Source: an uncultured bacterium
GTDB lineage: Bacteria; Verrucomicrobiota; Kiritimatiellia; RFP12; UBA3636
NCBI GenBank assembly: GCA_902793555.1
Contig: CADBEF010000049.1
Coordinates: 1 to 57,905, forward strand
Direction: 5' to 3'
Length of the DNA: 57,905 bases
Positions 1 to 57,905 of the stretch are shown here, piece after piece; positions within the stretch are counted from its first letter, which is position 1; each line of letters begins with the position of its first letter. A program made the position numbers and the translations under genes. The notes under the pieces were generated by a model. That model did no database searches. It saw only the letters and a program-made list of their open reading frames with translations, and was not told the origin of the DNA.

Positions 1-1
1 C

Positions 2-127
2 ATCGCCGGCCCGCTCCTCACGACGCCCGGCGCCGACTTCGACGACGACCGCGCGCTCGCCCAGGCGGCCGGCTACCACGTCACGCCGCAAGCCCGGCGA
101 CCGGGCGCGGCGGCAGAGTCCTGCTGA
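2..127 (+). CDS. 3' end of a CDS running off the left edge (hypothetical)
   Basis: Frame open from the window edge to TGA 125-127 with G/C-rich third positions (..GADFDDDRALAQAAGYHVTPQ..). Too short to assign. Confidence 0.25.
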   Translation: MAGPLLTTPGADFDDDRALAQAAGYHVTPQARRPGAAAESC

Positions 128-191
128 TCGCTCTCGCCGCCTCGGCGCGAGCATCGTGGCGAGCGAGGGGCGCGAAGCGAAGCGACTTGAT

Positions 192-248
192 TTTACTCCT
201 ATTCGCCCGATTCGCCCCTATTCCGGGCCAGGCGGGTTCGGCTATACT
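192..248 (+). promoter_or_regulatory. promoter-like element TTTACT-N45-TATACT for CDS 324..3659
   Basis: TTTACT 192-197, TATACT 243-248. Same layout recurs upstream of nine other genes. Confidence 0.45.
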
Positions 249-323
249 GGACGCCATCCGGTGCGGTTGCCGTCCTGGCGCGGAACCGCCCGGCCCGAAC
301 GCCCTTCCAACGAGGAACCTCCC

Positions 324-3300
324 GTGAACGCCCTCCCGAGCAAATCCGCAACCCGCGCCGTCGCGGCCTGCCTCGCCGCCGCCGCCGTGTCCGCCGCCGC
401 CGCGGACTTCGACTACCGCGTCGAATACGTCAAGTCCACGCACGGCAGCTGCGTGAAGACCGACCTCGTGCCGCAGCCCGGGACGACGTTCCGGATGGAC
501 GTCCGCTTCGACGGCCCGTTCAACCAGATCTTCGGCGGGAAGTTCGACCACGCGAAGAACACGACGGTCTTCTTCGGCCAGGAGGACGCGCAGGACGCGG
601 AGGGCTTCCGCGACCTCTTCCAGCTCGCGCTCGGCGGGCACGAGGCGCAGGCCTACCAGACGTTCGCGAGCCTGGGCCGCAAGAGTCGCGAGAAGTGGAT
701 CCACTGCAGCCTCCAGGAGGTGAACGACTCCGCCATCGGAACCCGCGTGTCGATCGTCTACGACGGCCGTCACGTCACCTGGGGCAGCTTCGACATGAAG
801 CTCGAGGGCGAGCGCACCGCGGCCGGCAAGGTCCCGGTTTCGTTCTTCGGGATGACCTGCGACGACGGGTCGGTGAAGTCCTACGCCTGCTACGACCTCG
901 CGCTCTACGGGGCGGCGTTCTACCGGGACGGAAAGCCGCTCGCGCGCTTCGTCCCGGTCGTGAAGGACGGCGTCGCCGGCCTCTACGAGGCGGTTTCGGG
1001 GAAGTTCTACGCGAGCGCGACGGACGTGCCGCTCGAGGCGGGGCCGCGCTACGAGAAGAAGGAGCCCGCGAACGCCGCCGGGGCCGGCCGAGCGCCGGGC
1101 GGGCCGGCCTCCGACTTTTCGGTCCCGATCTTCGAGGACGACTTCTCCGAGCCCAAGGTCTTCGCCGAGCGCTGGAGCTTCCGCGGGCACGCGCAGAAGG
1201 ACATCGAGGTGAAGGACGGCGCGGTGCGCATCCCGAGCGGCGGCACCGGCGACGGCATCCAGTGGAAGGGAGAGCTCCCGGACGAGTTCGCGGCCGAGGC
1301 CGAGATCGCGGTCTACCCCGCGTGGAGCGAGATCAAGGACCCGAAGGACGGCGACTACCACTGGGCGGTCATGACCGGCGACTACGGAACGTTCGGCGTC
1401 CGCAGCGACGGCTACGGGGTGACCCTCTACCAGCCGGTGGCCGACCAGCCGACGCGCAGCGCCTACCCCTGGATCGCCAACTTCAAGGAGGGCGAGCCGG
1501 TCACGGTCCGCTTCGAGCGCCGCAAGATCGGCGAGACGATGATGGGCTACGCCTTCTTCCTCAACGGCGTCCTGGGCAACTACTACACGGCGCCCACGCC
1601 GAGGAAGACCGTCGGCTTCGACGGCGTCGCGCACTGGGCCCCGCTCGGCATCGAGAACTTCAAGTGCCCCTTCGAGGTGCGCCGCGTCACGATCTACGCG
1701 CTCAAGGGCGAGGATAGCCCGAACCTGATCTCGAACTCCGGCTTCGAGTTCGACGGCGACGGCGTGCCGCTGCACTACTGCAACCGCAATTCCTGCGAGA
1801 TGTCGAAGGTCTCGATCGAGGACTACAAAGAGAAGTACCTCAAGTGCTTCATGGTCGACACGGCCGAGAGGCACTCCGGGAAGCAGTCGCTCCGGCTGCG
1901 CATCGGGCCGTTCGTCCGCAGCTTCGACTTCTTCGCCTGGAACACGCCCACGCAGAAGGGCCGCAGCGCGGTCCTCTCCTTCTGGGCGAAGGCGTCCGAG
2001 CCCGGCGTCCAGTTCAAGGCGAAGCTCTCCGACAACGCCCGGATCGTGGACCTCACGACCGAATGGACGCGCTACGAGGTCACGACGACCAACCTGCCCG
2101 CGCCCGGCATCTTCAGCCCCGTCTGGTTCGACGTCCCCGGTCTTCGCGACCGCACGACCGAGGCCTCGATCTGGCTCGACGACCTGCAGCTCGAGATGGT
2201 CGACCCGCCGGCCGGCGGCTTCGACCCCGCGAAGACCTACGCGACGCCGTACAAGCCGAAGTCCGGCGACGCGGAGAACTTCGCGCTCGGAAAGCCCACG
2301 CCCCACGCCAAACCCGAGCGCACGGCGCCGCTCACGCCCGCCGAGAACGCGCTCTGCGGCTATCCGCTCCCGCCCGAGGGGCTCCTCCTCGGCCACTACG
2401 ACTTCTACATGAACGAGAAGACCGCCGACTTCCGCGCGTGGGACGGCAAGGGCGGCTTCGAGCAGGTCTCGATCGACATCTCCGGGATGCCCTGCGGCAC
2501 CAACGCGGTGACGGTCCGCGCGCTCGGCCGCGAGTGGAAGGCCGAGGTCCGCAAGCTGCCCTTCAAGAAGGGCGCGACGCAGATCAACCAGTGGTCCCGC
2601 ACGCTCGTCCACGACGGCGAGAAGGTGTTCATGAGCTCGCCGTGCCTCATCGGCCGCGAGAACGGGCCGATGGACGACGGCACCTCGCGTCCGGTCGACA
2701 TCCTCGCCGACGCCGGGTTCAAGTACCTGAACCTGCAGAACAACCTCAACGTCCGCGACATCGAGATGAACCGCAAGACGCTCGCGTACGCGGCACAGAA
2801 AGGCATGAAGTTCACGATCTGGACCGGCGAGGGCCAGACCCTCGACGACGTGGGCGAGATCCGGCGGTGGGAGGACAACTCCGTGACCGACTGGTCGCGC
2901 CAGAAGATGTACGGCATGCTCGACAGCCCGAACGTGATCAACTGGCTCGTCCTCGACGAGCCCGAGTACCGCAACGCCGACGACTGCAAGGCGTTCATGA
3001 AGCGGACGAAGGCCCTCTTCCCCTACAACCCCGTGCAGATGAACAACTGCTGGCTCGGCATCTCCGGGCGCTTCGCGGGGCTCCCGACCGACATCCTGAT
3101 GGTCGACTACTACCTGACCGTCGACGGCACCACGCTCGACATGGTCGTCTCGAAGGTCGACGTCCTGCGCTCCATCGCGCCCGGCAAGCCCTGCTGGTAC
3201 TTCATGGAGAGCGAGAACTCGCTCCATCCGCGGATCCCGACCTACAAGGAGCAGGTCGCGCAGTGCTGGGGCTCCGTCGCCGCCGGCGCGACGGGCCTCT

Positions 3301-3659
3301 CCTGGTTCGTCAACATGCCGACCTCGCGCTGCTGCTACGACGCGCTCGTCGACATCAACCGCGAGCTGCTGGACAACGTCGACTTCCTCTGCTCCGACGA
3401 GCTCTGCGGCGGCGCCATCGCGAGCGAGACCGAGAACTACGTCCGCTGCCTCACGCGCCGGCACGGGAGCGAGCGCCGCATCTACACGGCCAACGTCAAC
3501 CCGCACCCGAACGCCCGGGTCTCGTTCCGCCTCCCCGACGACGTCCCGCAGGACGCCACGGTCGAGGTCCTCTACGAGAACCGCACCCTCCAGGCGAAGG
3601 GCGGCGTCTTCTCCGACGCCTTCGACGGTTTCTCCCGGCACGTCTACCGGATCCAGTAG
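324..3659 (+). CDS. secreted multidomain glycoside-hydrolase-like protein (LamG/concanavalin-like + CBM4/9-like + TIM-barrel-like C-terminal half)
   Basis: Frame of ORF 156..3659. Start moved to GTG 324 because the promoter-like element lies inside the upstream part of the ORF. GTG follows AACGAGGAA and opens a signal-peptide-like ALPSKSATRAVAACLAAAAVSAAAA. Segments FEDDFSEPKVFAERW.. (LamG/DUF1080-like) and NLISNSGFEFDGDG..WLDDLQLE (CBM4/9-like). Catalytic family not assignable by eye. Confidence 0.8.
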   Translation: MNALPSKSATRAVAACLAAAAVSAAAADFDYRVEYVKSTHGSCVKTDLVPQPGTTFRMDVRFDGPFNQIFGGKFDHAKNTTVFFGQEDAQDAEGFRDLFQLALGGHEAQAYQTFASLGRKSREKWIHCSLQEVNDSAIGTRVSIVYDGRHVTWGSFDMKLEGERTAAGKVPVSFFGMTCDDGSVKSYACYDLALYGAAFYRDGKPLARFVPVVKDGVAGLYEAVSGKFYASATDVPLEAGPRYEKKEPANAAGAGRAPGGPASDFSVPIFEDDFSEPKVFAERWSFRGHAQKDIEVKDGAVRIPSGGTGDGIQWKGELPDEFAAEAEIAVYPAWSEIKDPKDGDYHWAVMTGDYGTFGVRSDGYGVTLYQPVADQPTRSAYPWIANFKEGEPVTVRFERRKIGETMMGYAFFLNGVLGNYYTAPTPRKTVGFDGVAHWAPLGIENFKCPFEVRRVTIYALKGEDSPNLISNSGFEFDGDGVPLHYCNRNSCEMSKVSIEDYKEKYLKCFMVDTAERHSGKQSLRLRIGPFVRSFDFFAWNTPTQKGRSAVLSFWAKASEPGVQFKAKLSDNARIVDLTTEWTRYEVTTTNLPAPGIFSPVWFDVPGLRDRTTEASIWLDDLQLEMVDPPAGGFDPAKTYATPYKPKSGDAENFALGKPTPHAKPERTAPLTPAENALCGYPLPPEGLLLGHYDFYMNEKTADFRAWDGKGGFEQVSIDISGMPCGTNAVTVRALGREWKAEVRKLPFKKGATQINQWSRTLVHDGEKVFMSSPCLIGRENGPMDDGTSRPVDILADAGFKYLNLQNNLNVRDIEMNRKTLAYAAQKGMKFTIWTGEGQTLDDVGEIRRWEDNSVTDWSRQKMYGMLDSPNVINWLVLDEPEYRNADDCKAFMKRTKALFPYNPVQMNNCWLGISGRFAGLPTDILMVDYYLTVDGTTLDMVVSKVDVLRSIAPGKPCWYFMESENSLHPRIPTYKEQVAQCWGSVAAGATGLSWFVNMPTSRCCYDALVDINRELLDNVDFLCSDELCGGAIASETENYVRCLTRRHGSERRIYTANVNPHPNARVSFRLPDDVPQDATVEVLYENRTLQAKGGVFSDAFDGFSRHVYRIQ

Positions 3660-3706
3660 CCGCCCCTTGCGGCGGCGCGCCACCGCGAGCAGGCGCGGCG
3701 TCCGTC

Positions 3707-3736
3707 CGTGTGGCGGGGTGTGGACCCCGCCACGCG
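3707..3736. terminator. palindrome family 1 hairpin GTGGCGGGG-N6-CCCCGCCAC after CDS 324..3659
   Basis: Arms 3710-3718 / 3725-3733, loop TGTGGA, 48 nt after the stop. No U-tract directly after, so terminator function is inferred. Confidence 0.45.
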
Positions 3737-3750
3737 GACGGGTTGGGTTC

Positions 3751-3807
3751 TTTACCTGTTTTTGCCCGATTTGAACCTACTCGCACGCTGGGGCGCGGGG
3801 GTATGAT
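3751..3807 (+). promoter_or_regulatory. promoter-like element TTTACC-N45-TATGAT for CDS 3895..4545
   Basis: TTTACC 3751-3756, TATGAT 3802-3807. AAGGAG Shine-Dalgarno 7 nt before ATG 3895. Confidence 0.5.
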
Positions 3808-3894
3808 ACGGGGCGTCGGCACCGCCACGGCCTTCGTCGGAGGCGCCCGGAAGAACCGGCCGACGACAACCCCGTCCCGGACAAGGAGACGCCC

Positions 3895-4545
3895 ATGAAC
3901 CGCATTGCCAGGAAAACCGCCGCACTCGCTTTCGCGGCCGCCGCCGCGCTCTTCGCCGCCCCCGCCGGGGCGGCGACGGACGTCACATGGACCGCCACGC
4001 CGCTGACCGCGAGCAGCACGTCGATCCGCACGGACGGAACGCTCAAGTACGCCTACGCCCGTGGAAACTACACGGCCAACGGCGTCGCGTTCACCGGTGT
4101 CGGCGACAAAATCGTCAATACGGCGGACTGCGTCGTCTGGGAAGCCTCAGGCGGGGCTGGAACCTCCGGTGCGACCGCTCCCGACGATACGGACGCTGGT
4201 GGCTATAAGGATTTGCTGGAGCATCCTTGGTGGGCGAGTGCCAAGGGCCGGAAGGTCCAGCTCAAGAACCTTGAGGCCGGGAAGACATATCTTCTCCAGA
4301 TCGTTGCGTTCCGCCAGGATTATACCACGCAGACCGCGACGGCTCCGGACGGAGTGGCCATCATCCATTACGGCGGAACGGACTGGGAATACGGCGGTTC
4401 GCTGATCTGCCAGTTCACCGCCGAAGCCACGACGGAGGAGTTCACGATCTCGTACAGCGGCCAGGCTTTGATCAACGCCATCCAGGTGCGCGAGCTTCCG
4501 CCGGACGAACCGGCGGAGAAGCCAGCGGTCATTACCGTCAAGTAA
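3895..4545 (+). CDS. secreted single-module protein (stand-alone copy of the ~180-aa CBM-like module)
   Basis: Signal peptide MNRIARKTAALAFAAAAALFAAPAGA. The body aligns by eye with module 3 of the 30282 giant (SIRTDGTL.YAYAR.NY..NGV.F.., LKNLE.GK.YL.QI.A.R.DYTTQTATAPDG.., WEYGGSL.., INAIQVREL). Confidence 0.85.
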   Translation: MNRIARKTAALAFAAAAALFAAPAGAATDVTWTATPLTASSTSIRTDGTLKYAYARGNYTANGVAFTGVGDKIVNTADCVVWEASGGAGTSGATAPDDTDAGGYKDLLEHPWWASAKGRKVQLKNLEAGKTYLLQIVAFRQDYTTQTATAPDGVAIIHYGGTDWEYGGSLICQFTAEATTEEFTISYSGQALINAIQVRELPPDEPAEKPAVITVK

Positions 4546-4558
4546 AGGCCTTACTTCA

Positions 4559-4840
4559 ATGCCCGATCCCGTCGCATCCGAGGTCCGTGCGCTTCCGTAC
4601 GGAGCGGAGGAAGGCGGCGAGTTCCGCTATCCGTGGGAGCATCCGCGGCTGGTCGAGGTCCAGCTGGTGGACGACACGGACCGGCACGACGACCTGTATT
4701 TCGAGAAGGAGCGCCTTCTCTCCCGCTGCGAGAGGCCGTTCGACGCGACCGGGCCGGCGCTCTTCCTCGAGGATTCGCTCGGCGGGGAGGGCGTCGCCTT
4801 CTTCCGCGAGCTGGACGCGCGGCAGATATTTCAACAATAG
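4559..4840 (+). CDS. hypothetical 93-aa ORF, possibly the 5' fragment of a gene truncated at an AT-rich junction
   Basis: Strong G/C third-position bias in this frame. The ORF stops exactly where the sequence turns AT-rich (..CAACAATAGAAAAATAATTATTG). No domain recognised. Confidence 0.35.
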   Translation: MPDPVASEVRALPYGAEEGGEFRYPWEHPRLVEVQLVDDTDRHDDLYFEKERLLSRCERPFDATGPALFLEDSLGGEGVAFFRELDARQIFQQ

Positions 4841-4851
4841 AAAAATAATTA

Positions 4852-4880
4852 TTGCGTTTGTAGTAAAATAATGATAGTCT
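4852..4880 (+). promoter_or_regulatory. sigma70-like promoter TTGCGT-N17-TAGTCT for the ATPase gene
   Basis: Hexamers at 4852-4857 and 4875-4880 in an AT-rich island. This placement would exclude ATG 4871 as the start. Confidence 0.35.
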
Positions 4881-4912
4881 CCGTTGCGTCGAAAGGGAAA
4901 GGAACGCCTGCC

Positions 4913-6118
4913 ATGCTGGAATCCGAGCTTCGGGAGATCATCCGGAAACAACACGAGGAGATGTCGCGGAAGAAGACGCTTCCGCGCGACGCGCTCGCGT
5001 CCCTTCGCACGGTTGCGCAGTTCGCGACGATCGCGACGGGCATCCGGCGGTGCGGAAAGAGCACGCTCCTGCACCAGTGGGCGGAGGCGCAGCGGAGGCC
5101 GACGCTCTCGCTCCTGTTCGACGACCTTCGGATGGCGTCGTTCTCGGCCGGCGACTTCGCGACGCTGGACCGGATCGTCGAGGCGGAGAAGCCGGCGAAC
5201 CTCGTGTTCGACGAGATCCAGCTCGTCGACGGATGGGAGCGCTACGTGAAGCAGAAGCTCGACGAGGGTTTCCGCGTCCTCGTCACGGGCTCCAACGCGA
5301 CCATGCTCAGCGCGGAGCTCGGGACGCACCTCACGGGCCGGCATCTCGACCTCGAGCTCCAGCCGTTCTCCTATGGCGAGTTCCTGCGGTTTACCGGCGC
5401 CAAGGCGTCGCCGAAGAGCGTGCTCGCGTATCTGGAGCGGGGCGGGTTCCCGGCCTACCTCGAGGCGGGCGAGCCGGAAATCCTCCGCCAGCTCGTTCGC
5501 GACATCGTGAACCGCGACGTCGCCGTGCGCCACGGCATCAAGGATGTCCGCCCCCTCGAGACGCTCGTCGCGTTCCTGCTCGCGAACGCGGGGAACCGCG
5601 TCACTCCGAGCCGGCTCACGGGCGCGCTCGGCGTGAACGCCCCGGCGACGGTCCTGGCGTGGTTCGACCATTTCGAGAAGGCGTATCTGGTCGAGCGCCT
5701 GGAGCGGTTCTCGGACTCCGCCAAGGCCCGCTCCCTCGCGCCCAAGAAGGTCTACGCGGCCGACACGGCCCTTGCGCGGATCGCGTCGCCTTCGCGCACG
5801 CCGGACCTCGGGCACGCGCTCGAGAACGCCGTCTGGGCGCGGATCCGCCGCCGGAGCGCGCAACGCTTCTACTGGGCGGACGACGCCTCCGAGTGCGACT
5901 TCGTCTTCGCCGATGCCTCCGGCGCGTTCTCCGCGGTGCAGGTCTGCTACGAGCTTGCGCCCGAGAACCGCGAGCGCGAACTGGCCGGGCTTCTCGGCGC
6001 CCTGCGGCAGTTCGGTCTGCGCGAAGGGACGATCGTCACGTTGCGGCAGAGCGACTTCGCCCGCGAGGACGGCCGAGCCATCCGCGTCGTCCCGGCCCAC
6101 GAATGGCTCGTGGACTAG
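4913..6118 (+). CDS. AAA+ ATPase of the AAA_14/DUF4143 (COG1373-like) family
   Basis: Walker A TGIRRCGKSTLL, Walker B-like LVFDEIQ, C-terminal ECDFVF nuclease-like motif. Paralogous to 49661..50896. ATG 4913 follows GAAAGGGAAAGGA. Alternative start ATG 4871. Confidence 0.85.
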   Translation: MLESELREIIRKQHEEMSRKKTLPRDALASLRTVAQFATIATGIRRCGKSTLLHQWAEAQRRPTLSLLFDDLRMASFSAGDFATLDRIVEAEKPANLVFDEIQLVDGWERYVKQKLDEGFRVLVTGSNATMLSAELGTHLTGRHLDLELQPFSYGEFLRFTGAKASPKSVLAYLERGGFPAYLEAGEPEILRQLVRDIVNRDVAVRHGIKDVRPLETLVAFLLANAGNRVTPSRLTGALGVNAPATVLAWFDHFEKAYLVERLERFSDSAKARSLAPKKVYAADTALARIASPSRTPDLGHALENAVWARIRRRSAQRFYWADDASECDFVFADASGAFSAVQVCYELAPENRERELAGLLGALRQFGLREGTIVTLRQSDFAREDGRAIRVVPAHEWLVD

Positions 6119-6210
6119 CGGGCCTCGCCAGGACCTTCGCACGGCGGAACGCAAAGGGCGCAAGGAAAATGGCGGACCTCAATGAAGGCGGGGCGAAGGC
6201 GCTGCGCGGT

Positions 6211-6266
6211 TTTACTTGAATCTGCGTGATTCGTCCCTTTTTCCGCCGTCCGGAATCCTCTATCCT
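6211..6266 (+). promoter_or_regulatory. promoter-like element TTTACT-N44-TATCCT for 6356..9488
   Basis: TTTACT 6211-6216, TATCCT 6261-6266. Confidence 0.4.
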
Positions 6267-6355
6267 CTCTCCCTGTGGTGCGCGGACGCGAAGCAACCGT
6301 CCCGCGGGTCCGTCCGTGCGGTGCGACAACGGCGGCGAGAGAGAGAAGTCAAGTC

Positions 6356-9300
6356 ATGATCGTTCACAGGATGGCGGTGGCGGCGGTCTGCGCGGCGGCG
6401 GCGGCGGCGATGGGCGCCGGGCCGGCGTGGGAAGGCCGGCTGGACGCCCCCGAATGGCCCGACGTGACGCCGCACTTCTACGATGCCGCGAACGACCCGG
6501 CGTGCGGCGTCCGGGGCCCGTACTTCGGGGGCCGCTTCATCTCCGCGGCCGCCGACGCCGAAGGGCGCGCCGTTGGCGCCGACCCCGCGCCGAAGTACCG
6601 GCTGCGCCGCCGCTTCGAGCTGAAGGCGGCGCCCGCGGACGCCTGGCTCCAGGGCGTCGGCGACACGATGGCCACGTTCAGCCTCAACGGGCGCGTCGCC
6701 ATGCGCTCCGCCTACGATCGCAGCGCGGCGGACGGCGTGCCGGCGTCCGCGAACGTCCGCTCCCTGCTCCGCGAAGGGGAGAACGTGCTGGACGTGGAGT
6801 ACGCGATCAACGCCCGGATGGAGTACGGCGTGAGCAGGCCCTACCCCGGCGGCGTGCTGGCGGAGCTCTTCGTCGCCTACGCCGACGGAACGACGGAGCG
6901 CATCGACACCGACGACTCGTTCGAGTCGTCCGTGGACGGAAGGACCTGGACGGGGGTCGTCTGCTCCGACCCGCCGCCGGCGCCGCCGCGCTGCACGCGC
7001 CTCGCCTACCGCGACTTCGCCCGCCCGCAGCGCTTCCTCGGCGGCGGGCCCGAGACGCCGCGCGTCCGGGCGGGCGAGACGGCGGCGCTCCGCTACGAGT
7101 TCGAGGGGGCGCCGCCGGAAGGCGACTTCGAGGCCGACCTCGCGCTGCGCCGCAACGACGCCACGTGGTGGGACGAGACGCTGTCGCTGGGGAGCTCGAA
7201 CGTCGTCCGCCTCGCGGACGGCCGCTGGCGGCTGGAGATTCCGTTTGAGACGCCCCTCTACTGCCATTCGGGCGAATACGAGATCCGGCTTTCGTCCTCC
7301 GCCGTCTGCTGCGACGGGGGGGGATGGCCCGGAGGGCGCCTGCGGATCTCCGCGCGCAAGGCGTCCGACATCCCCGGCTTCGACCATCCGGTCCGGGCCG
7401 AGGTGAAGCCGGTGTCGGGCGTGCCCACGGTCCATCTGGACGGCACGCCGTTCCCGCTCCTGTGGGGCGGCGTCCAGTACCTGCGGCGCCCGGACCGCCT
7501 GCCGCGCCACAGCGACATGCCGCTCACCGCGGTCACGGTCTACAACAATTGCGTGGACTGGCATCCGCGGCTCGGTACGTACGACTTCTCTTCGTTCGAC
7601 CGCATCGCCGAGAAATACCGCCGGGCGAATCCCGACGCCTGGTTCGTCTGGGACCTGTCGGTCTACCCGCCGGCGGACTTCGCGCAGCGGCACCCGGAGG
7701 AGATGGCCGCCGACGAAACCGGGGACATCGTCCCGGCCAGCCGCTTCAGCTGGAGCTACGCATCCCGACTCGGGCTCGACGAGATCAAGGAGATGACGGA
7801 GCGCGCAATCCGCCGTCTGGAAGCGTCCCCCTACGCCAACCGGATCATCGGCTACCGCGTGAACTCGGGCGTCACGGTGGAATGGCTGGGATGGGACGCG
7901 AAGCCCGGCCACGTTCGCGACTTCTCGGACGTCAACAAACGGGCCTTCGCGGCGTTCGCCGCCGAACGGTATCCCGGGCTCGCGGACCCGCACGTCCCCG
8001 ACATCGCCGAGCGGCAGGCGCTCGATTCGCCCCTGGACGTCCTCTGGGACGGGGAGCGGCATCGGAACGCGATCGCCTACATGGACTACAACTCGTGGAT
8101 CATCGCGAAGGACGCGCTGGAGGCGTGCGGGCACGCGAAGGACGTGCTGCGGTCGCTCGGGCGCACCAAGCTCGTGGGGACCTACTACGGCTACACGTTC
8201 TACCTGAACGCGAACGGGTTCGACCAGTGGCGCGGTCACTTCGCCCTCAAGACGCTGCTGGACGGGAACGACGGGCGGATCGACTTCCTGCTTTCGCCCC
8301 AGAGCTACGGCGAGCGCCGGATCGGCGACGCCTGCGGCGACATGAAGCCGTCCGCCACGCTGAACGCCGCCGGCATCCTGACCGTCAACGAGGACGACAC
8401 GCGCACGCACAACCGGATCCGGCCGAACTTCTACGGCTTCAAGCAGACCCTGACCCCCGAGCAGACCGCCGCGGTGCTGCTGCGCGACGCGTCCGCCACG
8501 ATGTGCCGCGGCGGCTGGCCGTACTTCTACGCGCTCGCGACGGGCGTCGACTGCGATTCCCCCGAATGCGCGAAGGTCGGCCGCGACGTGCTCGACGCGA
8601 TGCGCTTCTGCCTCGGGCGCCGGGTCGGCCGCCACGCCGAGGTGGCGCTCGTCGCGAGCGAGCGCGTTTGCCCGAACGGGCCGCTGGACGCAGGACTACG
8701 CGCCCGACGGCACCGTGAAGCGCGCCGAGGAGAAGATCGCGGTCTACAACGGCGAGATCTTCGGAGCCCTGCACACGAAGTTCGCGCGCTCCGGAATTCC
8801 CGTCGATTTCCTGCTGGCGGAAGACCTCGGCAACCATGCCGGCGACTACAAGCTGTACGTCTTTCTGAACCAGCTCACCTTCGACGACGCCATCCTCGCG
8901 GCGGTGGAGCGGATTCGCGCGCGCGGCGCGACGATCCTCTGGCTCTACGCGCCCGGCTGGAGCCGGGGCAATTCGCTCGCGGACATGAAGGCCCTCACGG
9001 GCATCGAGTTCGAGCGCCTCGCGGAGCCGACCGTGGCCGGCGTGAAGATGGCGTGCGACGGCCGCTGGATGGGCATGCCGGACGCGCAGGTCGCGCAGGC
9101 GTTCGCACCGGTCGCGGCCGACGAGGTGCTGGGCGTCTACGCGAACGGCAAGCCGGGGCTGACGGTCTCGACGGTCGACGGCTCGCCGTCGTACTTCTCG
9201 GGCGCGTGGCAGCTCGACATCCCCTTCATCCGGTCGCTCGCCGCGAAGGCCGGCGTGCACGTCTGGTGCGACTCGGACGATCCGATCGAGGCGAACGACG

Positions 9301-9488
9301 CGCTGTTCACGCTGCATGCGCGCACGGCGGGTGCGAAGACCGTCCGCCTGCCGCGCAAGACGACCGTCGTCGACCTGGTCGGCCGCCGCGTCGTCGCCCG
9401 CGACACGGACGTGTTCTCGTTCGACGCCGACCTCCACTCGACGCATCTGTTCTACTACGGCGACGACGCGGAGGAGTTCCTCCGGTAG
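6356..9488 (+). pseudogene. secreted GH42-like glycoside hydrolase (TIM barrel + trimerisation-like domain), frameshifted near 8663-8667
   Basis: Sensible sequence runs from ATG 6356 to ..RHAEVALVASER. It continues in another frame as AFARTGRWTQDYAPDGTVKRAEEKIAVYNGEIFGAL..IPVDFLLAEDL..YKLYVFLNQL..GATILWLYAPGW, the pattern of a GH42 trimerisation domain. The shift sits in a GCGCG run. The tail of ORF 6275..9595 after about 8690 is Arg-rich nonsense. Confidence 0.7.
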
Positions 9489-9506
9489 CATCCCGATTCT
9501 CCGAGA

Positions 9507-9538
9507 ATGCCGCCGCGCGACTGCGTCGCGGGCGGCAT
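9507..9538. terminator. palindrome family 2 hairpin between convergent genes
   Basis: ATGCCGCCGCGCGAC-TGC-GTCGCGGGCGGCAT. Lies between the stop of 6356..9488 and the stop of hipA. A near-identical copy is at 13121-13148. Confidence 0.55.
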
Positions 9539-10806
9539 CAACATTCGGTGAAACGCGAGAGCTGGCTTTCCACGACTCCGCAAATCCGGTCGTAGACGGG
9601 CGAAGGGCGGATGCGCGCGAGCTCGTCGCGCAGGGCCGGAGCGGCCGCGCGCAGTTTCGCGGCGAGGGCGTCGACGCGGCGCAGGACGACCGCGGGCGCG
9701 ACGCCGAGGTCCTCCGCCAGCCGCACGAAGTCCCCGCGCCCGATCCGGTCGATCCGCTTCTCGCCGCCGACCGACATCGCCGCTTCGCGGGACAGGGCCG
9801 GGTAGACCATCGTGGACACCGCGTCGTAGACCGGCGCAAGCTCCGCCTTGTTCCCCCGGTAGAGGACGGCGAAGTTCTTGGCATGGGCGTCCGCGTTGCC
9901 GACCAGCACGTGGAAGGCCACGGCGTCGAGGAAGCGCAGTTCCTGCCGGACGCCGAGCCGCATCGAGCGCAGCAGCGCAACGCACGCGGCGACGGACGGG
10001 CCGCCTTCCGACTCGTATTTCCGCTCGCCGTCCGCGCCGAGCGCCTGGCAGAAGTCCTCCTGGTGGAGCCGCGCGACGCGCCCCGCGGCGTCGCGCGTCC
10101 GGTCGAAGCGCGCGGTCCAGTAGCACGGCGTCCCGCCGACGTCCAGGACGCCGCAGTCCGCGGCCGGCAGCCCGGCCCGGCGGGCGAGCGACATCGCGAA
10201 CCATTCGTTGAAGACGGAGTCCGGCCAGTCGCGCAGCGGCGGCTTGAGGATGTGCGTGGAGGGCGTCCCGAACAACGGCAGGACGACCTTCCCGTCCGCG
10301 ATGCGCGCGACGAGCTTGTCCTGCGCGCCCGAACCGGAAATCCGGTATCCGTCCACACCGCCCGCCCAGAGCGGACGCCGGGGGAGCGCGGCGAGGACTT
10401 CCGCCGCGCGGGCGTCGTCGAGCGCGAGGAGGCGCTCCTCGTCCGGCCCGGGCGCGGCTTCGCCCGGCTTGCGGATCGAAACCGCGCCGGCGCAGTCCGC
10501 GCCGAGCGCCTCTAGGAAGCCGAAGAGGTTGTGGCGCGAAAGGTGCAGCACCGGTCCGAGCTTCTTCCGGACGACCTCCGGCGGCAGCAGGTTCGCGAAG
10601 AACTCCGTCGTGCGCTCCGTCCCGTAGGGCTCGGCGCGGACCGGCAGCGAAAAGGACAGCGCGGGCGCCGCCGGGTCGGCCGCGTAGGCCGGATCGTAGG
10701 CGAACCGCATTTCGTTCCCGCGGGAGGAATAGTCCAGCGTCCCGGCCCGGCGGCCGAGAAGGAAGACGTCGAGGCGTCCGGTGCGGATCGCGGGGGCGGC
10801 CGTCAC
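9538..10806 (-). CDS. hipA: HipA-family serine/threonine kinase toxin (type II TA)
   Basis: RLDVFLLGRRAGTLDY.., ISGSGAQDKL, STHILKPP, FNEWFAMSLARRAGL, RLHQEDFCQAL.. are typical HipA N- and C-domain blocks. GTG 10806 overlaps the hipB stop (GTGA). Confidence 0.85.
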   Translation of the reverse strand: MTAAPAIRTGRLDVFLLGRRAGTLDYSSRGNEMRFAYDPAYAADPAAPALSFSLPVRAEPYGTERTTEFFANLLPPEVVRKKLGPVLHLSRHNLFGFLEALGADCAGAVSIRKPGEAAPGPDEERLLALDDARAAEVLAALPRRPLWAGGVDGYRISGSGAQDKLVARIADGKVVLPLFGTPSTHILKPPLRDWPDSVFNEWFAMSLARRAGLPAADCGVLDVGGTPCYWTARFDRTRDAAGRVARLHQEDFCQALGADGERKYESEGGPSVAACVALLRSMRLGVRQELRFLDAVAFHVLVGNADAHAKNFAVLYRGNKAELAPVYDAVSTMVYPALSREAAMSVGGEKRIDRIGRGDFVRLAEDLGVAPAVVLRRVDALAAKLRAAAPALRDELARIRPSPVYDRICGVVESQLSRFTEC

Positions 10807-11021
10807 AGTCCCCTCGGCTCTTCCAGGGCCAGTCCGATTCCCAGCGTCTCCAGGACGCGGAGGACCTTGCCCGCGTGGAGGGATTCCTTGCCCGCCTCGA
10901 GCTCGACGACGAAGCGCCGGCCGACCCCGGAGAGCTGGGCCAGGTCGAGTTGCGTCGCGCCCTGGTGCTTGCGCGTCGCGGCGACGAACGCTCCGATTTC
11001 CTTCATGGTCTTCATGGTCAT
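10803..11021 (-). CDS. hipB: HipB-like XRE-family HTH antitoxin
   Basis: MTMKTMKEIGAFVAATRKHQGATQLDLAQLSGVGRRFVVELEAGKESLHAGKVLRVLETLGIGL. Placed directly upstream of and overlapping hipA. Start could also be ATG 11015. Confidence 0.8.
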   Translation of the reverse strand: MTMKTMKEIGAFVAATRKHQGATQLDLAQLSGVGRRFVVELEAGKESLHAGKVLRVLETLGIGLALEEPRGL

Positions 11022-11079
11022 GGATGGCTGCGGAACGATGCCCATTCTGCCACATCCGCCCCGCCCGCGCAAGTAAAAA

Positions 11080-11149
11080 GTTCCCGATTGGTAACAAATT
11101 CCGGTAAAACCAGTTTGCCTGCCACGTATATTCCCGTTCGGGAACAAAT
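11080..11149. promoter_or_regulatory. two operator-like 20-nt direct repeats with dyad symmetry upstream of hipB
   Basis: GTTCCCGATTGGTAACAAAT (11080-11099) and ATTCCCGTTCGGGAACAAAT (11130-11149), 50 nt apart. Each has TTCCC-N4/5-GG(G/T)AA dyad symmetry. Confidence 0.45.
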
Positions 11150-11156
11150 CATTGGC

Positions 11157-11184
11157 GCGTGGCGGGGTCTCCACCCCGCCACGC
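11157..11184. repeat. palindrome family 1 copy (GCGTGGCGGGG-TCTCCA-CCCCGCCACGC)
   Basis: Perfect 11-bp arms. It lies between divergent genes (hipB and 11266), so it cannot simply be a terminator. Confidence 0.7.
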
Positions 11185-11206
11185 CGAGATTCGAAAAAGT
11201 TGCATC

Positions 11207-11236
11207 TTGACAGAAAAACGGCGAGGATGCTAGGTT
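11207..11236 (+). promoter_or_regulatory. sigma70-like promoter TTGACA-N18-TAGGTT (extended TGC TAGGTT) for 11266..13104
   Basis: TTGACA 11207-11212, TG at 11228-11229, TAGGTT 11231-11236. GGGAG Shine-Dalgarno before ATG 11266. Confidence 0.5.
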
Positions 11237-11265
11237 TTCGCCGTCGTGCATGAAAGGGAGCCCAG

Positions 11266-13104
11266 ATGGCTGATTTGAGTTCTTTCCCGTCCTTCGTGGC
11301 GCCGCCCGAGGCGGCGGTCTGGAGCCGGGCGCGGGCCGAAGAGCTCGTCGCCCGGTGGTGCGACGCCCTCCTCGCGCGGCAGATCGCGGGGACGGGCGAC
11401 CGGATGCTCGACGGCGCGATCGCGTGCCCCGCGTGCGGCGTCCTGCACGGGCGCGTCGGCGACCTGGCCTACCCGCTGGCCTACCGCTGGACGCGCACGG
11501 GGGACGAGAAGTACCTCGCGGCGGCGGAGCGGGTCGTCGAATGGACGGAGGCCGCGATGCGCCGGGAGGACGGCGGTCTCTACAACGATTTCCAGAGCCA
11601 GTGGTGGGCCATCACCGTGTTCGCGCAGATCGCCCTCGGCAAGACGCTTCTCCGTTTCGGCGACCGGCTGCCCCGGGCCCTGCGCGAACGCTGGAGCGCG
11701 CTCTTCGAGCGGAACACGGACTTCGTCGTCGAGCGGTTCGACGAGTCGTTCGTGGAGTCCACCAACGTGAACTATCCGGCGTCCTTCTGCGAGGCGATGG
11801 CGCTCGCCGGGCGTGTGCTGGGCGACGCCGGCAGGACGGCTCTGGCCCGGTCGATGGCCGACCGCGTGATGAAGTCGTTCCTTCCGGACGGACTTTTCAC
11901 GGGCGAAGGCGCGCCGATGTCGCACCGCTCGCCGCGCGGGCATGCCTACGTCGACCTCGGCTACAACCTGGAGGAGTCGCTGCCGTCGCTGCTCGCGTAT
12001 GCCGAACTCTGCGGCGACGGGCGGATGAAGGACGCCGTCTTCGCCTCGGCGGCCGCGCACGCCGAGTTCCTCCTTCCGGACGGCGGCCTGGACGACTCCT
12101 TCGGGAGCAGGAGCGCGAAGTGGACGTACTACGGCAGCCGCACGTCGGACGGCCTGCTGCCGATCCTCGGCGCCCTCGCCAAGGCGGGCGTGCCGTGGGC
12201 CGCGCGGGCGATGGGGCTCCACCTCGGTCTGCTCGCGCGCTGCACGAACGCCGCCGGCCTTCTGGCGGGCGGCGTGCAGTACGGGGCGGCCGGCGAGCCG
12301 GCGTGCATCCACCATTCGTTCACGCACGCGAAGTCCGTCGTCGACGTCCTCCTGGACGATTCGATCCCCGAGCGGGGCGCCGACGCGCCCCTGCCGCGCG
12401 AACGCGCCTACGGACTCAAGTTCTTCCCCTCGATCGACGTGGCGCTCGCCGCCGTCGGGCCGTGGCGCGTCACGTTCGCGGGCGGAGACTCCTTCGCGCA
12501 GGGCATGACCGGGCTTCGGATTTCCGGCGGCGGGCCGTCGCTCGCGTGGCACGAGGCCGTCGGGCCGCTCGTCGTCGGCACGATGGCGGACTACGCGATC
12601 GTCGAGGCCCGCAACCTGCAGGACCTCCGCCACGAGCGGACGGTCCTTTCGATGACGCCGCGCATCGAGGCGAACGATTCTTCGAGCTCCGCGCGGGACG
12701 CGGACGCCGAGATGGAGGCGACATCCTCCGCGGACGCGGTCGAATGCCGCGCGAAGGGCCGCCTGACGGGCCCGGACGGATCGAACGGCGCGGCCTACGA
12801 ACTCGTGTCGCACGTGGACGGAGCCGCGTTGTCGATCGGCGGCACATGCGAGGCGGACGCTCGCTTCGTGCTTCCCGTCGTCGCGCTCGCTACCGACCGT
12901 ATCGAGATCGGGAACGGCCGCGTCCGGATCGAGCGGGGCAATGCGGTCGTCACGATCGAATCCGACCTGCCGTTCGAGCTCGCGAAGACCGACCGCGGCG
13001 ACCGCGCCTTTTCCCCAATCGCGGGATTCCTCTACGCCTACCTGACGGCCCCTCTCCGCGCCGGCCGCGCGTTCTCCGCGCGGATCGCCGTCGAAAGGAC
13101 CTGA
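11266..13104 (+). CDS. hypothetical cytoplasmic protein (612 aa), possibly alpha/alpha-toroid glycan-active enzyme
   Basis: Long ORF with good SD and G/C third-position bias, and no signal peptide. Only weak resemblance by eye to toroid-type lyases/hydrolases (..YPLAYRWTRTGDEKYLAAAERVVEW..), so function is not supported. Confidence 0.7.
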   Translation: MADLSSFPSFVAPPEAAVWSRARAEELVARWCDALLARQIAGTGDRMLDGAIACPACGVLHGRVGDLAYPLAYRWTRTGDEKYLAAAERVVEWTEAAMRREDGGLYNDFQSQWWAITVFAQIALGKTLLRFGDRLPRALRERWSALFERNTDFVVERFDESFVESTNVNYPASFCEAMALAGRVLGDAGRTALARSMADRVMKSFLPDGLFTGEGAPMSHRSPRGHAYVDLGYNLEESLPSLLAYAELCGDGRMKDAVFASAAAHAEFLLPDGGLDDSFGSRSAKWTYYGSRTSDGLLPILGALAKAGVPWAARAMGLHLGLLARCTNAAGLLAGGVQYGAAGEPACIHHSFTHAKSVVDVLLDDSIPERGADAPLPRERAYGLKFFPSIDVALAAVGPWRVTFAGGDSFAQGMTGLRISGGGPSLAWHEAVGPLVVGTMADYAIVEARNLQDLRHERTVLSMTPRIEANDSSSSARDADAEMEATSSADAVECRAKGRLTGPDGSNGAAYELVSHVDGAALSIGGTCEADARFVLPVVALATDRIEIGNGRVRIERGNAVVTIESDLPFELAKTDRGDRAFSPIAGFLYAYLTAPLRAGRAFSARIAVERT

Positions 13105-13120
13105 GCACGGACCGAGGAAT

Positions 13121-13148
13121 GCCGCCGCGCGACTTCGTCGCGGGCGGC
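13121..13148. terminator. palindrome family 2 hairpin after CDS 11266..13104
   Basis: GCCGCCGCGCGAC-TTC-GTCGCGGGCGGC. Arms identical to 9509-9536. Confidence 0.5.
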
Positions 13149-13163
13149 GGCCGCGTCTCATAT

Positions 13164-13219
13164 TTACCAGATTTTGCGCGCCATATACCTATCCTCCGGC
13201 GAGCCGTCGGGCGTAGAAT
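13164..13219 (+). promoter_or_regulatory. promoter-like element TTTACC-N44-TAGAAT for 13289..15349
   Basis: TTTACC 13164-13169, TAGAAT 13214-13219. AGGAGG SD before ATG 13289. Confidence 0.5.
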
Positions 13220-13288
13220 CGGGGGCGTCCGGCGCGGGCATCGTCCGCGGCGGACGAACGGAAACCCGACCCTGCCAGGAGGCTCCCC

Positions 13289-15349
13289 ATGAAACGCATC
13301 GCAAGGAGGAACGCCGTCGCCCTCGCGGCGACTATCGCGTCGTGCACGCTGCTCGCCCCGCTTCCGGCGCAGGCCGGCAGCGCGGTCGCGGACGGGACGG
13401 ACTACGTCGTCTCGGCCGATTCGGGCGAATCATACAAGGTCGAGGCGGCGATTGACGGCTATGCGCGGGTCGTCAAGAAGGGCGCCGGCAAGGTGGAGCT
13501 GTGGACGACAACCCTGGAGTATGCCGGCGACGTGGTGATCGAGGAAGGTTCGCTCTACTTCGTAACCGTAGGGCAGAACGTACACCACCTCAACGGAACC
13601 CTGACCGGCAGCGGGACAGGCTCGTCGCAAATCTTCCGGAAACAGGGGGCGGGCACGCTGTACGTGAACGGCGCCGTCGATCTCCCGCGCGACGTGCAGG
13701 TCGACCAAGGGCTCCTGGCCATGACCAGTACGGCCTCGCGCGTGTTTGGCAATTCGTTCGTCCAGAAAGGCGGAAGCCGCGTGCAGATCGGTGACGGACA
13801 TGCGCTTTTTAAAAATAAGATTTATCTAGGCCTTGGCAACAACAATGGCGTTTTCCATCAGACGGGCGGCCTGTTGGGCGTGACGGGCGAAGCAGTAGTT
13901 GGCGGCAACAAGAGTGACACCCGTGACACAGGAGCAGGACATTGGGTGATGTCGGGCGGCGAAGCCTATGTGAGCAACACCGTCTATGTCGCGTATGCTG
14001 CCGGCAATTTCGGCAGCTTTATCCAGACGGGCGGACTCTTCAAGCTGGAGGGCGGAACCTTTAGCGCCGGTCGCGGCGGTTCGGCCGTGTTCCACCTGGC
14101 CGGCGGCACGAACGACACGCGGGTCGTGCAGGGCGGGCAGAACGTACGCTTTTATCTCAGCGACTATGGTGGCTCTTCTGACGTCACGGTGTCGGGCGAA
14201 GGGACGCTACTCGCGACCGAGAAGCTCCGGTTCGCGGGCGGCGGAACGATTTCCACGAACATTTTCAACGTAAAGGACGGCGCGACGGTGAAAGCGGCAC
14301 GCTTCTTCAAGCAACAGTCAGCAAACGCGGCTACCCGTATCACCGTCAACGCCGACGGTGGAACGCTGATGCCGACATTCGGATATGACTGGACCGATGC
14401 GGGGCTGTCCGATGCGAAATACTGTCCGGACCATTTCGTCGTCTGGAAGAAGGGTCTTGTCATCGACACGTCGGAATCCACCGGTACCAAACCCGCGAGC
14501 CAAATGCCATTCTCGTTCGCGTCGCCGACCGGCAAGGGCGTGGAGTCGATCGCGCTGCCGACCGATGGGGACTACACGACGGCGGCCTACATCGGCCCCG
14601 CGCGCATCGTGTTCGAGGACGAGACCGGTTGGGGCGCGAGCGCCTACGCCGAGTACGACTACGACGCGAAGAGGCACACGCGCATCGTCCTCACCTCGCG
14701 CGGATGCGACTACAGCGACAATGCGAAGGCGTACGTGGAGAGCCCCGACCGCAAGACGCGCTGGGAATGCGCGCTTACGCTCTCCGACAACGCGGGGCTG
14801 GGCGGCGAGCTGGTGAAGCGCGGAACGCACGATCTCCACCTCTATGCCACCAACACGACCACGGGCGGCCTCGCGGTGGAGGAGGGGACGCTCTTCGCGG
14901 AGACGGCCGGCGTCGTCCCGCGCGGAACGCCCGTGCGCGTGGAGCACGGCGCGATGCTGTGGCTGCCGGACGACACCCCGATCACGCTCTCCACGTTCAC
15001 GGGCGCGGGCACGCTGGCGGACGGGACGGGGCGGGGCGTCGCGGTCACGGTGACGAACGCCGTGCGCGCCTCGTGCGCGGACCTGTTCGCGGGCCGGTAC
15101 GAGGCGTTCCCCGATGACCTCACGTTCGCGCCCGGCGCGACGTTCACGATCACGGACCCGGAGAACCTGGCGACGTACTCCCACAATCCCGCGGTCACGG
15201 CGTTCACGGCCCGCCACGTGGTCGGCGCGCCCCGGCTGGCGTTCGAGGGCGACGTGCCGCCCGGTTCGGGGATCTGGAGCCTCACCGCGAGGGGCGTTGG
15301 AAGATACACGCTCGGCCCGGTTCTCGGCACGCTCATCCTGGTCCGGTAG
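13289..15349 (+). CDS. secreted autotransporter-associated beta-strand (PATR) repeat protein
   Basis: Signal peptide MKRIARRNAVALAATIASCTLLAPLPAQA. Repeats of the type KKGAGKVELW..YAGDVVIEEGSLYF, RKQGAGTLYVNG, VKRGTHDLHLYATNTTTGGLAVEEGTLFA. Ends ..GPVLGTLILVR. Confidence 0.8.
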   Translation: MKRIARRNAVALAATIASCTLLAPLPAQAGSAVADGTDYVVSADSGESYKVEAAIDGYARVVKKGAGKVELWTTTLEYAGDVVIEEGSLYFVTVGQNVHHLNGTLTGSGTGSSQIFRKQGAGTLYVNGAVDLPRDVQVDQGLLAMTSTASRVFGNSFVQKGGSRVQIGDGHALFKNKIYLGLGNNNGVFHQTGGLLGVTGEAVVGGNKSDTRDTGAGHWVMSGGEAYVSNTVYVAYAAGNFGSFIQTGGLFKLEGGTFSAGRGGSAVFHLAGGTNDTRVVQGGQNVRFYLSDYGGSSDVTVSGEGTLLATEKLRFAGGGTISTNIFNVKDGATVKAARFFKQQSANAATRITVNADGGTLMPTFGYDWTDAGLSDAKYCPDHFVVWKKGLVIDTSESTGTKPASQMPFSFASPTGKGVESIALPTDGDYTTAAYIGPARIVFEDETGWGASAYAEYDYDAKRHTRIVLTSRGCDYSDNAKAYVESPDRKTRWECALTLSDNAGLGGELVKRGTHDLHLYATNTTTGGLAVEEGTLFAETAGVVPRGTPVRVEHGAMLWLPDDTPITLSTFTGAGTLADGTGRGVAVTVTNAVRASCADLFAGRYEAFPDDLTFAPGATFTITDPENLATYSHNPAVTAFTARHVVGAPRLAFEGDVPPGSGIWSLTARGVGRYTLGPVLGTLILVR

Positions 15350-15479
15350 GACTCCGTCGGGATCCGTCCGCGCACGAAGTCCGTCCTTTCGCTTGGGCGA
15401 CATCCTCGGGGCCTCCTGCGACGCGCGGTCCTTCGTCTGCCGCATCCGCCTGGACGCGTAACGGGGGTTCTTGCTCGGA

Positions 15480-15535
15480 TTTACCTATTTTTGGTCGAAC
15501 TGTCCTTGTTGTCGCGAGGCGGGAGGCGCTATGAT
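15480..15535 (+). promoter_or_regulatory. promoter-like element TTTACC-N44-TATGAT for 15604..17964
   Basis: TTTACC 15480-15485, TATGAT 15530-15535. Confidence 0.45.
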
Positions 15536-15603
15536 AGCGGACTCGTGGCGGGGGACGTCGTCCCGCCCGCCGCGTCCAGGCAATCCGCAAACGGGAACGC
15601 CCC

Positions 15604-17964
15604 ATGAAAACCAAGATTCTTCTGACGCTTTCCACCGTCCTCCTCGCAATCGCCGCCGACGCCGCGACGGATGTCTCCTGGAACTCGGTGGAGATGGACC
15701 GGGGGGGGCGCTCGATCGTCACCAACGGCACGCTCGCCTACGCCTGGTGCCAGTCGAACGGCGGCGCCGCCGTCACGAACACGGTCAACGGCGTTCCGTT
15801 CGTCGGCCGCCAGGACCTCGCCGGATGTGCCGACTTCGCCCTTTCGGGCGAATGGCTCTGGGACGACGGCGGAACGTCGCTCGTCTCCCAAGACGTCGCC
15901 TACTCCAACCTGCTGGCGCACGGCTGGTGGTCGCGGATCGACGACACGACGCGGCGCAAGGACGTAGACCTCCAGCTGAAGAACCTCACGCCCGGCGCGA
16001 CGTACCTGGTCCAGTTCATCCTGGCCAGCCAGAAGACGTCCCCGGTGAGCGCCCCCGGCAACACCTGGGCCTACGCGCCGGGGGGCGGCTCCGTCTACGC
16101 CCGCCCGATCGGCTACGGCGGCTCGCTGGTCGGGACCTTCATCGCCGAGAGCGCGACCGAATCGTTCACGATCCGCTACGAGGACGCGAACGCCTTCTTC
16201 AACGCGATCCAGGTCCGCAAGATCGTGTCGGGCGCCTATCCGACGATCGGATCCGTTTCCGTCCGGACGGAATGGAAAACGGCGACGATCACGCTCGCGG
16301 ATGTCGGGATGGGCACGGACGAGGACGGCCACCCCGCGACGAAGTATTCCGTCTCCTACAGCCTGAACGGCGGCGAGCCGGTGACGGTCCTCCGCGACCA
16401 GGACGGCGAGACGGCCGAGTTCTCCCTTTCGAACCTGGCCGACGGCGACTACGTCTGCACGGTGACGATCGCGAGCGACAAGGGCAAGACGTCGCTCCCG
16501 GCCTCCGTCTCCTTCGAGATTTTCGCCACGGTCGGCAATTTCGATACGCTCAAGGCGAACATCGAGGGGGCGGCCGACGGCGCGACGGTCGTCGTGCCCC
16601 GCGGCATCTACACGGCGACGTCGCCCATCGCGGTCACGGCGAACGGCCTGACGGTCGTTTCCGCGGCCGGCAAGACCAAAGCGGTCCTGGACGGCGGTTC
16701 CGCCTTCGGCCTGTTCAACGTCACGGGAACGGGCTTTTCCGTGCGCGGCCTCACCTTCAAGAACGGCCGCTCGGACAAAGGCGGCGCAATCAAGCTCGAC
16801 GGTGCGGCAGTCGTCTCGTCGGCGACGATCGCCGACTGCGATTTCGTCGGCTGCACGGCGCGCTTCGGCGGCGCGATCTACGCCCTCGACGAAACGCACG
16901 CGGACTTCGGCGCGCGTTCCGACTACGGCCTCGTCGACGGGTGCTCGTTCGTCCGGTGCGGAACGTCCTGGACCGAAATGTGGAACGCCGGCGGCGCGAT
17001 CTACGGTTCGCTCTGGATCGAGAACTCGGCGTTCGACGCCTGCTACGTCGAACCAAACGCCAGCCGGGGGCAGACCTCCGTCGCCGCGACGAGCCACGCG
17101 ACCGTCTCGAACTGCGTCTTCCGGAACCAGACGCTCCGCTCGTACGGCGGCGGGCTGGCCGGAACGTCGTTCAGCGCCAACAACAGCGACTACCCGAACG
17201 CCGCCGTCCGCCTCGTCGGCTGCACGATCGCCGGCAACGTGCTCGATTCCTCGAACGCCGGGCTCTTCTACGGCCGCGCCTGGGTCGACCGCTGCGTGGT
17301 TTCGAACACGACGACGACGATCAACACGTCCTCGAGCGGAAGCAACCTTCCGTCCCTCTTCCGGTCTCCGGACGCGTCCGTCGCCAAGGTCACCAGCACG
17401 CTCTTCATCGACAACAAGTTCCCGTTCAAGCTGGGCAGCATTCCGTCCCTCGCGAACTGCACGTTCGTCCAGAACGTCGGCGGCCTCGCCTACTTCCAGG
17501 GCGATTCGTCGGTCCCCGCGATCACCAACTGCGTGTTCTGGGACAACCTGCCGAAGACCGACGGCTGGCCGTGGAACCGGAGCTACAAGGGCGCGCCCGG
17601 CCTCTACTGGTGCGAAAACCCCGTCGACAACAACCCGCTCCTGCCTTCCGTGATCCAAATCGCGAACACGGTGGTCGAAGGCGGAAGCACCAACGCCGTC
17701 GCCGCGGTCCTCGCGTGCGATCCGTCGGGCGCGTCCGCGCGGATCACGGCGGCCTGCGACGAAAAGGGCGTCCGTTTCGCGAAGCCGGACAAGGGAGACT
17801 GGTCGCCGCGCGCGAAGTCGCCGCTGAAGGACGCCGGCGTCCTCTGCGACTGGATGGCCGGCGCGCGCGACCTCGCGGGCCGTCCCCGCGTCTTCAACGG
17901 CGCGCCCGACGTCGGCTGCTGCGAGCACTTCGGCGAACCGCCGACGATCCTGATCCTGCGATGA
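15604..17964 (+). CDS. secreted protein: CBM-like module + Ig-like module + right-handed beta-helix region
   Basis: Signal peptide MKTKILLTLSTVLLAIAADA. One CBM-like module (..IVTNGTLAYAW..LLAHGWW..LQLKNLTPGATYLVQF..FFNAIQVRKI) and one Ig-like module (..ATKYSVSYSLNGG..ADGDYVCTVTIASDKGKT..). Then repeated GGAIKLDG / GGAIYALD / GGAIYGSL beta-helix-type turns. Ends ..PPTILILR. Confidence 0.85.
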   Translation: MKTKILLTLSTVLLAIAADAATDVSWNSVEMDRGGRSIVTNGTLAYAWCQSNGGAAVTNTVNGVPFVGRQDLAGCADFALSGEWLWDDGGTSLVSQDVAYSNLLAHGWWSRIDDTTRRKDVDLQLKNLTPGATYLVQFILASQKTSPVSAPGNTWAYAPGGGSVYARPIGYGGSLVGTFIAESATESFTIRYEDANAFFNAIQVRKIVSGAYPTIGSVSVRTEWKTATITLADVGMGTDEDGHPATKYSVSYSLNGGEPVTVLRDQDGETAEFSLSNLADGDYVCTVTIASDKGKTSLPASVSFEIFATVGNFDTLKANIEGAADGATVVVPRGIYTATSPIAVTANGLTVVSAAGKTKAVLDGGSAFGLFNVTGTGFSVRGLTFKNGRSDKGGAIKLDGAAVVSSATIADCDFVGCTARFGGAIYALDETHADFGARSDYGLVDGCSFVRCGTSWTEMWNAGGAIYGSLWIENSAFDACYVEPNASRGQTSVAATSHATVSNCVFRNQTLRSYGGGLAGTSFSANNSDYPNAAVRLVGCTIAGNVLDSSNAGLFYGRAWVDRCVVSNTTTTINTSSSGSNLPSLFRSPDASVAKVTSTLFIDNKFPFKLGSIPSLANCTFVQNVGGLAYFQGDSSVPAITNCVFWDNLPKTDGWPWNRSYKGAPGLYWCENPVDNNPLLPSVIQIANTVVEGGSTNAVAAVLACDPSGASARITAACDEKGVRFAKPDKGDWSPRAKSPLKDAGVLCDWMAGARDLAGRPRVFNGAPDVGCCEHFGEPPTILILR

Positions 17965-18864
17965 AGCCCGAACCCCTCGCCGCCCGCACGGGCGCGACCG
18001 TCGTCCTCGAGACGGACTTCTGCGGCGACGTCGACGACGTCGCCGCGCTCGCGCTGCTCTGCGCCGAGTCGCGGCGTCTCGTGCAACGTGGAGACGCCGC
18101 TCGCCGCGCCGGCCGTGAAGGCGGTCCTCGCCGCGTGGGGCCTGCAGGACGTCCCCGTCGGCGTCACGGACGATCCGCCGCCGCCGAGCGGCAACGAGTC
18201 CCCGTATCTGGCCGCGCTCGCGGCGACGTGGCGGGGTGCGCACCCCGCCACGGCGTGCACCGCGCGCGAGCTCTACCGCCGCGTCTTCGCGGAGGCGGCG
18301 GACGGCTCGGTCGACGTGATCTCGATCGGCTTCTTCAACACGCTCGACGAAGTCCTCGCGGAGGATCCCGCGCTTTTCCGCCGCAAGGTGCGCGCCGTCT
18401 GGGCGATGGCGGGCGGCTTCGGACGGTGCGCGGGCTACGCGGAGACCAACGTCCGGGAGCGTCCGGAGTCCACGCGCCGCTTCCTCGACGCATGGGACGG
18501 CCCGATCGTCTTCGTCGGGTTCGAGTCCGGCGAGAAGGTGGTCACCGACCTTTCCGGCCTGCCGCCGGACTGCGCCGCGCATCCGCTCGCCGAGGCGTTC
18601 CGGCGCTACTGCGGCCCCGGGATGACGCGGCCGAGCTGGGACCCGGTCACCGTCGACCTCGCGGTCCACGGCGAGAACGAGTGCTACGGGCTCGGCGAGC
18701 CGGGGCGCGTCCGCGTGGCGCCGGACCTCTCCACGCCCTTCGCGCCCGACCCCGCGGGCAACGCCCGCGTCCTGCGCCTCCGCGCGCCGGAGGACGCCGT
18801 CTCCGCGCGCATCACCTCGCTCCTGCGCGAGTCGGCCGGTTTCCCGCTCCGGGCTACTTGTTGA
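17961..18864 (+). pseudogene. nucleoside-hydrolase-like (IUNH-fold) gene, frameshifted near 18066-18088
   Basis: ATG 17961 (ATGA overlap with the upstream stop) gives MKPEPLAARTGATVVLETDFCGDVDDVAALALLCAESRR, a DxDxxxDD-type N-terminus. The continuation ..VSCNVETPLAAPAVKAVLAAWGLQDVPVGV.. is in the next frame (ORF 18088..18864). Confidence 0.6.
18227..18252. repeat. palindrome family 1 copy inside a coding region
   Basis: CGTGGCGGGG-TGCGCA-CCCCGCCACG, read in frame as ATWRGAHPATA. Confidence 0.7.
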
Positions 18865-20557
18865 AGCCTTTGTCCGTCAGAAACTCCCAGACCCGGTCGA
18901 GGAAGGTGTAGGAGCCGGTGCCGGGGGCGGCGGCGAAGTAGAAGCAGTGGCCGCGCGTGGCGAGCGTGTGCACCGCGCCCTGGACGCCCATGCGGCGCAG
19001 CTGCTCCCACGTCGCGACGGACGCCGTGGCGGGGTGCTCGTCCGCGTCGCCGTGGACGAAGAGGATCGGCGGCGTGTCGGGGTCGAACGGCAGCTCCGGG
19101 GCGAGGCGCAGCGCCGGGTCGTTGGAGCCGTCGGGCGTCCCGTTGTCGTAGGTGCCCTCAATCGTGTAGGCCGGGTAGATCGCGACGCACCACTGCACGG
19201 TGCAGGGGAGGTCGTCGGTCCCGTCGACCGGAAGGTAGGTGCGGTGGCGCGAGCCGGTCGCGGCCAGCAGCGCCAGGTGCCCGCCGGCGGAGCTGCCCAT
19301 CACGCCGATGCGGTCCGGGTCGAGGCCGCGCGCCGCGGCGCCGGCGCGGACGAGCCGGACCGCGCGCTGGACGTCCTGCCAGGCCGCGACGTGTTTGGCG
19401 AGGGGAGGGGAGGGGCGCGGCGTGCGGTAGCGGACCGTGACGACGGTCATGCCCTTTCCGTTGAGGTAGCGCCGCGCGGGCGCGACCTCGAAGCCGTCCG
19501 GGTCGTTGCCGAGGTAGGCGCCGCCGCTCCAGACGATCTGGATGGCGTCGGTCGTGCGCGTCTTCGGGAGGTGCCACTCGAGGATCGGCTCGCACTGGTC
19601 CGCCTGCGGGTGGGGCATGCGCCCCTCCGGCCAGATCGGCGCGGCCTCCGCGGCGCCGTCGCGCGCGTCGTCGGACGCGAACCGCTCGAGGATCGGCACC
19701 TCGGGCCCGAGCGGGCCGAGGAAGCCGATCTGGCGCAGGAACTCGACGCCGCGCTCGAGGCCGAACATGCCGTGCGGTTTGTCGGGATGGATGTGCAGCT
19801 CGGCCGGGACGCCCGCCGCGCGCAGGCGGCGGTAGATGCGCGTCGAGTTGAACGTCGAGTACGCGTCGGCGCCGCCGTGCGAGAGGAAGACCGGCGGCGT
19901 CTTGGAATCGAACGCGAAGGCGGGGTCGAGCTCGATGTCGAGGCCGTCGCCGTCGCGCTCGTTCGGGCACATCGGGCCGTCGGAGAGCATCCCGGCGGGG
20001 GCGAAGGCGACGGCGGCGTTCACGTGGCAGGGGATCTCGTCGAGCGCGTCGACGGGCTCGTAGACCTTCGTCTGCGACGCCGTCGCGAGGAGCAGCGAGA
20101 GGTGCGAGCCGGCGGACATCGAGACCGTGACGATGCGCTCCGGGTCGAAGCCGCGCGCGGCTGCCTGCGAGCGCACGACGCGGACGGCGCGGCGGGCGTC
20201 CTCCCACGCGGTCCTGTAGATCGCCATCCCGCGCGCCCACGGCGTGCGGTAGACGAAGTTCACGCACTGGAAGCCGAGCGCGTCGAAGCGCTCGCGCCAC
20301 TCCTTGATGAGGCCGACGTCGCAGCAGTTCTGGTAGGCGCCGCCGGAAATGAGGATCGCGCAGGCGCCGATGGGGTTCGCGGGCGGCGGATACCAGTCGA
20401 GGAAGGGCTCCGTGTGCGCGGCGGGGTCGAAGCCGGGGGCTTCCGCCTCGTCGGTCATCGCGGCGATCTGGTGGGGCTGGCGGTCGGGCATCGCGCCGGC
20501 GGGCCAGACCGGCTGGCGCTCCGCGACGGCGGGGTCGAAGGGTTTCATCGTGCTCAT
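18854..20557 (-). CDS. tandem alpha/beta-hydrolase (esterase/lipase-type, two domains)
   Basis: Two alpha/beta-hydrolase halves with nucleophile elbows VSMSAGSHL and GSSAGGHL, and C-terminal His blocks HPDKPHGMF / TRGHCF. Overlaps the 3' end of the convergent 17961..18864 by 11 nt. Confidence 0.8.
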   Translation of the reverse strand: MSTMKPFDPAVAERQPVWPAGAMPDRQPHQIAAMTDEAEAPGFDPAAHTEPFLDWYPPPANPIGACAILISGGAYQNCCDVGLIKEWRERFDALGFQCVNFVYRTPWARGMAIYRTAWEDARRAVRVVRSQAAARGFDPERIVTVSMSAGSHLSLLLATASQTKVYEPVDALDEIPCHVNAAVAFAPAGMLSDGPMCPNERDGDGLDIELDPAFAFDSKTPPVFLSHGGADAYSTFNSTRIYRRLRAAGVPAELHIHPDKPHGMFGLERGVEFLRQIGFLGPLGPEVPILERFASDDARDGAAEAAPIWPEGRMPHPQADQCEPILEWHLPKTRTTDAIQIVWSGGAYLGNDPDGFEVAPARRYLNGKGMTVVTVRYRTPRPSPPLAKHVAAWQDVQRAVRLVRAGAAARGLDPDRIGVMGSSAGGHLALLAATGSRHRTYLPVDGTDDLPCTVQWCVAIYPAYTIEGTYDNGTPDGSNDPALRLAPELPFDPDTPPILFVHGDADEHPATASVATWEQLRRMGVQGAVHTLATRGHCFYFAAAPGTGSYTFLDRVWEFLTDKGFNK

Positions 20558-20566
20558 GGCGGCGGG

Positions 20567-20575
20567 ATTCTAGCA
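20567..20575 (-). promoter_or_regulatory. extended -10 (TGCTAGAAT) 9 nt upstream of ATG 20557
   Basis: The reverse complement of 20567-20575 reads TGCTAGAAT. Only 9 nt separate the hexamer from the start codon. Confidence 0.4.
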
Positions 20576-20638
20576 CCCCGCGGGCCCCGCCCGCAAGAGG
20601 CCGCGCGCAACGATCCGGCGGACGAACGTCATGGTGGT

Positions 20639-20695
20639 TTTACCTTCTTTTGGCGGGCCGCTCCCTTTTCGCCGAACGGCCGGTACGGGTAGAAT
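20639..20695 (+). promoter_or_regulatory. promoter-like element TTTACC-N45-TAGAAT for 20770..22422
   Basis: TTTACC 20639-20644, TAGAAT 20690-20695. Confidence 0.5.
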
Positions 20696-20769
20696 GCCGG
20701 CTTGTCGGACGGCGTCCCCGCCATCGCGGCGGACCCGACGGCGACAACCCAAGCAACACGAGGCACACG

Positions 20770-22422
20770 ATGAAGCTCCACGCCCTCCCGCTCCTCTCCT
20801 CGGCGATCCTCGCGGTCGCCGTGACCGCCGCGTTCGGCGGACCGCTCGACGTCCCCGTGCCGGGCTCAAACCCGGATTCGGAGCCGTGCACGCCGGCGCG
20901 GCGCACGGACGAGTACGGCGTGCGCCACTTCGAAGACGACCGCAGCCAGAGCCAGGGCAGGACGTTCGACGCCGTCCTCTTCGGCGACTCCATCACCGAC
21001 TTCTGGGTCTACTCGAACCTGAGCTTCGACGGGGACGCCGGCAGGACGATCAACATGGGCATCGGCAGCGACCGCGCGCAGAACCTGCTCTGGCGCGTCC
21101 GGAACGGCGCGCTCGACGGCTACCAGGCGGAGTACTTCACGCTGATGATCGGCGTGAACAACGGCTACCAGAAGCACGTCGACAACCACGACGACCCCTG
21201 CGACCGCGCGGAGGACGTCGCCGAGTCGATCCGGCTCATCCTGCGCGAGATCGTGGCGAAGCACCCCGAGTCGAAGATCCTCCTGATGCCGATCCTGCCC
21301 TACGGGTTCGAGAGCCGGTACTACGCGGCGCTCGACGTCCGCAACGTGAACGAGGACGTCAACGACATCATCCTGGGGTTCGTCGACAACAGGCGCGTGT
21401 TCTGGGTGGACCTGCGCGGCGCGTTCCTCAACCCCGACGCCTCCTGCAAGGAGAGCTGCTACAAGGCCGGCGTCTACGATTCGAAGGGGCACTGCCTGCA
21501 TCCGGCCGACTCCGCCTATCCCGCCATCTGGAAGCCCGCCCTGACGGCCGCGATGCAGAAGTACCGCGCGGTCCCCGCGGGCCGGCCCCACGTGGCGGAC
21601 CCCTCGCTCGGCTACGCGTCGGCCGCGCCGAACGCGGACGGCCCCGGGACCGCGACGATCACGGTCCGCGGCATCTTCCTCGGTACGGACGCGAAGGCCG
21701 TTCCCGTCGCGTCCTACTCGGTCGCCTACGAGCTCGACGGCGGGCCGAGGAAGCCGGCCCTCTCGAACCAGACGAAGACGCGCAACTCGTTCACGATCCC
21801 GGACGTCGCGCTCGGCGCGCACACCTGCAAGGTGACCGTCACGACCGCGGACGGCAGGGAGCTCTCGACCTCGGTCGACTTCACGATGACCGAGGACTGG
21901 CGGGGCGAGGCGCTCGCCGCCGACGGCGGCGCGATCCGGACGGACGGGACGCTCGTGTGCGCGTACGCCGTCGGGAGCGGCACCTATACGGCGGGCTCCG
22001 TTCCCTTCGCCGCCTCGAACGGCGCCATCGACGACGCGAACATCGCCTGGCCCTACGGGCCGACCTCCGGCTCGCAGGTCCCGGCGGACGTCGCGGGCGG
22101 CGGGCTGCGCGACCTGCTGGCCCACTGCTGGTGGGCGAACGCGGGCGAGAAGGAGGTGACGCTCCGGAACCTCGTGCCCGGCCACCGCTACCTCGTCCAG
22201 ATCGTCGGCTTCCGCGACTTCAACGGCTACGAGAAGTCGCACGTCTGGATCAAGGAGTCGTACCGGGACGCGAACTACATCAAGGTCTGCGGCGACGGCT
22301 GGGCCCGCGGCGGCGTGCTCACGGGCACCTTCACGGCGACCGCGCCCACGAAGACAATCACCGTCTGCGCCGACAACAACTACGCCCTCAACGCCGTCCA
22401 GGTACGCGACCTGACGCGCTAG
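20770..22422 (+). CDS. secreted SGNH/GDSL (PAF-acetylhydrolase-like) esterase + Ig-like module + CBM-like module
   Basis: Signal peptide MKLHALPLLSSAILAVAVTAAFG. SGNH blocks LFGDSITDFW, GIGSDRAQNLLWR, LMIGVNN. Paralogous over its whole length to the first ~560 aa of 30282..37244. Confidence 0.9.
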   Translation: MKLHALPLLSSAILAVAVTAAFGGPLDVPVPGSNPDSEPCTPARRTDEYGVRHFEDDRSQSQGRTFDAVLFGDSITDFWVYSNLSFDGDAGRTINMGIGSDRAQNLLWRVRNGALDGYQAEYFTLMIGVNNGYQKHVDNHDDPCDRAEDVAESIRLILREIVAKHPESKILLMPILPYGFESRYYAALDVRNVNEDVNDIILGFVDNRRVFWVDLRGAFLNPDASCKESCYKAGVYDSKGHCLHPADSAYPAIWKPALTAAMQKYRAVPAGRPHVADPSLGYASAAPNADGPGTATITVRGIFLGTDAKAVPVASYSVAYELDGGPRKPALSNQTKTRNSFTIPDVALGAHTCKVTVTTADGRELSTSVDFTMTEDWRGEALAADGGAIRTDGTLVCAYAVGSGTYTAGSVPFAASNGAIDDANIAWPYGPTSGSQVPADVAGGGLRDLLAHCWWANAGEKEVTLRNLVPGHRYLVQIVGFRDFNGYEKSHVWIKESYRDANYIKVCGDGWARGGVLTGTFTATAPTKTITVCADNNYALNAVQVRDLTR

Positions 22423-22445
22423 GCGAGGGCGCGTATAGCCGACCC

Positions 22446-22502
22446 TTTACTTGTTTCCGCCGCGAATCTACCTAGCCGAACGGGCGGGCGCGGCGGTATG
22501 AT
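22446..22502 (+). promoter_or_regulatory. promoter-like element TTTACT-N45-TATGAT for 22590..30128
   Basis: TTTACT 22446-22451, TATGAT 22497-22502. Confidence 0.5.
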
Positions 22503-22589
22503 TCGCGGTGTCGAACGGAGCCATCGCCATCGCGTGGCCGGATTCGGCCCGCGTGCGGAAAGGCACGCAACCCAAGCACGAGGCTCACG

Positions 22590-25500
22590 ATGAAACCCAA
22601 CTCCTTCACGTTCCTGTCCGCGGCGATCCTCGCGATGGCCGCTGCGAACGCACCCGCGGTGTCCATCCGCGCGAACACCCCCGCCTCGCGGCTCGACGCC
22701 TGGTGGACGGCGCGCCACGCCGAGAAGGTCGCGGCGGTGGCCGATGCGTCCGTCAAGAAGGACATCGTCTTCCTCGGCGACGAGCTCGTGCAGAACTGGG
22801 AGACGACGGGCGCGGCCGCGCTCGCGTCGCACTTCGCCGGCGACAGGACGATGTTCAACCTCGGCTTCGCCGGCGACTGCACCGAGAACGTCCTGTGGCG
22901 CATCCGGAACGGCGAGCTCGGCAGCCCCAAGGCGATCTTCCTCATGATAGGAGGCAACAACTCCGCGATCTACACGAAGGCCGAGGAGGCGCCAGGCAAG
23001 ACCATCCGCGCTGTCCGCGACATCATCGACTACCTCAAGGCAAACTGCGGCTCCGCCAAGATCGTCGTCCAGGCGATTCTTCCGCGCGGACTCGACGAGT
23101 CCAATCCGGTGCGTCCCCGCAACGACCTCGTCAACAACGAAATCCGCCGCTACGCCGGTGAGAAGGGCTGCGCGTGGGTCGACATGACCGATCTCTTCCT
23201 CGAGTCGGACCACCACACGCTCAAGACCTCGCTCTTCAACGCCGATCACGCGACGCTGAACGCGGACGGCTATGCCGTCTGGGCGCAGGCGGTCGCGCCC
23301 TACGTCGACGCCGCCTCGAGCGGCGCCGCGATGCCCGCCGACCTCGTGGCGACGGCACGACCTGCAAATGCGGTGACGGCGACCTATCCGTCGTCCAAGG
23401 CGGTGATGGAGAACTTCTTCTGGGAGAAGTACCTGTACGACCTGTCCGCAATCGGCGGCAAGAGCTACGACATCGTCCTTCTCGGCGACTCCATCACGCA
23501 GAAGTGGTCCTCGAGCGATCCCGATTCGATGAACGGACTTGGCTCGAAGGTCTTCAACCTAGGGCGCACGGGCGACTTCACCGAGAACCTCCTGTGGCGT
23601 CTCGAGGGCGGATGCCTCGACGGCTACACGACGAAGTTCTTCAACCTCCTGATCGGCACGAACAACACTATCCAGCGCGAGCCGGCGAAGGACGATCCCG
23701 CGGACATCGCCGCGGGCGTGAAGGCTGTTCTGGATCTCGTTCTCGCGAAGCATCCCGAGTCGAAGGTTCTCCTGATGCCGATCCTCCCCTACGGCTACAC
23801 GAACGCGCAGCACAACGCGACCGGCATGGCGCAGTATGCCAACAACGAGGCGGCGAACGAAATCATCAAGACATACGCGGACGGACAGCGCGTGATCCTC
23901 GTCGACGTCCGCAACCAGTTCCTCAACGCCGACGGAACCTTCAAGGGCGAGATGTACCTCGAGAAGGACGGCGACTATCCCGACATGTTCCTGCACCTTT
24001 CGGCCAAGGGCTACCGCGAGATCATGGCGCCGGCGATCTCCGCCGCCATGGCTTCGGCGGGCGCCTCTTCGGTGACGCTTCCCGCGCTGGACAACGTTAC
24101 CGCGCAGGTGAGCGGAACGTCGGCGACGATCTCGCTTTCGGGCGTGACGAAGGGCACGGACGCCAACGGTGCCGCCGCGTCGTCCTACTCCGTCGTCTCC
24201 AAGCTCGATACGGACGCCGAGGCGACGGTCCTTTCGGGACAGTCCGGCGCAACGGCGTCGTTCTCGCTCGCTGATCTCGCCGACGGCTGGCACTCCTGCG
24301 CGGTGACGGTGCGGAACGGCGACGGCATGGTCTCCGCGACGAAGCGCGTGAAGTTCCAGATCGACTCCCAGGCCGACGCGGTCGGCTGGAAGGTCGCCCC
24401 GATGACGGCCGACGGCTCCGCGATCCGCGGCGACGGCACGAAGGTCTTCGCGATCGCGAAGAGCGGCGACACGGCCGGCGGGGTGACGTTCGACTCAAGT
24501 TCGGATCCTTCCAATGCCTCGCTCGAGACCACGCCGGCGAAGGACGGAGGCGATGGCTGGGGGCTGGGCGTCAACAACAACATCGTCAACGCCTTCTGGT
24601 GGTGGAACATGTCCGGGACGTCGACGGACGTCACCTTCAAGCTCAAGGGTCTTACGGACGGACGCAAGTATCTCGTCCAGATCGTGGCGAGCCACTACCA
24701 CAACAGCAGCGGCATAACGATTTCCGCGGGCGACGTCGCCCCCGTCACCGCGAACGACAGCAACGACTACAGGTACGGCGCCGTCGTCACCCGCGTGTTC
24801 GAGGCATCCGGCACCACGGAGAATGTCGTCGTCAACTTCTCCGGATCGAGCAGCAAGTTCGAGGTCAAGGCCATCCAGCTCCGCGAGCTCGGAGACGGCT
24901 CGGGCGGCGGCGGCGGTGGTGGCGGCGGCGAGGACCTCACCGGGGAGTTCGTCAAGAAGACGTTCGTCGCGTCCAACAAGCTGCAGCTTCCCTACCGCGT
25001 CGCGGCGAAGGCCGACCCGAACGGCGGGAAGGTCCCGGTTGTCGTCTTCCTCCACGGATACGGCCAGTGCGGCGTCGACAATTCGTTCACGATCAACGAG
25101 ATGTCGAACATCCAGCGCTACCTCGACGGCGCGGGCGGCCCAAGCGGCTACAAGCTTCTCGTCCCCCAGTGCCCGAACGACGTCAAGTGGGCGGAGTTCT
25201 CCATGAACTCGACCACCTGCACGTTCCAGGACAAGCCGTCCGCGGCGCTCCAGGCGGTGTTCGACCTTCTCGACGCCTACGCCGCGATGGCGGACGTCGA
25301 CGCCGACCGCATCTACGTCACCGGCCTCTCGATGGGCGGGCACGGGACCTGGGACGCGATCTGCCGCCGGCCCGACTTCTTCGCCGCGGCGATGCCGTGC
25401 TGCGGCGGCGGCGATCCCGCCTGCGCGGCCGACATCGCGCACGTCCCGGTCCTGGCCGTCCACAACCGCGGAGACCCGACCATTCCCGTCGAGCAGACCG

Positions 25501-28500
25501 AGGGCATCGTCACGGCGCTCCGGGCGCTCGGATCGGACGTGATCTTCGAGAAGCTCGAGAACAACAGCCATGACGCCTGGACGACGTGCTACGCCACGGA
25601 GGACGACGTCACGGCGGGCGCGCCGAACCACCGCTTCGTCTGGATGTTCGCGCAGAACCGCGCGACGAACAACCGGCCGAAGTATCCGCGCATCGCGGAG
25701 CTCGCCGCGGCGCCGAGCGGATCGAACGCGACGATCTCGCTCACGGGCGTGGTCTTGGGCACGGACGCCGATTCGGTTCCCGCGACCAAGTATTCCGTCG
25801 CGTACAAGCTCGACGGCGGCGCCGCCGTGACGGCGCTCTCCGACCAGACTGCGGACTGCTCGTTCACGCTCGAAGGGCTCGCGGACGGCAACCACACCTG
25901 CGAGGTGACGATGACGACGGACAAGGGCCGGACGAAGACCAGGTCCGTCGTCTTCTACGTCAACACGTCCGCCGTCTCCGACGTCTGGACCTCCGCCCAG
26001 ATGGACGAGGCCGGCGACTCCTTCAGCACCGAGGGCACGTTCGTCTACGGCTATGTGTGCAACGGCGGGACCATCAATGGCATCCCGTTCGAGCGGTCGA
26101 TAAACCTCCAGTCGTCGGAGAATCCCCCGAAGATTTCATTCAACCCCAACATCGACGGCTTCACCGGCGACTTCTTGAACGAAGGCGTCGGCGGCAACTT
26201 CGGTCTCACCCTCGGCAACGGCTGGTACTGGGACAGCGACGGGGCGGGCACGCACACGGTCACGCTGACGCTCTCGAATCTCGAAGGCGGGAAGAAGTAC
26301 CTCGTCCAGTTCCTGGCGCACAACTTTTTTAACAACACGACGATCGTCTCCGCGAACGGGTGCGACCCCGTGCACATCCACGGCGACAATGCGGAGAGCG
26401 GGAAGTATGGCGCGCTCGTCACGGGCGTCTTCACGGCCGTCGGCGCGACGAAGGACGTGACGATCACCTATCAGGGCGGTAGCGGCAAGATGCCGTTCAA
26501 CGCCGTCCAGGTCCGCGAGCTCGACGGCGGCGGCGGCGGTGGCGGCGGGGCGACGGTCGTCGAGCCGTCGATCGGCAGCGTGACCGCGACTCCGGACGGG
26601 AGCACCGCGTCGCTTTTTCTCTCCGGCATCGTGATGGGGACGGACGATGCCGGGACTAACGCCACCTCCTATTCCGTCTCCTACGCGCTGAACGGCGGGG
26701 CCGCCGTCACGGCACTTCAGAACCTGACCGCCGCGACGGCGACGTTCTCCATCGAAGGCCTCGCCGACGGCGACTACGCGTGCGCGGTGACGATCACGAC
26801 CGACAAGGGCAAGACCTCGGCGGCGAAGTCGGTCTCCTTCCGGATCGGCACGCCTCCGCCGCCGGTCATCGCGCCGTCGATCGCCGCGGCGACCGCCAAT
26901 GTCGCCGGCTCGAACGCGACGGTCACGCTCTCCGGCATCGTGCTCGGGACGGACGATGCCGGGACTAACGCCACTTCCTATTCCGTCTCCTACGCGCTGA
27001 ACGGCGGGACCTCTGTCGCAGCGCTCGCGAACCAGACCACCGACACCGCCTCGTTCTCCATCGAGAACCTCGCCGACGGCTCCTACGCCTGTGCAGTCAC
27101 GGTCACGACCGACAAGGGCAAGACGGCCACGAAGTCCGTCTCGTTCGCCGTCAGCACGTCGGGCGGCGGCGGTTCCGTCGTGGAGGGCTGGACCGTCGGG
27201 CCGATGGCCGCGGACGGCAGCACGATTCGCACGGACGGCACGCTCCTCTATGCGTACTGTTCTCCCGGCGGAACCGTGGGCGGCGTTCCCTTCGCCCGTG
27301 CCGTCAACCTCGACGCGGCGACCATGGTCTCCGCATCGCCCGCCTCCGCCGGGAACAGCGGGGGAAGCTTCGGCGACGGCGGGGCGACGGGCGACTTCGG
27401 CAACATGCTTCGAGACGGTTGGTATTGGACGGGAGAGGAAGTGCCGCTTTCGTTCACGCTCACGCTCTCGGGGCTGACGGCCGGCCACGCCTACCTCGTC
27501 CAGCTCGTTTCGCACCGGACGTCCAACAGCACGACCGTTTCGGCGAATGGCTCGACGCCCGTGTACATCCACGGAACCCACGACGGCGTGGACTACACCT
27601 ACGGCGCCTCCCTCGTCGGCGTCTTCACGGCCACGGGCGCGACGGCTGACATCACCGTCACCTATCCGACCGGTACGGGCAACCGGCCCCTCAACGCCAT
27701 CCAGGTGCGCGACCTCGGCGAGGCCGGCGGCGGCGGCTTCCAGGACTGGCCCGAGGACCCCGACACGGCGATCACGGACGCGACCTCGCCGGCGGACCTC
27801 GGACTCACGGGCGGCGCCTTCGCGGAGGCCGGCACCACGACGGCGGAGCTGCGCAGGCTCGCGAAATGGGCGAAGAAGAACGGCGTGCCGTTCGGCGGCG
27901 CGGACGTGAACGCGATGTCCTTCGACGCGGACGGGAACCCCGACAACGCGCTTTCGGCTGCCTACCTCCTGAACTGCGCCGTGGCCGGCCTCGACGAGGC
28001 GAAGGCCGCGTTCCGCTTCGCGGGAATCGATCCGGGCACGGTCCCGGCCATCGCCGGGACCTACAACGGGACCGTGACGGTCTTCGGCGCCGACGCGCCG
28101 TCCGGCCCGTGGCAGCCCGCCACGGACCAGCACCAGTTCGACGTCACGAGGGTCGTGCGCGGCGAGGGCGTCTGCGAGGTCGCCTGCGCGGCGATCGAGA
28201 AGCGCTTCTCGACCCCCGCGAAGAAGCACTTCTTCGGGCTGCGCACGCCCGTGCCGTTCGCCGTGGAGATCCCGGTCGGCGGCGACGCGGCCGCGTTCGA
28301 GGCCTCGTGCGGCATCGACGCCGCCGGCGCGCCGGGCACGGTCGCGCTGAAGGTCCTCGCCGACGGCCGCGAAGTCTGGTCGGGCGTCGTGGCGGCGGGC
28401 GCCGCGGCCGACCTCAAGGCGCGCGCGGACGTGAGCGGCGCCCAGACGTTCACGCTCGTCGCCGAGCCGGCGGACGGCGGTGCGGGGAAGGGCGTCGGCG

Positions 28501-30128
28501 CCGTGTGGGGCGGCGCGAAGCTGCTCTACGCCGACGGCAAGGTGCTCCCGAACGACGTCCGGCGCACGTCGCGCCAGCTCGGGATCCTCACGCCGCCGGA
28601 GCGCCCCGAGCCGCGCGTGAACGGCCCGCGCGTCTACGGCGTGCGGCCCGGCCGCCCGATCCTCTTCCGCGTGCCCGCGACCGGCGCCGCGCCGCTCCGC
28701 GTCGAGGTGATCGGCCTCGGGCTCGACAGCCCGAAGCTCGCGGGCCTCTCCTACGACCCCGCCACGCGGATCCTCTCCGGCCGCATCGACGAGCCCGGCG
28801 ACTACGCGCTCGCGATCCGCGCGACGAACCGCCTCGGCAGCGACGAGAAGCCGTTCACGATCCGGGTCGGCGAGACGATCTGCCTCACGCCCGCGATGGG
28901 CTGGAGCAGCTGGAACGCGTTCGCCGGAAGCGTCTCGGACGAGAAGGTCCGCGCCGCCGCGGACGCGCTCGTCTCGACCGGGCTGGCGGACCACGGCTGG
29001 GCCTACGTGAACGTCGACGACTTCTGGCAGAACATCCCCGAGCGCGCGAAGGCGGACCCGGCGCTCGACGGCCCCCCGCGCGACGCCGACGGCCGCATCG
29101 CGCCCAACTCGCGCTTCCCCGACATGAAGGCGCTCGCGGACCACATCCACGCGAAGGGCCTCAAGGCCGGCATCTACTCGAGCCCCGGGCCGTTCACCTG
29201 CGGCCGCGCCGCCGGGAGCTGGCAGCACGAGGAGCTCGACGCGAAGACGTTCGCCGAGTGGGGCTTCGACTACCTCAAGCACGACTGGTGCTTCTACGAC
29301 GACGTCGCGTTCGGCTCCGACGTGCTCCGAGCGATGTACCCCTACCTCGTGATGGGCGCCGCGCTGCGCCACCAGAAGCGGGACATCGTCCTCTCGCTCT
29401 GCCAGTACGGCATGGAGAACGTGAGCGCGTGGGGGCGGTGCGTCGGCGGGCAGAGCTGGCGCACGACGGGCGACGTCTTCGACACCTGGTCCTCGGTCTC
29501 CGCCGCCATCGAGAAGCAGAAGCGCCTCTTCCTCTACGCCGGCCCCGGCGCGTGGAACGACCCGGACATGCTCTGCGTCGGCGCGGTCTGCTGGAACGAC
29601 GGCAAGGAGTCGCGCCTCGCGCCGAACGAGCAGTACACGCACGTCTCGATGTGGGCGCTCCTCGCCGCGCCGCTGATGATCGGGTGCGACCTGGCGAAGC
29701 TCTCCCCGTTCACGCGCTCGCTCCTCGCGAACGACGAGGTGATCGAAATCGACCAGGACGAGCTCGGCAAGGCCGCGGGCTGCATCGCCGAGGGCGACGG
29801 CTGGGAGGTCTGGGCGCGCCCGCTCGCCGACGGATCCATCGCCGCCGGGCTCTACAACAAGTCCGGCTTCGAGCGGATGGTGCCCTTCGACCTCAAGAAG
29901 GCCGGGCTGCTCTGCAAGTGGCTCGTGCGCGACGTGTGGCGGCAGGAGGACGTGGGCGTTTTCATGGGCGTCTACGAGGCCTCCGTCCCCGGCCACGCGA
30001 CGCACCTCGTGCGCCTTCGCCCGTGCCGCTGCGGCAGGCTTCGCGACGACGTCACGGACGTCCGCGACGCCGCCTGGCGCCTCCTGCGCGAAAAGGACCT
30101 CGCCCGTTCCTCCGCTTCGGGCGAATGA
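22590..30128 (+). CDS. giant secreted multi-enzyme protein (2512 aa): 2 SGNH domains, CE1-like esterase, 4 Ig-like + 3 CBM-like modules, NPCBM-like, Ig (He_PIG-like), GH27 alpha-galactosidase
   Basis: Signal peptide MKPNSFTFLSAAILAMAAANAPA. SGNH1 (FLGDELVQNW, Ser replaced), SGNH2 (LLGDSITQKW, GRTGDFTENLLWR, LLIGTNN). Esterase VVVFLHGYGQCG..GLSMGGHGTW. NPCBM-like ..GTVALKVLADGREVW.. GH27 motifs LTPAMGWSSWNAF, YVNVDDFW, FDYLKHDWC, WNDPDML. Approximate borders: Ig1 24078-24368, CBM1 24369-24895, esterase 24933-25680, Ig2 25684-25970, CBM2 25971-26525, Ig3 26550-26860, Ig4 26861-27160, CBM3 27175-27725, GH27 from about 28880. Confidence 0.9.
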   Translation: MKPNSFTFLSAAILAMAAANAPAVSIRANTPASRLDAWWTARHAEKVAAVADASVKKDIVFLGDELVQNWETTGAAALASHFAGDRTMFNLGFAGDCTENVLWRIRNGELGSPKAIFLMIGGNNSAIYTKAEEAPGKTIRAVRDIIDYLKANCGSAKIVVQAILPRGLDESNPVRPRNDLVNNEIRRYAGEKGCAWVDMTDLFLESDHHTLKTSLFNADHATLNADGYAVWAQAVAPYVDAASSGAAMPADLVATARPANAVTATYPSSKAVMENFFWEKYLYDLSAIGGKSYDIVLLGDSITQKWSSSDPDSMNGLGSKVFNLGRTGDFTENLLWRLEGGCLDGYTTKFFNLLIGTNNTIQREPAKDDPADIAAGVKAVLDLVLAKHPESKVLLMPILPYGYTNAQHNATGMAQYANNEAANEIIKTYADGQRVILVDVRNQFLNADGTFKGEMYLEKDGDYPDMFLHLSAKGYREIMAPAISAAMASAGASSVTLPALDNVTAQVSGTSATISLSGVTKGTDANGAAASSYSVVSKLDTDAEATVLSGQSGATASFSLADLADGWHSCAVTVRNGDGMVSATKRVKFQIDSQADAVGWKVAPMTADGSAIRGDGTKVFAIAKSGDTAGGVTFDSSSDPSNASLETTPAKDGGDGWGLGVNNNIVNAFWWWNMSGTSTDVTFKLKGLTDGRKYLVQIVASHYHNSSGITISAGDVAPVTANDSNDYRYGAVVTRVFEASGTTENVVVNFSGSSSKFEVKAIQLRELGDGSGGGGGGGGGEDLTGEFVKKTFVASNKLQLPYRVAAKADPNGGKVPVVVFLHGYGQCGVDNSFTINEMSNIQRYLDGAGGPSGYKLLVPQCPNDVKWAEFSMNSTTCTFQDKPSAALQAVFDLLDAYAAMADVDADRIYVTGLSMGGHGTWDAICRRPDFFAAAMPCCGGGDPACAADIAHVPVLAVHNRGDPTIPVEQTEGIVTALRALGSDVIFEKLENNSHDAWTTCYATEDDVTAGAPNHRFVWMFAQNRATNNRPKYPRIAELAAAPSGSNATISLTGVVLGTDADSVPATKYSVAYKLDGGAAVTALSDQTADCSFTLEGLADGNHTCEVTMTTDKGRTKTRSVVFYVNTSAVSDVWTSAQMDEAGDSFSTEGTFVYGYVCNGGTINGIPFERSINLQSSENPPKISFNPNIDGFTGDFLNEGVGGNFGLTLGNGWYWDSDGAGTHTVTLTLSNLEGGKKYLVQFLAHNFFNNTTIVSANGCDPVHIHGDNAESGKYGALVTGVFTAVGATKDVTITYQGGSGKMPFNAVQVRELDGGGGGGGGATVVEPSIGSVTATPDGSTASLFLSGIVMGTDDAGTNATSYSVSYALNGGAAVTALQNLTAATATFSIEGLADGDYACAVTITTDKGKTSAAKSVSFRIGTPPPPVIAPSIAAATANVAGSNATVTLSGIVLGTDDAGTNATSYSVSYALNGGTSVAALANQTTDTASFSIENLADGSYACAVTVTTDKGKTATKSVSFAVSTSGGGGSVVEGWTVGPMAADGSTIRTDGTLLYAYCSPGGTVGGVPFARAVNLDAATMVSASPASAGNSGGSFGDGGATGDFGNMLRDGWYWTGEEVPLSFTLTLSGLTAGHAYLVQLVSHRTSNSTTVSANGSTPVYIHGTHDGVDYTYGASLVGVFTATGATADITVTYPTGTGNRPLNAIQVRDLGEAGGGGFQDWPEDPDTAITDATSPADLGLTGGAFAEAGTTTAELRRLAKWAKKNGVPFGGADVNAMSFDADGNPDNALSAAYLLNCAVAGLDEAKAAFRFAGIDPGTVPAIAGTYNGTVTVFGADAPSGPWQPATDQHQFDVTRVVRGEGVCEVACAAIEKRFSTPAKKHFFGLRTPVPFAVEIPVGGDAAAFEASCGIDAAGAPGTVALKVLADGREVWSGVVAAGAAADLKARADVSGAQTFTLVAEPADGGAGKGVGAVWGGAKLLYADGKVLPNDVRRTSRQLGILTPPERPEPRVNGPRVYGVRPGRPILFRVPATGAAPLRVEVIGLGLDSPKLAGLSYDPATRILSGRIDEPGDYALAIRATNRLGSDEKPFTIRVGETICLTPAMGWSSWNAFAGSVSDEKVRAAADALVSTGLADHGWAYVNVDDFWQNIPERAKADPALDGPPRDADGRIAPNSRFPDMKALADHIHAKGLKAGIYSSPGPFTCGRAAGSWQHEELDAKTFAEWGFDYLKHDWCFYDDVAFGSDVLRAMYPYLVMGAALRHQKRDIVLSLCQYGMENVSAWGRCVGGQSWRTTGDVFDTWSSVSAAIEKQKRLFLYAGPGAWNDPDMLCVGAVCWNDGKESRLAPNEQYTHVSMWALLAAPLMIGCDLAKLSPFTRSLLANDEVIEIDQDELGKAAGCIAEGDGWEVWARPLADGSIAAGLYNKSGFERMVPFDLKKAGLLCKWLVRDVWRQEDVGVFMGVYEASVPGHATHLVRLRPCRCGRLRDDVTDVRDAAWRLLREKDLARSSASGE

Positions 30129-30134
30129 ATCAAA

Positions 30135-30190
30135 TTTACTTGTTTCCGCGTTCCGTGTCCCTGTCTTCGAAACGGGACAACGCCTAGAAT
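30135..30190 (+). promoter_or_regulatory. promoter-like element TTTACT-N44-TAGAAT for 30282..37244
   Basis: TTTACT 30135-30140, TAGAAT 30185-30190. Confidence 0.5.
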
Positions 30191-30281
30191 TCCGCCTTGT
30201 CGAACGGCACCTCCGCCATCGCGGAGCCCGGACCGGCACCACGCAAGGAAAACAACAGCTCATCCAAACACGAGGTTCACC

Positions 30282-33200
30282 ATGAAACTCAAGCTCCTCC
30301 ACTTCCTGTCGGCGGCGATCCTTGCGATGGCCTCGACGGCCGCGTTCGCCGATCCGGTCGTGATCGGCAGCCAGGTGCCGGGATCCGACCACAGCTCGGA
30401 GCCGTGCACGCCGAAAGAGCGCACGGACGACTACCACAAGAACCATTTCTCCGAGGATCTCTCCCAGAGCAACGGCAAGACCCTGGACGTCGTCCTCTTC
30501 GGCGACTCGATCACCGACTTCTGGCCCCATCCCAACCTGAGCTTCGACGGTGACGCCAACAAGACGATCAACATGGGCATCGGGAGCGACCGCGTCCAGA
30601 ACCTTCTGTGGCGACTCCAGAACGGTGCGCTCGACGACTACACCACCAAGTTCCTCACGCTGATGGTGGGCATCAACAACGGACACCAGAAGCGCATCGA
30701 CCATAACGATCCCTGCGACCGCCCCGAGGACGTCGCCGAGTCGATCCGCCTCATGCTCAACGAAATGGCGGCGCGCCAGCCGGACGCGAAGATCCTGCTG
30801 ATGCCGATCCTGCCCTACGCCTTCGAAAGCAAGTATTTCGCCGCGGCGGAGATCAACGCGATGAGCGACGCGGTCAACGACTACATCCTCCAGTTCGTCG
30901 ACAACAAGCGCGTGTTCTGGGTGGACTTCCGCAGCCAGTACCTCAATCCGGACGGCACCTGCAACAAGCAATGCTACCGCCCCGGCGATCTGGGCGGGTA
31001 CGATGCGCGGGGCCAGTGCCTGCACCCGAACTTCAGCACCTACCCCGACATCTTCTATCCGGCGGTGAAGGCCGCTCTCGAGCGGTACCAGGACGGCGCG
31101 GCCGGGACGCCCCATGTCGCGCCACCGTCGATCAGCTTCGCGAAGGCGGCCCCGAACGTCGACGGAGCGGGAACGGCCACGATCACCGTGAACGGCATCT
31201 TCCTCGGCACGGACGCGAACGCGGTTCCCGTCACCTCCTATTCGATGGCCTACGAGCTCGACGACGGACCGAAGACGCAGGCGCTCGCGAACCAGTCGCT
31301 CACGCGCAATTCGTTCGTGATCCCCAACGTCGCCCTCGGCGCGCACACCTGCAAGGTGACCGTCACGACGGCTGACGACAAGGAGCTCGTGACCTCGATC
31401 GACTTCACGATGACCGAACCCTGGGTCGGCGAGGCGCTTCCCGCCACCGACAGCGCCGTTCGGACGGACGGAACGCTCCTCTACGCGTACGCGACCGGCG
31501 CCTACACGCTCAATGGCGTTCAGTTCGCGGCTGCCGGCAACAACAACGCCAGCATCTCCGCAAACATCTCCTGGCCCTACAGCTCGACCTCCGGCTCGCC
31601 GGCACCGGACGGCGTCGCGAGCGGCGCGTACCGCGACTTCCTGACGCACTGCTGGTGGGCGAACCAGGGCGACAAGGAGGTGACGCTCAAGAACCTCACG
31701 CCCGGCCACGTCTATCTCGTCCAGGTTTTCGGCTACCGCAACTACAACAACGACGACAAGGCGTATGTCTGGATCAAAGAGTCGTACTGGGATCCGAACT
31801 ACATCAAGGTCCTCGGCAACGGATGGGAGCGCGGCGGCGTGCTGACGGGAACCATCACGGCGACCGAGGCCACCAAGACGTTCACCATCACGTCCGACGG
31901 CAACTACGCCGTCAACGGCATCCAGGTGCGCGACCTCGGCGCGAGCGGCGTTCCGATCGTCGTCCAGCCGAGGGTCGGCTCGGTCACCGCCACGACGAAC
32001 GGAACGGCGGCGACGGTTTTCCTCTCCGGCATCGCGATGGGGACGGACGATGCCGGCGATAGCGCCACTTCCTACTTCGTCTCCTACTCGCTCGACGACG
32101 CGGTGCCTGTGACCGCGCTCTCGGGCCAGTCCGGCACGTCCGCGCAGTTCACGATCTCCGGCCTCGCGGACGGCGAACACACCTGCGCGGTGACGATCAC
32201 GACCGACAAGAACAAGACCTCCGCGGCGAAGTCCGTCTCCTTCCGGATCGGCGAGCCGCCGGCGCCGGTCGTCGCGCCGTCGATCGGGTCGGTTTCCGTC
32301 TCGACGAACGGCACGACGGCCACGATCTCGCTTTCGGACATCGAGATGGGAACCGACGACGCAGGCGTCGCTGCTACCTCATATTCGGTTTTCTACTCGC
32401 TGACCAATGCGTCTGACGTGGTCGCGCTCGAGGGCCGAAGTGCCGCGACGGCTTCGTTCGACATCGCCGATCTCGCCGACGGGGCTTACTCCTGCGCGGT
32501 GACGATCATGACCGACAAGAACAAGACGTCCGCGGCGAAGTCCGTCAACTTCAGGATTGGCGAGCCGCCGCCGATGCCGGTCGGCTGGACGTCCGAGCCG
32601 ATGGACGCCGCCGGCGCGAAGTTCAGCACGGAAGGCACGCTCGTCTACGCCTATGGAACGCAGGGACAGACCGTCAACGGCGTCGCGTTCACGCGGGCGC
32701 TTCCGCTTTCATCCACGCATAATATCGCCTTCGCGCCGGAGGCTACCGGCTTCGACGGCAGTCTCATGAACGAGGGCGTTTCGGACAGTGGCTACGGGCT
32801 CATCCTCGGCAACGGCTGGACGTGGACGGATTCCTCGACGGACACCAAGGCGGTGACGCTGACGCTGAAGAACCTGACGCCGGGGGAACGGTATCTGGTG
32901 CAGATCCTCTCGCACACGCACTGGAGCGGCAGTATGCTGGTCTCCGCCAATGGCTGCGAAGCGCAGCATGTCTACGGCTCCGACGAGGCCGGCGGAAAGT
33001 ACGGGGCCCTCATGACCGGCACCTTTACGGCTTCGGCCGAGACGCAGGATGTCGAGATCCTCTTTTCCGGCTCGAACGGCGACCGTCCGGTCAACGCCGT
33101 CCAGGTGCGAAACCTTGGCGAAGGCGGCGGCGTGATCGTTATCGCGCCGTCGATCGCGTCGGCGGCCGCCAGCGTCGTCAGCTCGAACGCGACGGTCTCG

Positions 33201-36200
33201 CTCTCCGGCATCGTGCTCGGCACGGACGACGAGGGCGTGGCCGCGACGTCCTACGCGGTCTCCTACGCGCTGAACGGCGAGGCCGCGGTGCCGGCGCTCG
33301 TGAACCAGACCGCCGCCTCGGCGTCGTTCGACATCGAGAACCTCGCCGACGGTTCCTACACCTGCGAAGTCACGATCACGACCGACAAGGGCAAGACGGC
33401 CACGAAGACCGCCTCGTTCGTCGTCAGCACGTCGGGCGGCGGCGGTGGCGGCGGATCCGCCGAGGAGGGCTGGACGGCCGAGCCGCTGAGCGCGACGAGC
33501 GCTTCCATCCGGACCGACGGCACGCTCGTCTACGCCTACGCCCGCGAAAACTACCAGGTCAACGGCGTCTCGTTCGTCAGCGAAGGCACCGACGGCATCG
33601 ACAATGCCAATTGCACCGTGCCCGTCACCCACGATGCCAGCAGTTCGCCACCCTCCGACACCGAACCGGGTGACTACAAGAATCTGCTGGGGAAGGGCTG
33701 GTACGCCAGCGCCGCCAACCGGACGATCACGCTGAAGAACCTCGAAGTCGGCAAACAGTACCTTGTGCAGATCATCGCCTCCCGGAGCGACTACACGACG
33801 CAAACGGCGACGGCCCCGGACGGAGCGGCAACTATCCACTTCAGCGGCACGGGTTGGGAATACGGCGGCTCGCTGACCGGCGTGTTCACGGCCGCGAACG
33901 CGACTCAGCAGTTCACGATCGCCTACGCCGGAAACTCCTGGCTCAACGCCATCCAGGTGCGCGAGCTCGGCGAGGGCGGCGGCGGCGGGACCGACGAGAC
34001 GCCGGTCTACACGCTCACGATCCCGGCGAAGACGGGGCTCGAACTCGTGTCCGTCACGACCAACGGCATCGCGGTCGCGGCCGCGTCCGGCAACGCCTAC
34101 TCCATCGTCTCGAACGACACGGCCACGATCACCTTCGCGGCGGCCTCGGGCTACGAGATCGTGGGCGGCAACCCGGTTGTGCTCACGGTCACGGGCGACA
34201 GGACGCTCGCCGACGCCGAGTATCCGGCCGTGCAGCAGACGGGCGGCGGCAGCGGCGGCGATTTCGAACTCGGCTGGACCGTTTCGCCGATGAGCGCGGA
34301 CGGCGACACGATCGTCACGAACGGGACGCTCGTCTACGCGGTTTCCGTCAAGGAGCAGACGATTCGTGGCGTGAACTTCGAAGGCGCTCCGCTTGCCGCC
34401 GAGATCAACAACAAGGGCTACTTCTCCTTCTCGACTCCGATGACCGCCATGGAGGGCGAATCCGCGGGTCGCGAAGGCTATTGGCCGCAGGACGAAAACC
34501 CGGATCTGGCCGCATTCGGACAGCTCCTCAGCCATATCTGGTGGTGGACGAACTCGGTCTCCGGAACGACCTTGACGTTGAAAGGTCTGACGCGCGGCCG
34601 CGCGTACCTCGTGCAGCTTATCGCCCACGATGTCCGGGCGAACGGCCTCACGATCTCCGCCCGGGGCACGACGCCGAAGCCGGTCCGCGGGAGCAGCGAG
34701 GAGGAATACAAGTACGGCGCGTCCATCGTCGGGACCTTCGTCGCCTCGGCCGAAACGGAGAATGTCTTCATCGAATGGGCGGGCTCCGACGCCAAGCGTC
34801 CGCTCAACGCCGTTCAGGTCCGCGACCTCGGCGAGGTCGCGCCGCCGGTCGTCGAGCCCGAGATCGGCGACCTGTCGGCCGCGCTGAGCGGCCCGACGGC
34901 GGTCATCGTCCTCGGGGACGTCGAGATGGGCACGGACAACGAGGGTGTCGCCGCGACCTCCTACGCGGTCTCCTACGCCCTCGACGACGGCGAGCCGGTG
35001 GAGAAGCTCTGGAACCAGACCGGCTGGTCGGCCTGGTTCAACGTCACGAACCTCGCCGACGGCGCGCACACCGTCGAGGTGACGATCGCGACCGACGCGG
35101 GCGGCGTGGCCTCGAAGACCGTCTCCTTCACGGTCGACTCGACCGCTCCGGCGACGTCCGCCTGGATCGTCGAGCCGATGAGCATGGACGGCGACACGAT
35201 CCGCACGGAGGGCGACCTGCTCTACGCGCAGGCCCCGAACCTCGCGGTCGTGAACGGCGTCAGGTTCGAGCGCACGCCCTGGATCTCGGACGCGAGCTTC
35301 TCCGTTTCGCCCGCGCCGGCCGACGTGCTCTGGAGCGGCATGGGCAACGAGGGCTTTTTCAATGAAGCCAACGCCTACGGTTATCTCCTCACCCACGCGT
35401 GGGCCTGGGACAAGTCAGCGACCGAGACCGAGACGACGGTCACGCTCACGGGCCTGGAGCCCGGCAAGAACTACCTCGTCCAGCTCGTCTCCCACAGCCA
35501 GTATACGGACGCCATGACGGTTTCGGTCGAGGGCACCGAGCCGAAGCCCATCGGGACCCATACTCCCGTCGAGAACCAGGGCACGTTCATCCCCTGGCGG
35601 TACGGCGCGTCGCTCGTCGGCTTCTTCACGGCGTCCGACACGACGCAGGAGTTCACGATCCAGTGGGCCGGGGCGGCGGGATACCACCCGCTCAACGCCC
35701 TGCAGGTGCGCGACCTCGGCCTCGCCGTCCCGGTCGTCGTCGAGCCCTCGATCGGCGCCGCCTCGGCGACGGTGGACGACGATTCGAAGACGGCGTTCGT
35801 CACGCTCTCCGGCGTCGTCAAGGGTACCGACGACGCGTGCAATCCCGCCGCCTCCTACGATGTGACGTACGAGCTCGACGGCGGCGCCTCGGTCCTCGCG
35901 CTCGAGGGCCGCACCGGCGCGACTGCCGCGTTCTCCATCAAGAACCTCGCCGACGGCCCCTACGAGTGCGTGGTCACGATCACGACCGACGCGGGCAAGT
36001 CGGCCTCGAAGACCGTCACGTTCACGGTCAACGGACAGACGCCCCCGTGGATCGTCGAACCGATGACCGGGGACGGCGACACGATCCGCACCAACGGCGT
36101 GCGCCGCTGGGCGTTTTGCGTCGGCGAGGATATCGGCACCCTGGTCGCCAACGGCGTGCAGTTCACGACCTTCGAGAACCTCGACGCGACCCGGCTGTCC

Positions 36201-37244
36201 GACCTTAATATCCAGATGCCCTTCTCCGTCTCGCCCGCGATCGATTCCGCCGAGGCCGGCTGGGGAACGGAAGGCGTCACGGATGCGGGCTACGCCCAGA
36301 TCCTGGACCGCGCGTTCTACAACGGCGCGTCCGGCGAGTACGCCTTCACGATCGACGGCTACCAGTCCGGGCTCAAGGCGGGCCGGCGCTACCTGGTCCA
36401 GATCATCATGCACCGGAACGGCTCGACCGCGACGGCGACCGTCTCCGGCTTCGACGTCGACCACGTCCAGTTCGGCGGAACGGGCTGGACCTACGGCGGA
36501 TCGCTGATCGGGACGTTCGTGCCGACGAGCGACAGGGAGGACCACACGTTCAAGGTCAAGTTCGAAGGCGGCGACTTCGCGGCCATCAACGCCATCCAGC
36601 TTCGCGACCTCGGCCCGGCCGTTCCGACGGAGGTCAACCCGTCGGTCGAGTCCGTCTCGGCCAAGCGGAAGGGCACGACGGCGACCGTGACGCTCTCCGG
36701 CGTCGAGATGGGAACGGACACAGGCTTCCATCCCGCGACATCCTACGCCGTCTCGTACCGCCTGGACGGCGGCGCCTGGACGACGGTCCTCCCGAGCGAG
36801 AACGGCGAGACCGCCTCGTTCGAGCTCGCGGGCCTCGAGTACCGCACCTACGTCTGCGAGGTGAAGATCGAGACCGACGTCGGCAAGTCGACGGAGCCGC
36901 AGTCCGTCACGCTCGCCTTCGCCAAGGCGGACGGCCTCGCGATCGTCTTCTTCGACGTCGAGAAGGAGACGCTGGCCTTCGACATGGGGTCGGAAAGCTC
37001 CGTGAAGGCCCTGCTTCCGAACGCCTCCGACATCTACTGCACGCTCGTGACCTCGACCAACCTCGCGGACGTCGTCTGGACACCCGCCCTGCCCAGCCTC
37101 GCGTGGAAGGCGAACGAGCTCCCGCTCGACGACGACTCGGGCTGGACGTGGGTCGGCGTCGACACCACGGACGCGGTCCGCTTCTTCCGGGTCGCCCTCA
37201 CGCCCGCCCCGCTGGCGGCGGACGACGAGGTTGTCTTCAAGTAG
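30282..37244 (+). CDS. giant secreted SGNH esterase (2320 aa) followed by 7 Ig-like and 6 CBM-like modules and a C-terminal end module
   Basis: Signal peptide MKLKLLHFLSAAILAMASTAAFA. SGNH blocks LFGDSITDFW, GIGSDRVQNLLWR, LMVGINN. Approximate module borders: Ig 31115, CBM 31420, Ig 31960, Ig 32265, CBM 32575, Ig 33135, CBM 33460, unassigned ~85-aa module 33990, CBM 34260, Ig 34850, CBM 35150, Ig 35735, CBM 36045, Ig 36625, end module 36930-37244 (..AVRFFRVALTP..). Confidence 0.9.
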   Translation: MKLKLLHFLSAAILAMASTAAFADPVVIGSQVPGSDHSSEPCTPKERTDDYHKNHFSEDLSQSNGKTLDVVLFGDSITDFWPHPNLSFDGDANKTINMGIGSDRVQNLLWRLQNGALDDYTTKFLTLMVGINNGHQKRIDHNDPCDRPEDVAESIRLMLNEMAARQPDAKILLMPILPYAFESKYFAAAEINAMSDAVNDYILQFVDNKRVFWVDFRSQYLNPDGTCNKQCYRPGDLGGYDARGQCLHPNFSTYPDIFYPAVKAALERYQDGAAGTPHVAPPSISFAKAAPNVDGAGTATITVNGIFLGTDANAVPVTSYSMAYELDDGPKTQALANQSLTRNSFVIPNVALGAHTCKVTVTTADDKELVTSIDFTMTEPWVGEALPATDSAVRTDGTLLYAYATGAYTLNGVQFAAAGNNNASISANISWPYSSTSGSPAPDGVASGAYRDFLTHCWWANQGDKEVTLKNLTPGHVYLVQVFGYRNYNNDDKAYVWIKESYWDPNYIKVLGNGWERGGVLTGTITATEATKTFTITSDGNYAVNGIQVRDLGASGVPIVVQPRVGSVTATTNGTAATVFLSGIAMGTDDAGDSATSYFVSYSLDDAVPVTALSGQSGTSAQFTISGLADGEHTCAVTITTDKNKTSAAKSVSFRIGEPPAPVVAPSIGSVSVSTNGTTATISLSDIEMGTDDAGVAATSYSVFYSLTNASDVVALEGRSAATASFDIADLADGAYSCAVTIMTDKNKTSAAKSVNFRIGEPPPMPVGWTSEPMDAAGAKFSTEGTLVYAYGTQGQTVNGVAFTRALPLSSTHNIAFAPEATGFDGSLMNEGVSDSGYGLILGNGWTWTDSSTDTKAVTLTLKNLTPGERYLVQILSHTHWSGSMLVSANGCEAQHVYGSDEAGGKYGALMTGTFTASAETQDVEILFSGSNGDRPVNAVQVRNLGEGGGVIVIAPSIASAAASVVSSNATVSLSGIVLGTDDEGVAATSYAVSYALNGEAAVPALVNQTAASASFDIENLADGSYTCEVTITTDKGKTATKTASFVVSTSGGGGGGGSAEEGWTAEPLSATSASIRTDGTLVYAYARENYQVNGVSFVSEGTDGIDNANCTVPVTHDASSSPPSDTEPGDYKNLLGKGWYASAANRTITLKNLEVGKQYLVQIIASRSDYTTQTATAPDGAATIHFSGTGWEYGGSLTGVFTAANATQQFTIAYAGNSWLNAIQVRELGEGGGGGTDETPVYTLTIPAKTGLELVSVTTNGIAVAAASGNAYSIVSNDTATITFAAASGYEIVGGNPVVLTVTGDRTLADAEYPAVQQTGGGSGGDFELGWTVSPMSADGDTIVTNGTLVYAVSVKEQTIRGVNFEGAPLAAEINNKGYFSFSTPMTAMEGESAGREGYWPQDENPDLAAFGQLLSHIWWWTNSVSGTTLTLKGLTRGRAYLVQLIAHDVRANGLTISARGTTPKPVRGSSEEEYKYGASIVGTFVASAETENVFIEWAGSDAKRPLNAVQVRDLGEVAPPVVEPEIGDLSAALSGPTAVIVLGDVEMGTDNEGVAATSYAVSYALDDGEPVEKLWNQTGWSAWFNVTNLADGAHTVEVTIATDAGGVASKTVSFTVDSTAPATSAWIVEPMSMDGDTIRTEGDLLYAQAPNLAVVNGVRFERTPWISDASFSVSPAPADVLWSGMGNEGFFNEANAYGYLLTHAWAWDKSATETETTVTLTGLEPGKNYLVQLVSHSQYTDAMTVSVEGTEPKPIGTHTPVENQGTFIPWRYGASLVGFFTASDTTQEFTIQWAGAAGYHPLNALQVRDLGLAVPVVVEPSIGAASATVDDDSKTAFVTLSGVVKGTDDACNPAASYDVTYELDGGASVLALEGRTGATAAFSIKNLADGPYECVVTITTDAGKSASKTVTFTVNGQTPPWIVEPMTGDGDTIRTNGVRRWAFCVGEDIGTLVANGVQFTTFENLDATRLSDLNIQMPFSVSPAIDSAEAGWGTEGVTDAGYAQILDRAFYNGASGEYAFTIDGYQSGLKAGRRYLVQIIMHRNGSTATATVSGFDVDHVQFGGTGWTYGGSLIGTFVPTSDREDHTFKVKFEGGDFAAINAIQLRDLGPAVPTEVNPSVESVSAKRKGTTATVTLSGVEMGTDTGFHPATSYAVSYRLDGGAWTTVLPSENGETASFELAGLEYRTYVCEVKIETDVGKSTEPQSVTLAFAKADGLAIVFFDVEKETLAFDMGSESSVKALLPNASDIYCTLVTSTNLADVVWTPALPSLAWKANELPLDDDSGWTWVGVDTTDAVRFFRVALTPAPLAADDEVVFK

Positions 37245-37252
37245 TCCCGCCC

Positions 37253-37301
37253 CCTCCAACCTCTCACCTCCCACCTTTCACCTCTCACCTCTCACCTCCG
37301 A
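37253..37301 (+). repeat. seven tandem heptamers (CCTYYNA) in the leader of 37313..38212
   Basis: CCTCCAA CCTCTCA CCTCCCA CCTTTCA CCTCTCA CCTCTCA CCTCCGA, ending 11 nt before the ATG. Confidence 0.85.
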
Positions 37302-37312
37302 CTGGGTTCGCC

Positions 37313-38212
37313 ATGCCAACCGAATACCGACTCTCCTATCCCGTCGACACCGTCCGCTGGACGGACGGCTTCATCCGAACGATTCCCCCCGAGCTGTACG
37401 AGCCGAAGATCCGCGCCATCAAGGCCGCCGGCGTCGACGCCCTGATGCTCACCGGCTACGTGACGGTCGAGCCTTCTGCGTTCGACGTCGACGAGGAGAC
37501 GAAGCGCCTCGGCGGCTTCCTCGACTCGCTCGGGATGTGCGCCGCGCAGCACCACGGCCTCTGCGCGACGTGGGCGCCCGCCGGCGGAAGCCAGGACGAG
37601 GTGGTCGAGAACATCGTGAAGTGCGCGCGGTGGACCGCGAACCTCAACTCGAAGGTCCTCGTCATCCACCCGGGCAACTCCATCGAGCGCCTCGGCAGCA
37701 TCGCGGCCTACGACAAGGCCTTCCACGAGGAGATGGCCCGGATCGGGCGGACCGAGATCATGCGCCTCATGGCCCGCAACGTCGACGCCGCCGCGGAGGA
37801 GGCGCGCGCGTTCGGCGTCTCGGTCGCGATGGAGAACGTCCACTTCTTCAACGAGGACAACACGCTCCTGCCGGACCTCTTCGCCGAGGTTCATTCGACG
37901 AACGCCGGCTACTGCATCGACTTCGGCCACGCGCACTACGCGGGCGGCGGCGTGGACTACTGGCTCGACAAGCTCGGCGACCGGATCCTCACGACGCACA
38001 TCCACGACAACCGCGGGCGCGACGACGAGCACCGCCCGCCGGGGTTCGGCACGATCCCGTGGCCCGACGTCATCGCGCGCCTCCGCGCCCTCGGCTACGA
38101 GGGCTACGCGAACTTCGAGTCCGGGCCGTGGGAGCTGCCGGACATGGTCGACGGCTACCGCCACGCCATCGACTACTGGCGCGCCTGCGAGCGCATCGCC
38201 GACGGCCGGTAG
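37313..38212 (+). CDS. sugar phosphate isomerase/epimerase (xylose-isomerase-like TIM barrel)
   Basis: VLVIHPGN, VAMENVHF, IDFGHAHY, THIHDNRGRDDEHRPPGFGTIPW are typical AP-endonuclease-2/xylose-isomerase-like TIM blocks. ATG 37313 is inside ORF 37103..38212. Confidence 0.85.
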   Translation: MPTEYRLSYPVDTVRWTDGFIRTIPPELYEPKIRAIKAAGVDALMLTGYVTVEPSAFDVDEETKRLGGFLDSLGMCAAQHHGLCATWAPAGGSQDEVVENIVKCARWTANLNSKVLVIHPGNSIERLGSIAAYDKAFHEEMARIGRTEIMRLMARNVDAAAEEARAFGVSVAMENVHFFNEDNTLLPDLFAEVHSTNAGYCIDFGHAHYAGGGVDYWLDKLGDRILTTHIHDNRGRDDEHRPPGFGTIPWPDVIARLRALGYEGYANFESGPWELPDMVDGYRHAIDYWRACERIADGR

Positions 38213-38215
38213 CGG

Positions 38216-39050
38216 CTAGTCCTTCGGCGCCTTGCCGCGCAGGGCGGCGATGGTCGTGTGGAGCTCCTGGGCGACCTTCTTGCGAAGGTGGCTCTCGTCG
38301 AAGAAGCCCGTCTTCCACGCGACCTCGCCGACGGTGAGGTTCGTCGTGCGGAAGAGCTCCGCGGCGCGGCTCAGGCGCAGCGAGGCGAAGTACTTGGCGG
38401 GGCCGCAGCCGAAGGCCTCCTTGAAGGCGCGCAGCAGCGTGCTCGGCGAGGTGGCACTGCATGTAGTTCACGACGCCGCCGAGGCGCCAGTCCGACCGCG
38501 TGGCCGGGACGATGTCGGCCGTCTCGCGCGCGAGCAGGATCACGACGGACGAGAAGAGCGACCCGAGGAACAGCGAGCTGCCGGCGCCGGGCTCCCGACG
38601 CTCGCGCACCATCGCCTCGAGCAGCGCGCGCGCCTCCTTGAGGGGCTTGGCGGGCAGGCGCGCCGCGATGCCGGAATACGGATGGTCGTCCAGGCGGTCC
38701 GGCGGCGGGTAGACGAAGTTGACGAACGAGAAGCCGCTCAGCGCGAGCATCGGGATCGGGACCTTCGCGTCGTAGAGCAGGTTGTAGAGCTCCGAGTCCG
38801 CGGACGTCCGCGGGTACGAGTGGCGCTGGCCCGGATGGAGCACGAAGAAGTCGCCCCGCGCGAGGCGCGACGTCTCGCCGCCGATCTCGTGCTCGACCCA
38901 GCCCTTCGTCACGATCACGAGCTCCGAGAACTCGTGGTCATGCACGGGGACGGGCTTGCCGCCGCCCGCCATCCGGCGCACGACGATCGGGAACTGGTTC
39001 TCGCCGAAGTAGAGCGAGAAGGAGAGTGTCTTGGGCGTTTCGTCTTTCAT
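38216..39050 (-). pseudogene. AraC-family regulator (cupin + HTH) with frameshift and apparent loss of part of HTH-1 near 38440-38465
   Basis: The N-terminal cupin frame (..VPVHDHEFSELVIVTKGWVEHEIGG..FFVLHPGQRH..) runs to ..VVNYMQCH. The HTH continues in another frame as TSPSTLLRAFKEAFGCGPAKYFASLRLSRAAELFRTTNLTVGEVAWKTGFFDESHL..APKD, stop 38216-38218. About a dozen residues normally found between these blocks are missing. Confidence 0.65.
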
Positions 39051-39091
39051 GGGCGTCGCCGGTGCACGGGTGTCATCGGCATGGCGTGAAA

Positions 39092-39147
39092 CTACCCATT
39101 TTTGCACGATTTGTCAAGTGGCGGCGGCCGGCGGCGTCTGCTAGAAT
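39092..39147 (+). promoter_or_regulatory. promoter-like element (CTACCC-N44-TGCTAGAAT) for 39155..39961
   Basis: Variant upstream hexamer 39092-39097 followed by ATTTTTGCACGATTTG, like the 3751 copy. TAGAAT 39142-39147 lies only 7 nt before ATG 39155. Confidence 0.45.
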
Positions 39148-39154
39148 CCGCGCC

Positions 39155-39961
39155 ATGGCTACGGGCATTCCGGACGTTCCCTACTACGTGTTCGACATCG
39201 ACGGCACGCTGACGCGCTACGTCGACTTCGATCCGTCGGCGTTCCTGCACGGCAACTTCCTCTTCCCGATCGTGCGCGACCTGATGGTCGAGCGCGGCGC
39301 GGACCCGGACGAGGCGGCCGCCGCGATCCTCCGCGAGACGGAGGCGAACGTCTACTGGGACTACTGCGACCTCGTCTCGGCGTTCGGCCTTCCCGCGCCG
39401 GAGGCGTACCGCCGCTTCCGCGAATGGCACGCGGCGCACATCGCGCCCTGGGAGGACGCCGTCGCGCTCGCCCGCGAGCTGCGGGGCGCCGGGAAGCGTC
39501 TCTTCGTCGTGAGCAACAACCCCGTCACCGGATGCCTCCTCAAGCTCCAGGCCGCCGGCCTCGCGGACGACACCGGCAGCGACGTCTTCTCGCGCCTTCT
39601 CGGCACCAACGTCCTGCGCGGCTGCAAGGGCGCGCCCGGCGTCTGGCGGCGCGCGTTCGACCGCCTCGGCGTCGATCCGGCGCTCGTCTGCACCGTCGGC
39701 GACAACCCCGTCGAGGACCGCGACCTGCCGCGCGCGTGCGGCGCCGGCGCCTGCTACCTCTTCGACCGCGGCCGCATCGAGCGCGGCATCGACGGGGCCG
39801 GCTTCGCCGGCAATGACGGGGCCGCCTGCGGCGGCAATGACGGGCCGGCTTCGCCGGCAATGACGAAATCAACCATTTCAACCGCTTCAACCGCTTCAAC
39901 TACTTCAACTGCTTCAACCGCTTCAACTGTTCAAACCGCTTCAACCGCTTTCAACCCATGA
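39155..39961 (+). CDS. HAD-superfamily hydrolase with a repeat-derived low-complexity tail
   Basis: Motif I VFDIDGTLT, motif II VVSNNP, motif IV VGDNPVEDR. The last ~60 codons are translated tandem repeats (DGAGFAGNDGAACGGNDG.., STASTASTTSTASTAS). The stop overlaps ATG 39958 (ATGA). Confidence 0.8.
   Translation: MATGIPDVPYYVFDIDGTLTRYVDFDPSAFLHGNFLFPIVRDLMVERGADPDEAAAAILRETEANVYWDYCDLVSAFGLPAPEAYRRFREWHAAHIAPWEDAVALARELRGAGKRLFVVSNNPVTGCLLKLQAAGLADDTGSDVFSRLLGTNVLRGCKGAPGVWRRAFDRLGVDPALVCTVGDNPVEDRDLPRACGAGACYLFDRGRIERGIDGAGFAGNDGAACGGNDGPASPAMTKSTISTASTASTTSTASTASTVQTASTAFNP
39791..39861 (+). repeat. 24-nt tandem repeat x3 (third unit 23 nt)
   Basis: GACGGGGCCGGCTTCGCCGGCAAT / GACGGGGCCGCCTGCGGCGGCAAT / GACGGG-CCGGCTTCGCCGGCAAT. 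The third unit has G3 where the others have G4. Confidence 0.9.
39871..39957 (+). repeat. about nine tandem 9-nt units (AACYDCTTC) ending at ATG 39958
   Basis: AACCATTTC AACCGCTTC AACCGCTTC AACTACTTC AACTGCTTC AACCGCTTC AACTGTTC AAACCGCTTC AACCGCTTT CAACCC. Confidence 0.9.
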
Positions 39962-41388
39962 TCGAAGAACACCTCTATCGCAAAAAGGCCCTCGGCGCCT
40001 GGCTCGGCAAGGCCGTCGGCGGAACGCTCGGCGCCCCGTGGGAGGGCTGCCGCGGACCGCTCGCGCTCACCTTCTACGACCCCGTCCCGACGGACATGGT
40101 CCCGAACGACGACGTCGACCTGCAGGTCGTCTGGGCGTGCCGCCTCGCGACGGACTGGAAGGGCGTCGTCTCGTACGCGAACTTCTCCGACGCCTGGCAG
40201 CGCAACATCGGCTTCGCGCTCGACGAGTACGGCGTCGCGAAGCGCAACCTCGCGCGCGGCATCCCCGCGCCGCACTCGGGCGGCGCGGCGATCCGCTCGG
40301 AGATCTGGGCGCTGCTCGCGCCCGGGGACCCCGCCACGGCGGCGCGCCTCGCGCGCGTCGACGCCTCCGTCGACCACGCGGGCGCCGGCGTGCACGCCGA
40401 GCAGTTCCTCGCGGCGCTCGAGTCCGCGCTCTTCGCCACGTCCGACCTCCGCGCCGCGATCGCCGCGGGCCTCGCGCAGATCCCGTCCGATTCGCGCCTC
40501 GCCCGCGCGATCGCCGACACGATCCGCCTCTGCGACGGGGGCGGCGACATCGCGTCCGTCCGCGCCGCGATCCTCCGAGACCGCGGCAGCGAGAACTTCA
40601 CGGACGTCTCGATGAACCTCTCGTTCGAGGTCGCGGCGCTCCTGCTCGGCGGCGGCGACTTCGCGAAGACCATCTGCCTCGCCGTGAACTGCGGGCGCGA
40701 CGCGGACTGCACCGGCGCCACCGTCGGCGCGATCATGGGCCTCCGCGACCCGGACGCGATTCCGGACGAGTGGCTCCGGCCCATCGGCCGCTCGCTCGTC
40801 CTCAACGAAGGCATCGCGGGCATCGAGCCGCCGCCGACGCTCGACGCGCTCACGGACCTGATCGCCTCGCTGCGCGGCCGCGTTTCGATCGACGACGCCG
40901 AGCCGCCGCGCCCCGACCTCTCGCGCTTCGCGATCCGCTGCCGGCGCGGCCTGTACCGCCCGTGGTTCGCCTACGACTGCCTCCGCACGCGCCCGGAGGA
41001 GCGGCCCCTTTCCGAGGAGGTCCTCCTCCCCGGCAACGTCTCGACCGTCGACTTCTCCGGCCTTCCGCCGGAGTCGCTCCTGCTGCTCGAGACGGACCTG
41101 ACGCTCCCCGCCGGGCGCGACGTCCTGCTGCTCGTGAGCACGACCGCGGACTTCCGCGCGTGGCTCGACGGCGAGCCCGTCCTCGGCCAGGAATGCGGCC
41201 CGTTCGTCCCGGCGTTCCACCGCACGCCGGCCAACCAGCGCAAGGCGCTCCGCCTCGCCGCCGGCGTCCACAAGCTCCGCATCGGCCTCGCGCCGGCGGG
41301 GGAGGGGATGGCCTCGGCGCCGCTCGCCTTCGGCCTCGCCGACCCCGCCGACTCCGCCTGGCTGCCCGACTCGATCTACGCCCGCTAG
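39958..41388 (+). CDS. ADP-ribosylglycohydrolase-family protein with a C-terminal extension
   Basis: ALGAWLGKAVGGTLGAPWEG and VNCGRDADCTGATVGAIMG are the characteristic N- and C-terminal metal-site blocks of the family. Confidence 0.85.
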   Translation: MIEEHLYRKKALGAWLGKAVGGTLGAPWEGCRGPLALTFYDPVPTDMVPNDDVDLQVVWACRLATDWKGVVSYANFSDAWQRNIGFALDEYGVAKRNLARGIPAPHSGGAAIRSEIWALLAPGDPATAARLARVDASVDHAGAGVHAEQFLAALESALFATSDLRAAIAAGLAQIPSDSRLARAIADTIRLCDGGGDIASVRAAILRDRGSENFTDVSMNLSFEVAALLLGGGDFAKTICLAVNCGRDADCTGATVGAIMGLRDPDAIPDEWLRPIGRSLVLNEGIAGIEPPPTLDALTDLIASLRGRVSIDDAEPPRPDLSRFAIRCRRGLYRPWFAYDCLRTRPEERPLSEEVLLPGNVSTVDFSGLPPESLLLLETDLTLPAGRDVLLLVSTTADFRAWLDGEPVLGQECGPFVPAFHRTPANQRKALRLAAGVHKLRIGLAPAGEGMASAPLAFGLADPADSAWLPDSIYAR

Positions 41389-41420
41389 GCCGGTTCCGGG
41401 AAGGCCGTTGCCGTTTCCGG

Positions 41421-41437
41421 CGGGACGGGGCGTCCCG
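41421..41437 (+). terminator. short hairpin CGGGACG-GGG-CGTCCCG followed by GGCTTT
   Basis: 7-bp stem 33 nt after the stop of 39958..41388. Weak U-tract. Confidence 0.3.
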
Positions 41438-41663
41438 GGCTTTCAACCGGGCTCTCCGCGGGGGACTCATGTCCTCCGCGGCTGAATTTGATCCACGGCG
41501 CGATTGGAAACCGCGCCGGCCGAATTACAACTTTTATTACGGTCGGACAATTGGATTTCCAAGTAGTTCGAACATGGCGAAAAGTCGGGACGGCCGGGTT
41601 GATTCGGGCGGATGGGTTTGGTAGACTGGCGTGCGTAGCGGTCCGGCCCCGCCGGTCGCCGCC

Positions 41664-41773
41664 CGAAAATTTTACATTTCCGTGACAATTCGAAAATCGG
41701 TTTCTGCTAGAATCCCCCGCCGTGCGACCACCTCCCACCTCTAACCTCTAGCCCCTAGCCCCAAAATACCGCC
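41664..41773 (+). promoter_or_regulatory. conserved promoter+leader block, copy 1 (TTTACA..GTGACAAT..TGCTAGAAT, C-rich leader)
   Basis: CGAAAATTTTACATTTCCGTGACAATTCGAAAATCGGTTTCTGCTAGAATCCCCCGCCGTGCGACCACCTCC.., TAGAAT 41708-41713. Near-identical copies at 46347 and 48400. Contains heptamers CCTCCCA CCTCTAA CCTCTAG CCCCTAG CCCCAAA (41731-41765). Confidence 0.65.
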
Positions 41774-43252
41774 ATGAACAAACTTGCCCTCTTCGTCCCC
41801 CTTCTCGCCCTCGCCGCCGCGCCGGCGCGCGCCGAAGACCCCGCCACGAACGCGCCGGTCGGGGAAATCGAAGGTCCGATTTCCGTTTTTCCGCCCAAGC
41901 CGAAGGAAATCCAAGAAGTCGTCGCCGTCCATGGCCGGGGCCTACGGAGTCCCCGCGCCCGCGGACCGGGCGAACAGGCCCGCAATCTTGCACGCTGGGG
42001 CGCAGGCGCGAGCAGTCCCGCCGTCCTCCGCGCGCTGCGCTGGCTCAAGACGCAGCAGCTAGACGACGGTTCCTGGCCCGGCAACCCCGTCGCCTCCACT
42101 GCCCTCGCGCTCTGGACCTACCTCGACCACGGCGATCTTCCCGGCGGCGACGCCGAATTCGGTCCGACCGTCGAGCGCGCGGTGCGGTTCCTGGCCGAGG
42201 ACGTCGATCCGGAGTCCGGCCTCTTCCGTTCCGCGCACGGAGAGCCCTTCGCGCAACCGCTCGGCTTTTTCGCGCTCGCCCTCTACGTCAAGGAGACGTC
42301 GAATCCTGTCGCCCGGGAGGCCGCCGCGGCCGCCAGCCGTCCGCTCTTCGCCGGACAGCGCCCCGACGGTGCCTGGAACGCCGACCCGCTCGACCCTTCG
42401 CCGGACGGTCTCCGCAACCTCCGCTCGACCGTCTGGTGCGCGCTCGCGCTCCGCGGCGCGCTGCAGCGGGGTTTTGACTTCGGCCCGTCCGAGGAGGATG
42501 CCGTCCGCCGCGCCTTCGGCGCCGTCGCGTCCTTTCTGGACCCCGCCACGGGCGCGGTGCGCCGTCCCGACGGGACCGCCGACCCTGCCACGGCCGCCGC
42601 CGCGTTCGCCCTGGACGAATTCGACCGCGACGATCCGATCGCGAAGAAGGCCGTCGCCTTTCTCGCCCCCTGCACCGTCTTCTGGACGGCGTGGGAGGGC
42701 CCGCAACCCTGGACCGCGGGAGACGCCCCCGTCCGCGACTGGTTCTTCGTCACCTGTGCAAAATACGGCACGAACCCCGATTTTCCCCGCTGGAACAAGT
42801 GCTTCTTGCCGGAATTTCTCAAACGCCAGACCATCGTCAAAGCCGCGGAAAGCGGCTACGAGGACGCGGAAGGGACTCCCCGCGACATCGCCTGGTGGGA
42901 CTCCCCGTCCGCGGAGGAAAGGGGCGTCGGCTCCGGCGGTTCCGTCCTGCCCTGCAAACGGTGGCGCGGCGGCGAATCCGTTGACGGGGAAACAACCCTC
43001 GGAGACCGCGTCCGCGACACCTGCCTCTGCGCGCTCGCGCTGATGGTCTACTACTCCAACCCGCCCGCCGCTTCCCATTTTGAAGAAGAAGTCTCCATCC
43101 TCCGACCGAAGAAATCCGACGACATCCCCGTCTCCGTCCACAGGAAGCCCGAACTCAAAGGAAGCGACATCCGCGTCATGCGCAAGCCGCACCCCGCCAC
43201 GCCCGCGTCCCACGCGGAAACCGCGGAGGGCGCGAAGGAGCCCTCCCCGTGA
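41774..43252 (+). CDS. secreted prenyltransferase/squalene-oxidase-repeat (alpha/alpha-toroid) protein with family leader and tail
   Basis: MNKLALFVPLLALAAAPARAEDPATNAP.. Toroid-repeat motifs ALRWLKTQQLDDGSW, RPLFAGQRPDGAWN. Ends ..HPATPASHAETAEGAKEPSP. Confidence 0.85.
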   Translation: MNKLALFVPLLALAAAPARAEDPATNAPVGEIEGPISVFPPKPKEIQEVVAVHGRGLRSPRARGPGEQARNLARWGAGASSPAVLRALRWLKTQQLDDGSWPGNPVASTALALWTYLDHGDLPGGDAEFGPTVERAVRFLAEDVDPESGLFRSAHGEPFAQPLGFFALALYVKETSNPVAREAAAAASRPLFAGQRPDGAWNADPLDPSPDGLRNLRSTVWCALALRGALQRGFDFGPSEEDAVRRAFGAVASFLDPATGAVRRPDGTADPATAAAAFALDEFDRDDPIAKKAVAFLAPCTVFWTAWEGPQPWTAGDAPVRDWFFVTCAKYGTNPDFPRWNKCFLPEFLKRQTIVKAAESGYEDAEGTPRDIAWWDSPSAEERGVGSGGSVLPCKRWRGGESVDGETTLGDRVRDTCLCALALMVYYSNPPAASHFEEEVSILRPKKSDDIPVSVHRKPELKGSDIRVMRKPHPATPASHAETAEGAKEPSP

Positions 43253-43257
43253 ACCCT

Positions 43258-43320
43258 CTTGCCCGCGAGCGGCAAAGCCGCGACACCCGGCCGCAGCCGG
43301 CGTGGCGGCACCCCGCCCAC
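43258..43320 (+). repeat. 63-nt intergenic repeat R1 (copy 1), three consecutive hairpins
   Basis: CTTGCCCGCGAGCGGCAAAGCCGCGACACCCGGCCGCAGCCGGCGTGGCGG.., repeated at 48284-48349. Hairpins GCGGC-AAA-GCCGC and CCGGC-CGCA-GCCGG, plus a degenerate family 1 palindrome. Confidence 0.8.
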
Positions 43321-43362
43321 AACCACTAACCACTAACCACTAACCACTAACCACTAACCACT
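43321..43362 (+). repeat. perfect heptanucleotide repeat (AACCACT)x6
   Basis: Six exact units, ending 25 nt upstream of ATG 43388. Confidence 0.95.
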
Positions 43363-43387
43363 GCCCTTGACCCCGCCCCCGCCCGCC

Positions 43388-44653
43388 ATGAAACGCCTCG
43401 CCCTCCTCCTCCCCCTCCTCGCCCTCGCCGCCGCGCCGGCGCGCGCGGACTCCTTCTTCGTTCGTTACGGCGACGACTACGTGCTGACGCCCGAAACCGA
43501 GGAGACGTACCGCTTCTGGACGCGGACGCAATATTCTCCGGCCGTCCTCGGCATCGGTCCGGACAAGATCCGCTTCACCGTCGGCGTCCCGCGGACGCTG
43601 GACGGCGCAAAGTTCGCCAAGGCCCGGATCGGCCTGTGGAGCAAGCCGGGACGGGACGCGCGGCACGACTTGTTCGACGCGTTCGAGACGGACATGCGGA
43701 CCGTTCCGTGCGGATCGGCCATGCTCGAGTTCTATTTCACCTGCTCCACGCAGTTTCTTGACCGGGCGTGCGTCGTCGTCCTCTACGACCGGCGGGTCGC
43801 GGAACGCGAGGACCCCGACGGGGTCTACGAGTTCTTCGACTACGACTGCGACCGCTACATCCTGCCGCTTGACAGCTACGCCGCGAACCGGATATGGGAG
43901 CGGCAATGCGACGTGATCGGCGACCGCTTCGAAGAGCCTGCCGTCACGTGCCTCGCGCTCGACACGGAAAGTCTTGCCGCCTCCTACCGCGAAACCCCTG
44001 CGGAGACGGCGTCGCGGATCGGGAAGATGGTCGACCGGTTCGAAGCGTTGCGCGGCCGCGTCGATCCGTCCGAGACGGCGTTCCTCGAGGCCGTCTCCTA
44101 CATGCAGCGGCATTGCCGGTTCTACCTGGCGGAGGAGGACGTCCGCGCCGCCGAAGAAGAGCGCGCACGCGGCATCTTTCCCGCCGGAACCTACACGAAC
44201 GACTTCCCCGCCGTCATCTTCCGCGTCTACCGGGGGAAAGCGACGGTGTCCGGCCCCGTTCCCGGCCGGCCGCAGGAAAACCTGGACGTGCCGGACCGGC
44301 TCGGCGGCGTCCCCGTGGCGTCCGTCGAATCGGATGCGTTCGCGGACTGCGCGGATCTCCGGTCCGTATCCCTCCCGGACTCCCTCCGCTCGGTCGGATT
44401 CCGCGCGTTCCTCGGTTGCACGAACCTGACCAACGTCGTCGTCGGGGCGGGCCTAAAGGTCGTCGAATTCGACGCGTTTTCGCGTTGCCCGAACCTCGCG
44501 GCGGTGCGCATCGCCGCGACGAACGCGACGATCTACGCCAACGCCTTCCGGACCGAAGACGGCAAGGCCCCGGCCGTCTTCGAAGCCGGCGGCGTCCCGT
44601 CCGAGCCGCCCGCCTACAAGCCCGACGACGATGACGAGGAAATCGATGAATAA
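43388..44653 (+). CDS. secreted protein with C-terminal BspA-type leucine-rich repeats, family signal peptide
   Basis: MKRLALLLPLLALAAAPARA.. The C-terminal third, ..VASVESDAFADCADLRSVSLPDSLRSVGFRAFLGCTNLTNVVVGAGLKVVEFDAFSRCPNLAAVRI.., is LRR_5/BspA-like. Acidic end PDDDDEEIDE. Confidence 0.8.
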   Translation: MKRLALLLPLLALAAAPARADSFFVRYGDDYVLTPETEETYRFWTRTQYSPAVLGIGPDKIRFTVGVPRTLDGAKFAKARIGLWSKPGRDARHDLFDAFETDMRTVPCGSAMLEFYFTCSTQFLDRACVVVLYDRRVAEREDPDGVYEFFDYDCDRYILPLDSYAANRIWERQCDVIGDRFEEPAVTCLALDTESLAASYRETPAETASRIGKMVDRFEALRGRVDPSETAFLEAVSYMQRHCRFYLAEEDVRAAEEERARGIFPAGTYTNDFPAVIFRVYRGKATVSGPVPGRPQENLDVPDRLGGVPVASVESDAFADCADLRSVSLPDSLRSVGFRAFLGCTNLTNVVVGAGLKVVEFDAFSRCPNLAAVRIAATNATIYANAFRTEDGKAPAVFEAGGVPSEPPAYKPDDDDEEIDE

Positions 44654-44685
44654 GCCCGCACACCCCGCCACGCCCTAGCACCCCT

Positions 44686-44730
44686 CCGCTCCGCGCGGGC
44701 GCGGCAAAGCCGCCGCCCGCCGCGGAGCGG
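44686..44730 (+). terminator. long GC hairpin (about 20-bp stem, AAA loop) after CDS 43388..44653
   Basis: CCGCTCCGCGCGGGCGCGGC-AAA-GCCGCCGCCCGCCGCGGAGCGG, flanked on both sides by CCCCGCCACGCC. No U-tract. Confidence 0.45.
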
Positions 44731-44754
44731 CCTTCCCGAATTCCCCGCCACGCC

Positions 44755-44787
44755 GCATTCATCATTCAGCATTCATCATTCAGCATT
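44755..44787 (+). repeat. 14-nt tandem repeat GCATTCATCATTCA x2.4
   Basis: Units 44755-44768 and 44769-44782 plus partial 44783-44787, ending 19 nt upstream of ATG 44807. Confidence 0.9.
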
Positions 44788-44806
44788 GACCCCGCCCCCG
44801 CCCGCA

Positions 44807-45796
44807 ATGAAACGCCTCGCCCTCCTCCTCCCCCTCCTCGCCCTCGCCGCCGCACCCGTGCGCGCCGAAGACCCCGCCACGAACGATCCCGTTGGCGTCG
44901 GCATTGGCGCGCCGGGCCCGGTATTCGGCGAAGGGGTCACGCCCGATCCGAACCTGATGTTCGTCTGGGAAGAGGCCCTCTGGGTCGGAGTTCTCTACTC
45001 CGCTTCGATCGCAGTGGCCGACATCGACTTTTCCGCGCTCGCCGGCGATAGCCATGAAAGGAAATACATCGAGCTTCCCTTCGTCGTCCGGGATTGTCTC
45101 AAGGGCTCTCTCCCGGGCACGAACCTCGTTCTCAAGGTTTGGCCGGAGGATCAAAAGGAGATGAAGGCATTGCACGCCTACTCTTCGACCGCTTCCACGA
45201 ACGGTTCGGCGCTTCTCTTCCTCGTCCGTCCTTTCGAGGAATCGAGCCGCGAGTGCTTCCTTGTAAGTGAATACCGATACGCGATCCGGCGCGCGGACGA
45301 GAAGTCGATCGCCGAAACGAAGCGCGAAATCGGCGCCCAGCTGCGTGCATTGGAGGCATTCGACCGGCTTGTGTCTCCCGAATCGCTGCCGCACTGGTCC
45401 GCGGTTTCCAATGCCGTCGCCGAACTGACGATCGACGCGGACCACCAATCCAGATCCGTTGACGCCATTCTCGACCTCGGCATCGAGGCGGTTCCCGCGC
45501 TCATCGCCCTCATGGACGATCGCCGTGAGCTCCCCGTCAAAAGCATCTCTCTCGAGAATTCGCCAGGACATTGGGAGGCCTGTCGGCATTACGGTCCCCA
45601 AACGGTCGTCGACCTTGTGGACGCCCTCGCCGACCATTTCGTGAAAATCGGCCTGGTTTCCGTCATGAACGGGGGAACGGAACAGAATCGGCGGCAAGCG
45701 GTTGTCCGGTGGAAGCTCCTCCTGATTCGGTGGCTTGAGGAAAACCGAACGTCCGGCAAGTTCCTGAAGCCCGTTCTGGTCGGAAGGTTTGACTAG
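44807..45796 (+). CDS. secreted hypothetical protein with HEAT-like segment, family signal peptide
   Basis: MKRLALLLPLLALAAAPVRAEDPATNDPVG.. HEAT/PBS-lyase-like AILDLGIEAVPALIALMDDRR. Visibly lower G+C than its neighbours. No family tail. Confidence 0.75.
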   Translation: MKRLALLLPLLALAAAPVRAEDPATNDPVGVGIGAPGPVFGEGVTPDPNLMFVWEEALWVGVLYSASIAVADIDFSALAGDSHERKYIELPFVVRDCLKGSLPGTNLVLKVWPEDQKEMKALHAYSSTASTNGSALLFLVRPFEESSRECFLVSEYRYAIRRADEKSIAETKREIGAQLRALEAFDRLVSPESLPHWSAVSNAVAELTIDADHQSRSVDAILDLGIEAVPALIALMDDRRELPVKSISLENSPGHWEACRHYGPQTVVDLVDALADHFVKIGLVSVMNGGTEQNRRQAVVRWKLLLIRWLEENRTSGKFLKPVLVGRFD

Positions 45797-45856
45797 CCGT
45801 GGAGCGGACGAGTGGGGATGCCTCGCGGCAGTCTCGCTCTTGATGCGGAGCATGAA

Positions 45857-45917
45857 CATTGTCCACCAGCTCCCATTGCCACCCATGTCCGCCAACGTAA
45901 ATGCCAATCCAAGTCCC
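45857..45917 (+). repeat. about 60-nt TTGTCCACC/ATGCCAA element, copy 1
   Basis: CATTGTCCACCAGCTCCCATTGCCACCCATGTCCGCCAACGTAAATGCCAATCCAAGTCCC. About 90% identical by eye to 46831-46890. Confidence 0.8.
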
Positions 45918-45991
45918 CTGTCATTCCGAGCTAGAAAAACAAGCTGTATGGGTGTTGATTTTTTAAATATGTTCAAAAATACCCCGTTAAC

Positions 45992-46020
45992 TTGACTTTT
46001 CGGCTCGTTTCGACTAAACT
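45992..46020 (+). promoter_or_regulatory. canonical sigma70-like promoter TTGACT-N17-TAAACT, 7 nt before ATG 46028
   Basis: GTTAACTTGACTTTT..TAAACT. The same GTTAACTTGACTTTT box is at 49619. Confidence 0.6.
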
Positions 46021-46027
46021 CCGCGCC

Positions 46028-46311
46028 ATGAACTTCTACAAACGCGAGAACTACCTCCGCAAGATTCGCGGATTCTACGACGACACCGGACTGATCAAGG
46101 TCATCTCCGGGGTTCGCCGATGCGGCAAGTCCAGGCCTGCATGACCGTCGCCGCGTCCCGCGAGACCGAGGACCGCGAATACGCGCCGCTGGAGCGCATC
46201 CGGGACAACTTCCCCAAATACGTCCTCACCCGCAACGACCCGATCCAGCGCCGCGGCGGCATCCTCCACCGGAACCTCCCGCAGCTGATGTCCGCCGGCG
46301 AGGATTTCTAG
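46028..46311 (+). pseudogene. AAA+/DUF4143 ATPase gene with a large internal deletion
   Basis: N-terminus MNFYKRENYLRKIRGFYDDTGLIKVISGVRRCGKS then stop (46142-46144). Read in the next frame, QACMTVAASRETEDREYAPLERIRDNFPKYVLTRNDPIQRRGGILHRNL matches the last ~55 aa of 49661..50896 (YVQVAMTIADPETEAREFAPFSKIRDNYPKILLTLDPLLQRRDGIRHLNL). Confidence 0.8.
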
Positions 46312-46346
46312 CTTCGGGCGGGCGCGGCGCCGCCGCCCCGCCCGAC

Positions 46347-46448
46347 CGAAATTTTACATTTCCGTGACAATTCGAAAATCGATTCCTGCTAGAATCCCCC
46401 GCCGTACAACCGCCTACCACCTCGAACCACCACCCCCAAAACACCGCC
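46347..46448 (+). promoter_or_regulatory. conserved promoter+leader block, copy 2
   Basis: CGAAATTTTACATTTCCGTGACAATTCGAAAATCGATTCCTGCTAGAATCCCCCGCCGTACAACC.., TAGAAT 46390-46395. Confidence 0.65.
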
Positions 46449-46823
46449 ATGAACGACAAAACCCGAATCCGCCTCTCGACCGTCTTCGTCTGGTCTCTTC
46501 TCGCCGTCGTTGCGCTCGTCTTCCTCGCCTGGGCCGCCTCCGCCTTCTTCGGTTCGACCGACGGCGCGACCGACTGGCGCGGACTGATCCCGATGGCGAT
46601 GGCGCTCGCCATCCCCTGCGCACTCGTTGCGGCCGCAATCTTCATCCCGCTCTCCCGTCGCCGCTACCGTCGCGAATCGCAACGGCGGATCGACGCCGCC
46701 CGCGTGGCGCTGGCCGACCGGGCTAAAGTCGGTCCTTCGACGGCCGATCCGAAAGACCTCCGCTTCGCCCGCCCCGCCGACGCCGACCATCCAGCTTGGC
46801 ATTACACCGGTTCGAAAGACTGA
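46449..46823 (+). CDS. small membrane protein (two predicted TM helices), hypothetical
   Basis: Driven by the conserved promoter block. Hydrophobic stretches LSTVFVWSLLAVVALVFLAWAASAFF and LIPMAMALAIPCALVAAAIFIPL followed by RRRYRR. Confidence 0.65.
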   Translation: MNDKTRIRLSTVFVWSLLAVVALVFLAWAASAFFGSTDGATDWRGLIPMAMALAIPCALVAAAIFIPLSRRRYRRESQRRIDAARVALADRAKVGPSTADPKDLRFARPADADHPAWHYTGSKD

Positions 46824-46830
46824 CGTTTCT

Positions 46831-46964
46831 CTTGTCCATCAACTCCCATTGCCACCCATGTCCACCAACGCAAATGCCAATCCAAATCCCGCCCGGCTTC
46901 CGGTTTCATTGACATTGTCATTGTTGGCATTGTCGATTGGTGGACATTGAGCGTTGGTGGACAA
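46831..46964. repeat. TTGTCCACC/ATGCCAA element copy 2 plus an inverted partner (long imperfect hairpin, MITE-like)
   Basis: Direct part 46831-46890. The inverted part 46907-46964 contains TTGGCATT, TTGGTGGACAT and GCGTTGGTGGACAA, reverse complements of AATGCCAA, ATGTCCACCAA and TTGTCCACCAACGC. Confidence 0.75.
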
Positions 46965-46997
46965 TCCCGAAAACCCCGCCACGAAAGAAAACACGCC

Positions 46998-47765
46998 ATG
47001 CACCGCCTCGCCCTCCTCCTCCCCCTCCTCGCGCTCGCCGCCGCGCCGGCACGCGCCGCAGACCCTGTCACGAACGCGGTGCTGGCGTCGAAAGACGATT
47101 CCGGAAAAATCATTCTCTGTGGAAACGATGGTTCTGTTGTTCCGTTCAAGCTAAGAATCGTCACTGCTTCAAAGGGCCCCGAATGGTGGATGGCGCTTTG
47201 GCCGCCTGCATTTATCTCACGAGCAATTTATGTTGATGATGTCATCGATGAAACACGATTCTTTTTGGGGGAATTGCCCGTTTTTCCTTCGCGGCTTTCT
47301 TCTCTTCGGTTTACATTCCTTGCCAACAACATCCCAACTACAACGATTCCGGAATCCATCGATCATTTTCCGGAAAGCAAAGTAATCGTTGACGCATTGT
47401 TCAATACCTTGAATGCATCGAACAAGACGACAAGAGCGGATGAAGGGCTCGTTGTGGTTACTCTGGAAAGGGACAATTCTGGATTCAAGTCGGGCTATGC
47501 TTGCTACATGCGTTCCGCAGCTGCTTGTTTTTCTGGTTTTGACGACTGGCTTGCCAATCATACTGAGTCCTTTGCGCCAGACAGAAACGCCATCAACAAT
47601 GCGTCAGAGTGGGTTTACCAGGAACTTAAAGCACGAGAAGCGTTCTTGGCGGCTTCCTCAAGAGAAATGCCTGTCGGAACAAACGCCATTCTGTCATCGA
47701 ACCCCGCCACGAACGCGCCCGCCCATCACGCGGAATCCGCGGAGGGCGCGGAGAATCGGGAATGA
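46998..47765 (+). CDS. secreted hypothetical protein with AT-rich core between family leader and family tail
   Basis: MHRLALLLPLLALAAAPARAADPVTNAV.. Core without recognisable domain. Ends ..SSNPATNAPAHHAESAEGAENRE. Confidence 0.75.
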   Translation: MHRLALLLPLLALAAAPARAADPVTNAVLASKDDSGKIILCGNDGSVVPFKLRIVTASKGPEWWMALWPPAFISRAIYVDDVIDETRFFLGELPVFPSRLSSLRFTFLANNIPTTTIPESIDHFPESKVIVDALFNTLNASNKTTRADEGLVVVTLERDNSGFKSGYACYMRSAAACFSGFDDWLANHTESFAPDRNAINNASEWVYQELKAREAFLAASSREMPVGTNAILSSNPATNAPAHHAESAEGAENRE

Positions 47766-47851
47766 AACACGGAGCCGCGCAGAGCCGGCCGAAGCGCCGA
47801 GATTCCGCGCCGCGTCCTTTTCGGCGCTCTCGCCGGGTTGGAGCGAGGGGA

Positions 47852-47911
47852 TTAGAGCGACAGATCCGAGTGTGTCCCGGTGTCCGCGAGAACAAGAACG
47901 AGAATGCTCAT
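47852..47911 (-). pseudogene. remnant (19 codons) of a RelE/YafQ-type toxin gene
   Basis: The ATG overlaps the antitoxin stop (ATGA) and reads MSILVLVLADTGTHSDLSL-stop. ..TGTHSDL. is the usual C-terminal end of RelE/YafQ toxins, and the rest is missing. Confidence 0.55.
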
Positions 47912-48180
47912 TTGTTTCCCATGAACTCTTCGATCTTCGCGGGATCGGTGCAGGTGGGCGCGTCGGGGTCGTGCGCGACGGCCTTGGCTTCCTCCAATGC
48001 GGCCGCAAGGCGCGCCGCCTTGCGCTGGCGCGTCAGCTTGAACGGGATTTCCCCGTCCGCAAGGCACTTCTTGAAGAAGCACGTGATGGCCGTCGTGAGG
48101 GTCATGCCGATGTCATCGAAGAACTCTTCGGCATCGGCCTTGAGCCCGTTGTCCATCCGGATGGTGAGGGAAGTCGTCAT
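47908..48180 (-). CDS. relB: RelB/DinJ-family antitoxin
   Basis: MTTSLTIRMDNGLKADAEEFFDDIGMTLTTAITCFFKKCLADGEIPFKL.. is the ribbon-helix-helix RelB/DinJ N-terminus. These are the last 90 codons of the spurious 545-aa ORF 47908..49545. Confidence 0.8.
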   Translation of the reverse strand: MTTSLTIRMDNGLKADAEEFFDDIGMTLTTAITCFFKKCLADGEIPFKLTRQRKAARLAAALEEAKAVAHDPDAPTCTDPAKIEEFMGNK

Positions 48181-48283
48181 TGCAGATTGCTCCTTTTGTC
48201 GTAGAACAACGTGCATTCTACGAAAATCCGCGTGCAATGTCAATGCGGATCGACTGCTTCGCTTGAAGCCTGTCCCCGAAACA

Positions 48284-48349
48284 CTTGCCCGCGAGCGGCG
48301 AAGCCGCGACACCCGGCCGCAGCCGGCGTGGCGGAACACCGCCACGCCG
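48284..48349 (+). repeat. intergenic repeat R1 (copy 2) ending in a perfect 11-bp palindrome
   Basis: CTTGCCCGCGAGCGGCGAAGCCGCGACACCCGGCCGCAGCCGGCGTGGCGG-AACA-CCGCCACGCCG. Confidence 0.8.
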
Positions 48350-48399
48350 TGCAACGCCGCCCAATCCCGGACACCCCGCCACGCGGAGCGACCCCGCCA

Positions 48400-48489
48400 C
48401 GAAAATTTTACATTCCCATGACATTTCGAAAATCGGTTTCTGCTAGAATCCCCCGCCGTACGACCACCTCCAATCCCCAAAACCTCGCC
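48400..48489 (+). promoter_or_regulatory. conserved promoter+leader block, copy 3
   Basis: CGAAAATTTTACATTCCCATGACATTTCGAAAATCGGTTTCTGCTAGAATCCCCCGCCGTACGACCACCTCC.., TAGAAT 48444-48449. Confidence 0.65.
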
Positions 48490-49542
48490 ATGAAACGCCG
48501 CGCCCTTCTCCTTTCCCTCCTCGCCCTCGCGCCGCTCGCCGTAGGTGCGGCGGGGCTCCGTCTTGTCGACGCCGAAGAACTCGCGAAGCTCGACGAAGAA
48601 CGCGCCAAAACCGGCGACGAACCCGCCGTGACGGTCGACGGAACCGTCGTGGCGACGAAAAACCGGTTCCGGTTCGTCGTCGATCCGACCCGCAGCCGGA
48701 ATCTCGGAACCGTGGACTTTCTCCTCCAATGGGCGCCTCGCGAACCTTTCGTCGACGAGCCCTCTCCGTTCGCTTGGACGGTGGCCGGGCAATACGCGGA
48801 CGACCGCTTCGCGGCCCGATGCATCGCAGACGCCTTCCTTCTGGACCGCGAAGCGGAGAAACGGGGGTTCGAGTCGGGAGAAACGATGGTCCGGGACGGC
48901 ATCGCCGAACCGACCGAAGAAGAACTGCGCGCCGCGTGGGCGGCCATTCTGGCCGAAAACCCGTCGGAGGGACGCATCGGGGAAACGGTCGAGGCGTCCC
49001 ACCTCCTGGTCCTCCTTCCCGAAGGCGCTTCGGCCGACGACGACGCGGCCGCCCAGAAGAAAGCCAAGGCCCTCCGGGAACGCATTCTGGCCGGAGAGGC
49101 GTTCGCGGCCGTCGCGCGGGAAGCGTCCGACTGTCCGTCGAAAGCCCGCGGAGGATCGCTCGGATCGTTCACGCGCGGACAGATGGTTGCGGCGTTCGAA
49201 GAGGCCGCGTTTTCGCAGCCGGTCGGCGTCGTGGGGGAACCGGTGCGGACCGAATACGGCTGGCACTTGATTCTCGTGACGAAACGGGAACCAGCGCGCG
49301 AACGCCGTTTCGAGGAAGTCCGCGACGATCTCAAGGCCGATTTGTTCGCCCAAAAGCTCGAAGACCGCATCGAACGGCTCCTCGAACCGCTGCGGAAGGC
49401 CGCCGTCGTCCAATACGCGCCCGGCTACGATCCCGCGGAGCCTTCGGTTTTGTATTGGAACCCCGCCACGCCGGGCCCCGCCACGAACGCGCCCGCCGCG
49501 GATGAACCTCACGCAGAGAGCGCGGAGAACGCGGAGAATTGA
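48490..49542 (+). CDS. secreted parvulin-type peptidyl-prolyl isomerase (SurA/PrsA-like) with family tail
   Basis: MKRRALLLSLLALAPLAVGA.. PpiC block ASHLLVLL..FAAVAREASDCPSKARGGSLGSFTRGQMVAAFEEAAF..VRTEYGWHLILV. Ends ..NPATPGPATNAPAADEPHAESAENAEN. Confidence 0.85.
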   Translation: MKRRALLLSLLALAPLAVGAAGLRLVDAEELAKLDEERAKTGDEPAVTVDGTVVATKNRFRFVVDPTRSRNLGTVDFLLQWAPREPFVDEPSPFAWTVAGQYADDRFAARCIADAFLLDREAEKRGFESGETMVRDGIAEPTEEELRAAWAAILAENPSEGRIGETVEASHLLVLLPEGASADDDAAAQKKAKALRERILAGEAFAAVAREASDCPSKARGGSLGSFTRGQMVAAFEEAAFSQPVGVVGEPVRTEYGWHLILVTKREPARERRFEEVRDDLKADLFAQKLEDRIERLLEPLRKAAVVQYAPGYDPAEPSVLYWNPATPGPATNAPAADEPHAESAENAEN

Positions 49543-49573
49543 CATTGTCCACCGACTTCCGTTGCCATAAACG
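49543..49573 (+). repeat. TTGTCCACC element, partial copy 3, directly after the stop of 48490..49542
   Basis: CATTGTCCACCGACTTCCGTTGCCATAAACG. The CCGTTGCCAT part recurs at the ATPase start (49653-49663). Confidence 0.6.
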
Positions 49574-49623
49574 CATGATAACGATGCTATTTTTCATGAA
49601 AGCTTGATTTTAGTGTCGTTAAC

Positions 49624-49652
49624 TTGACTTTTTCTCATGCTTTCGGTAGATT
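49624..49652 (+). promoter_or_regulatory. canonical sigma70-like promoter TTGACT-N17-TAGATT, 8 nt before ATG 49661
   Basis: GTTAACTTGACTTTTT..TAGATT in an AT-rich island. Confidence 0.6.
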
Positions 49653-49660
49653 CCGTTGCC

Positions 49661-50896
49661 ATGAAACAACCCATCTTCCACCGCGAGGCGTATTTGCGCA
49701 AACTCCGGCCGTTCTACCGGTCGGACTTGATCAAGGTCATCACCGGCATCCGCCGTTGCGGCAAATCCTGCCTGCTGCTCTCCGTGATGGAGGAACTCCG
49801 GCGCGAGGGCGTTCCGGCGGAGAACATCGTCTACGTCAATCTCGACAAGCGGGGCTTCAAGAACATCCGCCGTCCGGAGCAGCTCGAGGAGGCCGTCGCC
49901 TCGCGCCTTCCCGCGAAGGCGGACCAGGTCTACCTGTTTGTCGACGAAGTCCAGAACGTTGAGGACTTCGAACCCGTGCTCAACGCGTTCCGGGAGGAAG
50001 GCGTCTCGATCTTCGTCACGGGCTCCAACTCCTACCTGCTCGGCGGCGAGCTGGCGACCAAGCTCACGGGCCGCCACGTCGAGTTCGACCTCTTCCCGCT
50101 TTCGTTCCGCGAATGGCTCGACATGCGGGCGTTCCTCGGCAAGCCCTCCGTTGCGGACCGGAACGCCGCCTTCGCGGAATACGTCCGGAGCGGCGGACTG
50201 CCGAAAACGCTCGAGTTCGACGATCCGGAGGCCCGCGAAACCTATGTCGAAAGCGTCGTGGAGCAGATCCTCCACAAGGACGTCCGCCGGCGCTTCAAGA
50301 TCCGCAACCGGCCCGTCTTCGACAAGGTCCGGACCTATCTCGTGAACAACTTCGGCGCGCCCACGAGCCTCCCGAACCTCGAGGAGGAGTTCCGGAAGCG
50401 GCAGGGCCTGCCCGTCACGCAGCGGACGCTCCGGCGGTACCTGGACATCCTGGAGAAGGCCCGCATCCTGTATCCGTGCCCGCGGTTCGACCTCAAATCC
50501 CGCAAGTCCCTCCGCGGCGGCGGAAAGTTCTACCTGGCCGACACCGGACTCTACTTCGCGGCGAACACGGACCACCGGATCAACTACGGCCCCGTTCTCG
50601 AGAACCTCGTTTTCGCCCATCTCCGGAGCGAAGGATTCCGGGTGTCCGTCGGACGGATCGGCGACCTCGAATGCGACTTCATCGTGCGGCGCCGCGAAGA
50701 CTACGCCTATGTCCAGGTCGCAATGACGATCGCCGACCCCGAAACCGAGGCGCGCGAATTCGCGCCCTTCTCGAAAATCCGCGACAACTACCCGAAAATC
50801 CTGCTCACGCTCGACCCCCTCCTGCAGCGCCGCGACGGCATCCGGCACCTCAACCTGCTCGACGTCCTGACCGGACGGGAAACGCTGTTCCCGTAA
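49661..50896 (+). CDS. AAA+ ATPase of the AAA_14/DUF4143 family (intact copy)
   Basis: Walker A TGIRRCGKSCLL, Walker B LFVDEVQ, C-terminal LECDFIV nuclease-like motif. ATG 49661 is inside ORF 49637..50896. Confidence 0.9.
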   Translation: MKQPIFHREAYLRKLRPFYRSDLIKVITGIRRCGKSCLLLSVMEELRREGVPAENIVYVNLDKRGFKNIRRPEQLEEAVASRLPAKADQVYLFVDEVQNVEDFEPVLNAFREEGVSIFVTGSNSYLLGGELATKLTGRHVEFDLFPLSFREWLDMRAFLGKPSVADRNAAFAEYVRSGGLPKTLEFDDPEARETYVESVVEQILHKDVRRRFKIRNRPVFDKVRTYLVNNFGAPTSLPNLEEEFRKRQGLPVTQRTLRRYLDILEKARILYPCPRFDLKSRKSLRGGGKFYLADTGLYFAANTDHRINYGPVLENLVFAHLRSEGFRVSVGRIGDLECDFIVRRREDYAYVQVAMTIADPETEAREFAPFSKIRDNYPKILLTLDPLLQRRDGIRHLNLLDVLTGRETLFP

Positions 50897-50954
50897 GCCG
50901 CCGCGGAAAACCGGAACGGACGGCTCCTTTACCAACCAGCGGAACGGAAACGAA

Positions 50955-53900
50955 ATGAAACGCATCTCCTTCGCCCAATGGATCGCGGGCGCGCTCGCCG
51001 CGCTCGCGACGACGGCCGCCGCGGGCGGCTTCGATTTCGACAAGGCCTGGCGACAGGTCGACGCGGCGGCCCGGAAGGACCTGCCGCGCACGGTCACGAA
51101 CCTCGTCGCGGAGATCGAGCGCGAGGCGGTCGCGGCGGAGCGCTGGCCCGACGCGGCGCGCGCGTTCCTCGCGCGCGAACAGGCGATGCAGGCGTTCGCC
51201 GACGAGCAGCCCGCCGACTGGCTCCCCGCCTTCGCCGCGTCGGTCGACGCGCAGCCGGCGCCGCTCCAGGCCGTCCTGCAGCTGCACCTCGCGCACACCT
51301 ATTTCGAAAACTCGGAGAATTCGAGCCGCTGGGGCTGGGGCGGCGCGGCGCCGACGAAGCTCGACGACGCGGCCGCGGCGGACAAGAGGCCGCCGTGGTC
51401 GCCCGAGAAGATCGCCGCGACGCTCGAGGCGCAATTCGCCAAGGTCTTCGCCCGCTCCGACGAGCTCCAGGCGATGAAGCTCGCCGACTGGGCGACGCTC
51501 TTCAAACCGGGCCGCCCCGCGTCCTACACCCCCACGCTCTTCGATTTCGCCGTCCACGACGCGATCCGGTTCTTCTACGGCCGGGCCCTCCGCGACCGGA
51601 CGCTCGAGAAGGGCCTCGCCCTCTTCGACCGCCTGATCGCGTTCCACGAGGCGGACGGCAACCTCGACGCGCTCGCGATGGCCGAGCTGAAGCGCGCGGA
51701 ATACGTCCGGGACTTCGACCAGAAGCCCGAGAAGGAGCGCGAGGCGGCGTTCGAGGCGTTCCTCGACGCCTTCCTCGTGCGCTTCGAGGGCCGGACGGAG
51801 GCCGTCGCGTTCGGCGCGGCCGCCAAGGCCGAGCGCCTGCGCAGGCGGGGCGAGCTCGTCGCCGCGCACGACCTCGCGGCCGACTACGCGGCGAAGTGGC
51901 CGAAGGCCCCGGGCGGCGTCCAGTGCGACAACATCGCCGACGAAATCGAAGCCCCGCACTTTTCCTTCGAGACGGAGCGCAACTGGTGCGCCCCGTGGCC
52001 GGAGATCACGGTCTACGTGCGCAATCTGAGCGAAGTCCATTTCCGCCTCGTCCCCGTCACGTTCGAGGAGCTCGTCGAGGACAAGTCGATGGGCAGCGAC
52101 ACCTACTACGAGGCCATCCCGAAACTGAAGGGGACGTATCGGGACCGCAAGCCCGCGAAGGAGTGGACGGAGACGTTCGAGCCCCGGACGGACTACACCG
52201 CGCAGTCCGGTTCGTTCGCCGTCCCCGCCGATCTCGCGCCCGGCCACTACGTCCTCTTCGCGGCGCTGAACGACAAGTTCGGCGCCGACAAGCGGCCGCT
52301 CTTCGCGCGATACGTCACGGTGACGACCCTGGCGCTCGTGCTGCGGACCGGCCACGGCGCTTTCGGCGGCACGGTCTACGACGCCGAATCCGGCGAACCG
52401 GTCGCCGGCGCGAGCGTGGAGCTCTGGGGCCTTCCCAAGAGCGGCGGCCAACGCAAAAAGCGGCTCGAGTCCTGCACGACGGACGAGGACGGGAACTTCG
52501 TCGCCGAAATCGAAACAGACGGCGGCTATTCGCGCTCGCGCTCCGTCCGCGTCGTGAAGGACGGCATGGAGGTCCTTTCGCTTGGCTGGAACAATTCCCC
52601 CGGCTTCGCCGACAGGGAGGACCGCAACTACGAGTTCGTCGAGCTCTTCACGGACCGGTCGCTCTACCGCCCCGGCCAGGCGATCCACGTGAAGGGCATC
52701 GCCTACCATGCCTACCCGCCCATGCGCGACTTCCACACGTGGGGGAACGAGTCGGTCGTCCTCACGCTCGTCGACCCGAACGGCAAGGAGGTCGCCTCAA
52801 AGCGCCTCCGGACGAACAAGTGGGGTTCGTTCGCCCACACCTTCACGGCGCCGTCCGACCGCCTGACCGGCGCCTACCGCGTGCAGGCGCGCAGCCTGCC
52901 GCGCGCCGCCGTCGGCGCCACCGGCGTGGCGGACAAGACCGTGAACGTCGAGGAATACAAGCGGCCGAAGTTCGAGGCGACGCTGGAGAAGGCGGGCGAG
53001 ACGGCGACGCTCGGCGCGCCGGCGACGGTGACCGGCAAGGCGCTCACCTACGCCGGGCCGCCGGTGCAGGGCGCAAAGGTCGCGTGGCACGTGGAGCGCC
53101 GGACGCGCTATCCGGACTGGTTCCGCCGGTTCTGCTGGGACGGCTGGGACGACGACGAGGAGTTCCTCGACGGCGAGCGTTTCGTCGCGGAGGGCGAGGC
53201 GACGACGGACGAGAACGGCGCGTTCACGATCGAGTTCACGCCCGTCGCGGCGCCGACGGCGGACCTCGCGGGCGACCCGTCGTTCGAGTTCACCGTGACG
53301 GCGACCGTCGTCGACGAAACCGGCGAGGCGCGCATGGCGGAGGCGTCCTTCGAGATCGGCACGGTGGCCTGGCGCGCGGAGGTCGGGACGGAGGGCGAGT
53401 GGCACACGGCGGGCAAGCCCGTCGCGGCGAAGGTGTCGCTCGCGTCGCTCGCCGGCGCGGCCGTCCCCGTGAAGGGCACGCTCAAGGTCTTCCGGCTCCA
53501 GGCGCCGGCGCGGCCCGTCCGCAAGCCCGCCAACCGCGATCGCCCCACCTTCCAGCCAGAGAACGGCCCCTGGGACTGGACGGCCTGGGAGCCGGGCGAG
53601 GAGGTCCTCTCGCGCGAAATCGCGGGCGAGAAGGCCCAGCCGTGGACGGGCGAGCTCGACCTCGGCGTCGGCGCCTACCGGCTCGTCTTCGAGGCGACGG
53701 ACCCGAACGGAAAGACCGTGAAGGACCTGGACACCGTCTGCGTCTTCGACCCGGCGGCGAAGGGGCTCGGGATCGCCGTGCCGGAGCTCTTCCGCGTCGA
53801 GGCGCACACGGTGAAGGTCGGGGGGACGATGCGCGTCTACTGGGGCACGGGCTACGAAACCGGCTACTGCCGCGTCCGGGTCTCCAGCAACGGCAAGACG

Positions 53901-56900
53901 ATCCTCGACACGTCCGTGCGCGGCGAGAACCCCGTCTGGTCCTACGAGCTTCCGGTCCGGGACGAGCACCGCGGCCGGATCGCGGTCGAGACGACGTTCG
54001 TCCGCGAGAACCGCCTCTACCGCAACGAGACGACGGTGTGGGTCCCGTGGGACGACAAGCGCCTCGACATCGAGGCCGAGCACCTGTCGAGCGGGCTCCA
54101 TCCCGGCACGCAGGAGACGTGGACGTTCAAGGTCTCCGGCCCCGCCGAGGTGCTGGCCTTCCTCTACGACCGTTCGCTCGACGCCTACAAGTGGCACGAC
54201 GTCTCGCTCGGCTTCTCCAACCACTTCACGCCGTGGACGCCGGGCCGCGCCGCCGCGCGTCTCCAGAACATGTCGGGCTTCTTGTTCCATCTCGGCGGCG
54301 GCTTCCCCGGCCGGGGCCGGAGCGTCGACCTGTACTGGCCGACGTGGAACATCCCGCCGGTCGATTTTTCGCGCAAATACAAGAATGCCGCCGACGTCCA
54401 GTTCTGCGTTGCGCCCAGCGCCGCCGTGGGCGGCGCCCGGGTCAACGCCTATTCCGCGGATGACGACTGGGACGACGACTGGGACGTCTGCGAGGAGATG
54501 GACTACGACGACGAGGAATGCGAGGAAGCGGAATGCGACGAGGAGGACGAGGAGGAAGACGATGCCGGGGACGCGTCCCCGCCGCGGCGGAACCTGCAGG
54601 AGACGGCCTTCTTCCTCCCCGACCTCGAGACGGACGCGGAGGGGCGCGTGTCGTTCACGTTCACCGTGCCCGACGCGCTCACGGGCTGGAAGCTGCTGAT
54701 GGTCGCGCACGACAACGCGCTCGACGGCGGCGTCTACCGCAACGACTCGATCGTGACCGTGCGGCCGCTCATGTGCGAGCCGAACGCCCCGCGCTTCGCG
54801 CGCGAGGGCGACGACTTCCTCTTCGCCGTCAAGGTGACGAACACGGAGGACGAGCCACAGAAGGGAGAGGTCTCGATGGAGCTCGAAGAGCTCGGCGGCG
54901 GCGGCGCCCTCGCGGAGGGCGCCCTGCCGCCGCCGCAAGCCTTCGAGCTCGCTCCCCGCGAGTCGAAGACCTTCGAGTTCCGCGTCGCGATCCCCGACGG
55001 CTGCGGCTTCCTGAAATACGTTGCCAAGGCGAAGGGGGCGAAGTTCGCCGACGGCGAGGAGGGCGTGCTGCCCGTCCTCGCGCGGCGCATCCTCGTGCGC
55101 GAGGCGGTGCAGCTCCACGCGGAGCGCGGGCTCGGACACGATCCGCCACGCGGGGCTCGAGGTGCGCGCCGTGTCGCGCCCGGCGTGGTACGCGGTGCTC
55201 TCGCTCCCGTATCTGATGGAGTTCCCGCACGAGTGCTGCGAGCAGACCTTCTCGCGCTACTACGCGAACGCGCTCGGCGCGTTCCTCGCGAACGCCGACC
55301 CGCGTATCCGCGCGACGTTCGACGCCTGGAGGGAGGCCGGCGCGGAGGCGCTCAAGAGCCCGCTGGAGACCAACCCGCAGCTCAAGGCCGTCGCGCTCGA
55401 GGCGACGCCGTGGGTGCGCGAGGCGGAGCACGAGACCGCCGCCCGCGCGCGGCTGGGCGAGCTCTTCGGAAGCGAGCGCCTCGCGGCCGAGCAGGAGCGC
55501 TGCCTCGGGAAGCTGCGCGAGACGCGCACCCGCGACGGCCTCTGGCCGTGGTTCCCGGGCGGGCCGTCGTCCGATTCCATCACGCTCTACATCCTCACCG
55601 GGTTCGCGCGCCTCAACCGCCTCGCGGCGATGGACTACCCGGACTTCTTCGCGGACGCGACGAAGGCGCTCGACCGCGAGGTCGCGGCTCGCGGCGATGG
55701 ACTACCCGGACTTCTTCGCGGACGCGACGAAGGCGCTCGACCGCGAGGTCGCGGCGGACGTGCAGCGCCGGCTCGAGCTGGAACGGACGGAGCAGGTCCC
55801 CTTTCGCGTGAACGGCTTCGACGTGCGCTGGCTCTACCTGCACTCGTTCGCGGGCGTGCCGGCGCCGAAGAACGGGAAGGACGCGGAACTCTTCGTCGAG
55901 CACCTCCGCACGGAGTGGCCGGACCTCGGGCTCGAGACGCAGGCCGTCGCCGCGACCGCGCTGAAGCGCCGCGGCGAGGAGGCGCTCGCGCGCGAAATCC
56001 TCGCCTCCATCAAAGAGCGCGGCGTCCTCTCCGACGAGCTCGGGATGTACTGGAAGCGCCCGTATTTCTTCTCGTGCAGCCTCTTCGCGGCGCCCGTCTC
56101 GACGCAGGCGCTCGTCGTCGAGGCGTTCCGCGAGGTCACGGGAGACGAGGCGAGCGCCGATGCCTGCAACGTGTGGCTTCTCAAGCAGAAGCAGACGCAG
56201 GACTGGACCACGACCGCCGCGACGGCGGACGCCATCTACGCGCTCGTCCTCGGCGGCGGGGCCGACCTGCTCGCGGGCGACGCGCTCGCGGAGGTGACGC
56301 TCGGCGGCGAGAAGGTCCCGGCGGAGAACGCCGAGGCCGGCACGGGGATGTGGTCGCACCGCTACGCGGCGGAGGAGATCAAGCCCGGCATGGGCGAGAT
56401 CGCGTTCACGGGCGCGGGCGAGAAGGGCGTCGCGTGGGGCGGCGTGCACTGGAGCTACTTCGAGGACGTCCTGAAGGTCCGCGCGCACGAGCCGAAGGAG
56501 CTGCGCGTCGAGAAGAAATACTACAAAAAGACGAAGGGCGCGGAGGGGACGCGCCTCGCGGCGATCGGCGAAGCGCTTGAGCCGGGCGACGAGCTCGTGG
56601 CGCGGCTGGAGATCACGAGCGATCGCACCTACGAGTTCGTGCACCTCTCCGACGAGCGCCCCGCGTGCGCCGAGCCGGTGGACGTGCTCTCGTCCTATCG
56701 GTGGCGGGACGGCGTGGGCTACTACCAGTCGACGAAGGACACGGCGACGCACTACTACATCGACCGCCTGAACAAGGGCGTCTTCGTCCTGGAGACCTCC
56801 TACCGCGTGCAGCAGCGCGGCGTCTTCTCCGGCGGCCTGGCGACCATCCAGTGCATGTACGCCCCGGAGTTCACGGCGCACTCCGCTGCCGAGACCGTCC

Positions 56901-56911
56901 GCGTGAAGTAG
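50955..56911 (+). pseudogene. large bacterial alpha-2-macroglobulin-family protein with thioester motif, disrupted by a 1-nt frameshift (about 55125-55131) and a 67-bp tandem duplication
   Basis: Signal peptide MKRISFAQWIAGALAALATTAAAGG, long MG-domain-type body and thioester region LSLPYLMEFPHECCEQTFSRYYAN. Three consecutive frames (50955.., 55132.., 55697..56911) join into one ~1960-aa protein if one base and one duplicate copy are removed. Confidence 0.8.
55621..55754 (+). repeat. perfect 67-bp tandem duplication inside the alpha-2-macroglobulin gene
   Basis: CTCGCGGCGATGGACTACCCGGACTTCTTCGCGGACGCGACGAAGGCGCTCGACCGCGAGGTCGCGG at 55621-55687 and again at 55688-55754. AAMDYPDFFADATKALDREVAA is encoded twice. 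Confidence 0.95.
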
Positions 56912-56938
56912 CCGGGCGCCGCGCCGGATTGACTTGAA

Positions 56939-56996
56939 TTTACCCCAATTTGCCCGATTCGGGAAGTAGACAGCGGGCGGGGCGGTCTGGTAGAAT
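56939..56996 (+). promoter_or_regulatory. promoter-like element TTTACC-N46-TGGTAGAAT for 57027..
   Basis: TTTACC 56939-56944 followed by CCAATTTGCCCGATTCG (like 3757 and 198). TAGAAT 56991-56996. Confidence 0.5.
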
Positions 56997-57026
56997 GGGG
57001 CGCGTCAACCCAATCCGGGAGCCACC

Positions 57027-57905
57027 GTGCCGATCATCAGTCCAGCCACCCGCCGCAACCGCAAGACGCGGTTCGCCTGCGCCTTGATCTTCCTCGTGCT
57101 GTCGATCGGCGCGCTCACGATGCTCTATCCCTTCTCGCTCATGCTCGCGGGATCGGTGCACAGCGAGGCGGACGACCAGGAGATCACGCCCTGGCCGTCG
57201 TTCTGGACGGACGACACGGTTCTGTTCCGCAAGTACGCCGAGAGCAAGCACGACGTCTCGCTCGACCTGATCGGCCAGGCCTGGGGCGAGCCGCAGACGG
57301 GCTGGCGCCGCATCGTGGAGCCGGCGCCCGTCGCGGACGGGGCCGCGCTCGCCGACTGGAAGGCCTGGCGCGCGACGCCCGAGGCGCGGCAGGTCGGCAT
57401 CCTCGGCCACGTGACGGGCGGCCGCCTCCTCCCGAAGAACGCGCGCCTCTTCCGCGCGCGGCTCGAGGAATCCTACGGCGGCGACTTCCAGCGCTTCCGC
57501 CGCGAGACGGGCGCGACCGCCGCGAGCTGGACCGGCGTGAACCCGCCCGTCGAGCGCATCGGCCGCCACGCCAACCACGCCTCCGCGCCCGCGCTCCTGG
57601 CCGCCTTCGAGGCCTTCAAGCGCGACGCGCCGCCCGAGGACCTGCGCTTCCCGAACCCGGAGGGCGTCTTCACGCAGGTCTACCTGCCGTCGGTCCACGG
57701 GCCGGACGCCGCCGCGTGGGGGACCGGTCTCGCCTCGTGGTCGCAGGCGCGCCTCGCGCGGCGCATGCCGTCCGGCGGCGGCGCGCCGGCGGAGGACTGG
57801 CTCGCGTTCGTCCGCAACCGCGCGCCGCTGGACTGCATCCGCCTCGACGAAGCCGCCGCGCCCGCGTGGCGCGCCTTCCTCGCCGGCCGCCCCGGCTCCG
57901 CGGCG
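57027..57905 (+). CDS. membrane-anchored hypothetical protein, 5' part (runs off the right edge)
   Basis: GTG 57027 follows GGGAG. I translated the frame by hand to the window end and found no stop (293 codons). N-terminal TM FACALIFLVLSIGALTMLYPFSLMLAG. Absent from the ORF track because it has no stop. Confidence 0.65.
   Translation, partial: MPIISPATRRNRKTRFACALIFLVLSIGALTMLYPFSLMLAGSVHSEADDQEITPWPSFWTDDTVLFRKYAESKHDVSLDLIGQAWGEPQTGWRRIVEPAPVADGAALADWKAWRATPEARQVGILGHVTGGRLLPKNARLFRARLEESYGGDFQRFRRETGATAASWTGVNPPVERIGRHANHASAPALLAAFEAFKRDAPPEDLRFPNPEGVFTQVYLPSVHGPDAAAWGTGLASWSQARLARRMPSGGGAPAEDWLAFVRNRAPLDCIRLDEAAAPAWRAFLAGRPGSAA

Follow-up and report, generated by a model that had tools for sequence, protein, structure and literature searches.

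The closest described counterparts of the word analysed here are the DUS of the Neisseriaceae (AT-GCCGTCTGAA) and the USS of the Pasteurellaceae (AAGTGCGGT core). Within genes, one orientation of these sequences is favoured and reading frames are biased; terminators hold roughly half of the copies and almost all of the inverted repeats (PMC2346458; bioRxiv 10.1101/2025.10.24.684340). The word ACCCCGCCACG comes from an uncultured rumen bacterium of the high-GC Kiritimatiellae (G+C 68%). It is best explained, from the sequences compared, as a 'signature word' specific to one lineage, a high-GC clade within the rumen Kiritimatiellae, and probably kept genome-wide at the DNA level. Like DUS and USS, it is a clade-specific word in the range of 9–12 nt that is present in massive excess, with a large intragenic share, a favoured orientation and frame, an origin by substitution, a dominance of exact copies and hairpin-forming inverted pairs just past genes. 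However, its sequence is unrelated, its density is ~0.3 per kb compared to roughly 0.7–1 per kb for DUS/USS, and its pairs share a single spacing, favour a particular tip sequence and are sometimes part of larger mosaic repeats. The host, moreover, belongs to the PVC superphylum and is uncultured.

Other systems resemble parts of this picture. The REP/BIME repeats of E. coli, Pseudomonas and Stenotrophomonas, which go together with a RAYT, are likewise GC-rich hairpins with a conserved stem at gene ends that build mosaic intergenic repeats together with further hairpin motifs and have an arm that starts with GTGG. REPs are, however, extragenic, imperfect, asymmetric and 20–40 nt long, whereas most copies here are 11-nt intragenic arms, the palindrome is perfect and symmetric, and no RAYT turned up among the 28 proteins of the window that were scanned. 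The neisserial intergenic mosaics and Correia elements are also high-copy composite intergenic repeats that occur alongside the signature word of the genome and contain it, but have no sequence relationship, and the modules described below reach into coding sequence in the form of a common signal peptide and C-terminal tail. Chi (GCTGGTGG) and KOPS/AIMS are short asymmetric words in frequent codons every few kb; they are only few-fold over-represented and polar with replication, whereas ACCCCGCCACG is 16–200 fold over-represented, gene-oriented and found in inverted pairs. Finally, HIP1 (GCGATCGC) of cyanobacteria is likewise over-represented at the word level, both inside and outside coding sequence, and arises by substitution. 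HIP1 is itself palindromic over its 8 nt and is linked to a methyltransferase site, whereas ACCCCGCCACG is asymmetric and palindromic only as pairs.

Copy number, excess and distribution

The window, i.e., the whole stretch of 57,905 nt (58 kb) that was analysed, contains 22 exact copies of the 9-mer CCCCGCCAC, 17 on the + and 5 on the − strand, compared to 1.24 expected from dinucleotide shuffles (maximum of 5 in 100 shuffles). The over-representation reported in an earlier, sequence-only reading of this DNA is therefore real and stronger than noted there. All 19 coordinates in its copy list are exact matches, but three copies had been missed, at 15545 (−), 19026 (−) and 28757 (+). The degenerate copies that it mentioned exist as well, those at 42582 and 48336 with one mismatch and those at 43301–43320 and 47049 being looser, and thirteen + strand copies do cluster at 40.3–49.5 kb. 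The conserved unit is longer than the 9-mer: an A at position −1 and a G at +9 are kept in sense, antisense, intergenic and palindromic copies, and comparison of the flanks of these four kinds of copies revealed no conserved position outside the resulting 11-mer, ACCCCGCCACG. This 11-mer is the top over-represented one of the window: 18 copies are exact, compared to 0.08 (order-3 Markov model) or 0.36 (order-5) expected, and 11 have one mismatch. Copies occur on both strands and in both coding and non-coding DNA. Across a total of ~120 kb of unbiased sequence, from which the genome-wide copy number is extrapolated, 41 copies are found compared to ~2.6 expected, a density of about one per 3–4 kb and roughly 16 times chance.

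Half of the window copies (11 of 22) belong to leader, tail and intergenic repeat modules of high copy number, and the other 11 are dispersed (Table 1). A strain-specific insert harbours 12 of the 22, of which none lies beyond the initial 8 kb and 11 are in repeat modules. These modules have a depth 20–80 times that of gene bodies in rumen DNA and RNA runs.

Table 1. Copies of the word and associated features in the 58-kb window
Feature	Position	Strand	Sequence and context
Palindrome 1	3700..3743	.	tGTGGCGGGGt-gtgg-aCCCCGCCACg; stem extended to ~18–20 bp; T-rich tail
Palindrome 2	11158..11183	.	cGTGGCGGGGt-ctcc-aCCCCGCCACg; between divergent hipA-like gene (−) and gene from 11266 (+)
Single copy	15545..15553	−	Intergenic, 13289-15349 / 15604-17964; weak degenerate partner
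Palindrome 3	18227..18252	.	cGTGGCGGGGt-gcgc-aCCCCGCCACg; within nucleoside-hydrolase-like reading frame, encoding TWRGAHPAT
Single copy	19026..19034	−	Sense strand of esterase gene 18854-20557 (−), HPAT; replaces ancestral, widely conserved GWAAMN
Single copy	28757..28765	+	Sense frame DPAT; 2512-aa multidomain esterase/alpha-galactosidase gene
Single copy	40329..40337	+	Sense frame GDPAT; ADP-ribosylglycohydrolase gene; derived from ancestral GDPAL/GDPER
Strain-specific insert, 15.5 kb	41389..56950	.	Five related contigs join 41388 straight to ~56966
Module copy	41839..41847	+	Directly after shared signal peptide, gene 41774-43252; AEDPATNAP module
Single copy	42541..42549	+	Body of gene 41774-43252, sense frame LDPATG; one-mismatch copy at 42582
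Module copy	43192..43200	+	Opens shared 3' 'tail' module of gene 41774-43252; HPATPASHAETAEGAKE*
Post-stop composite hairpin element	43258..43322	+	Ends with tip-deleted palindrome GGCGTGGCGGcaCCCCGCCcAC
Intergenic copy	44663..44671	+	9 nt past stop of gene 43388-44653; long hairpin downstream of copy
Intergenic copy	44743..44751	+	After long hairpin; at start of next gene's CA/T-rich leader
Module copy	44872..44880	+	Gene 44807-45796, following shared signal peptide; AEDPATNDP; paralogous to 41839
Intergenic copy	46974..46982	+	15 nt upstream of ATG at 46998
Module copy	47702..47710	+	Opens 3' tail module, gene 46998-47765; NPATNAPAHHAESAEGAENRE*
Post-stop composite hairpin element, copy 2	48284..48350	+	Tip-deleted palindrome GGCGTGGCGGaacaCCGCCACGCC
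Two direct intergenic copies (48374, 48392)	48374..48400	+	Immediately 5' of shared 110-nt leader and promoter region
Two direct copies (49461, 49476)	49461..49484	+	3' tail of PpiC-type isomerase gene 48490-49542; NPATPGPATNAP...

Loci L140 and L144 of two relatives, which were picked via an unrelated protein and blind to the motif, contain 6 copies compared to 0.38 expected and 12 compared to 0.57, respectively (16–21 times expectation). The 18.5 kb of a further related locus, L142, are not enriched, with 1 copy compared to 0.42 expected. The conservation in relatives that the sequence-only reading had proposed to examine is borne out by the 24-nt palindrome, which recurs in multiple copies in rumen MAGs of the Kiritimatiellae (at least 10); in RUG10674, for example, at least 12 contigs have matches, and in CAMVRE 10 do. 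In other high-GC genomes it has single chance matches, and the word is absent from the more distant relatives L123–L127 (GC 44–59%, 7–21 kb each).

The bias toward the + strand claimed earlier is present (17:5) and is accounted for by two features: nearly all genes of the window are on the + strand, with the copies following the sense strand, and 11 copies are in co-oriented repeat modules. This asymmetry would also be expected of a Chi-like or DNA-guidance word, either a RecBCD/AddAB recombination hotspot or an FtsK-type polar sequence, that is selected genome-wide. The density, the use of frequent codons, as for E. coli Chi, and the G-rich complement CGTGGCGGGGT with its GTGG/GCGG agree with such a role, as known Chi sites are G-rich with GTGG/GCGG. 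However, orientation tracks gene direction rather than the chromosome arm, with six + and six − copies interleaved within 10 kb in L144, and the GC skew of the window flips with gene orientation. Furthermore, the excess is far beyond that of Chi or KOPS, and neither system employs perfect inverted pairs, which renders this explanation quite improbable.

Copies within genes

The majority of copies are single arms within genes. A fixed intragenic frame had been claimed for the window, and ORF coordinates confirm it for 11 of 11 copies, including two that had been missed: all are on the sense strand in frame xxC-CCC-GCC-ACG. In unbiased sequence, 23 of 27 single copies inside genes are in this sense frame too. 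Codon usage favours the same frame, NAC-CCC-GCC-ACG (D/H/N-P-A-T) being the one cheap frame. The single reading frame is real and largely reflects the options that codon usage leaves to ACCCCGCCACG.

Such a pattern could stem from a protein motif (D-P-A-T), from local paralogy of leaders and tails or from the 68% G+C, considering that CCC, GCC and ACG are preferred codons and that duplicated leaders, tails or intergenic modules account for 11 of the 22 copies. However, Pro-Ala-Thr tripeptides (63 compared to 33.5 expected) are in excess only when encoded by CCC-GCC-ACG (32 compared to 3.45), all other encodings together being found 31 times against ~30 expected. This codon check, suggested in the sequence-only reading, points to selection at the DNA level and not at the peptide level. 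In addition, shuffles and Markov models expect only 0.1–2.6 copies, intergenic and antisense copies have the same 11-mer, and unrelated loci of other genomes are 16–21 fold enriched. Local duplicates, which had been named as a possible sole cause of the excess, leave the dispersed half of the copies and the genome-wide presence of the word in related genomes unexplained. The codon-specific, non-module, intergenic and cross-genome excess therefore refutes this reading, to which we assign next to no probability.

In the ADP-ribosylglycohydrolase, GDPER/GDPAL is changed to GDPAT in the closest clade only, where the site is polymorphic, and in the esterase the conserved GWAAMN is replaced by xHPATA in the clade only. 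The palindrome inside a gene sits in a variable loop that has the same length as in homologues. In these comparisons, intragenic copies were born by point substitution and not by insertion, with some overwriting conserved residues. Substitution at near-matching sites would likewise be the outcome of a repair- or methylation-driven process like that proposed for HIP1, in which a sequence-specific methyltransferase and mismatch-repair pair turns near-matches into the exact word. The predominance of exact over one-mismatch copies in the window and the presence of copies in both coding and non-coding DNA are in line with such a process. However, nothing in the window suggests a methyltransferase/repair pair, and fixed-geometry inverted pairs past genes would be left unexplained. 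No asymmetric 11-mer is known to be served by such enzymes, and we give this process only a very slight chance.

In unbiased sequence, sense copies in genes outnumber antisense ones by 24:3, compared to ~2.7:1 from codon usage alone (p ~0.04; synonymous shuffles predict 13.3 to 4.95). This sense bias, which is somewhat above the codon-usage prediction, leaves room for a role at the RNA level, in which the pairs would be terminators or 3' stabilising hairpins and the C-rich sense singles would be bound or processed by a nuclease or an RNA-binding protein. The abundance of copy-bearing modules among metatranscriptome contigs agrees with this. However, codon usage predicts the greater part of the sense and frame bias, antisense copies are in excess too (16 compared to ~5 expected), and no Rfam family matches the element. 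An RNA-level element is thus an improbable basis for the word.

Inverted pairs and mosaic repeats

The three palindromes GTGGCGGGG-N6-CCCCGCCAC recognised in the sequence-only reading are indeed perfect and have the contexts given there, namely after a gene (3710), between divergent genes (11159) and in a reading frame (18228). Their full form is cGTGGCGGGGt-N4-aCCCCGCCACg. Inverted pairs have a fixed 4-nt tip, form hairpins of 11–20 bp and are preferentially located 4–60 nt past stop codons, some of them within larger mosaic intergenic repeats. Among non-coding palindromes, 12 of 27 (44%) are at most 60 nt downstream of a stop codon, compared to 14% of random intergenic positions. Perfect palindromes (49) far outnumber those with a core mismatch (~6), and a compensated double change is seen in only one, which shows that active maintenance applies to the word itself and not just to the base pairing. 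The tip is biased (tgcgga/tccgca in 19 of 49) and the spacing single and fixed. Furthermore, the palindrome is one module of a ~90-nt three-hairpin element in the window, L055, L064 and L095, an element that is also present in L008 with the palindrome deleted. Taken together, the spacing, tip and embedding have the look of copy-and-paste repeats more than of independently arisen pairs. The site matching the single copy at 44743 is a full palindrome in the relative RUG10674 (L063).

These observations are reminiscent of a REP/BIME-like element, i.e., a miniature mobile hairpin that is copied by a REP-associated tyrosine transposase, making mosaic intergenic repeats with the singles as by-products. 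A perfect hairpin of fixed geometry, the preference for extragenic sites past stop codons, BIME-like clustering in a conserved multi-hairpin element with tip-deletion variants, and the high depth of the surrounding modules would all be accounted for. The arm also begins with GTGG, a tetranucleotide type reported to be conserved in REPs (Nunvar 2010, Ton-Hoang 2012). However, single arms outnumber palindromes ~10 to 1 in unbiased sequence and are mostly intragenic, so that the extragenic location of REPs does not hold for the word, and one perfect palindrome is also inside a coding frame. The singles are not decayed hairpins and arose by substitution without length change, and the perfect, symmetric element is without a conserved extra-stem tetranucleotide (GTAG/GTGG) or flank. 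In addition, 0 of the 28 window proteins scanned against Pfam matched the Y1 transposase family. The REP analogy fits the palindromic minority only and is unlikely to explain the word.

Sequence-biased uptake as a candidate function

The best functional model for ACCCCGCCACG is a sequence-biased uptake of self DNA similar to that of DUS and USS, which we hold tentatively, at a probability of about 0.4. Among the analogies offered in the sequence-only reading, that with DNA uptake is best supported, owing to the word-level DNA excess in genes, the placement in the cheapest frame, the substitution origin, the post-stop inverted pairs and the restriction to one clade; that with REPs fits the palindromes only, and that with Chi is not supported, given the 6:6 interleaving in L144. 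Natural transformation would take up self DNA with a bias for ACCCCGCCACG and subsequent recombination would let the word spread and persist, the driving force being molecular drive as described for Neisseria DUS and Pasteurellaceae USS. Speaking against the model are the repeat-like spacing, tip and embedding of the pairs, the T-rich tail at only one of the three window palindromes, the absence of enrichment in L142 and the sense bias above the codon-usage prediction. A literature search retrieved no paper on competence in Kiritimatiellae, and we know of no cultured member of the clade.

Under the uptake model, the inverted pairs may double as 3' hairpins, either terminators or mRNA stabilisers, in permissive post-gene space. 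An RNA-level role would similarly predict the very stable hairpins and their enrichment past stop codons, some palindromes also being located between convergent genes, but a stem of one fixed sequence is more than an ordinary terminator requires. A T-rich tail is present in one of the three window palindromes, and a terminator scan flags palindrome 1 alone. Intrinsic termination is poorly supported as a general function, as the bases +10 to +22 beyond the right arm are G/C-rich and, among the three window palindromes, a U-tract is found at palindrome 1 only. Palindrome 1 has its arm (3710) 51 nt past the stop codon of a 1200-aa gene and folds with −46 to −48.6 kcal/mol (z −6.1).

Abundance and taxonomic range of the word

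The 9-mer word CCCCGCCAC occurs in 22 exact copies in the window by pattern search, 17 on the plus and five on the minus strand, against 1.24 on average, and never more than 5, in 100 dinucleotide-preserving shuffles of the same DNA. All 19 coordinates listed by the sequence-only reading are correct, although its list was incomplete, lacking three single copies (see table). The flanks of nearly all copies read aCCCCGCCACg, so the unit is longer than a 9-mer; this unit, ACCCCGCCACG, is the top over-represented 11-mer of the window, with 18 copies against 0.08 (order-3 Markov model) or 0.36 (order-5) expected. In every class of copy, whether sense, antisense, palindromic or intergenic, position -1 is a conserved A and position +9 a conserved G; farther out no conservation was found. 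The G+C content of the window is 64-74%. The 11 copies outside the repeat modules, comprising three palindromes and five singles, by themselves amount to about ten times chance. Explanations by composition or paralogy are refuted.

The 24-nt palindrome, in which two copies of the word stand inverted, was searched for in GTDB with one genome per species. Most high-GC genomes gave single matches, evidently by chance, and rumen Kiritimatiellae MAGs had many palindrome-bearing contigs (at least 12 in RUG10674, 10 in CAMVRE and 8 in RGIG1497), with fewer in each of several further such MAGs. As these loci were picked by the palindrome, loci were also fetched through unrelated proteins, namely homologues of the window esterase and ADP-ribosylglycohydrolase. 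Of the loci so chosen, L140 (21.7 kb) holds 6 copies versus 0.38 expected, L144 (21.7 kb) 12 versus 0.57 and L142 (18.5 kb) 1 versus 0.42; together with the window this gives 41 copies in ~120 kb, where ~2.6 would be expected. No copy is present in 7-21 kb of relatives that are more distant (protein identity 49-75%, GC 44-59%). The excess in the clade loci and the lack of copies in these relatives show that the word marks one high-GC clade.

Of the 12 palindrome matches among viral contigs, nearly all are hairpins that arose by chance and lack the t...a flanks, and only one (L131) looks clade-like. In an unrelated soil acidobacterium (MAG 13_1_40CM_65_14), GTGGCGGGG-N6-CCCCGCCAC is present on three contigs (L012, L048 and L073), and two of these agree in their flanks and in having 'ccccac' as the tip; it appears to be a distinct repeat family with arms that are alike by coincidence.

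Copies within genes and their origin

All 11 intragenic copies of the window are sense-strand copies read as xxC-CCC-GCC-ACG, so the fixed frame that had been noticed by eye holds. In a codon test on ~70,600 predicted codons from the window and the clade loci, Pro-Ala-Thr was observed 63 times versus 33.5 expected. The encoding CCC-GCC-ACG (32 versus 3.45 expected) accounts for the entire excess, while the remaining encodings pooled were seen 31 times versus ~30 expected. The excess is therefore at the nucleotide and not the peptide level, which rules out a peptide motif. Synonymous-codon shuffles indicate that xxC-CCC-GCC-ACG is also the cheapest frame by codon usage, and there is an excess of antisense copies too (16 versus ~5). 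With database gene calls on the unbiased loci and the window, 23 of 27 intragenic singles use this frame and three are antisense, a ratio only marginally over the codon-usage expectation. The sense bias was taken from these calls and not from the GC3-based predictor applied to the palindrome-selected loci, where it is weaker (20:15). The single copies are not decayed palindromes, as the partner arm of intragenic singles is no better than chance.

The origin of the copies was followed at three sites by comparison with homologues. In the ADP-ribosylglycohydrolase, an ancestral ..PGDPERAA../..PGDPALAA.. has become ..PGDPATAA.. in the closest clade only, where the site is still polymorphic (DPAA, APAT, DPVT). 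In the esterase, HGDADGWAAMNSV is kept in dozens of homologues and the clade version is HGDADxHPATASV; one relative has lost the word through a synonymous CAC-to-CAT change. In a nucleoside-hydrolase-like protein, the third palindrome codes for TWRGAHPAT within a variable loop. Loop length is identical in the homologues, so no insertion took place at 18228 and a mobile hairpin inserting into this gene is ruled out. Taken together, the data show a DNA-level force able to overwrite conserved enzyme residues, whatever its mechanism. A drive by methylation and repair, as proposed for HIP1, is improbable as that mechanism.

The nucleoside-hydrolase-like gene begins with an ATG at 17961 that overlaps the upstream stop as ATGA. 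Its DxDxxxDD motif lies in one frame and the sequence from ~18080 in another, so the gene is a pseudogene with a frameshift or else the assembly is wrong here.

Palindromic copies and a proposed uptake-sequence model

All three palindromes of the window are perfect (cGTGGCGGGGt-N4-aCCCCGCCACg), and as RNA they have predicted stems of 11 to ~18 bp, with -29 to -49 kcal/mol for the folded segments. The window and the clade loci contain 49 perfect palindromes, with constant spacing and the G-rich arm first in all; the tip is tgcgga or its complement tccgca in 19 of them. Mismatches in the 9-nt core occur in only ~6 palindromes, a single one of which carries a compensating change in the opposite arm, so that it is the word itself and not pairing alone that is maintained. 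Some palindromes belong, as a single module, to a conserved ~90-nt element with three hairpins. The degenerate copies noted earlier at 43301 and 48327 do exist, and turn out to be tip-deleted versions of this element. In three MAGs (L036, L002 and L107) a palindrome has the common right flank ..gatgaagcgccgaagccgccgcgccg, unrelated left flanks and, in one case, a reversed tip (tccgca versus tgcgga); here the palindrome may be a rearrangement boundary or invertible.

At least 27 palindromes lie outside predicted coding sequence. Twelve of 27 noncoding palindromes follow a stop codon at a distance of 60 nt or less, several of them where genes converge, compared with only 14% of random intergenic positions. 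This placement, like the sense bias, is compatible with a role at the RNA level, in which a terminator or stabiliser is combined with a C-rich protein-binding site. However, such a role leaves the use of one single stem sequence unexplained and is considered unlikely. No T-runs follow the palindromes, and in a terminator scan of the window palindromes only the first passed. A mobile hairpin of the REP/BIME type would readily explain the palindromic minority, including its mosaic context, but not the intragenic single arms that form the majority, and the asymmetry and extragenic location that define REPs do not hold for the word; this origin is also improbable.

The DNA-uptake sequences (DUS/USS) of Neisseriaceae and Pasteurellaceae have been described with a matching anatomy (PMC2346458; bioRxiv 10.1101/2025.10.24.684340). 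As in those systems, the word is short, asymmetric and clade-specific, with an excess of 16 to >100 fold, and occurs mainly as intragenic singles in the cheapest frame that were made by substitution. It also occurs as inverted-pair hairpins after genes, and exact copies outnumber decayed ones. We classify the word as a lineage-specific genome-wide signature word of the DUS/USS type with REP/BIME-like features when paired. The observation itself is firm and closely resembles uptake sequences; all that is functional in the uptake model is inferred. To our knowledge, biased self-DNA uptake with recombination is the sole established mechanism that spreads a word through coding sequence like this, and we know of sequence-specific DNA uptake as firmly established in two proteobacterial families only. 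Self DNA would be taken up with bias and then recombined, whereby the word would spread. This is the best model for the word, with a probability of roughly 0.4. More tentatively still, the word could represent a third family of DNA-uptake sequences, evolved independently in an uncultured rumen PVC lineage and the first outside Proteobacteria.

If true, these Kiritimatiellae would be capable of natural transformation that favours self DNA, and the word would shape protein sequences, terminators and the high-copy leader and tail modules. An uptake-like word would make natural competence in an uncultured rumen lineage directly testable. Furthermore, rumen Kiritimatiellae could be binned, and gene flow among them followed, with the word as a marker, and if a clade member is cultured the word could be a tag for better genetic access. 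A literature search for the word gave only coincidental matches such as yeast telomere repeats and primers, and no report of competence or uptake-like sequences in Kiritimatiellae was found.

The strain-specific insert and further window features

Five related contigs (88-93% nucleotide identity) join the ADP-ribosylglycohydrolase stop at 41388 directly to the promoter of the last gene at ~56966, so that the segment between is a strain-specific insert of 15.5 kb; no repeats are visible at its junctions. It encodes an array of secreted proteins, a RelB/DinJ-like protein, an AAA_14/DUF4143 ATPase and an alpha-2-macroglobulin. The secreted-protein genes occupy its first 8 kb and have modules in common at the nucleotide level: a 110-nt leader, the start context, the signal peptide MKRLALLLPLLALAAAPARA, the segment AEDPATNAP, a C-terminal tail (..PATNAP..HAESAEGAE.. 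up to the stop) and post-stop hairpins. The proteins are otherwise unrelated. The modules reach 20-80x the k-mer depth of gene bodies in DNA and RNA runs from the rumen, and may have been spread by, for example, gene conversion or cassette exchange. They are found again in related MAGs, and contig ends coincide with them; such high-copy repeats explain the short-contig assembly of these genomes.

Half of the window copies (11 of 22) lie within the modules, every one co-oriented. These copies explain the cluster and most of the plus-strand bias that were described from the sequence alone. A replication signal is an unlikely source of the bias, since GC skew and word orientation both follow gene direction. 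A Chi- or KOPS-like polarity is likewise contradicted by the interleaved orientations in L144. The insert gene bodies (~13 kb) hold one exact copy (42541), where the density elsewhere in the window would predict ~3.

Coordinates of features in the window
Feature	Position	Strand
Perfect palindromes 1, 2, 3	3710, 11159, 18228	
Singles outside modules, missed earlier	15545, 19026	-
Single outside modules, missed earlier	28757	+
Other singles outside modules	40329, 42541	
Insert	41389-56950	
Shared modules	41656-41870, 43258-43476, 44655-44895, 46338-46447, 46965-47086, 48284-48530	
Shared tails (..HAESAEGAE..)	43183-43252, 47693-47765, 49452-49542	
G-poor repeats, AACCACT x7 and CATTCATCATTCAG x2	43321-43369, 44756-44785	
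RelB/DinJ-like gene	47908-48243	-
RelB/DinJ-like promoter	48243-48215	
AAA_14/DUF4143 paralogues	4871-6118, 49637-50896	
41-nt AAA_14/DUF4143 fragment	46092-46132	
Alpha-2-macroglobulin ORFs	50955-55811, 55697-56911	
Nucleoside-hydrolase-like gene	17961-18864	
Tandem array	39795-39959	
GTTCACGATC	2810, 4440, 15142, 16164, 21789, 25085, 28853, 32147, 33911, 35651, 53222	+

The 5' leaders contain G-poor simple repeats, and leaders of the same type are present in related MAGs. The small RelB/DinJ-like antitoxin gene stands among plus-strand module genes and has a near-consensus promoter (TTGACA-17-TAGAAT); no toxin partner was identified for it. Two overlapping ORFs, probably separated by a frameshift, make up the alpha-2-macroglobulin, with the bMG10 C-terminal domain in the second. 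The 41-nt fragment has 85% identity to the second AAA_14/DUF4143 paralogue, which suggests a decayed third copy within the insert.

The window further encodes giant multidomain proteins of esterase, alpha-galactosidase, Ig and fn3 type, a BspA-type LRR protein, HipA and the ADP-ribosylglycohydrolase. The nearest database proteins carry the name Kiritimatiellae, and public runs containing the window sequence are bovine and sheep gut metagenomes. A phage origin was rejected, as megablast gave no 40-50 kb match to phage records; an exact-protein look-up with one window protein returned no record, and an Rfam scan of the entire window matched no family. A tandem array of three 24-nt units and then ~11 copies of the 9-nt TCAACCGCT separates the HAD hydrolase gene from the start of the ADP-ribosylglycohydrolase; as other strains lack ~105 nt here, the array is length-polymorphic. 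Coding strands in general have C > G. A second over-represented word, the 10-mer GTTCACGATC (11 copies, versus 0.4-2 expected), translates as x-Phe-Thr-Ile every time in large Ig/fn3-rich proteins and is probably a beta-strand peptide motif in preferred codons.

Follow-up and report, generated by a model that had tools for sequence, protein, structure and literature searches.

The window analysed here is a stretch of 57,905 nucleotides from an uncultured rumen bacterium of the class Kiritimatiellae. Five genes of the window carry two amplified protein modules, M1 and Ig, and these genes and all features described below lie on the plus strand. Profile HMM scans covering the window in all six frames confine both modules to these genes. 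The genes had been described as neighbouring in an earlier note on this DNA, but other genes are interspersed among them and adjacency is not strict. By-eye inspection places a Sec-type signal peptide at the start of all five proteins. The smallest, g3895 (3895-4545, 216 aa), consists of the signal peptide, a single M1 and a tail ending in KPAVITVK and is a stand-alone M1 protein. g15604 (15604-17964, 786 aa) combines the signal peptide with M1, Ig, a right-handed beta-helix and a tail ending in PPTILILR. g20770 (20770-22422, 550 aa) contains the signal peptide, an SGNH/GDSL esterase, Ig and M1, and has a paralog in the first ~550 codons of g30282. g22590 (22590-30128, 2512 aa) consists of two SGNH esterase domains, Ig-M1, an alpha/beta esterase, Ig-M1, Ig-Ig-M1, NPCBM and a GH27 alpha-galactosidase. 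g30282 (30282-37244, 2320 aa) extends from an SGNH esterase through Ig-M1, Ig-Ig-M1, Ig-M1, a ~90-aa segment, M1, Ig-M1, Ig-M1 and Ig to a C-terminal ~100-aa domain and a tail ending in DDEVVFK.

The partners of M1 in the window are enzymatic or of other kinds: SGNH domains (four), an alpha/beta esterase, NPCBM with GH27, and a beta-helix. The two SGNH/GDSL esterase domains of g22590 (22695-24017; aa ~36-240 and 298-476) resemble PAF-acetylhydrolase and sialate O-acetylesterase, and Pfam identifies SGNH/GDSL esterase domains in g30282 (30495-31031; aa 72-250) and g20770 (20977-21519; aa 70-250). The alpha/beta-hydrolase esterase domain of g22590 (24951-25583; aa 788-998) is of the DLH/PHB-depolymerase type and matches PDB entry 3doh (E 1e-31). 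NPCBM (aa 1883-1978) and the catalytic and C-terminal domains of the GH27 alpha-galactosidase (aa 2100-2476) occupy 28236-30017 of the same gene, and the GH27 region matches Pfam Melibiase_2 at 5e-49 and PDB entry 4nzj at 8e-88. The right-handed beta-helix region of g15604 (16540-17961; Pfam Beta_helix at aa 373-555) is weakly similar to PL6 alginate lyase. Poly-Gly linkers and Ig spacers separate the M1 copies at the locus. The order Ig-(Ig)-CBM proposed earlier stands as a general alternation, but M1 precedes Ig in g15604, and the gap between the third and fourth M1 of g30282, where an Ig spacer is usual, holds an unrelated ~90-aa segment (33987-34256) with no match in Pfam.

M1 is a module of ~180 aa that occurs 12 times, distributed 1+1+1+3+6 across g3895, g15604, g20770, g22590 and g30282, as determined by motif search and MAFFT alignment. 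The motifs and copy numbers given for both modules in the earlier note are genuine, and its three M1 sub-types are borne out. The WIKESY..NYIKV sub-type comprises copy 3 in g20770 (aa 371-550; 21880-22419) and copy 7, the first M1 of g30282 (aa 375-555; 31404-31946). The SANGC..H.(H/Y)G sub-type comprises copy 5, the second M1 of g22590 (aa 1127-1314; 25968-26531), and copy 8, the second of g30282 (aa 763-948; 32568-33125), with a variant, SANGS..YIHG, in copy 6, the third of g22590 (aa 1528-1712; 27171-27725). The DYTTQTATAPDG sub-type unites copy 1 in g3895 (aa 26-204; 3970-4506) with copy 9, the third M1 of g30282 (aa 1058-1232; 33453-33977), which at 55% identity is the closest relative of the stand-alone protein, as had been noticed. 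HMM and alignment delimit copy 2 in g15604 (aa 20-210; 15661-16233), copy 4 in g22590 (aa 594-770; 24369-24899) and copies 10 (aa 1326-1519; 34257-34838) and 11 (aa 1622-1815; 35145-35726) in g30282, where copy 12 (aa 1917-2113; 36030-36620) is the most divergent M1. Eleven positions are invariant in all 12 copies: W7, G23, F41, L101, G104, Y107, L108, Q110, G142, Q172 and R174.

The Ig module, ~100 aa in length, occurs 13 times by the same methods (1+1+4+7 across g15604, g20770, g22590 and g30282). Copy 1 lies in g15604 (aa 209-312; 16228-16539) and copy 2 in g20770 (aa 277-380; 21598-21909). Copies 3 (aa 494-597; 24069-24380), 4 (aa 1029-1132; 25674-25985), 5 (aa 1322-1425; 26553-26864) and 6 (aa 1425-1528; 26862-27173) belong to g22590, whose best Big_13 stretch in Pfam coincides with copy 4. 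The remaining seven are found in g30282: copies 7 (aa 281-384; 31122-31433), 8 (aa 559-662; 31956-32267), 9 (aa 662-765; 32265-32576), 10 (aa 952-1055; 33135-33446), 11 (aa 1522-1625; 34845-35156), 12 (aa 1820-1923; 35739-36050) and 13 (aa 2116-2219; 36627-36938). The M1 and Ig HMMs recover just the 12 and 13 known copies, with domain E values of 1e-54 to 1e-73 and 1e-38 to 1e-44, respectively, and all remaining six-frame stretches score E>10. Because both HMMs were built from the modules of the window, independent support comes from pairwise identity over the full length (26-63% for M1 and 28-75% for Ig) and from 665 outside clusters, defined at 50% identity, that match the M1 profile at E<=1e-10.

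What kind of domain is the Ig module? Its description as an Ig/Fn3/PKD-like spacer is upheld, but it is not truly unassigned, being most likely a divergent Big_13/K319L-PKD domain. Whole-protein Big_13 scores, at 44.2 and 39.3 bits, exceed the 27-bit cut-off, and at E<=0.01 single modules match Big_13 in 8 of 13 cases (best 1.1e-5) and K319L PKD in 5 of 13 (best 1.9e-7). The Ig profile also matches the KIAA0319L PKD chain in the PDB at 5e-6. In the AlphaFold2 didomain model, residues 1-100 form a seven-strand Ig-like beta-sandwich (block pLDDT 80-98), and Foldseek with the Ig-M1 pair matches Fn3 domains (8oty, 6hyf; TMt 0.57) and the PKD-CBM44 entry. The module thus shares with Big_13 (PF19077) and K319L-like PKD (PF22352) the profile matches, the Ig/Fn3 sandwich and the inter-domain spacer role. 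Single copies fall below the Pfam gathering thresholds (20.2 bits against the 27-bit Big_13 cut-off for one module tabulated singly) and therefore represent a divergent sub-family, with a signature of its own, GTD...Y.V.Y...LADG.Y.C.VT.

M1 matches no sequence family in Pfam, NCBIfam or the PDB. Neither Pfam, searched with whole proteins and with each module down to E<=10, nor NCBIfam contains a match, and profiles of 12 and 56 sequences find no solved M1 relative among PDB sequences. The Pfam CBM families are matched by none of the 12 copies except for a chance CBM77 hit at E 0.034; the strong Pfam or CBM matches that would have made the module ordinary in the terms of the earlier note did not appear. 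The sole M1 match in the Pfam and PDB sequence searches is a 28-residue Fn3-like hairpin, the match covering only positions ~42-79 of the Fn3 profile (24-36 residues, the TLKNL.PG..YLVQ hairpin of M1). An Fn3 identity was rejected because the ~85-residue profile is not matched at full length and M1 has 180 aa and another topology. Derivation of M1 from the Ig module was ruled out by an hhalign probability of 0.5%. Cluster look-up gives 'hypothetical protein' as the sole annotation of M1, and literature searches returned nothing on the domain.

AlphaFold2 models M1 copy 1 as a beta-jelly-roll of ~13 strands and one helix (pLDDT 89, pTM 0.88), and copy 6, of a second sub-type, joined to its neighbour Ig copy 6, reaches a pLDDT of 87.8. 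M1 is thus a confidently folded beta-sandwich, and the earlier reservation that no folded domain might be predicted no longer applies. Its nearest solved folds are carbohydrate-binding modules, as had been suggested. Foldseek with M1 alone returns CBM6 (1nae, 1o8p, 1uy1, 1gmm), CBM35 (2w3j, 2w87, 2w46), CBM22 (4xup, TMq 0.49) and the sugar-binding domain fold of a GH2 beta-glucuronidase (8dhl, TMq 0.52). The CBM6 and CBM35 entries among the top matches have probabilities of 0.9-1.0, but E values are ~1e-3, TM scores 0.3-0.46 and rmsd values 5-9 A. With the Ig-M1 pair, the top match is 2c26 (E 2.7e-6), which we take to be the PKD-CBM44 didomain, part of Clostridium thermocellum Cel9D-Cel44A; enzymes of families GH2 and GH115 rank next, together with a SusE-like protein. 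The receptor-binding domains of some toxins (iota Ib, CDTb, Cry1A) obtain scores comparable to those of the CBMs. Since the structural matches of M1 alone are weak (E ~1e-3, TM 0.3-0.5), the CBM assignment holds at the fold level only.

The comparison with these families reveals both common and distinct features. CBM6, CBM35 and CBM22 share with M1, as it is modelled, the all-beta jelly-roll, a conserved core with variable loops and residence in carbohydrate-active enzymes, and their sequence grammar is similar, one strand reading '...aG.Y.l.v...' and the C-terminal one 'N..i.v'. However, M1 is 40-60 residues longer, has an extra N-terminal strand with an invariant Trp and a helix, superimposes at the low TM scores given above and lacks a CBM sequence-profile match. 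PKD-CBM44 resembles Ig-M1 in that an Ig-like (PKD) domain directly precedes a beta-sandwich CBM, whereas the global TM is low (0.25-0.28), the identity is 12%, and PKD-CBM44 is present in one copy per enzyme, compared with 3-6 diverged M1 copies here and up to ~18 in the family. Malectin/CBM57 represents a beta-sandwich lectin fold class whose C-terminal strand looks similar to that of M1. The malectin-like link drawn earlier from this strand is nonetheless not sustained: neither Malectin nor Malectin_like in Pfam matches at E<=10, and malectin does not figure in the top 50 of either fold search. The NAIQV ending of M1 resembles the general grammar of the beta-sandwich superfamily.

M1 paralogs are 26-63% identical, whereas every position except that of copy 10 (best 46% among 24 loci compared) has an ortholog of 72-100% identity in other MAGs. 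Judged from sequence comparison, the amplification of M1 is old, and the paralogous copies are not homogenised. The locus is kept in several MAGs, and the module number differs between orthologs from 3 to 6. The dN/dS ratios of M1 modules against their orthologs range from 0.07 to 0.78, with relaxed values (0.5-0.8) in some distal modules, and by this measure the modules are under purifying selection. A recent tandem duplication was rejected because the DNA copies are only 60-85% identical, and an assembly artefact because orthologous ORFs of equal length are present in independent MAGs.

The genomes recovered with M1 are mostly ruminant-gut Kiritimatiellae MAGs, a taxonomic range that is a lower bound because the two peptide patterns used, from a 5-module alignment, reach near relatives only. 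Across the family, partners in 52 representatives include Lipase_GDSL_2 (9), GH29 fucosidase (4), Beta_helix (3), sulfatase, GH16, CBM6 and LamG; together with the window, SGNH esterases, GH27, GH29, GH16, sulfatase and beta-helix recur. In many other members no catalytic domain can be recognised, or there are domains of the adhesin type (PATR, He_PIG, LRR_5 or Big_2), and M1 is therefore not CAZyme-specific. M1-only proteins (M-M-M-M, ~1040 aa) also exist, and many MAGs have a conserved counterpart of the secreted stand-alone M1 protein. In the terms of the general CAZy criterion, M1 is a non-catalytic discrete fold (AlphaFold2) within carbohydrate-active enzymes, found in non-catalytic surface proteins as well. 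Among 220 non-redundant M1 sequences, W7, G23, F41, Y107, Q110, G142, F149, Q172 and R174 form an invariant core, and indels and variation lie in loops 31-33, 44-77, 88-93, 114-140 and 164-168.

We propose, with a probability of roughly 55%, that M1 is a new beta-jelly-roll family with a galactose-binding-domain-like/CBM6-CBM35-type fold that most likely serves as a non-catalytic glycan-binding module; the family is probably new, and the kind of domain a familiar one. We infer a carbohydrate ligand and a binding site made up of the loops: a conserved beta-core would display hypervariable loops for the recognition of polysaccharide epitopes. The presence of several differing M1 modules on one polypeptide could provide avidity and multi-epitope targeting, and such multivalent targeting would hold the catalytic domains on a complex glycan. 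The target may be a plant or host glycan, probably acetylated and galactose-decorated. g3895 would then bind glycans either as a free protein or while held at the surface.

Alternatively, M1 might bind a glycan of the envelope of the cell that makes it (capsule, exopolymer or LPS), as a lineage-specific surface anchor comparable to SLH, CWB2 or LysM repeats, and would then not serve to target a substrate. This reading, which we consider unlikely, is consistent with the presence of M1 on many unrelated secreted proteins of one lineage, enzymes and adhesin-like proteins alike, and with the multiple copies per protein that are typical of wall-binding repeats; the sulfated exopolymers described from cultured marine Kiritimatiellae (PMC7356697) also speak in its favour. 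However, M1 is strongly diverged with hypervariable loops, each position being conserved across species, a pattern more in keeping with many ligands than with a single self-ligand. The modules are also interspersed among the catalytic domains instead of being gathered at one terminus, and the separate C-terminal tail of many of the proteins could itself be the anchor. Less probable still is a ligand-free M1 that, together with Ig, forms a passive stalk spacing and projecting catalytic domains from the cell surface. The regular alternation with Ig modules and poly-Gly linkers, the free variation of module number between orthologs and the relaxed distal dN/dS values are compatible with a stalk, but a lone spacer would have no reason to exist as a conserved secreted protein, the nine polar and aromatic positions invariant across the 220 modules speak against it, and repeats in passive stalks are usually homogenised, which M1 copies are not. 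A cohesin-type protein-protein module that assembles a multi-enzyme surface complex is very improbable despite the cohesin-like size of the M1 beta-jelly-roll and the scaffoldin-like M1-only proteins, because no cohesin occurs in the top 50 of the fold searches with M1 alone and with Ig-M1, the enzymes themselves bear several M1 in the reverse of cohesin-dockerin logic, and no dockerin-like partner occurs in any window protein scanned.

Kiritimatiellae are common and almost uncultured in ruminant and other guts, and their attack on complex glycans is poorly known. M1, with hundreds of clusters and up to ~18 copies per protein, is absent from Pfam, NCBIfam and the PDB and thus marks an annotation gap; in rumen metagenomes, most of these giant proteins would go unlabelled when surveyed for CAZymes. 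Should binding be confirmed, M1 would become the founder of a new CBM family, and its diverged modules could supply new glycan-recognition reagents. CBMs and Ig spacers on multimodular enzymes are a familiar kind of arrangement, and the finding is useful to specialists rather than very surprising. More tentatively, and with low probability, the glycan-binding reading can be extended to a Kiritimatiellae-specific surface glycan-capture system in which M1, as a new CBM family of diverged specificities, is the binding element. M1 would be deployed on giant multi-enzyme proteins, M1-only 'scaffold' proteins and small stand-alone proteins, and a new, very short C-terminal sorting tail would keep all of them on the cell surface. 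In function such a system would be analogous to cellulosomes or Sus-like systems, but its parts would be different ones.

The tail itself recurs at the C-terminus of these proteins as a pattern of ~7 residues, consisting of G, five hydrophobic residues and R/K. NCBIfam contains no match to it, and literature searches returned nothing on it. Like PEP-CTERM and other short sorting signals, it occupies the very C-terminus of proteins that bear a signal peptide, but unlike those signals it could not span a membrane with its ~7 residues. In the most distant homologs of M1, a classical PEP-CTERM stands at this position.

M1 is a module of about 180 residues that is best called a new family in the CBM6/CBM35 fold class, outside CBM6, CBM35 and malectin. 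Pfam holds no family match to M1, for whole proteins or for single modules, down to E<=10; NCBIfam contains no match, and a profile of the 12 M1 copies or of 56 diverse M1 sequences found no relative among PDB sequences. The sole recurring match is a stretch of 24-36 residues, 'TLKNL.PG..YLVQ', which resembles the E-F hairpin of Fn3. The AlphaFold2 model of M1, built from the 12-copy alignment, is a confidently folded all-beta domain (pLDDT 89, pTM 0.88) with approximately 13 strands and one helix. Carbohydrate-binding modules rank first among its Foldseek matches in the PDB, with weak scores (E about 1e-3, TM 0.3-0.5). They belong to CBM6 (1nae, 1o8p, 1uy1, 1gmm), CBM35 (2w3j, 2w87, 2w46) and CBM22 (4xup), and are accompanied by a GH2 beta-glucuronidase (8dhl, TMq 0.52) and by receptor-binding domains of toxins, which share the fold class. 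M1 can be likened to CBM6/CBM35-type modules in fold class and putative role, although the superposition is loose and M1 fails the sequence-profile membership test for both families. The earlier note had read M1 as a beta-sandwich of the carbohydrate-binding-module fold class with a malectin-like ending; the model and the weakly scoring Foldseek matches agree with the fold class, but the malectin-like link was not supported.

The accompanying Ig-like module (Ig, about 100 residues) had been presented as unassigned, a description that its matches to Big_13 and K319L-like PKD contradict. Whole-protein scores exceed the gathering cut-off of Big_13, and single copies match Big_13 (8/13) and K319L-like PKD (5/13) at E<=0.01; the one copy tabulated individually scores under the gathering cut-off. 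Ig belongs to the Big_13/PKD group, as a divergent but otherwise unremarkable Ig-like spacer of bacterial type. A relationship between M1 and Ig was ruled out at the profile level. When a second M1 sub-type was modelled with its preceding Ig (pLDDT 87.8), a seven-strand Ig-like domain was followed by a disordered poly-Gly linker and then by the same jelly-roll. The best PDB match of this pair is 2c26 (Foldseek, E 2.7e-6), which we take to be a PKD-CBM44 didomain, followed by GH2 and GH115 enzymes, Fn3 tandems and a SusE-like protein. An architecture of CBM-like modules and Ig spacers on giant multimodular enzymes is already well known. The novelty lies in the M1 family, in how large it is and in how strongly it has been amplified in a lineage that has received little study.

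The window has a G+C content of about 68%, and real genes were told from many spurious ORFs by a third-position GC filter. The five genes named previously are genuine and all lie on the + strand: the stand-alone M1 gene g3895 (3895-4545, 216 aa), g15604 (15604-17964, 786 aa), g20770 (20770-22422, 550 aa), g22590 (22590-30128, 2512 aa) and g30282 (30282-37244, 2320 aa). Judged by eye, each product starts with a Sec-type signal peptide. Motif search and alignment reproduced the reported 12 copies of M1 (1+1+1+3+6 over the five genes) and 13 copies of Ig (1+1+4+7), and the quoted motifs and three M1 sub-types were found in the modules. When all six frames of the window were translated and searched with HMMs built from the copies, exactly these 12 + 13 copies were detected, and no further M1 or Ig. 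As stated earlier, the closest relative of the g3895 protein is the third M1 of g30282 (55% identity). The arrangement is less regular than the earlier note described. Ig generally precedes M1, but g15604 has M1 then Ig, and the alternation in g30282 is broken between its third and fourth M1 (M3 and M4), where a segment of about 90 residues replaces Ig. Unrelated genes are interspersed among the five. The replacing segment (aa 1236-1325; 33987-34256) resembles a sequence that precedes an M1 in the protein fragment P0068. The same protein ends in a domain of about 100 residues (aa 2220-2320; 36939-37241) with the terminus VRFFRV, and a similar motif, (C)FY(Q/R)I, closes many M1-family members; neither the insert nor the C-terminal domain has a Pfam match at E<=0.1.

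How widespread is M1? Among 1.84 billion cluster representatives, the M1 profile (HMMER) matched 2264 proteins at E<=1e-3, the weak end of which includes a few plain Fn3 arrays, 665 at E<=1e-10 and 135 at E<=1e-30. The largest copy numbers are approximately 18, in one 5227-aa protein, and 11 in another. A word-indexed search returned chiefly stand-alone M1 orthologs of about 212 residues, all unnamed or 'hypothetical', one of them in a Kiritimatiellae MAG. In GTDB species genomes, relatives occur in ruminant-gut Kiritimatiellae MAGs (RUG, RGIG and Tb.RUG series), some ruminant-gut MAGs with relatives being labelled Verrucomicrobia or Lentisphaerae; the search patterns reach near relatives only, and the taxonomic range is therefore a lower bound. 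Because one Chitinivibrionales (Fibrobacterota) MAG, outside the PVC group, also has relatives (31-34% identity; loci L023 and L024), M1 is not strictly confined to Kiritimatiellae. One family representative, a member of alignment A5, bears a T9SS Por_Secre_tail. Domain partners were counted in 52 representatives. They include Lipase_GDSL_2 (9), GH29 fucosidase (4) and Beta_helix (3); others are sulfatase, GH16, CBM6, LamG and Exo_endo_phos, together with the adhesin-type PATR, He_PIG, LRR_5 and Big_2. M1-only proteins are numerous in this set, such as an M-M-M-M protein of about 1040 residues.

What is the function of M1? Across 220 non-redundant modules, an invariant beta-core (W7, G23, F41, Y107, Q110, G142, F149, Q172 and R174) is combined with substitutions and indels that cluster in loops 31-33, 44-77, 88-93, 114-140 and 164-168, and the sub-type motifs are located in the variable loops. 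We propose, with a probability of roughly 0.55, that M1 mediates multivalent, multi-epitope glycan targeting. The jelly-roll would be a fixed scaffold whose variable loops provide several carbohydrate specificities, several modules per protein would confer multivalency, and the Ig domains and poly-Gly linkers would act as spacers. A constant jelly-roll with variable loops, repeated fusion to esterases and glycosidases, and a small secreted form are expected of a multi-specificity CBM family. A cell-surface anchor that binds self-glycan is a less likely role for M1, and a passive stalk is less likely still. A cohesin-like assembly module is the least probable of these alternatives.

Within the window, M1 has several catalytic partners. 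Four SGNH esterase domains resemble PAF-acetylhydrolase and sialate O-acetylesterase; M1 partners further include an alpha/beta esterase domain (PDB 3doh, 1e-31), NPCBM plus GH27 alpha-galactosidase (4nzj, 8e-88) and a beta-helix region. A BD-FAE esterase gene (18854-20557) lies on the opposite strand to the M1 genes. This set of acetyl and other esterases, an alpha-galactosidase and a beta-helix protein suggests, as a putative substrate, a plant or host glycan that is acetylated and decorated with galactose. Other MAGs contain this gene set too; a gene for a stand-alone M1, M-M or M-i-M protein often stands directly upstream of it, and a 1167-aa signal-peptide protein (156-3659, +) is usually encoded nearby. 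This protein has no Pfam or PDB sequence match, is 77-99% identical beside M1 genes in six other MAG loci (L002, L004, L010, L012, L015, L021) and has paralogs of about 40% identity in three (L002, L011, L013). It is probably one of the enzymes of the locus, of an uncharacterised kind.

Proteins of the window are 96-100% identical to loci from two MAGs, which assigns the window to a Kiritimatiellae-type organism of the rumen. Every M1 module of the window has position-specific orthologs of 72-100% identity except M4 of g30282 (best 46%), and these values far exceed the 26-63% pairwise identity of M1 copies (28-75% for Ig). Because M1 paralogs are this divergent and DNA copies are 60-85% identical at most, the amplification is old and has not been homogenised. 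Orthologs of the g30282 type contain 3 to 6 M1 modules and those of the g22590 type 3 or 4; comparison with orthologs gives dN/dS values of 0.07-0.78 (M1) and 0.13-0.94 (Ig). Judged from these comparisons, individual modules are kept by selection while module gain, loss and swapping go on. Over its full length, g20770 (SGNH-Ig-M1) is paralogous to the initial ~550 codons of g30282 (20770-22422 versus 30282-31950; 73-79% nucleotide identity, constant offset of ~9520 nt). Gene g30282 looks like a g20770-type gene lengthened by modules, or g20770 like a truncated copy.

A very short C-terminal tail, made up of (G), five hydrophobic residues and R/K, is found on signal-peptide proteins, among them numerous M1 proteins and one PATR-repeat protein of the window. 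Examples are KPAVITVK in g3895 (4519-4542), GTLILVR in gene 13289 (15325-15346), PPTILILR in g15604 (17938-17961) and DDEVVFK in g30282 (37220-37241), and the tail also occurs among the representatives P0092-P0239 and in loci L013, L014 and L020. Its strict form is present in 40/148 M1-family representatives and in 7/102 coding-like ORFs of the window and loci, versus 0.19 expected by chance. In the most distant homologs of M1, this C-terminal position is occupied by a classical PEP-CTERM. The tail has no NCBIfam model, and no description was found in the literature searched. A new, minimal signal for sorting or anchoring is one possible role, and the tail merits separate study.

Other features of the window were also observed. 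ORF 6275-9595 (+) has coding-like GC3 and weak matches only, to Glyco_hydro_42 (E 0.004) and a rhamnosidase N-terminal domain. The product may represent a further glycosidase outside the known classes; reading frame and gene limits are provisional within 6.1-8.7 kb. Two AAA_14/DUF4143 ATPase genes and a HipA-family toxin kinase gene lie among the carbohydrate-related genes (4871-6118, +; 49637-50896, +; 9538-11097, -). A bacterial alpha-2-macroglobulin is split over overlapping ORFs 50955-55811 (MG2 and A2M domains, Arg-rich nonsense at its end) and 55697-56911 (MG10), both +, likely by a frameshift due to assembly error or pseudogene formation. The stretch 41774-49542 (+) has a lower G+C (0.59-0.63 around 44-50 kb) and is a compositionally distinct region that contains a small paralogous family: ORFs 41774, 43367, 44786 and 46947 start with a near-identical signal peptide, (L)ALLLPLLALAAAPARA, the acidic end motif HAE(S/T)AE(G/N)AE is common to ORFs 41774 and 46947 and the PPIase at 48211, and two ORFs have BspA-type LRR or PPIase domains.

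Follow-up and report, generated by a model that had tools for sequence, protein, structure and literature searches.

Five plus-strand genes, here called g1 to g5, follow one another in the window, i.e., the whole stretch of 57,905 nucleotides that was analysed, and each opens with a version of one signal-peptide sequence, the head (Table 1). Their starts and N-termini, as well as the three tails of g1, g4 and g5, were confirmed as given in the initial annotation. At the DNA level, the signal-peptide segments of g1–g5 form a direct-repeat family of five copies and 83 nt with 66–94% identity. An exact 29-nt block recurs in it at 43394, 44813 and 47004, as previously described, and a 47-nt match between the heads at 43388 and 44807 is the longest exact internal repeat of the array. 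The signal peptides had been called near-identical; the repeat family does extend over all five genes, but the signal peptide of g5 agrees with the consensus at only 13 of 20 residues. As the signal peptides of other exported proteins in the window are unrelated to the shared head, the composition of the genome (68% G+C) does not account for its similarity.

Table 1. Features of the array, its neighbours and the surrounding island (positions in the window).
Feature	Position	Strand	Description
Strain-variable island	41384–56965		15.6 kb; holds the array, relB, ATPase genes and an A2M gene
P block, copy 1	41656–41773	+	Promoter-like element (TGACA, 20 nt, TGCTAGAAT) and G-poor leader with CCTCTAA-type heptamers; three-copy repeat
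g1	41774–43252	+	492 aa; head 41774–41857 (MNKLALFVPLLALAAAPARAEDPATNAP); cyclase-like core; K-type tail 43186–43252 (..HPATPASHAETAEGAKEPSP)
g1/g2 junction, non-coding part	43253–43387	+	K spacer 43258–43317 with GC hairpin arms; (AACCACT)x6 at 43321–43362; leader TTGACCCCGCCCCCGCCCGCC
g2	43388–44653	+	421 aa; signal-peptide-only head (MKRLALLLPLLALAAAPARA, then DSFF); BspA-type LRR core; own acidic end, without family tail
g2/g3 intergenic region	44654–44806	+	CCCCGCCACG at 44663 and 44743; hairpin block 44696–44735; CATTCAT/CATTCAG heptamers 44757–44785; leader TTGACCCCGCCCCCGCCCGCA
g3	44807–45796	+	329 aa; head 44807–44885 (..APVRAEDPATNDP); core of no known family, GC 61%; without tail
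Downstream block and ATPase remnant	45845–46311	+	TTGTCCACCAGCTCCCATTGCCACC.. block 45845–45917; internally deleted AAA_14/DUF4143 remnant 46020–46311
P block, copy 2, and gX	46338–46823	+	P block 46338–46448; gX 46449–46823, 124-aa membrane-protein ORF without head or tail
N-type junction, non-coding part	46818–46997	+	TTGTCCATCAACTCCCATTGCCACC block, then GGTGGACAATCCCGAAAACCCCGCCACGAAAGAAAACACGCC leader
g4	46998–47765	+	255 aa; head 46998–47078 (MHRLALLLPLLALAAAPARAADPVTNA); compositionally foreign core; tail 47695–47765 (..NPATNAPAHHAESAEGAENRE)
Orphan relB antitoxin gene	47908–48180	-	Convergent with g4; Pfam RelB
K spacer copy and P block, copy 3	48284–48489	+	Spacer 48284–48343, perfect hairpin GGCGTGGCGG/CCGCCACGCC, no tail upstream; CCCCGCCACG at 48374 and 48392; P block 48392–48489
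g5	48490–49542	+	350 aa; diverged head (MKRRALLLSLLALAPLAVGA); parvulin PPIase core; N-type tail 49455–49542 (..NPATPGPATNAPAADEPHAESAENAEN)
AAA_14/DUF4143 ATPase gene	49637–50896	+	Adjoins the array

The elements between the genes are repeated both within the window and in related loci. Three copies of a ~100-nt promoter and leader block had been reported; all three are present (41644–41755 and 46325–46437 are 83% identical, 41664–41753 and 48400–48489 87%), but the second would drive gX and none of the five genes. The P block also stands upstream of head genes in the loci L016, L018 and L049, and CTG(C/G)TAGAAT is found before other operons at 39138 and 56985. The K spacer between g1 and g2 is 95% identical to that before g5, where the order of spacer and P block is the same as in L015 and L016. 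The 40 nt before the ATG of g3 (44767–44806) recur without change before the head gene in L017, with 87% identity over the g2/g3 intergenic region as a whole, while the g4 leader region (46818–46997) is 81–84% identical to head-gene leaders in L006 and L013; this leader type is also present in L008 and L013. The block at 45845–45917 is repeated at 46818–46890 and 49531–49567, and the ATPase remnant matches 49728–49768 and 50711–50856. Of the 93 non-family ORFs that neighbour arrays elsewhere, 12 belong to the AAA_14/DUF4143 family. In the case of relB, a promoter (TTGACA-17-TAGAAT) is predicted at 48243–48215.

Two independent end modules

The shared ends belong to two modules that are independent at the DNA level and are not a single scaffold. 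The 5′ module comprises a leader, the ATG, MKRLALLLPLLALAAAPARA and (E/A)DPATNAP, and its leader is of one of two types, the first a promoter-like P block with TGCTAGAAT, the second G-poor and made of heptamer repeats. MKRLALLLPLLALAAAPARA is a predicted Sec-type signal peptide with an A-x-A cleavage site. The 3′ module comprises a PATNAP linker, minisatellite-like acidic (H)AEx repeats, a GAKEPAP or AEN end, the stop codon and a GC-rich hairpin spacer. Together with an adjoining 5′ module, it forms a junction of ~260 nt between consecutive cores; as the conserved unit runs past the stop codon into the non-coding spacer, the repeat of the tandem array is best seen as this junction.

A tail is absent from ~34% of the long head-bearing proteins (57 of 87 have one), and a head is present in only about half of the tail-bearing ORFs. 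The P block also serves genes without a head. Moreover, ~95% of the K spacers (114 metagenome copies) are preceded by a tail, and a head comes next in only ~30%. Among the proteins that have the tail at their C-terminus are an AbiEii toxin and an ankyrin-repeat protein, both without a signal peptide, as well as multi-pass membrane proteins; the tail also occurs internally as a linker in multidomain proteins. As the AbiEii toxin is cytoplasmic, the tail is not an export signal. Accordingly, of the earlier proposal of one scaffold supplying expression, export and a tail, the shared modules were retained, but the two modules are independent and the tail is no part of export.

Conservation follows the DNA across these borders. 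The head diverges by 0.19 at each of codon positions 1 and 2 and by 0.22 at position 3, and identity of the junction runs through the TGA and across the spacer up to the next ATG. GAKEPAP is 94–100% conserved at each codon position, the conservation of the tail falls with distance from the spacer, and the hairpin stem of the spacer is kept by compensatory changes. The 13-mer CACGCGGAGTCCG encodes ..TRSP in heads and, in another frame, HAES in tails, and has non-coding copies too. In the HAESAE unit, variation lies mostly at wobble positions (0.4–0.6, compared with ~0.1 at positions 1 and 2), and nearly all copies of the tail use one reading frame, which indicates some protein-level constraint on it.

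This constraint bears on the reading that head and tail are sorting signals of a dedicated, lineage-specific pathway for secretion or surface attachment, with DNA identity as a by-product of recent expansion. The 57 of 87 long head-bearing proteins with a tail, the nearly constant frame, the wobble bias and the position of (E/A)DPATNAP directly after the predicted cleavage site are in its favour, and T9SS CTD and PEP-CTERM proteins likewise combine an N-terminal signal with a C-terminal extension on many unrelated exported proteins. However, we consider this reading unlikely, since the tail is found on proteins without a signal peptide, on multi-pass membrane proteins and as an internal linker. 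Unlike those extensions, it is short (13–25 acidic, low-complexity residues) and unstructured, has no hydrophobic or transmembrane segment or folded domain, and was matched by no NCBIfam or Pfam model. Furthermore, breakpoints may spare KEPAP alone, the non-coding DNA beyond the tail is conserved too, and the head diverges equally at the three codon positions.

The borders of the modules are marked by short motifs. CCCCGCCACGAACGCGCC lies at 41839, 47702 and 49476, as first reported, and the 12-mer CCCCGCCACGAA occurs six times, always on the plus strand and inside the region, against an expectation of 0 from shuffles. The sharing of the gene ends is real and greatly exceeds chance. Copies of the 12-mer also lie in non-coding leaders, at 46974 and 48392. 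The motif CCCCGCCACG(AACGCGCC) is the 3′ arm of the REP-like hairpin of the lineage.

Chromosomal integrons, e.g., those of Vibrio with VCR/attC, carry unrelated ORFs on one strand with a lineage-specific structured repeat of ~60–140 nt between them. An integron-like system, in which a site-specific recombinase acting on CCCCGCCACGAA or the adjacent hairpin moves cores in frame, would account for the 12-mer at all module borders, coding and non-coding, on one strand, for the motif-bearing structured hairpin between cassettes, and for one-strand arrays with 'empty' sites. We nevertheless regard it as improbable. No integrase or transposase was detected among the window ORFs scanned with Pfam, nor in the 25 commonest of the 72 Pfam families matched by the 93 neighbour ORFs. 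The joints vary, lying after ARA, PAT, PATN or PATNAP at the head and anywhere down to KEPAP at the tail; the spacer has no GTTRRRY-type attC core, and the motif is half of a genome-wide palindrome. In addition, many of the genes possess a promoter-like block of their own. Unlike the repeat of integrons, that of the array often contains such a block, and it codes for the C-terminus of the preceding protein as well as for the signal peptide of the following one.

Unrelated cores and their recombination products

The cores between the modules were described as unrelated, which the searches bore out. In Pfam, the g2 core matched LRR_5 (E = 1e-13) and the g5 core Rotamase (E = 2e-26), the cores of g1–g5 had no mutual BLAST similarity, and their GC content ranges from 48% to 69%. 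Two of the earlier assignments did not hold: for the 'alpha/alpha toroid' of g1, only sub-threshold squalene-cyclase matches were obtained (a relative of this core in L011 is 36% identical), and no support was found for a 'HEAT-like' g3, whose core, like that of g4, was assigned to no family.

The shared ends recur in five other MAGs and more than 90 metagenome loci, so that the ends proposed for a search in relatives were indeed found there. A wobble-free head pattern, searched in 185,579 species genomes, had matches in five ruminant-gut Kiritimatiellae MAGs only (18 copies). The sampled loci hold 148 head-bearing ORFs, of which the 87 long ones form 44 core clusters; LRR_5, Rotamase (with or without CBM9), WG_beta_rep, LysM and Lactamase_B are among the core families, and the majority have no family match.

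Products expected of exchange between modules are present as well. There are coreless head-tail ORFs of 43–58 aa (P0001–P0004), and 29 distinct truncated head-bearing ORFs of up to 52 aa comprise orphan heads and coreless head-tail forms. There are also fusion proteins with internal HAESAE or PATNAP linkers. The g5 ortholog in L014 is a mosaic, 97–100% identical in one part and ~55% in another, with different tail and flanks, and P0148 is a g4 allele with 98% identity and a different tail end. In g4 itself, GC is 77% in the head, 48% in the core and 70% in the tail, with GC3 of 0.89, 0.47 and 0.77. P0151, the sole relative of its core (37% identical), lacks the tail, has a lipoprotein signal and is the product of a gene of 42% GC. 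The g4 core is thus compositionally foreign and was probably captured between the modules; together with the coreless ORFs, these values support the earlier suggestion that passengers were recombined between the ends.

Local tandem duplication of one ancestral secreted-protein gene with a diverged middle would fit adjacent same-strand genes with similar ends, and the ATPase remnant and the repeated downstream block are traces of segmental duplication. This reading is, however, already contradicted and thus very improbable, as the cores fall into several Pfam families or folds and span a wide GC range, the ends are far more alike than any core and are common to unrelated genes in other genomes, and the g4-core relative has different ends.

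Both edges of the island around the array carry a copy of TTC(C)GGGAAG, a direct repeat of 9 nt (at 41392 and 56957). The island is absent in L116–L118 (93% nucleotide identity) and L121 (88%), where the sequence up to 41383 is joined directly to that from 56966. A misjoining of contigs at modules repeated across many loci of co-occurring strains, the related contigs being mostly short, is extremely improbable, as the longest exact repeat of 47 nt is far below read or k-mer length, two ENA assemblies with SNPs between them elsewhere agree fully with the window over the array, and similar arrays are present in MAGs from different hosts.

Proposed origin and comparison with known systems

The locus is probably best explained as a tandem array of chimeric genes of a ruminant-gut Kiritimatiellae bacterium, located in the strain-variable island, in which unrelated cores are combined with lineage-specific end modules that are homologized and shuffled as DNA by recombination, with Sec export as the outcome. 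The modules of more than 100 genes in several species would stay nearly identical because their copies undergo homologous recombination or gene conversion with one another. Modules would be swapped, cores deleted, genes fused or split and foreign ORFs captured when crossovers occur at short motifs that the copies share, chiefly at CCCCGCCACG(AACGCGCC). Any ORF placed behind a head would then be translated and exported through Sec, and the 3′ module would add a harmless disordered tail and a hairpin at the mRNA end. From their sequences, head-bearing proteins are predicted to be exported through Sec and cleaved, the P block to act as a promoter and the hairpin as a terminator; the tail presumably has no specific function. 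The recombination is presumably of the RecA type and not site-specific, but borders of 10–18 nt are short for a RecA-dependent crossover, and a dedicated enzyme could be behind the precise joints that recur at CCCCGCCACG. The near-identity across 'species' could also be due in part to recent horizontal spread and not to ongoing conversion.

The array had not been recognised as a described system, but an analogue exists for its 5′ half. The erp or 'upstream homology box' (OspE/F-related) genes of Borrelia burgdorferi, the closest known analogue, have in common a conserved promoter/operator, leader peptide and first mature residues, whereas the other parts of these genes stem from many independent sources and recombine frequently. 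However, erp genes encode lipoproteins, occupy one allelic site per cp32 prophage and have no shared 3′ module, whereas the array has a predicted non-lipoprotein Sec signal, chromosomal tandem arrangement, coreless and fused forms, and a second, independent 3′ module of translated tail, stop codon and hairpin. The multigene vsp/vlp clusters of Mycoplasma have mature regions that vary behind a highly conserved 5′ region and signal peptide, and the phytoplasma SVM-signal family (Pfam PF12113) likewise joins a conserved 5′ region and signal peptide to a variable mature part. The mature parts of these families are mostly repeat-variable or small effectors, with phase variation by inversion, and unlike the array these families lack a common 3′ module of tail and terminator. 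In CDI/Rhs 'orphan' toxin modules, a conserved junction allows homologous swapping, and truncated remnants pile up in arrays. CDI/Rhs systems swap C-terminal toxin domains with immunity genes, while the array swaps whole cores of unrelated function. REP/BIME and Rickettsia palindromic elements are also short, GC-rich palindromic repeats dispersed at gene ends, and the latter can sit in frame within ORFs (reviewed in PMC10969869). The array differs from them in its fixed reading frame, its stop codon and a partner 5′ module encoding a signal peptide; no terminal inverted repeats were found flanking the junction. The end modules of this lineage show how foreign or new genes may become exported proteins.

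The five-gene array and its cores

The initial annotation had described five plus-strand genes with common 5' ends, and these genes (g1 to g5) were borne out by ORF listing and self-comparison. The initial ~60–85 nt of g1–g5 formed a direct-repeat family with 66–94% identity. Within the heads, i.e., the 5' modules comprising leader, ATG, signal peptide and (E/A)DPATNAP, g2 matched g3 exactly over 47 nt, and an exact block of 29 nt was common to g2, g3, and g4. The acidic tails, composed of PATNAP and (H)AEx repeats, were found on three of the five genes as quoted previously. A ~100-nt promoter-like repeat, termed the P block, was present in three copies as annotated, with 75–87% identity, but the middle copy precedes gX, a small membrane-protein ORF, and none of the five genes. 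Moreover, the 12-mer CCCCGCCACGAA occurred six times, always on the plus strand and within the array region, compared with zero copies in 100 shuffles; two of the six copies were in non-coding leaders (46974 and 48392). As the other exported proteins of the window (68% G+C) had ordinary, dissimilar signal peptides, the similarity of the heads was not a by-product of G+C content, and a generic compositional explanation was rejected. An Rfam scan of the entire window returned nothing at the gathering score.

Coordinates of features in the window
Feature	Position	Strand	Basis or remark
g1	41774–43252	+	ORF listing, self-comparison
g2	43388–44653	+	ORF listing, self-comparison
g3	44807–45796	+	ORF listing, self-comparison
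g4	46998–47765	+	ORF listing, self-comparison
g5	48490–49542	+	ORF listing, self-comparison
gX	46449–46823		small membrane-protein ORF
P block copies	41656; 46338; 48392
Leader heptamers (AACCACT)x6	43321–43362
Leader heptamers CATTCAT/CATTCAG	44757–44785
Leader heptamers CCTCTAA/G	41738–41760
REP-like palindromes	3702–3741; 11158–11183; 18224–18255		at gene ends
Island edge repeats TTC(C)GGGAAG	41392–41401; 56957–56965		9–10 nt, direct, itself palindromic
AAA_14/DUF4143 ATPase remnant	46020–46311		after g3, internally deleted
AAA_14/DUF4143 ATPase	49637–50896		after g5, intact paralogue
AAA_14/DUF4143 ATPase entries	4871–6118		also noted
relB antitoxin gene	47908–48180	-	convergent with g4, no recognisable toxin partner
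relB promoter	48243–48215		near-consensus TTGACA-17-TAGAAT
HipA-family toxin kinase gene	9538–11097	-
Large paralogous genes	20631–37244		2512 and 2320 aa
Tandem duplication	55618–55755		67–71 nt, copies 98.6% identical

The 5' leaders also carried G-poor heptamer tandem repeats. Their copy number was not constant between loci whose flanks otherwise match (L034 versus L065, 3 versus 5 copies), and further heptamer arrays (GGTCGCA, GACTTGC, and CATTCTG) were observed in locus L011. These arrays may serve expression tuning.

Sec-type signals processed by SPase I have a positive n-region, a hydrophobic h-region of 7–15 residues, and small residues at -3/-1 (A-x-A), and lipoprotein (SPase II) signals have a lipobox with Cys at +1. 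By inspection, the heads fit the Sec-type pattern (MKR / LALLLPLLALAAA / PARA|ED, predicted cleavage at the bar). Cys was absent from all five array heads, and a few recombinant relatives read LAAAGC (L013). NCBIfam and Pfam searches with the five proteins and one ORF in which head and tail are joined without a core gave no model for head or tail.

The cores between these ends had been described as unrelated, which was confirmed by different Pfam matches and by BLASTP, in which no similarity among the g1–g5 cores was found. Pfam assigned g2 to LRR_5 and g5 to PPIC rotamase, g3 and g4 were unmatched, and the squalene-cyclase-like matches of the g1 core were all sub-threshold. In the case of g4, the G+C content was 48% in the core (GC3 0.47), 77% in the head (0.89), and 70% in the tail (0.77). 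An exhaustive HMMER search of 1.84 billion representatives returned one g4 relative, matching the core only (residues 30–219, 37% identity, E = 3e-24); this protein has the lipoprotein signal MKKFIILLIPCFIGC, is without a tail, and is encoded by a gene of 42% G+C. A word-based homologue search with the g4 core returned its own cluster alone. In terms of composition and homology, g4 has a captured foreign core between native ends.

Gene-end modules in related genomes

One genome per species (185,579 species) was scanned with a head pattern having N at each wobble position. The 18 matches were on 15 contigs, all within five ruminant-gut Kiritimatiellae/'Verrucomicrobia' MAGs, and the recurrence of the shared ends beyond the window was thereby established for the head in one lineage. 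Proteins in these MAGs begin with MKRLALLLPLLALAAAPARA(E/A)DPATNAP, and many end with ..PATNAPA..HAESAEGAKEPAP or ..AENAEN, with differing cores between; the loci are same-strand tandem arrays with up to seven head genes per 8 kb. Head-bearing ORFs numbered 148 over all the loci retrieved by the genome scan and the metagenome scan together, and 118 of these were both complete and distinct. The long ORFs (n = 87) fell into 44 BLAST clusters, and the tail was present in 57 and absent in 30 of them; 29 further distinct ORFs were remnants of ≤52 aa. The Pfam families of cores at other loci included WG_beta_rep, LysM, metallo-beta-lactamase, TPR, and rotamase with or without CBM9, and most cores were unmatched. 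An artificial head–tail chimera used as a protein query returned short ORFs alone, which revealed empty forms and did not enumerate long members. A full-text literature search found no Kiritimatiellae paper reporting shared gene-end modules.

Recombination had left several kinds of traces. In the empty forms P0001–P0004 (43–58 aa), which sit within arrays between normal junctions, the head was joined to the tail at PATNAP with no core. Orphan heads ended variously after ARA, PAT, PATN, or PATNAP, and some ran on into sequence that is non-coding leader elsewhere. In the fusion L007_5390, ..ESHAESAET was followed by a domain that is the first mature domain behind the head in L014 and L005. The g5 gene and its RUG10674 ortholog were 97–100% identical over 48524–48913, ~55% over the PPIase domain, and ~90% at the C-end, with different tail types and entirely different flanks. 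Likewise, one allele of g4, at 98% identity with the copy in the window, has GAKEAGP at its end in place of GAENRE. Comparison of these forms showed a modular, recombining architecture.

When tails were aligned, identity ran on past TGA into a ~65–110-nt spacer (ACCCTCTTGCCCGCGAGCGGCGAAGCCGCGACACCCGGCCGCAGCCGGCGTGGCGG-loop-CCGCCACGCCG...) and often extended into the leader, ATG, and next head. As identity crosses the stop into the next head, the repeat of the tandem arrays is a ~260-nt inter-core junction, ordered as linker, tail, stop, hairpin, leader, signal peptide, and linker. At least three interchangeable junction types were found: the K type, with a KEPAP tail and the ACCCTCTTGCCCGCGAGCGGCGAAGCCGCGACACCCGGCCGCAGCCGGCGTGGCGG-loop-CCGCCACGCCG spacer; the N type, with an AEN tail, a TTGTCCACC/TTGTGGACAATTG block, and a CCCCGCCACGAAAGGAAAC leader; and the E type, with a GAE tail and a different hairpin or the P block.

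Divergence of heads at codon positions 1, 2, and 3 was 0.19, 0.19, and 0.22 among copies that were not pattern-selected, and in pattern-selected heads the free wobble positions of the hydrophobic region differed at 5.6% of sites. In 102 distinct K-type tails, the final seven codons were 94–100% conserved at all three positions, and conservation fell off with distance from the spacer. Excess wobble variation was confined to the HAESAE unit, which points to some protein-level constraint on this unit. The 13-mer CACGCGGAGTCCG was read in two frames: in a head variant it gives ..TRSP, in tails HAES, and close relatives of it were present in non-coding DNA. The spacer hairpin stem was kept by compensatory changes (GGCGTGGCGG/CCGCCACGCC versus GGCGCGGCGG/CCGCGCC), and a perfect 11-bp stem was present in L021. 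MFE folding of the g1/g2 junction, in which the right hairpin arm is degraded, was no stabler than shuffles (z = -0.46). The 3' arm of the spacer hairpin carries CCCCGCCACG, the motif encoding PAT(N) at both module borders; this motif also makes up one half of REP-like palindromes at other positions in the window. Judged from these patterns, conservation acts at the level of the DNA, across the stop codon.

The REP-like palindromes (CGTGGCGGGGT-N5-ACCCCGCCACG) are perfect or near-perfect, and their right arm is the 10-mer encoding PAT(N) at module borders. In L011 (3363–3563 and 671–1010), a 60-nt tandem array with the HAESAE-coding motif TCTCACGCAGAGAGCGCAGAGCC... and nearby 24/48-nt arrays were observed, all apparently non-coding.

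The two modules were found independently of each other. A metagenome scan with the spacer core yielded more than 90 loci with 114 spacers; ~95% of the spacers were directly preceded by a ..HA(E/D)SA(E/D)GAKEPAP* tail, and a canonical head came next in only ~30%. The 140 tail-bearing ORFs with a defined 5' boundary began with the head (66), another hydrophobic N-terminus (34), or neither (40, some of which are artefacts). Among these 40, an AbiEii type IV toxin and an ankyrin-repeat protein, both ending with ..HAES(A/G)EGAKEPAP, are clearly non-exported. Tail and PATNAP sequences were also internal, as linkers of multidomain proteins, and the P block in other genomes preceded head genes and non-family genes alike. 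As the tail occurs on non-exported ORFs and in internal linkers, and the modules are independent, it is not an export-coupled sorting signal; it is better described as the translated part of a promiscuous 3' module, not of an export function. Accordingly, of the scaffold with recombined passengers proposed in the initial annotation, the passengers between shared ends were real, but the single scaffold was replaced by independent 5' and 3' modules, and the tail was reassigned from an export scaffold to a DNA-level 3' element.

The presence of the tail on cytoplasmic proteins and the conservation at the DNA level both speak against a dedicated sorting pathway reading head and tail. PEP-CTERM and other CTERM signals consist of a signature motif, a transmembrane helix, and a C-terminal basic cluster, whereas the present tail is acidic and without a hydrophobic stretch, and NCBIfam gave no match even at E ≤ 1. 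The T9SS C-terminal domain is folded, comprises ~70–100 aa, and is found on Sec-exported proteins; in contrast, the tail is a low-complexity stretch of 13–25 aa with no model match and is also found on proteins without a signal peptide.

Candidate mechanism and known systems

The best-supported explanation is that two lineage-specific gene-end modules are kept alike through gene conversion or homologous recombination, with short motifs common to them serving as points of exchange. Three functions would be conferred by the 5' module: TGCTAGAAT, which resembles an extended -10 element, would drive transcription; the leader, poor in G and unstructured, would permit translation; and the signal peptide would direct Sec export, A-x-A marking the cleavage site. 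From the 3' module, proteins would gain a short extension that is acidic and disordered, and this module would also supply the stop codon and a hairpin at the mRNA end. The P block, with a -35-like TGACA 20 nt from TAGAAT, was not called by a sigma-70 consensus scan; thus, its promoter status rests on the recurrence of TGCTAGAAT upstream of genes, including other operons.

It is unlikely, albeit conceivable, that the ~260-nt junction, flanked by CCCCGCCACGAACGCGCC direct repeats, is an actively propagating gene-boundary element with a hairpin- or motif-specific enzyme (e.g., RAYT/IS200 type). If so, it would split multidomain exported proteins at linkers, its loss would fuse neighbours, and captured foreign ORFs would receive from it the signals needed for their expression, export, and termination. 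In bacteria, this would be the equivalent of exon shuffling, with a 'signal-peptide exon'. A regulatory role is likewise conceivable: the single spacer arm GGCGTGGCGG can pair with the hairpin arm next to it, the upstream PATN-coding segment, or a complementary downstream-head segment, and such alternative pairings could couple tail translation to termination or read-through. Like REP elements, the junction repeat includes a short GC-rich hairpin that is found at gene ends in numerous copies; unlike them, it extends into coding sequence. MITEs have terminal inverted repeats and variable target-site duplications, whereas every copy of the junction is bounded by one and the same direct repeat, and no terminal inverted repeats were found.

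An integron-like system was considered less probable than exchange of the two modules. Integron cassette arrays have an adjacent IntI tyrosine recombinase and attC sites with an R''/L''-L'/R' imperfect palindrome, a GTTRRRY core, and one fixed recombination position. In contrast, joints here were at several positions, and the attC core was absent from a spacer without any GTT. IntI was found neither in Pfam-scanned window ORFs nor, as judged from the 25 most frequent of 72 matched Pfam families, in 93 array-neighbour ORFs; more generally, no recombinase was found in the scanned window ORFs or recurrently among the 93 neighbours. Plain tandem duplication was contradicted and rejected because the cores lack BLASTP similarity and differ in G+C.

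Misassembly was likewise rejected as unlikely. The array gene order was also present on two ENA rumen-metagenome contigs, identical with the window across 41.3–51 kb; as SNPs separate the two contigs upstream of this stretch, they are independent assemblies. The longest exact repeat inside the array is 47 nt.

Among described systems, the Borrelia erp/upstream-homology-box family comes closest to the 5' half; in this family, upstream DNA, leader peptide, and first mature residues are similarly shared and the mature parts are unrelated and recombining. Unlike erp genes, which encode surface lipoproteins at an allelic site of cp32 prophages, the present genes have no lipobox and form chromosomal tandem arrays in a non-phage island. 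Mycoplasma vsp/vlp genes are also similar to the 5' half, as are phytoplasma SVM-signal proteins (PMC8026896). The earlier view that no described system is recognisable thus requires qualification for the 5' half. None of these cases is described as having the other features observed here, namely, an additional and independent 3' module that covers tail, stop codon, and hairpin, the junctions that result from it in tandem arrays on the chromosome, Sec signals of the non-lipoprotein kind, forms that are empty, fused, or split, and occurrence in the PVC phylum (Kiritimatiellae).

Genomic setting and biological meaning

In close relatives with flanks of 93% and 88% nucleotide identity, the ADP-ribosylglycohydrolase (ARH) gene, located up to 41383, was joined straight to the sequence from 56966 onward; thus, the intervening 15.6 kb form an island that varies between strains. 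Besides the array, this island contains relB, an AAA_14/DUF4143 ATPase together with an ATPase remnant, and an alpha-2-macroglobulin gene, and the direct repeat TTC(C)GGGAAG is at both edges. Recurrent non-family neighbours of arrays (loci L004–L115) were AAA_14/DUF4143 ATPases (12/93) and AbiEii toxins (6/93). Considering the HipA, relB, and AbiEii genes, toxin–antitoxin genes are common around these regions.

The 67–71-nt tandem duplication at 55618–55755 frameshifts the alpha-2-macroglobulin gene of the window; in L001, an ENA contig, it is absent and the gene is intact (1977 aa). Compared with the two ENA contigs, the ARH gene shows an in-frame deletion of 30 nt at 40281. At the site downstream of ARH, the more distantly related L119 (2640–4243) has a degenerate head start (ATGAAACGCCTC...); two low-GC genes for secreted proteins come next, on the opposite strand. 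Elsewhere in the window, the two very large multidomain genes encode GDSL lipase, esterase, Ig-like, NPCBM, and alpha-galactosidase domains, with many ~300-nt internal repeats of 60–80% identity.

Sequence data seldom reveal how bacteria come to export the product of a new or foreign ORF. In the present case, all the intermediates can be recognised, namely, a foreign-composition core with native ends, swapped-tail alleles, empty head–tail genes, orphan heads, and fused or split domains. Moreover, a 'shared C-terminal motif' can be a translated piece of a recombining 3' DNA element and not a sorting signal, which calls for caution in motif-based secretion-system discovery. For the uncultured and poorly known rumen Kiritimatiellae, the modules define an extensive and rapidly evolving repertoire of exported proteins encoded in strain-variable islands, which is likely relevant to host, phage, or polysaccharide interactions and which can be retrieved from metagenomes using the conserved head DNA as a probe.
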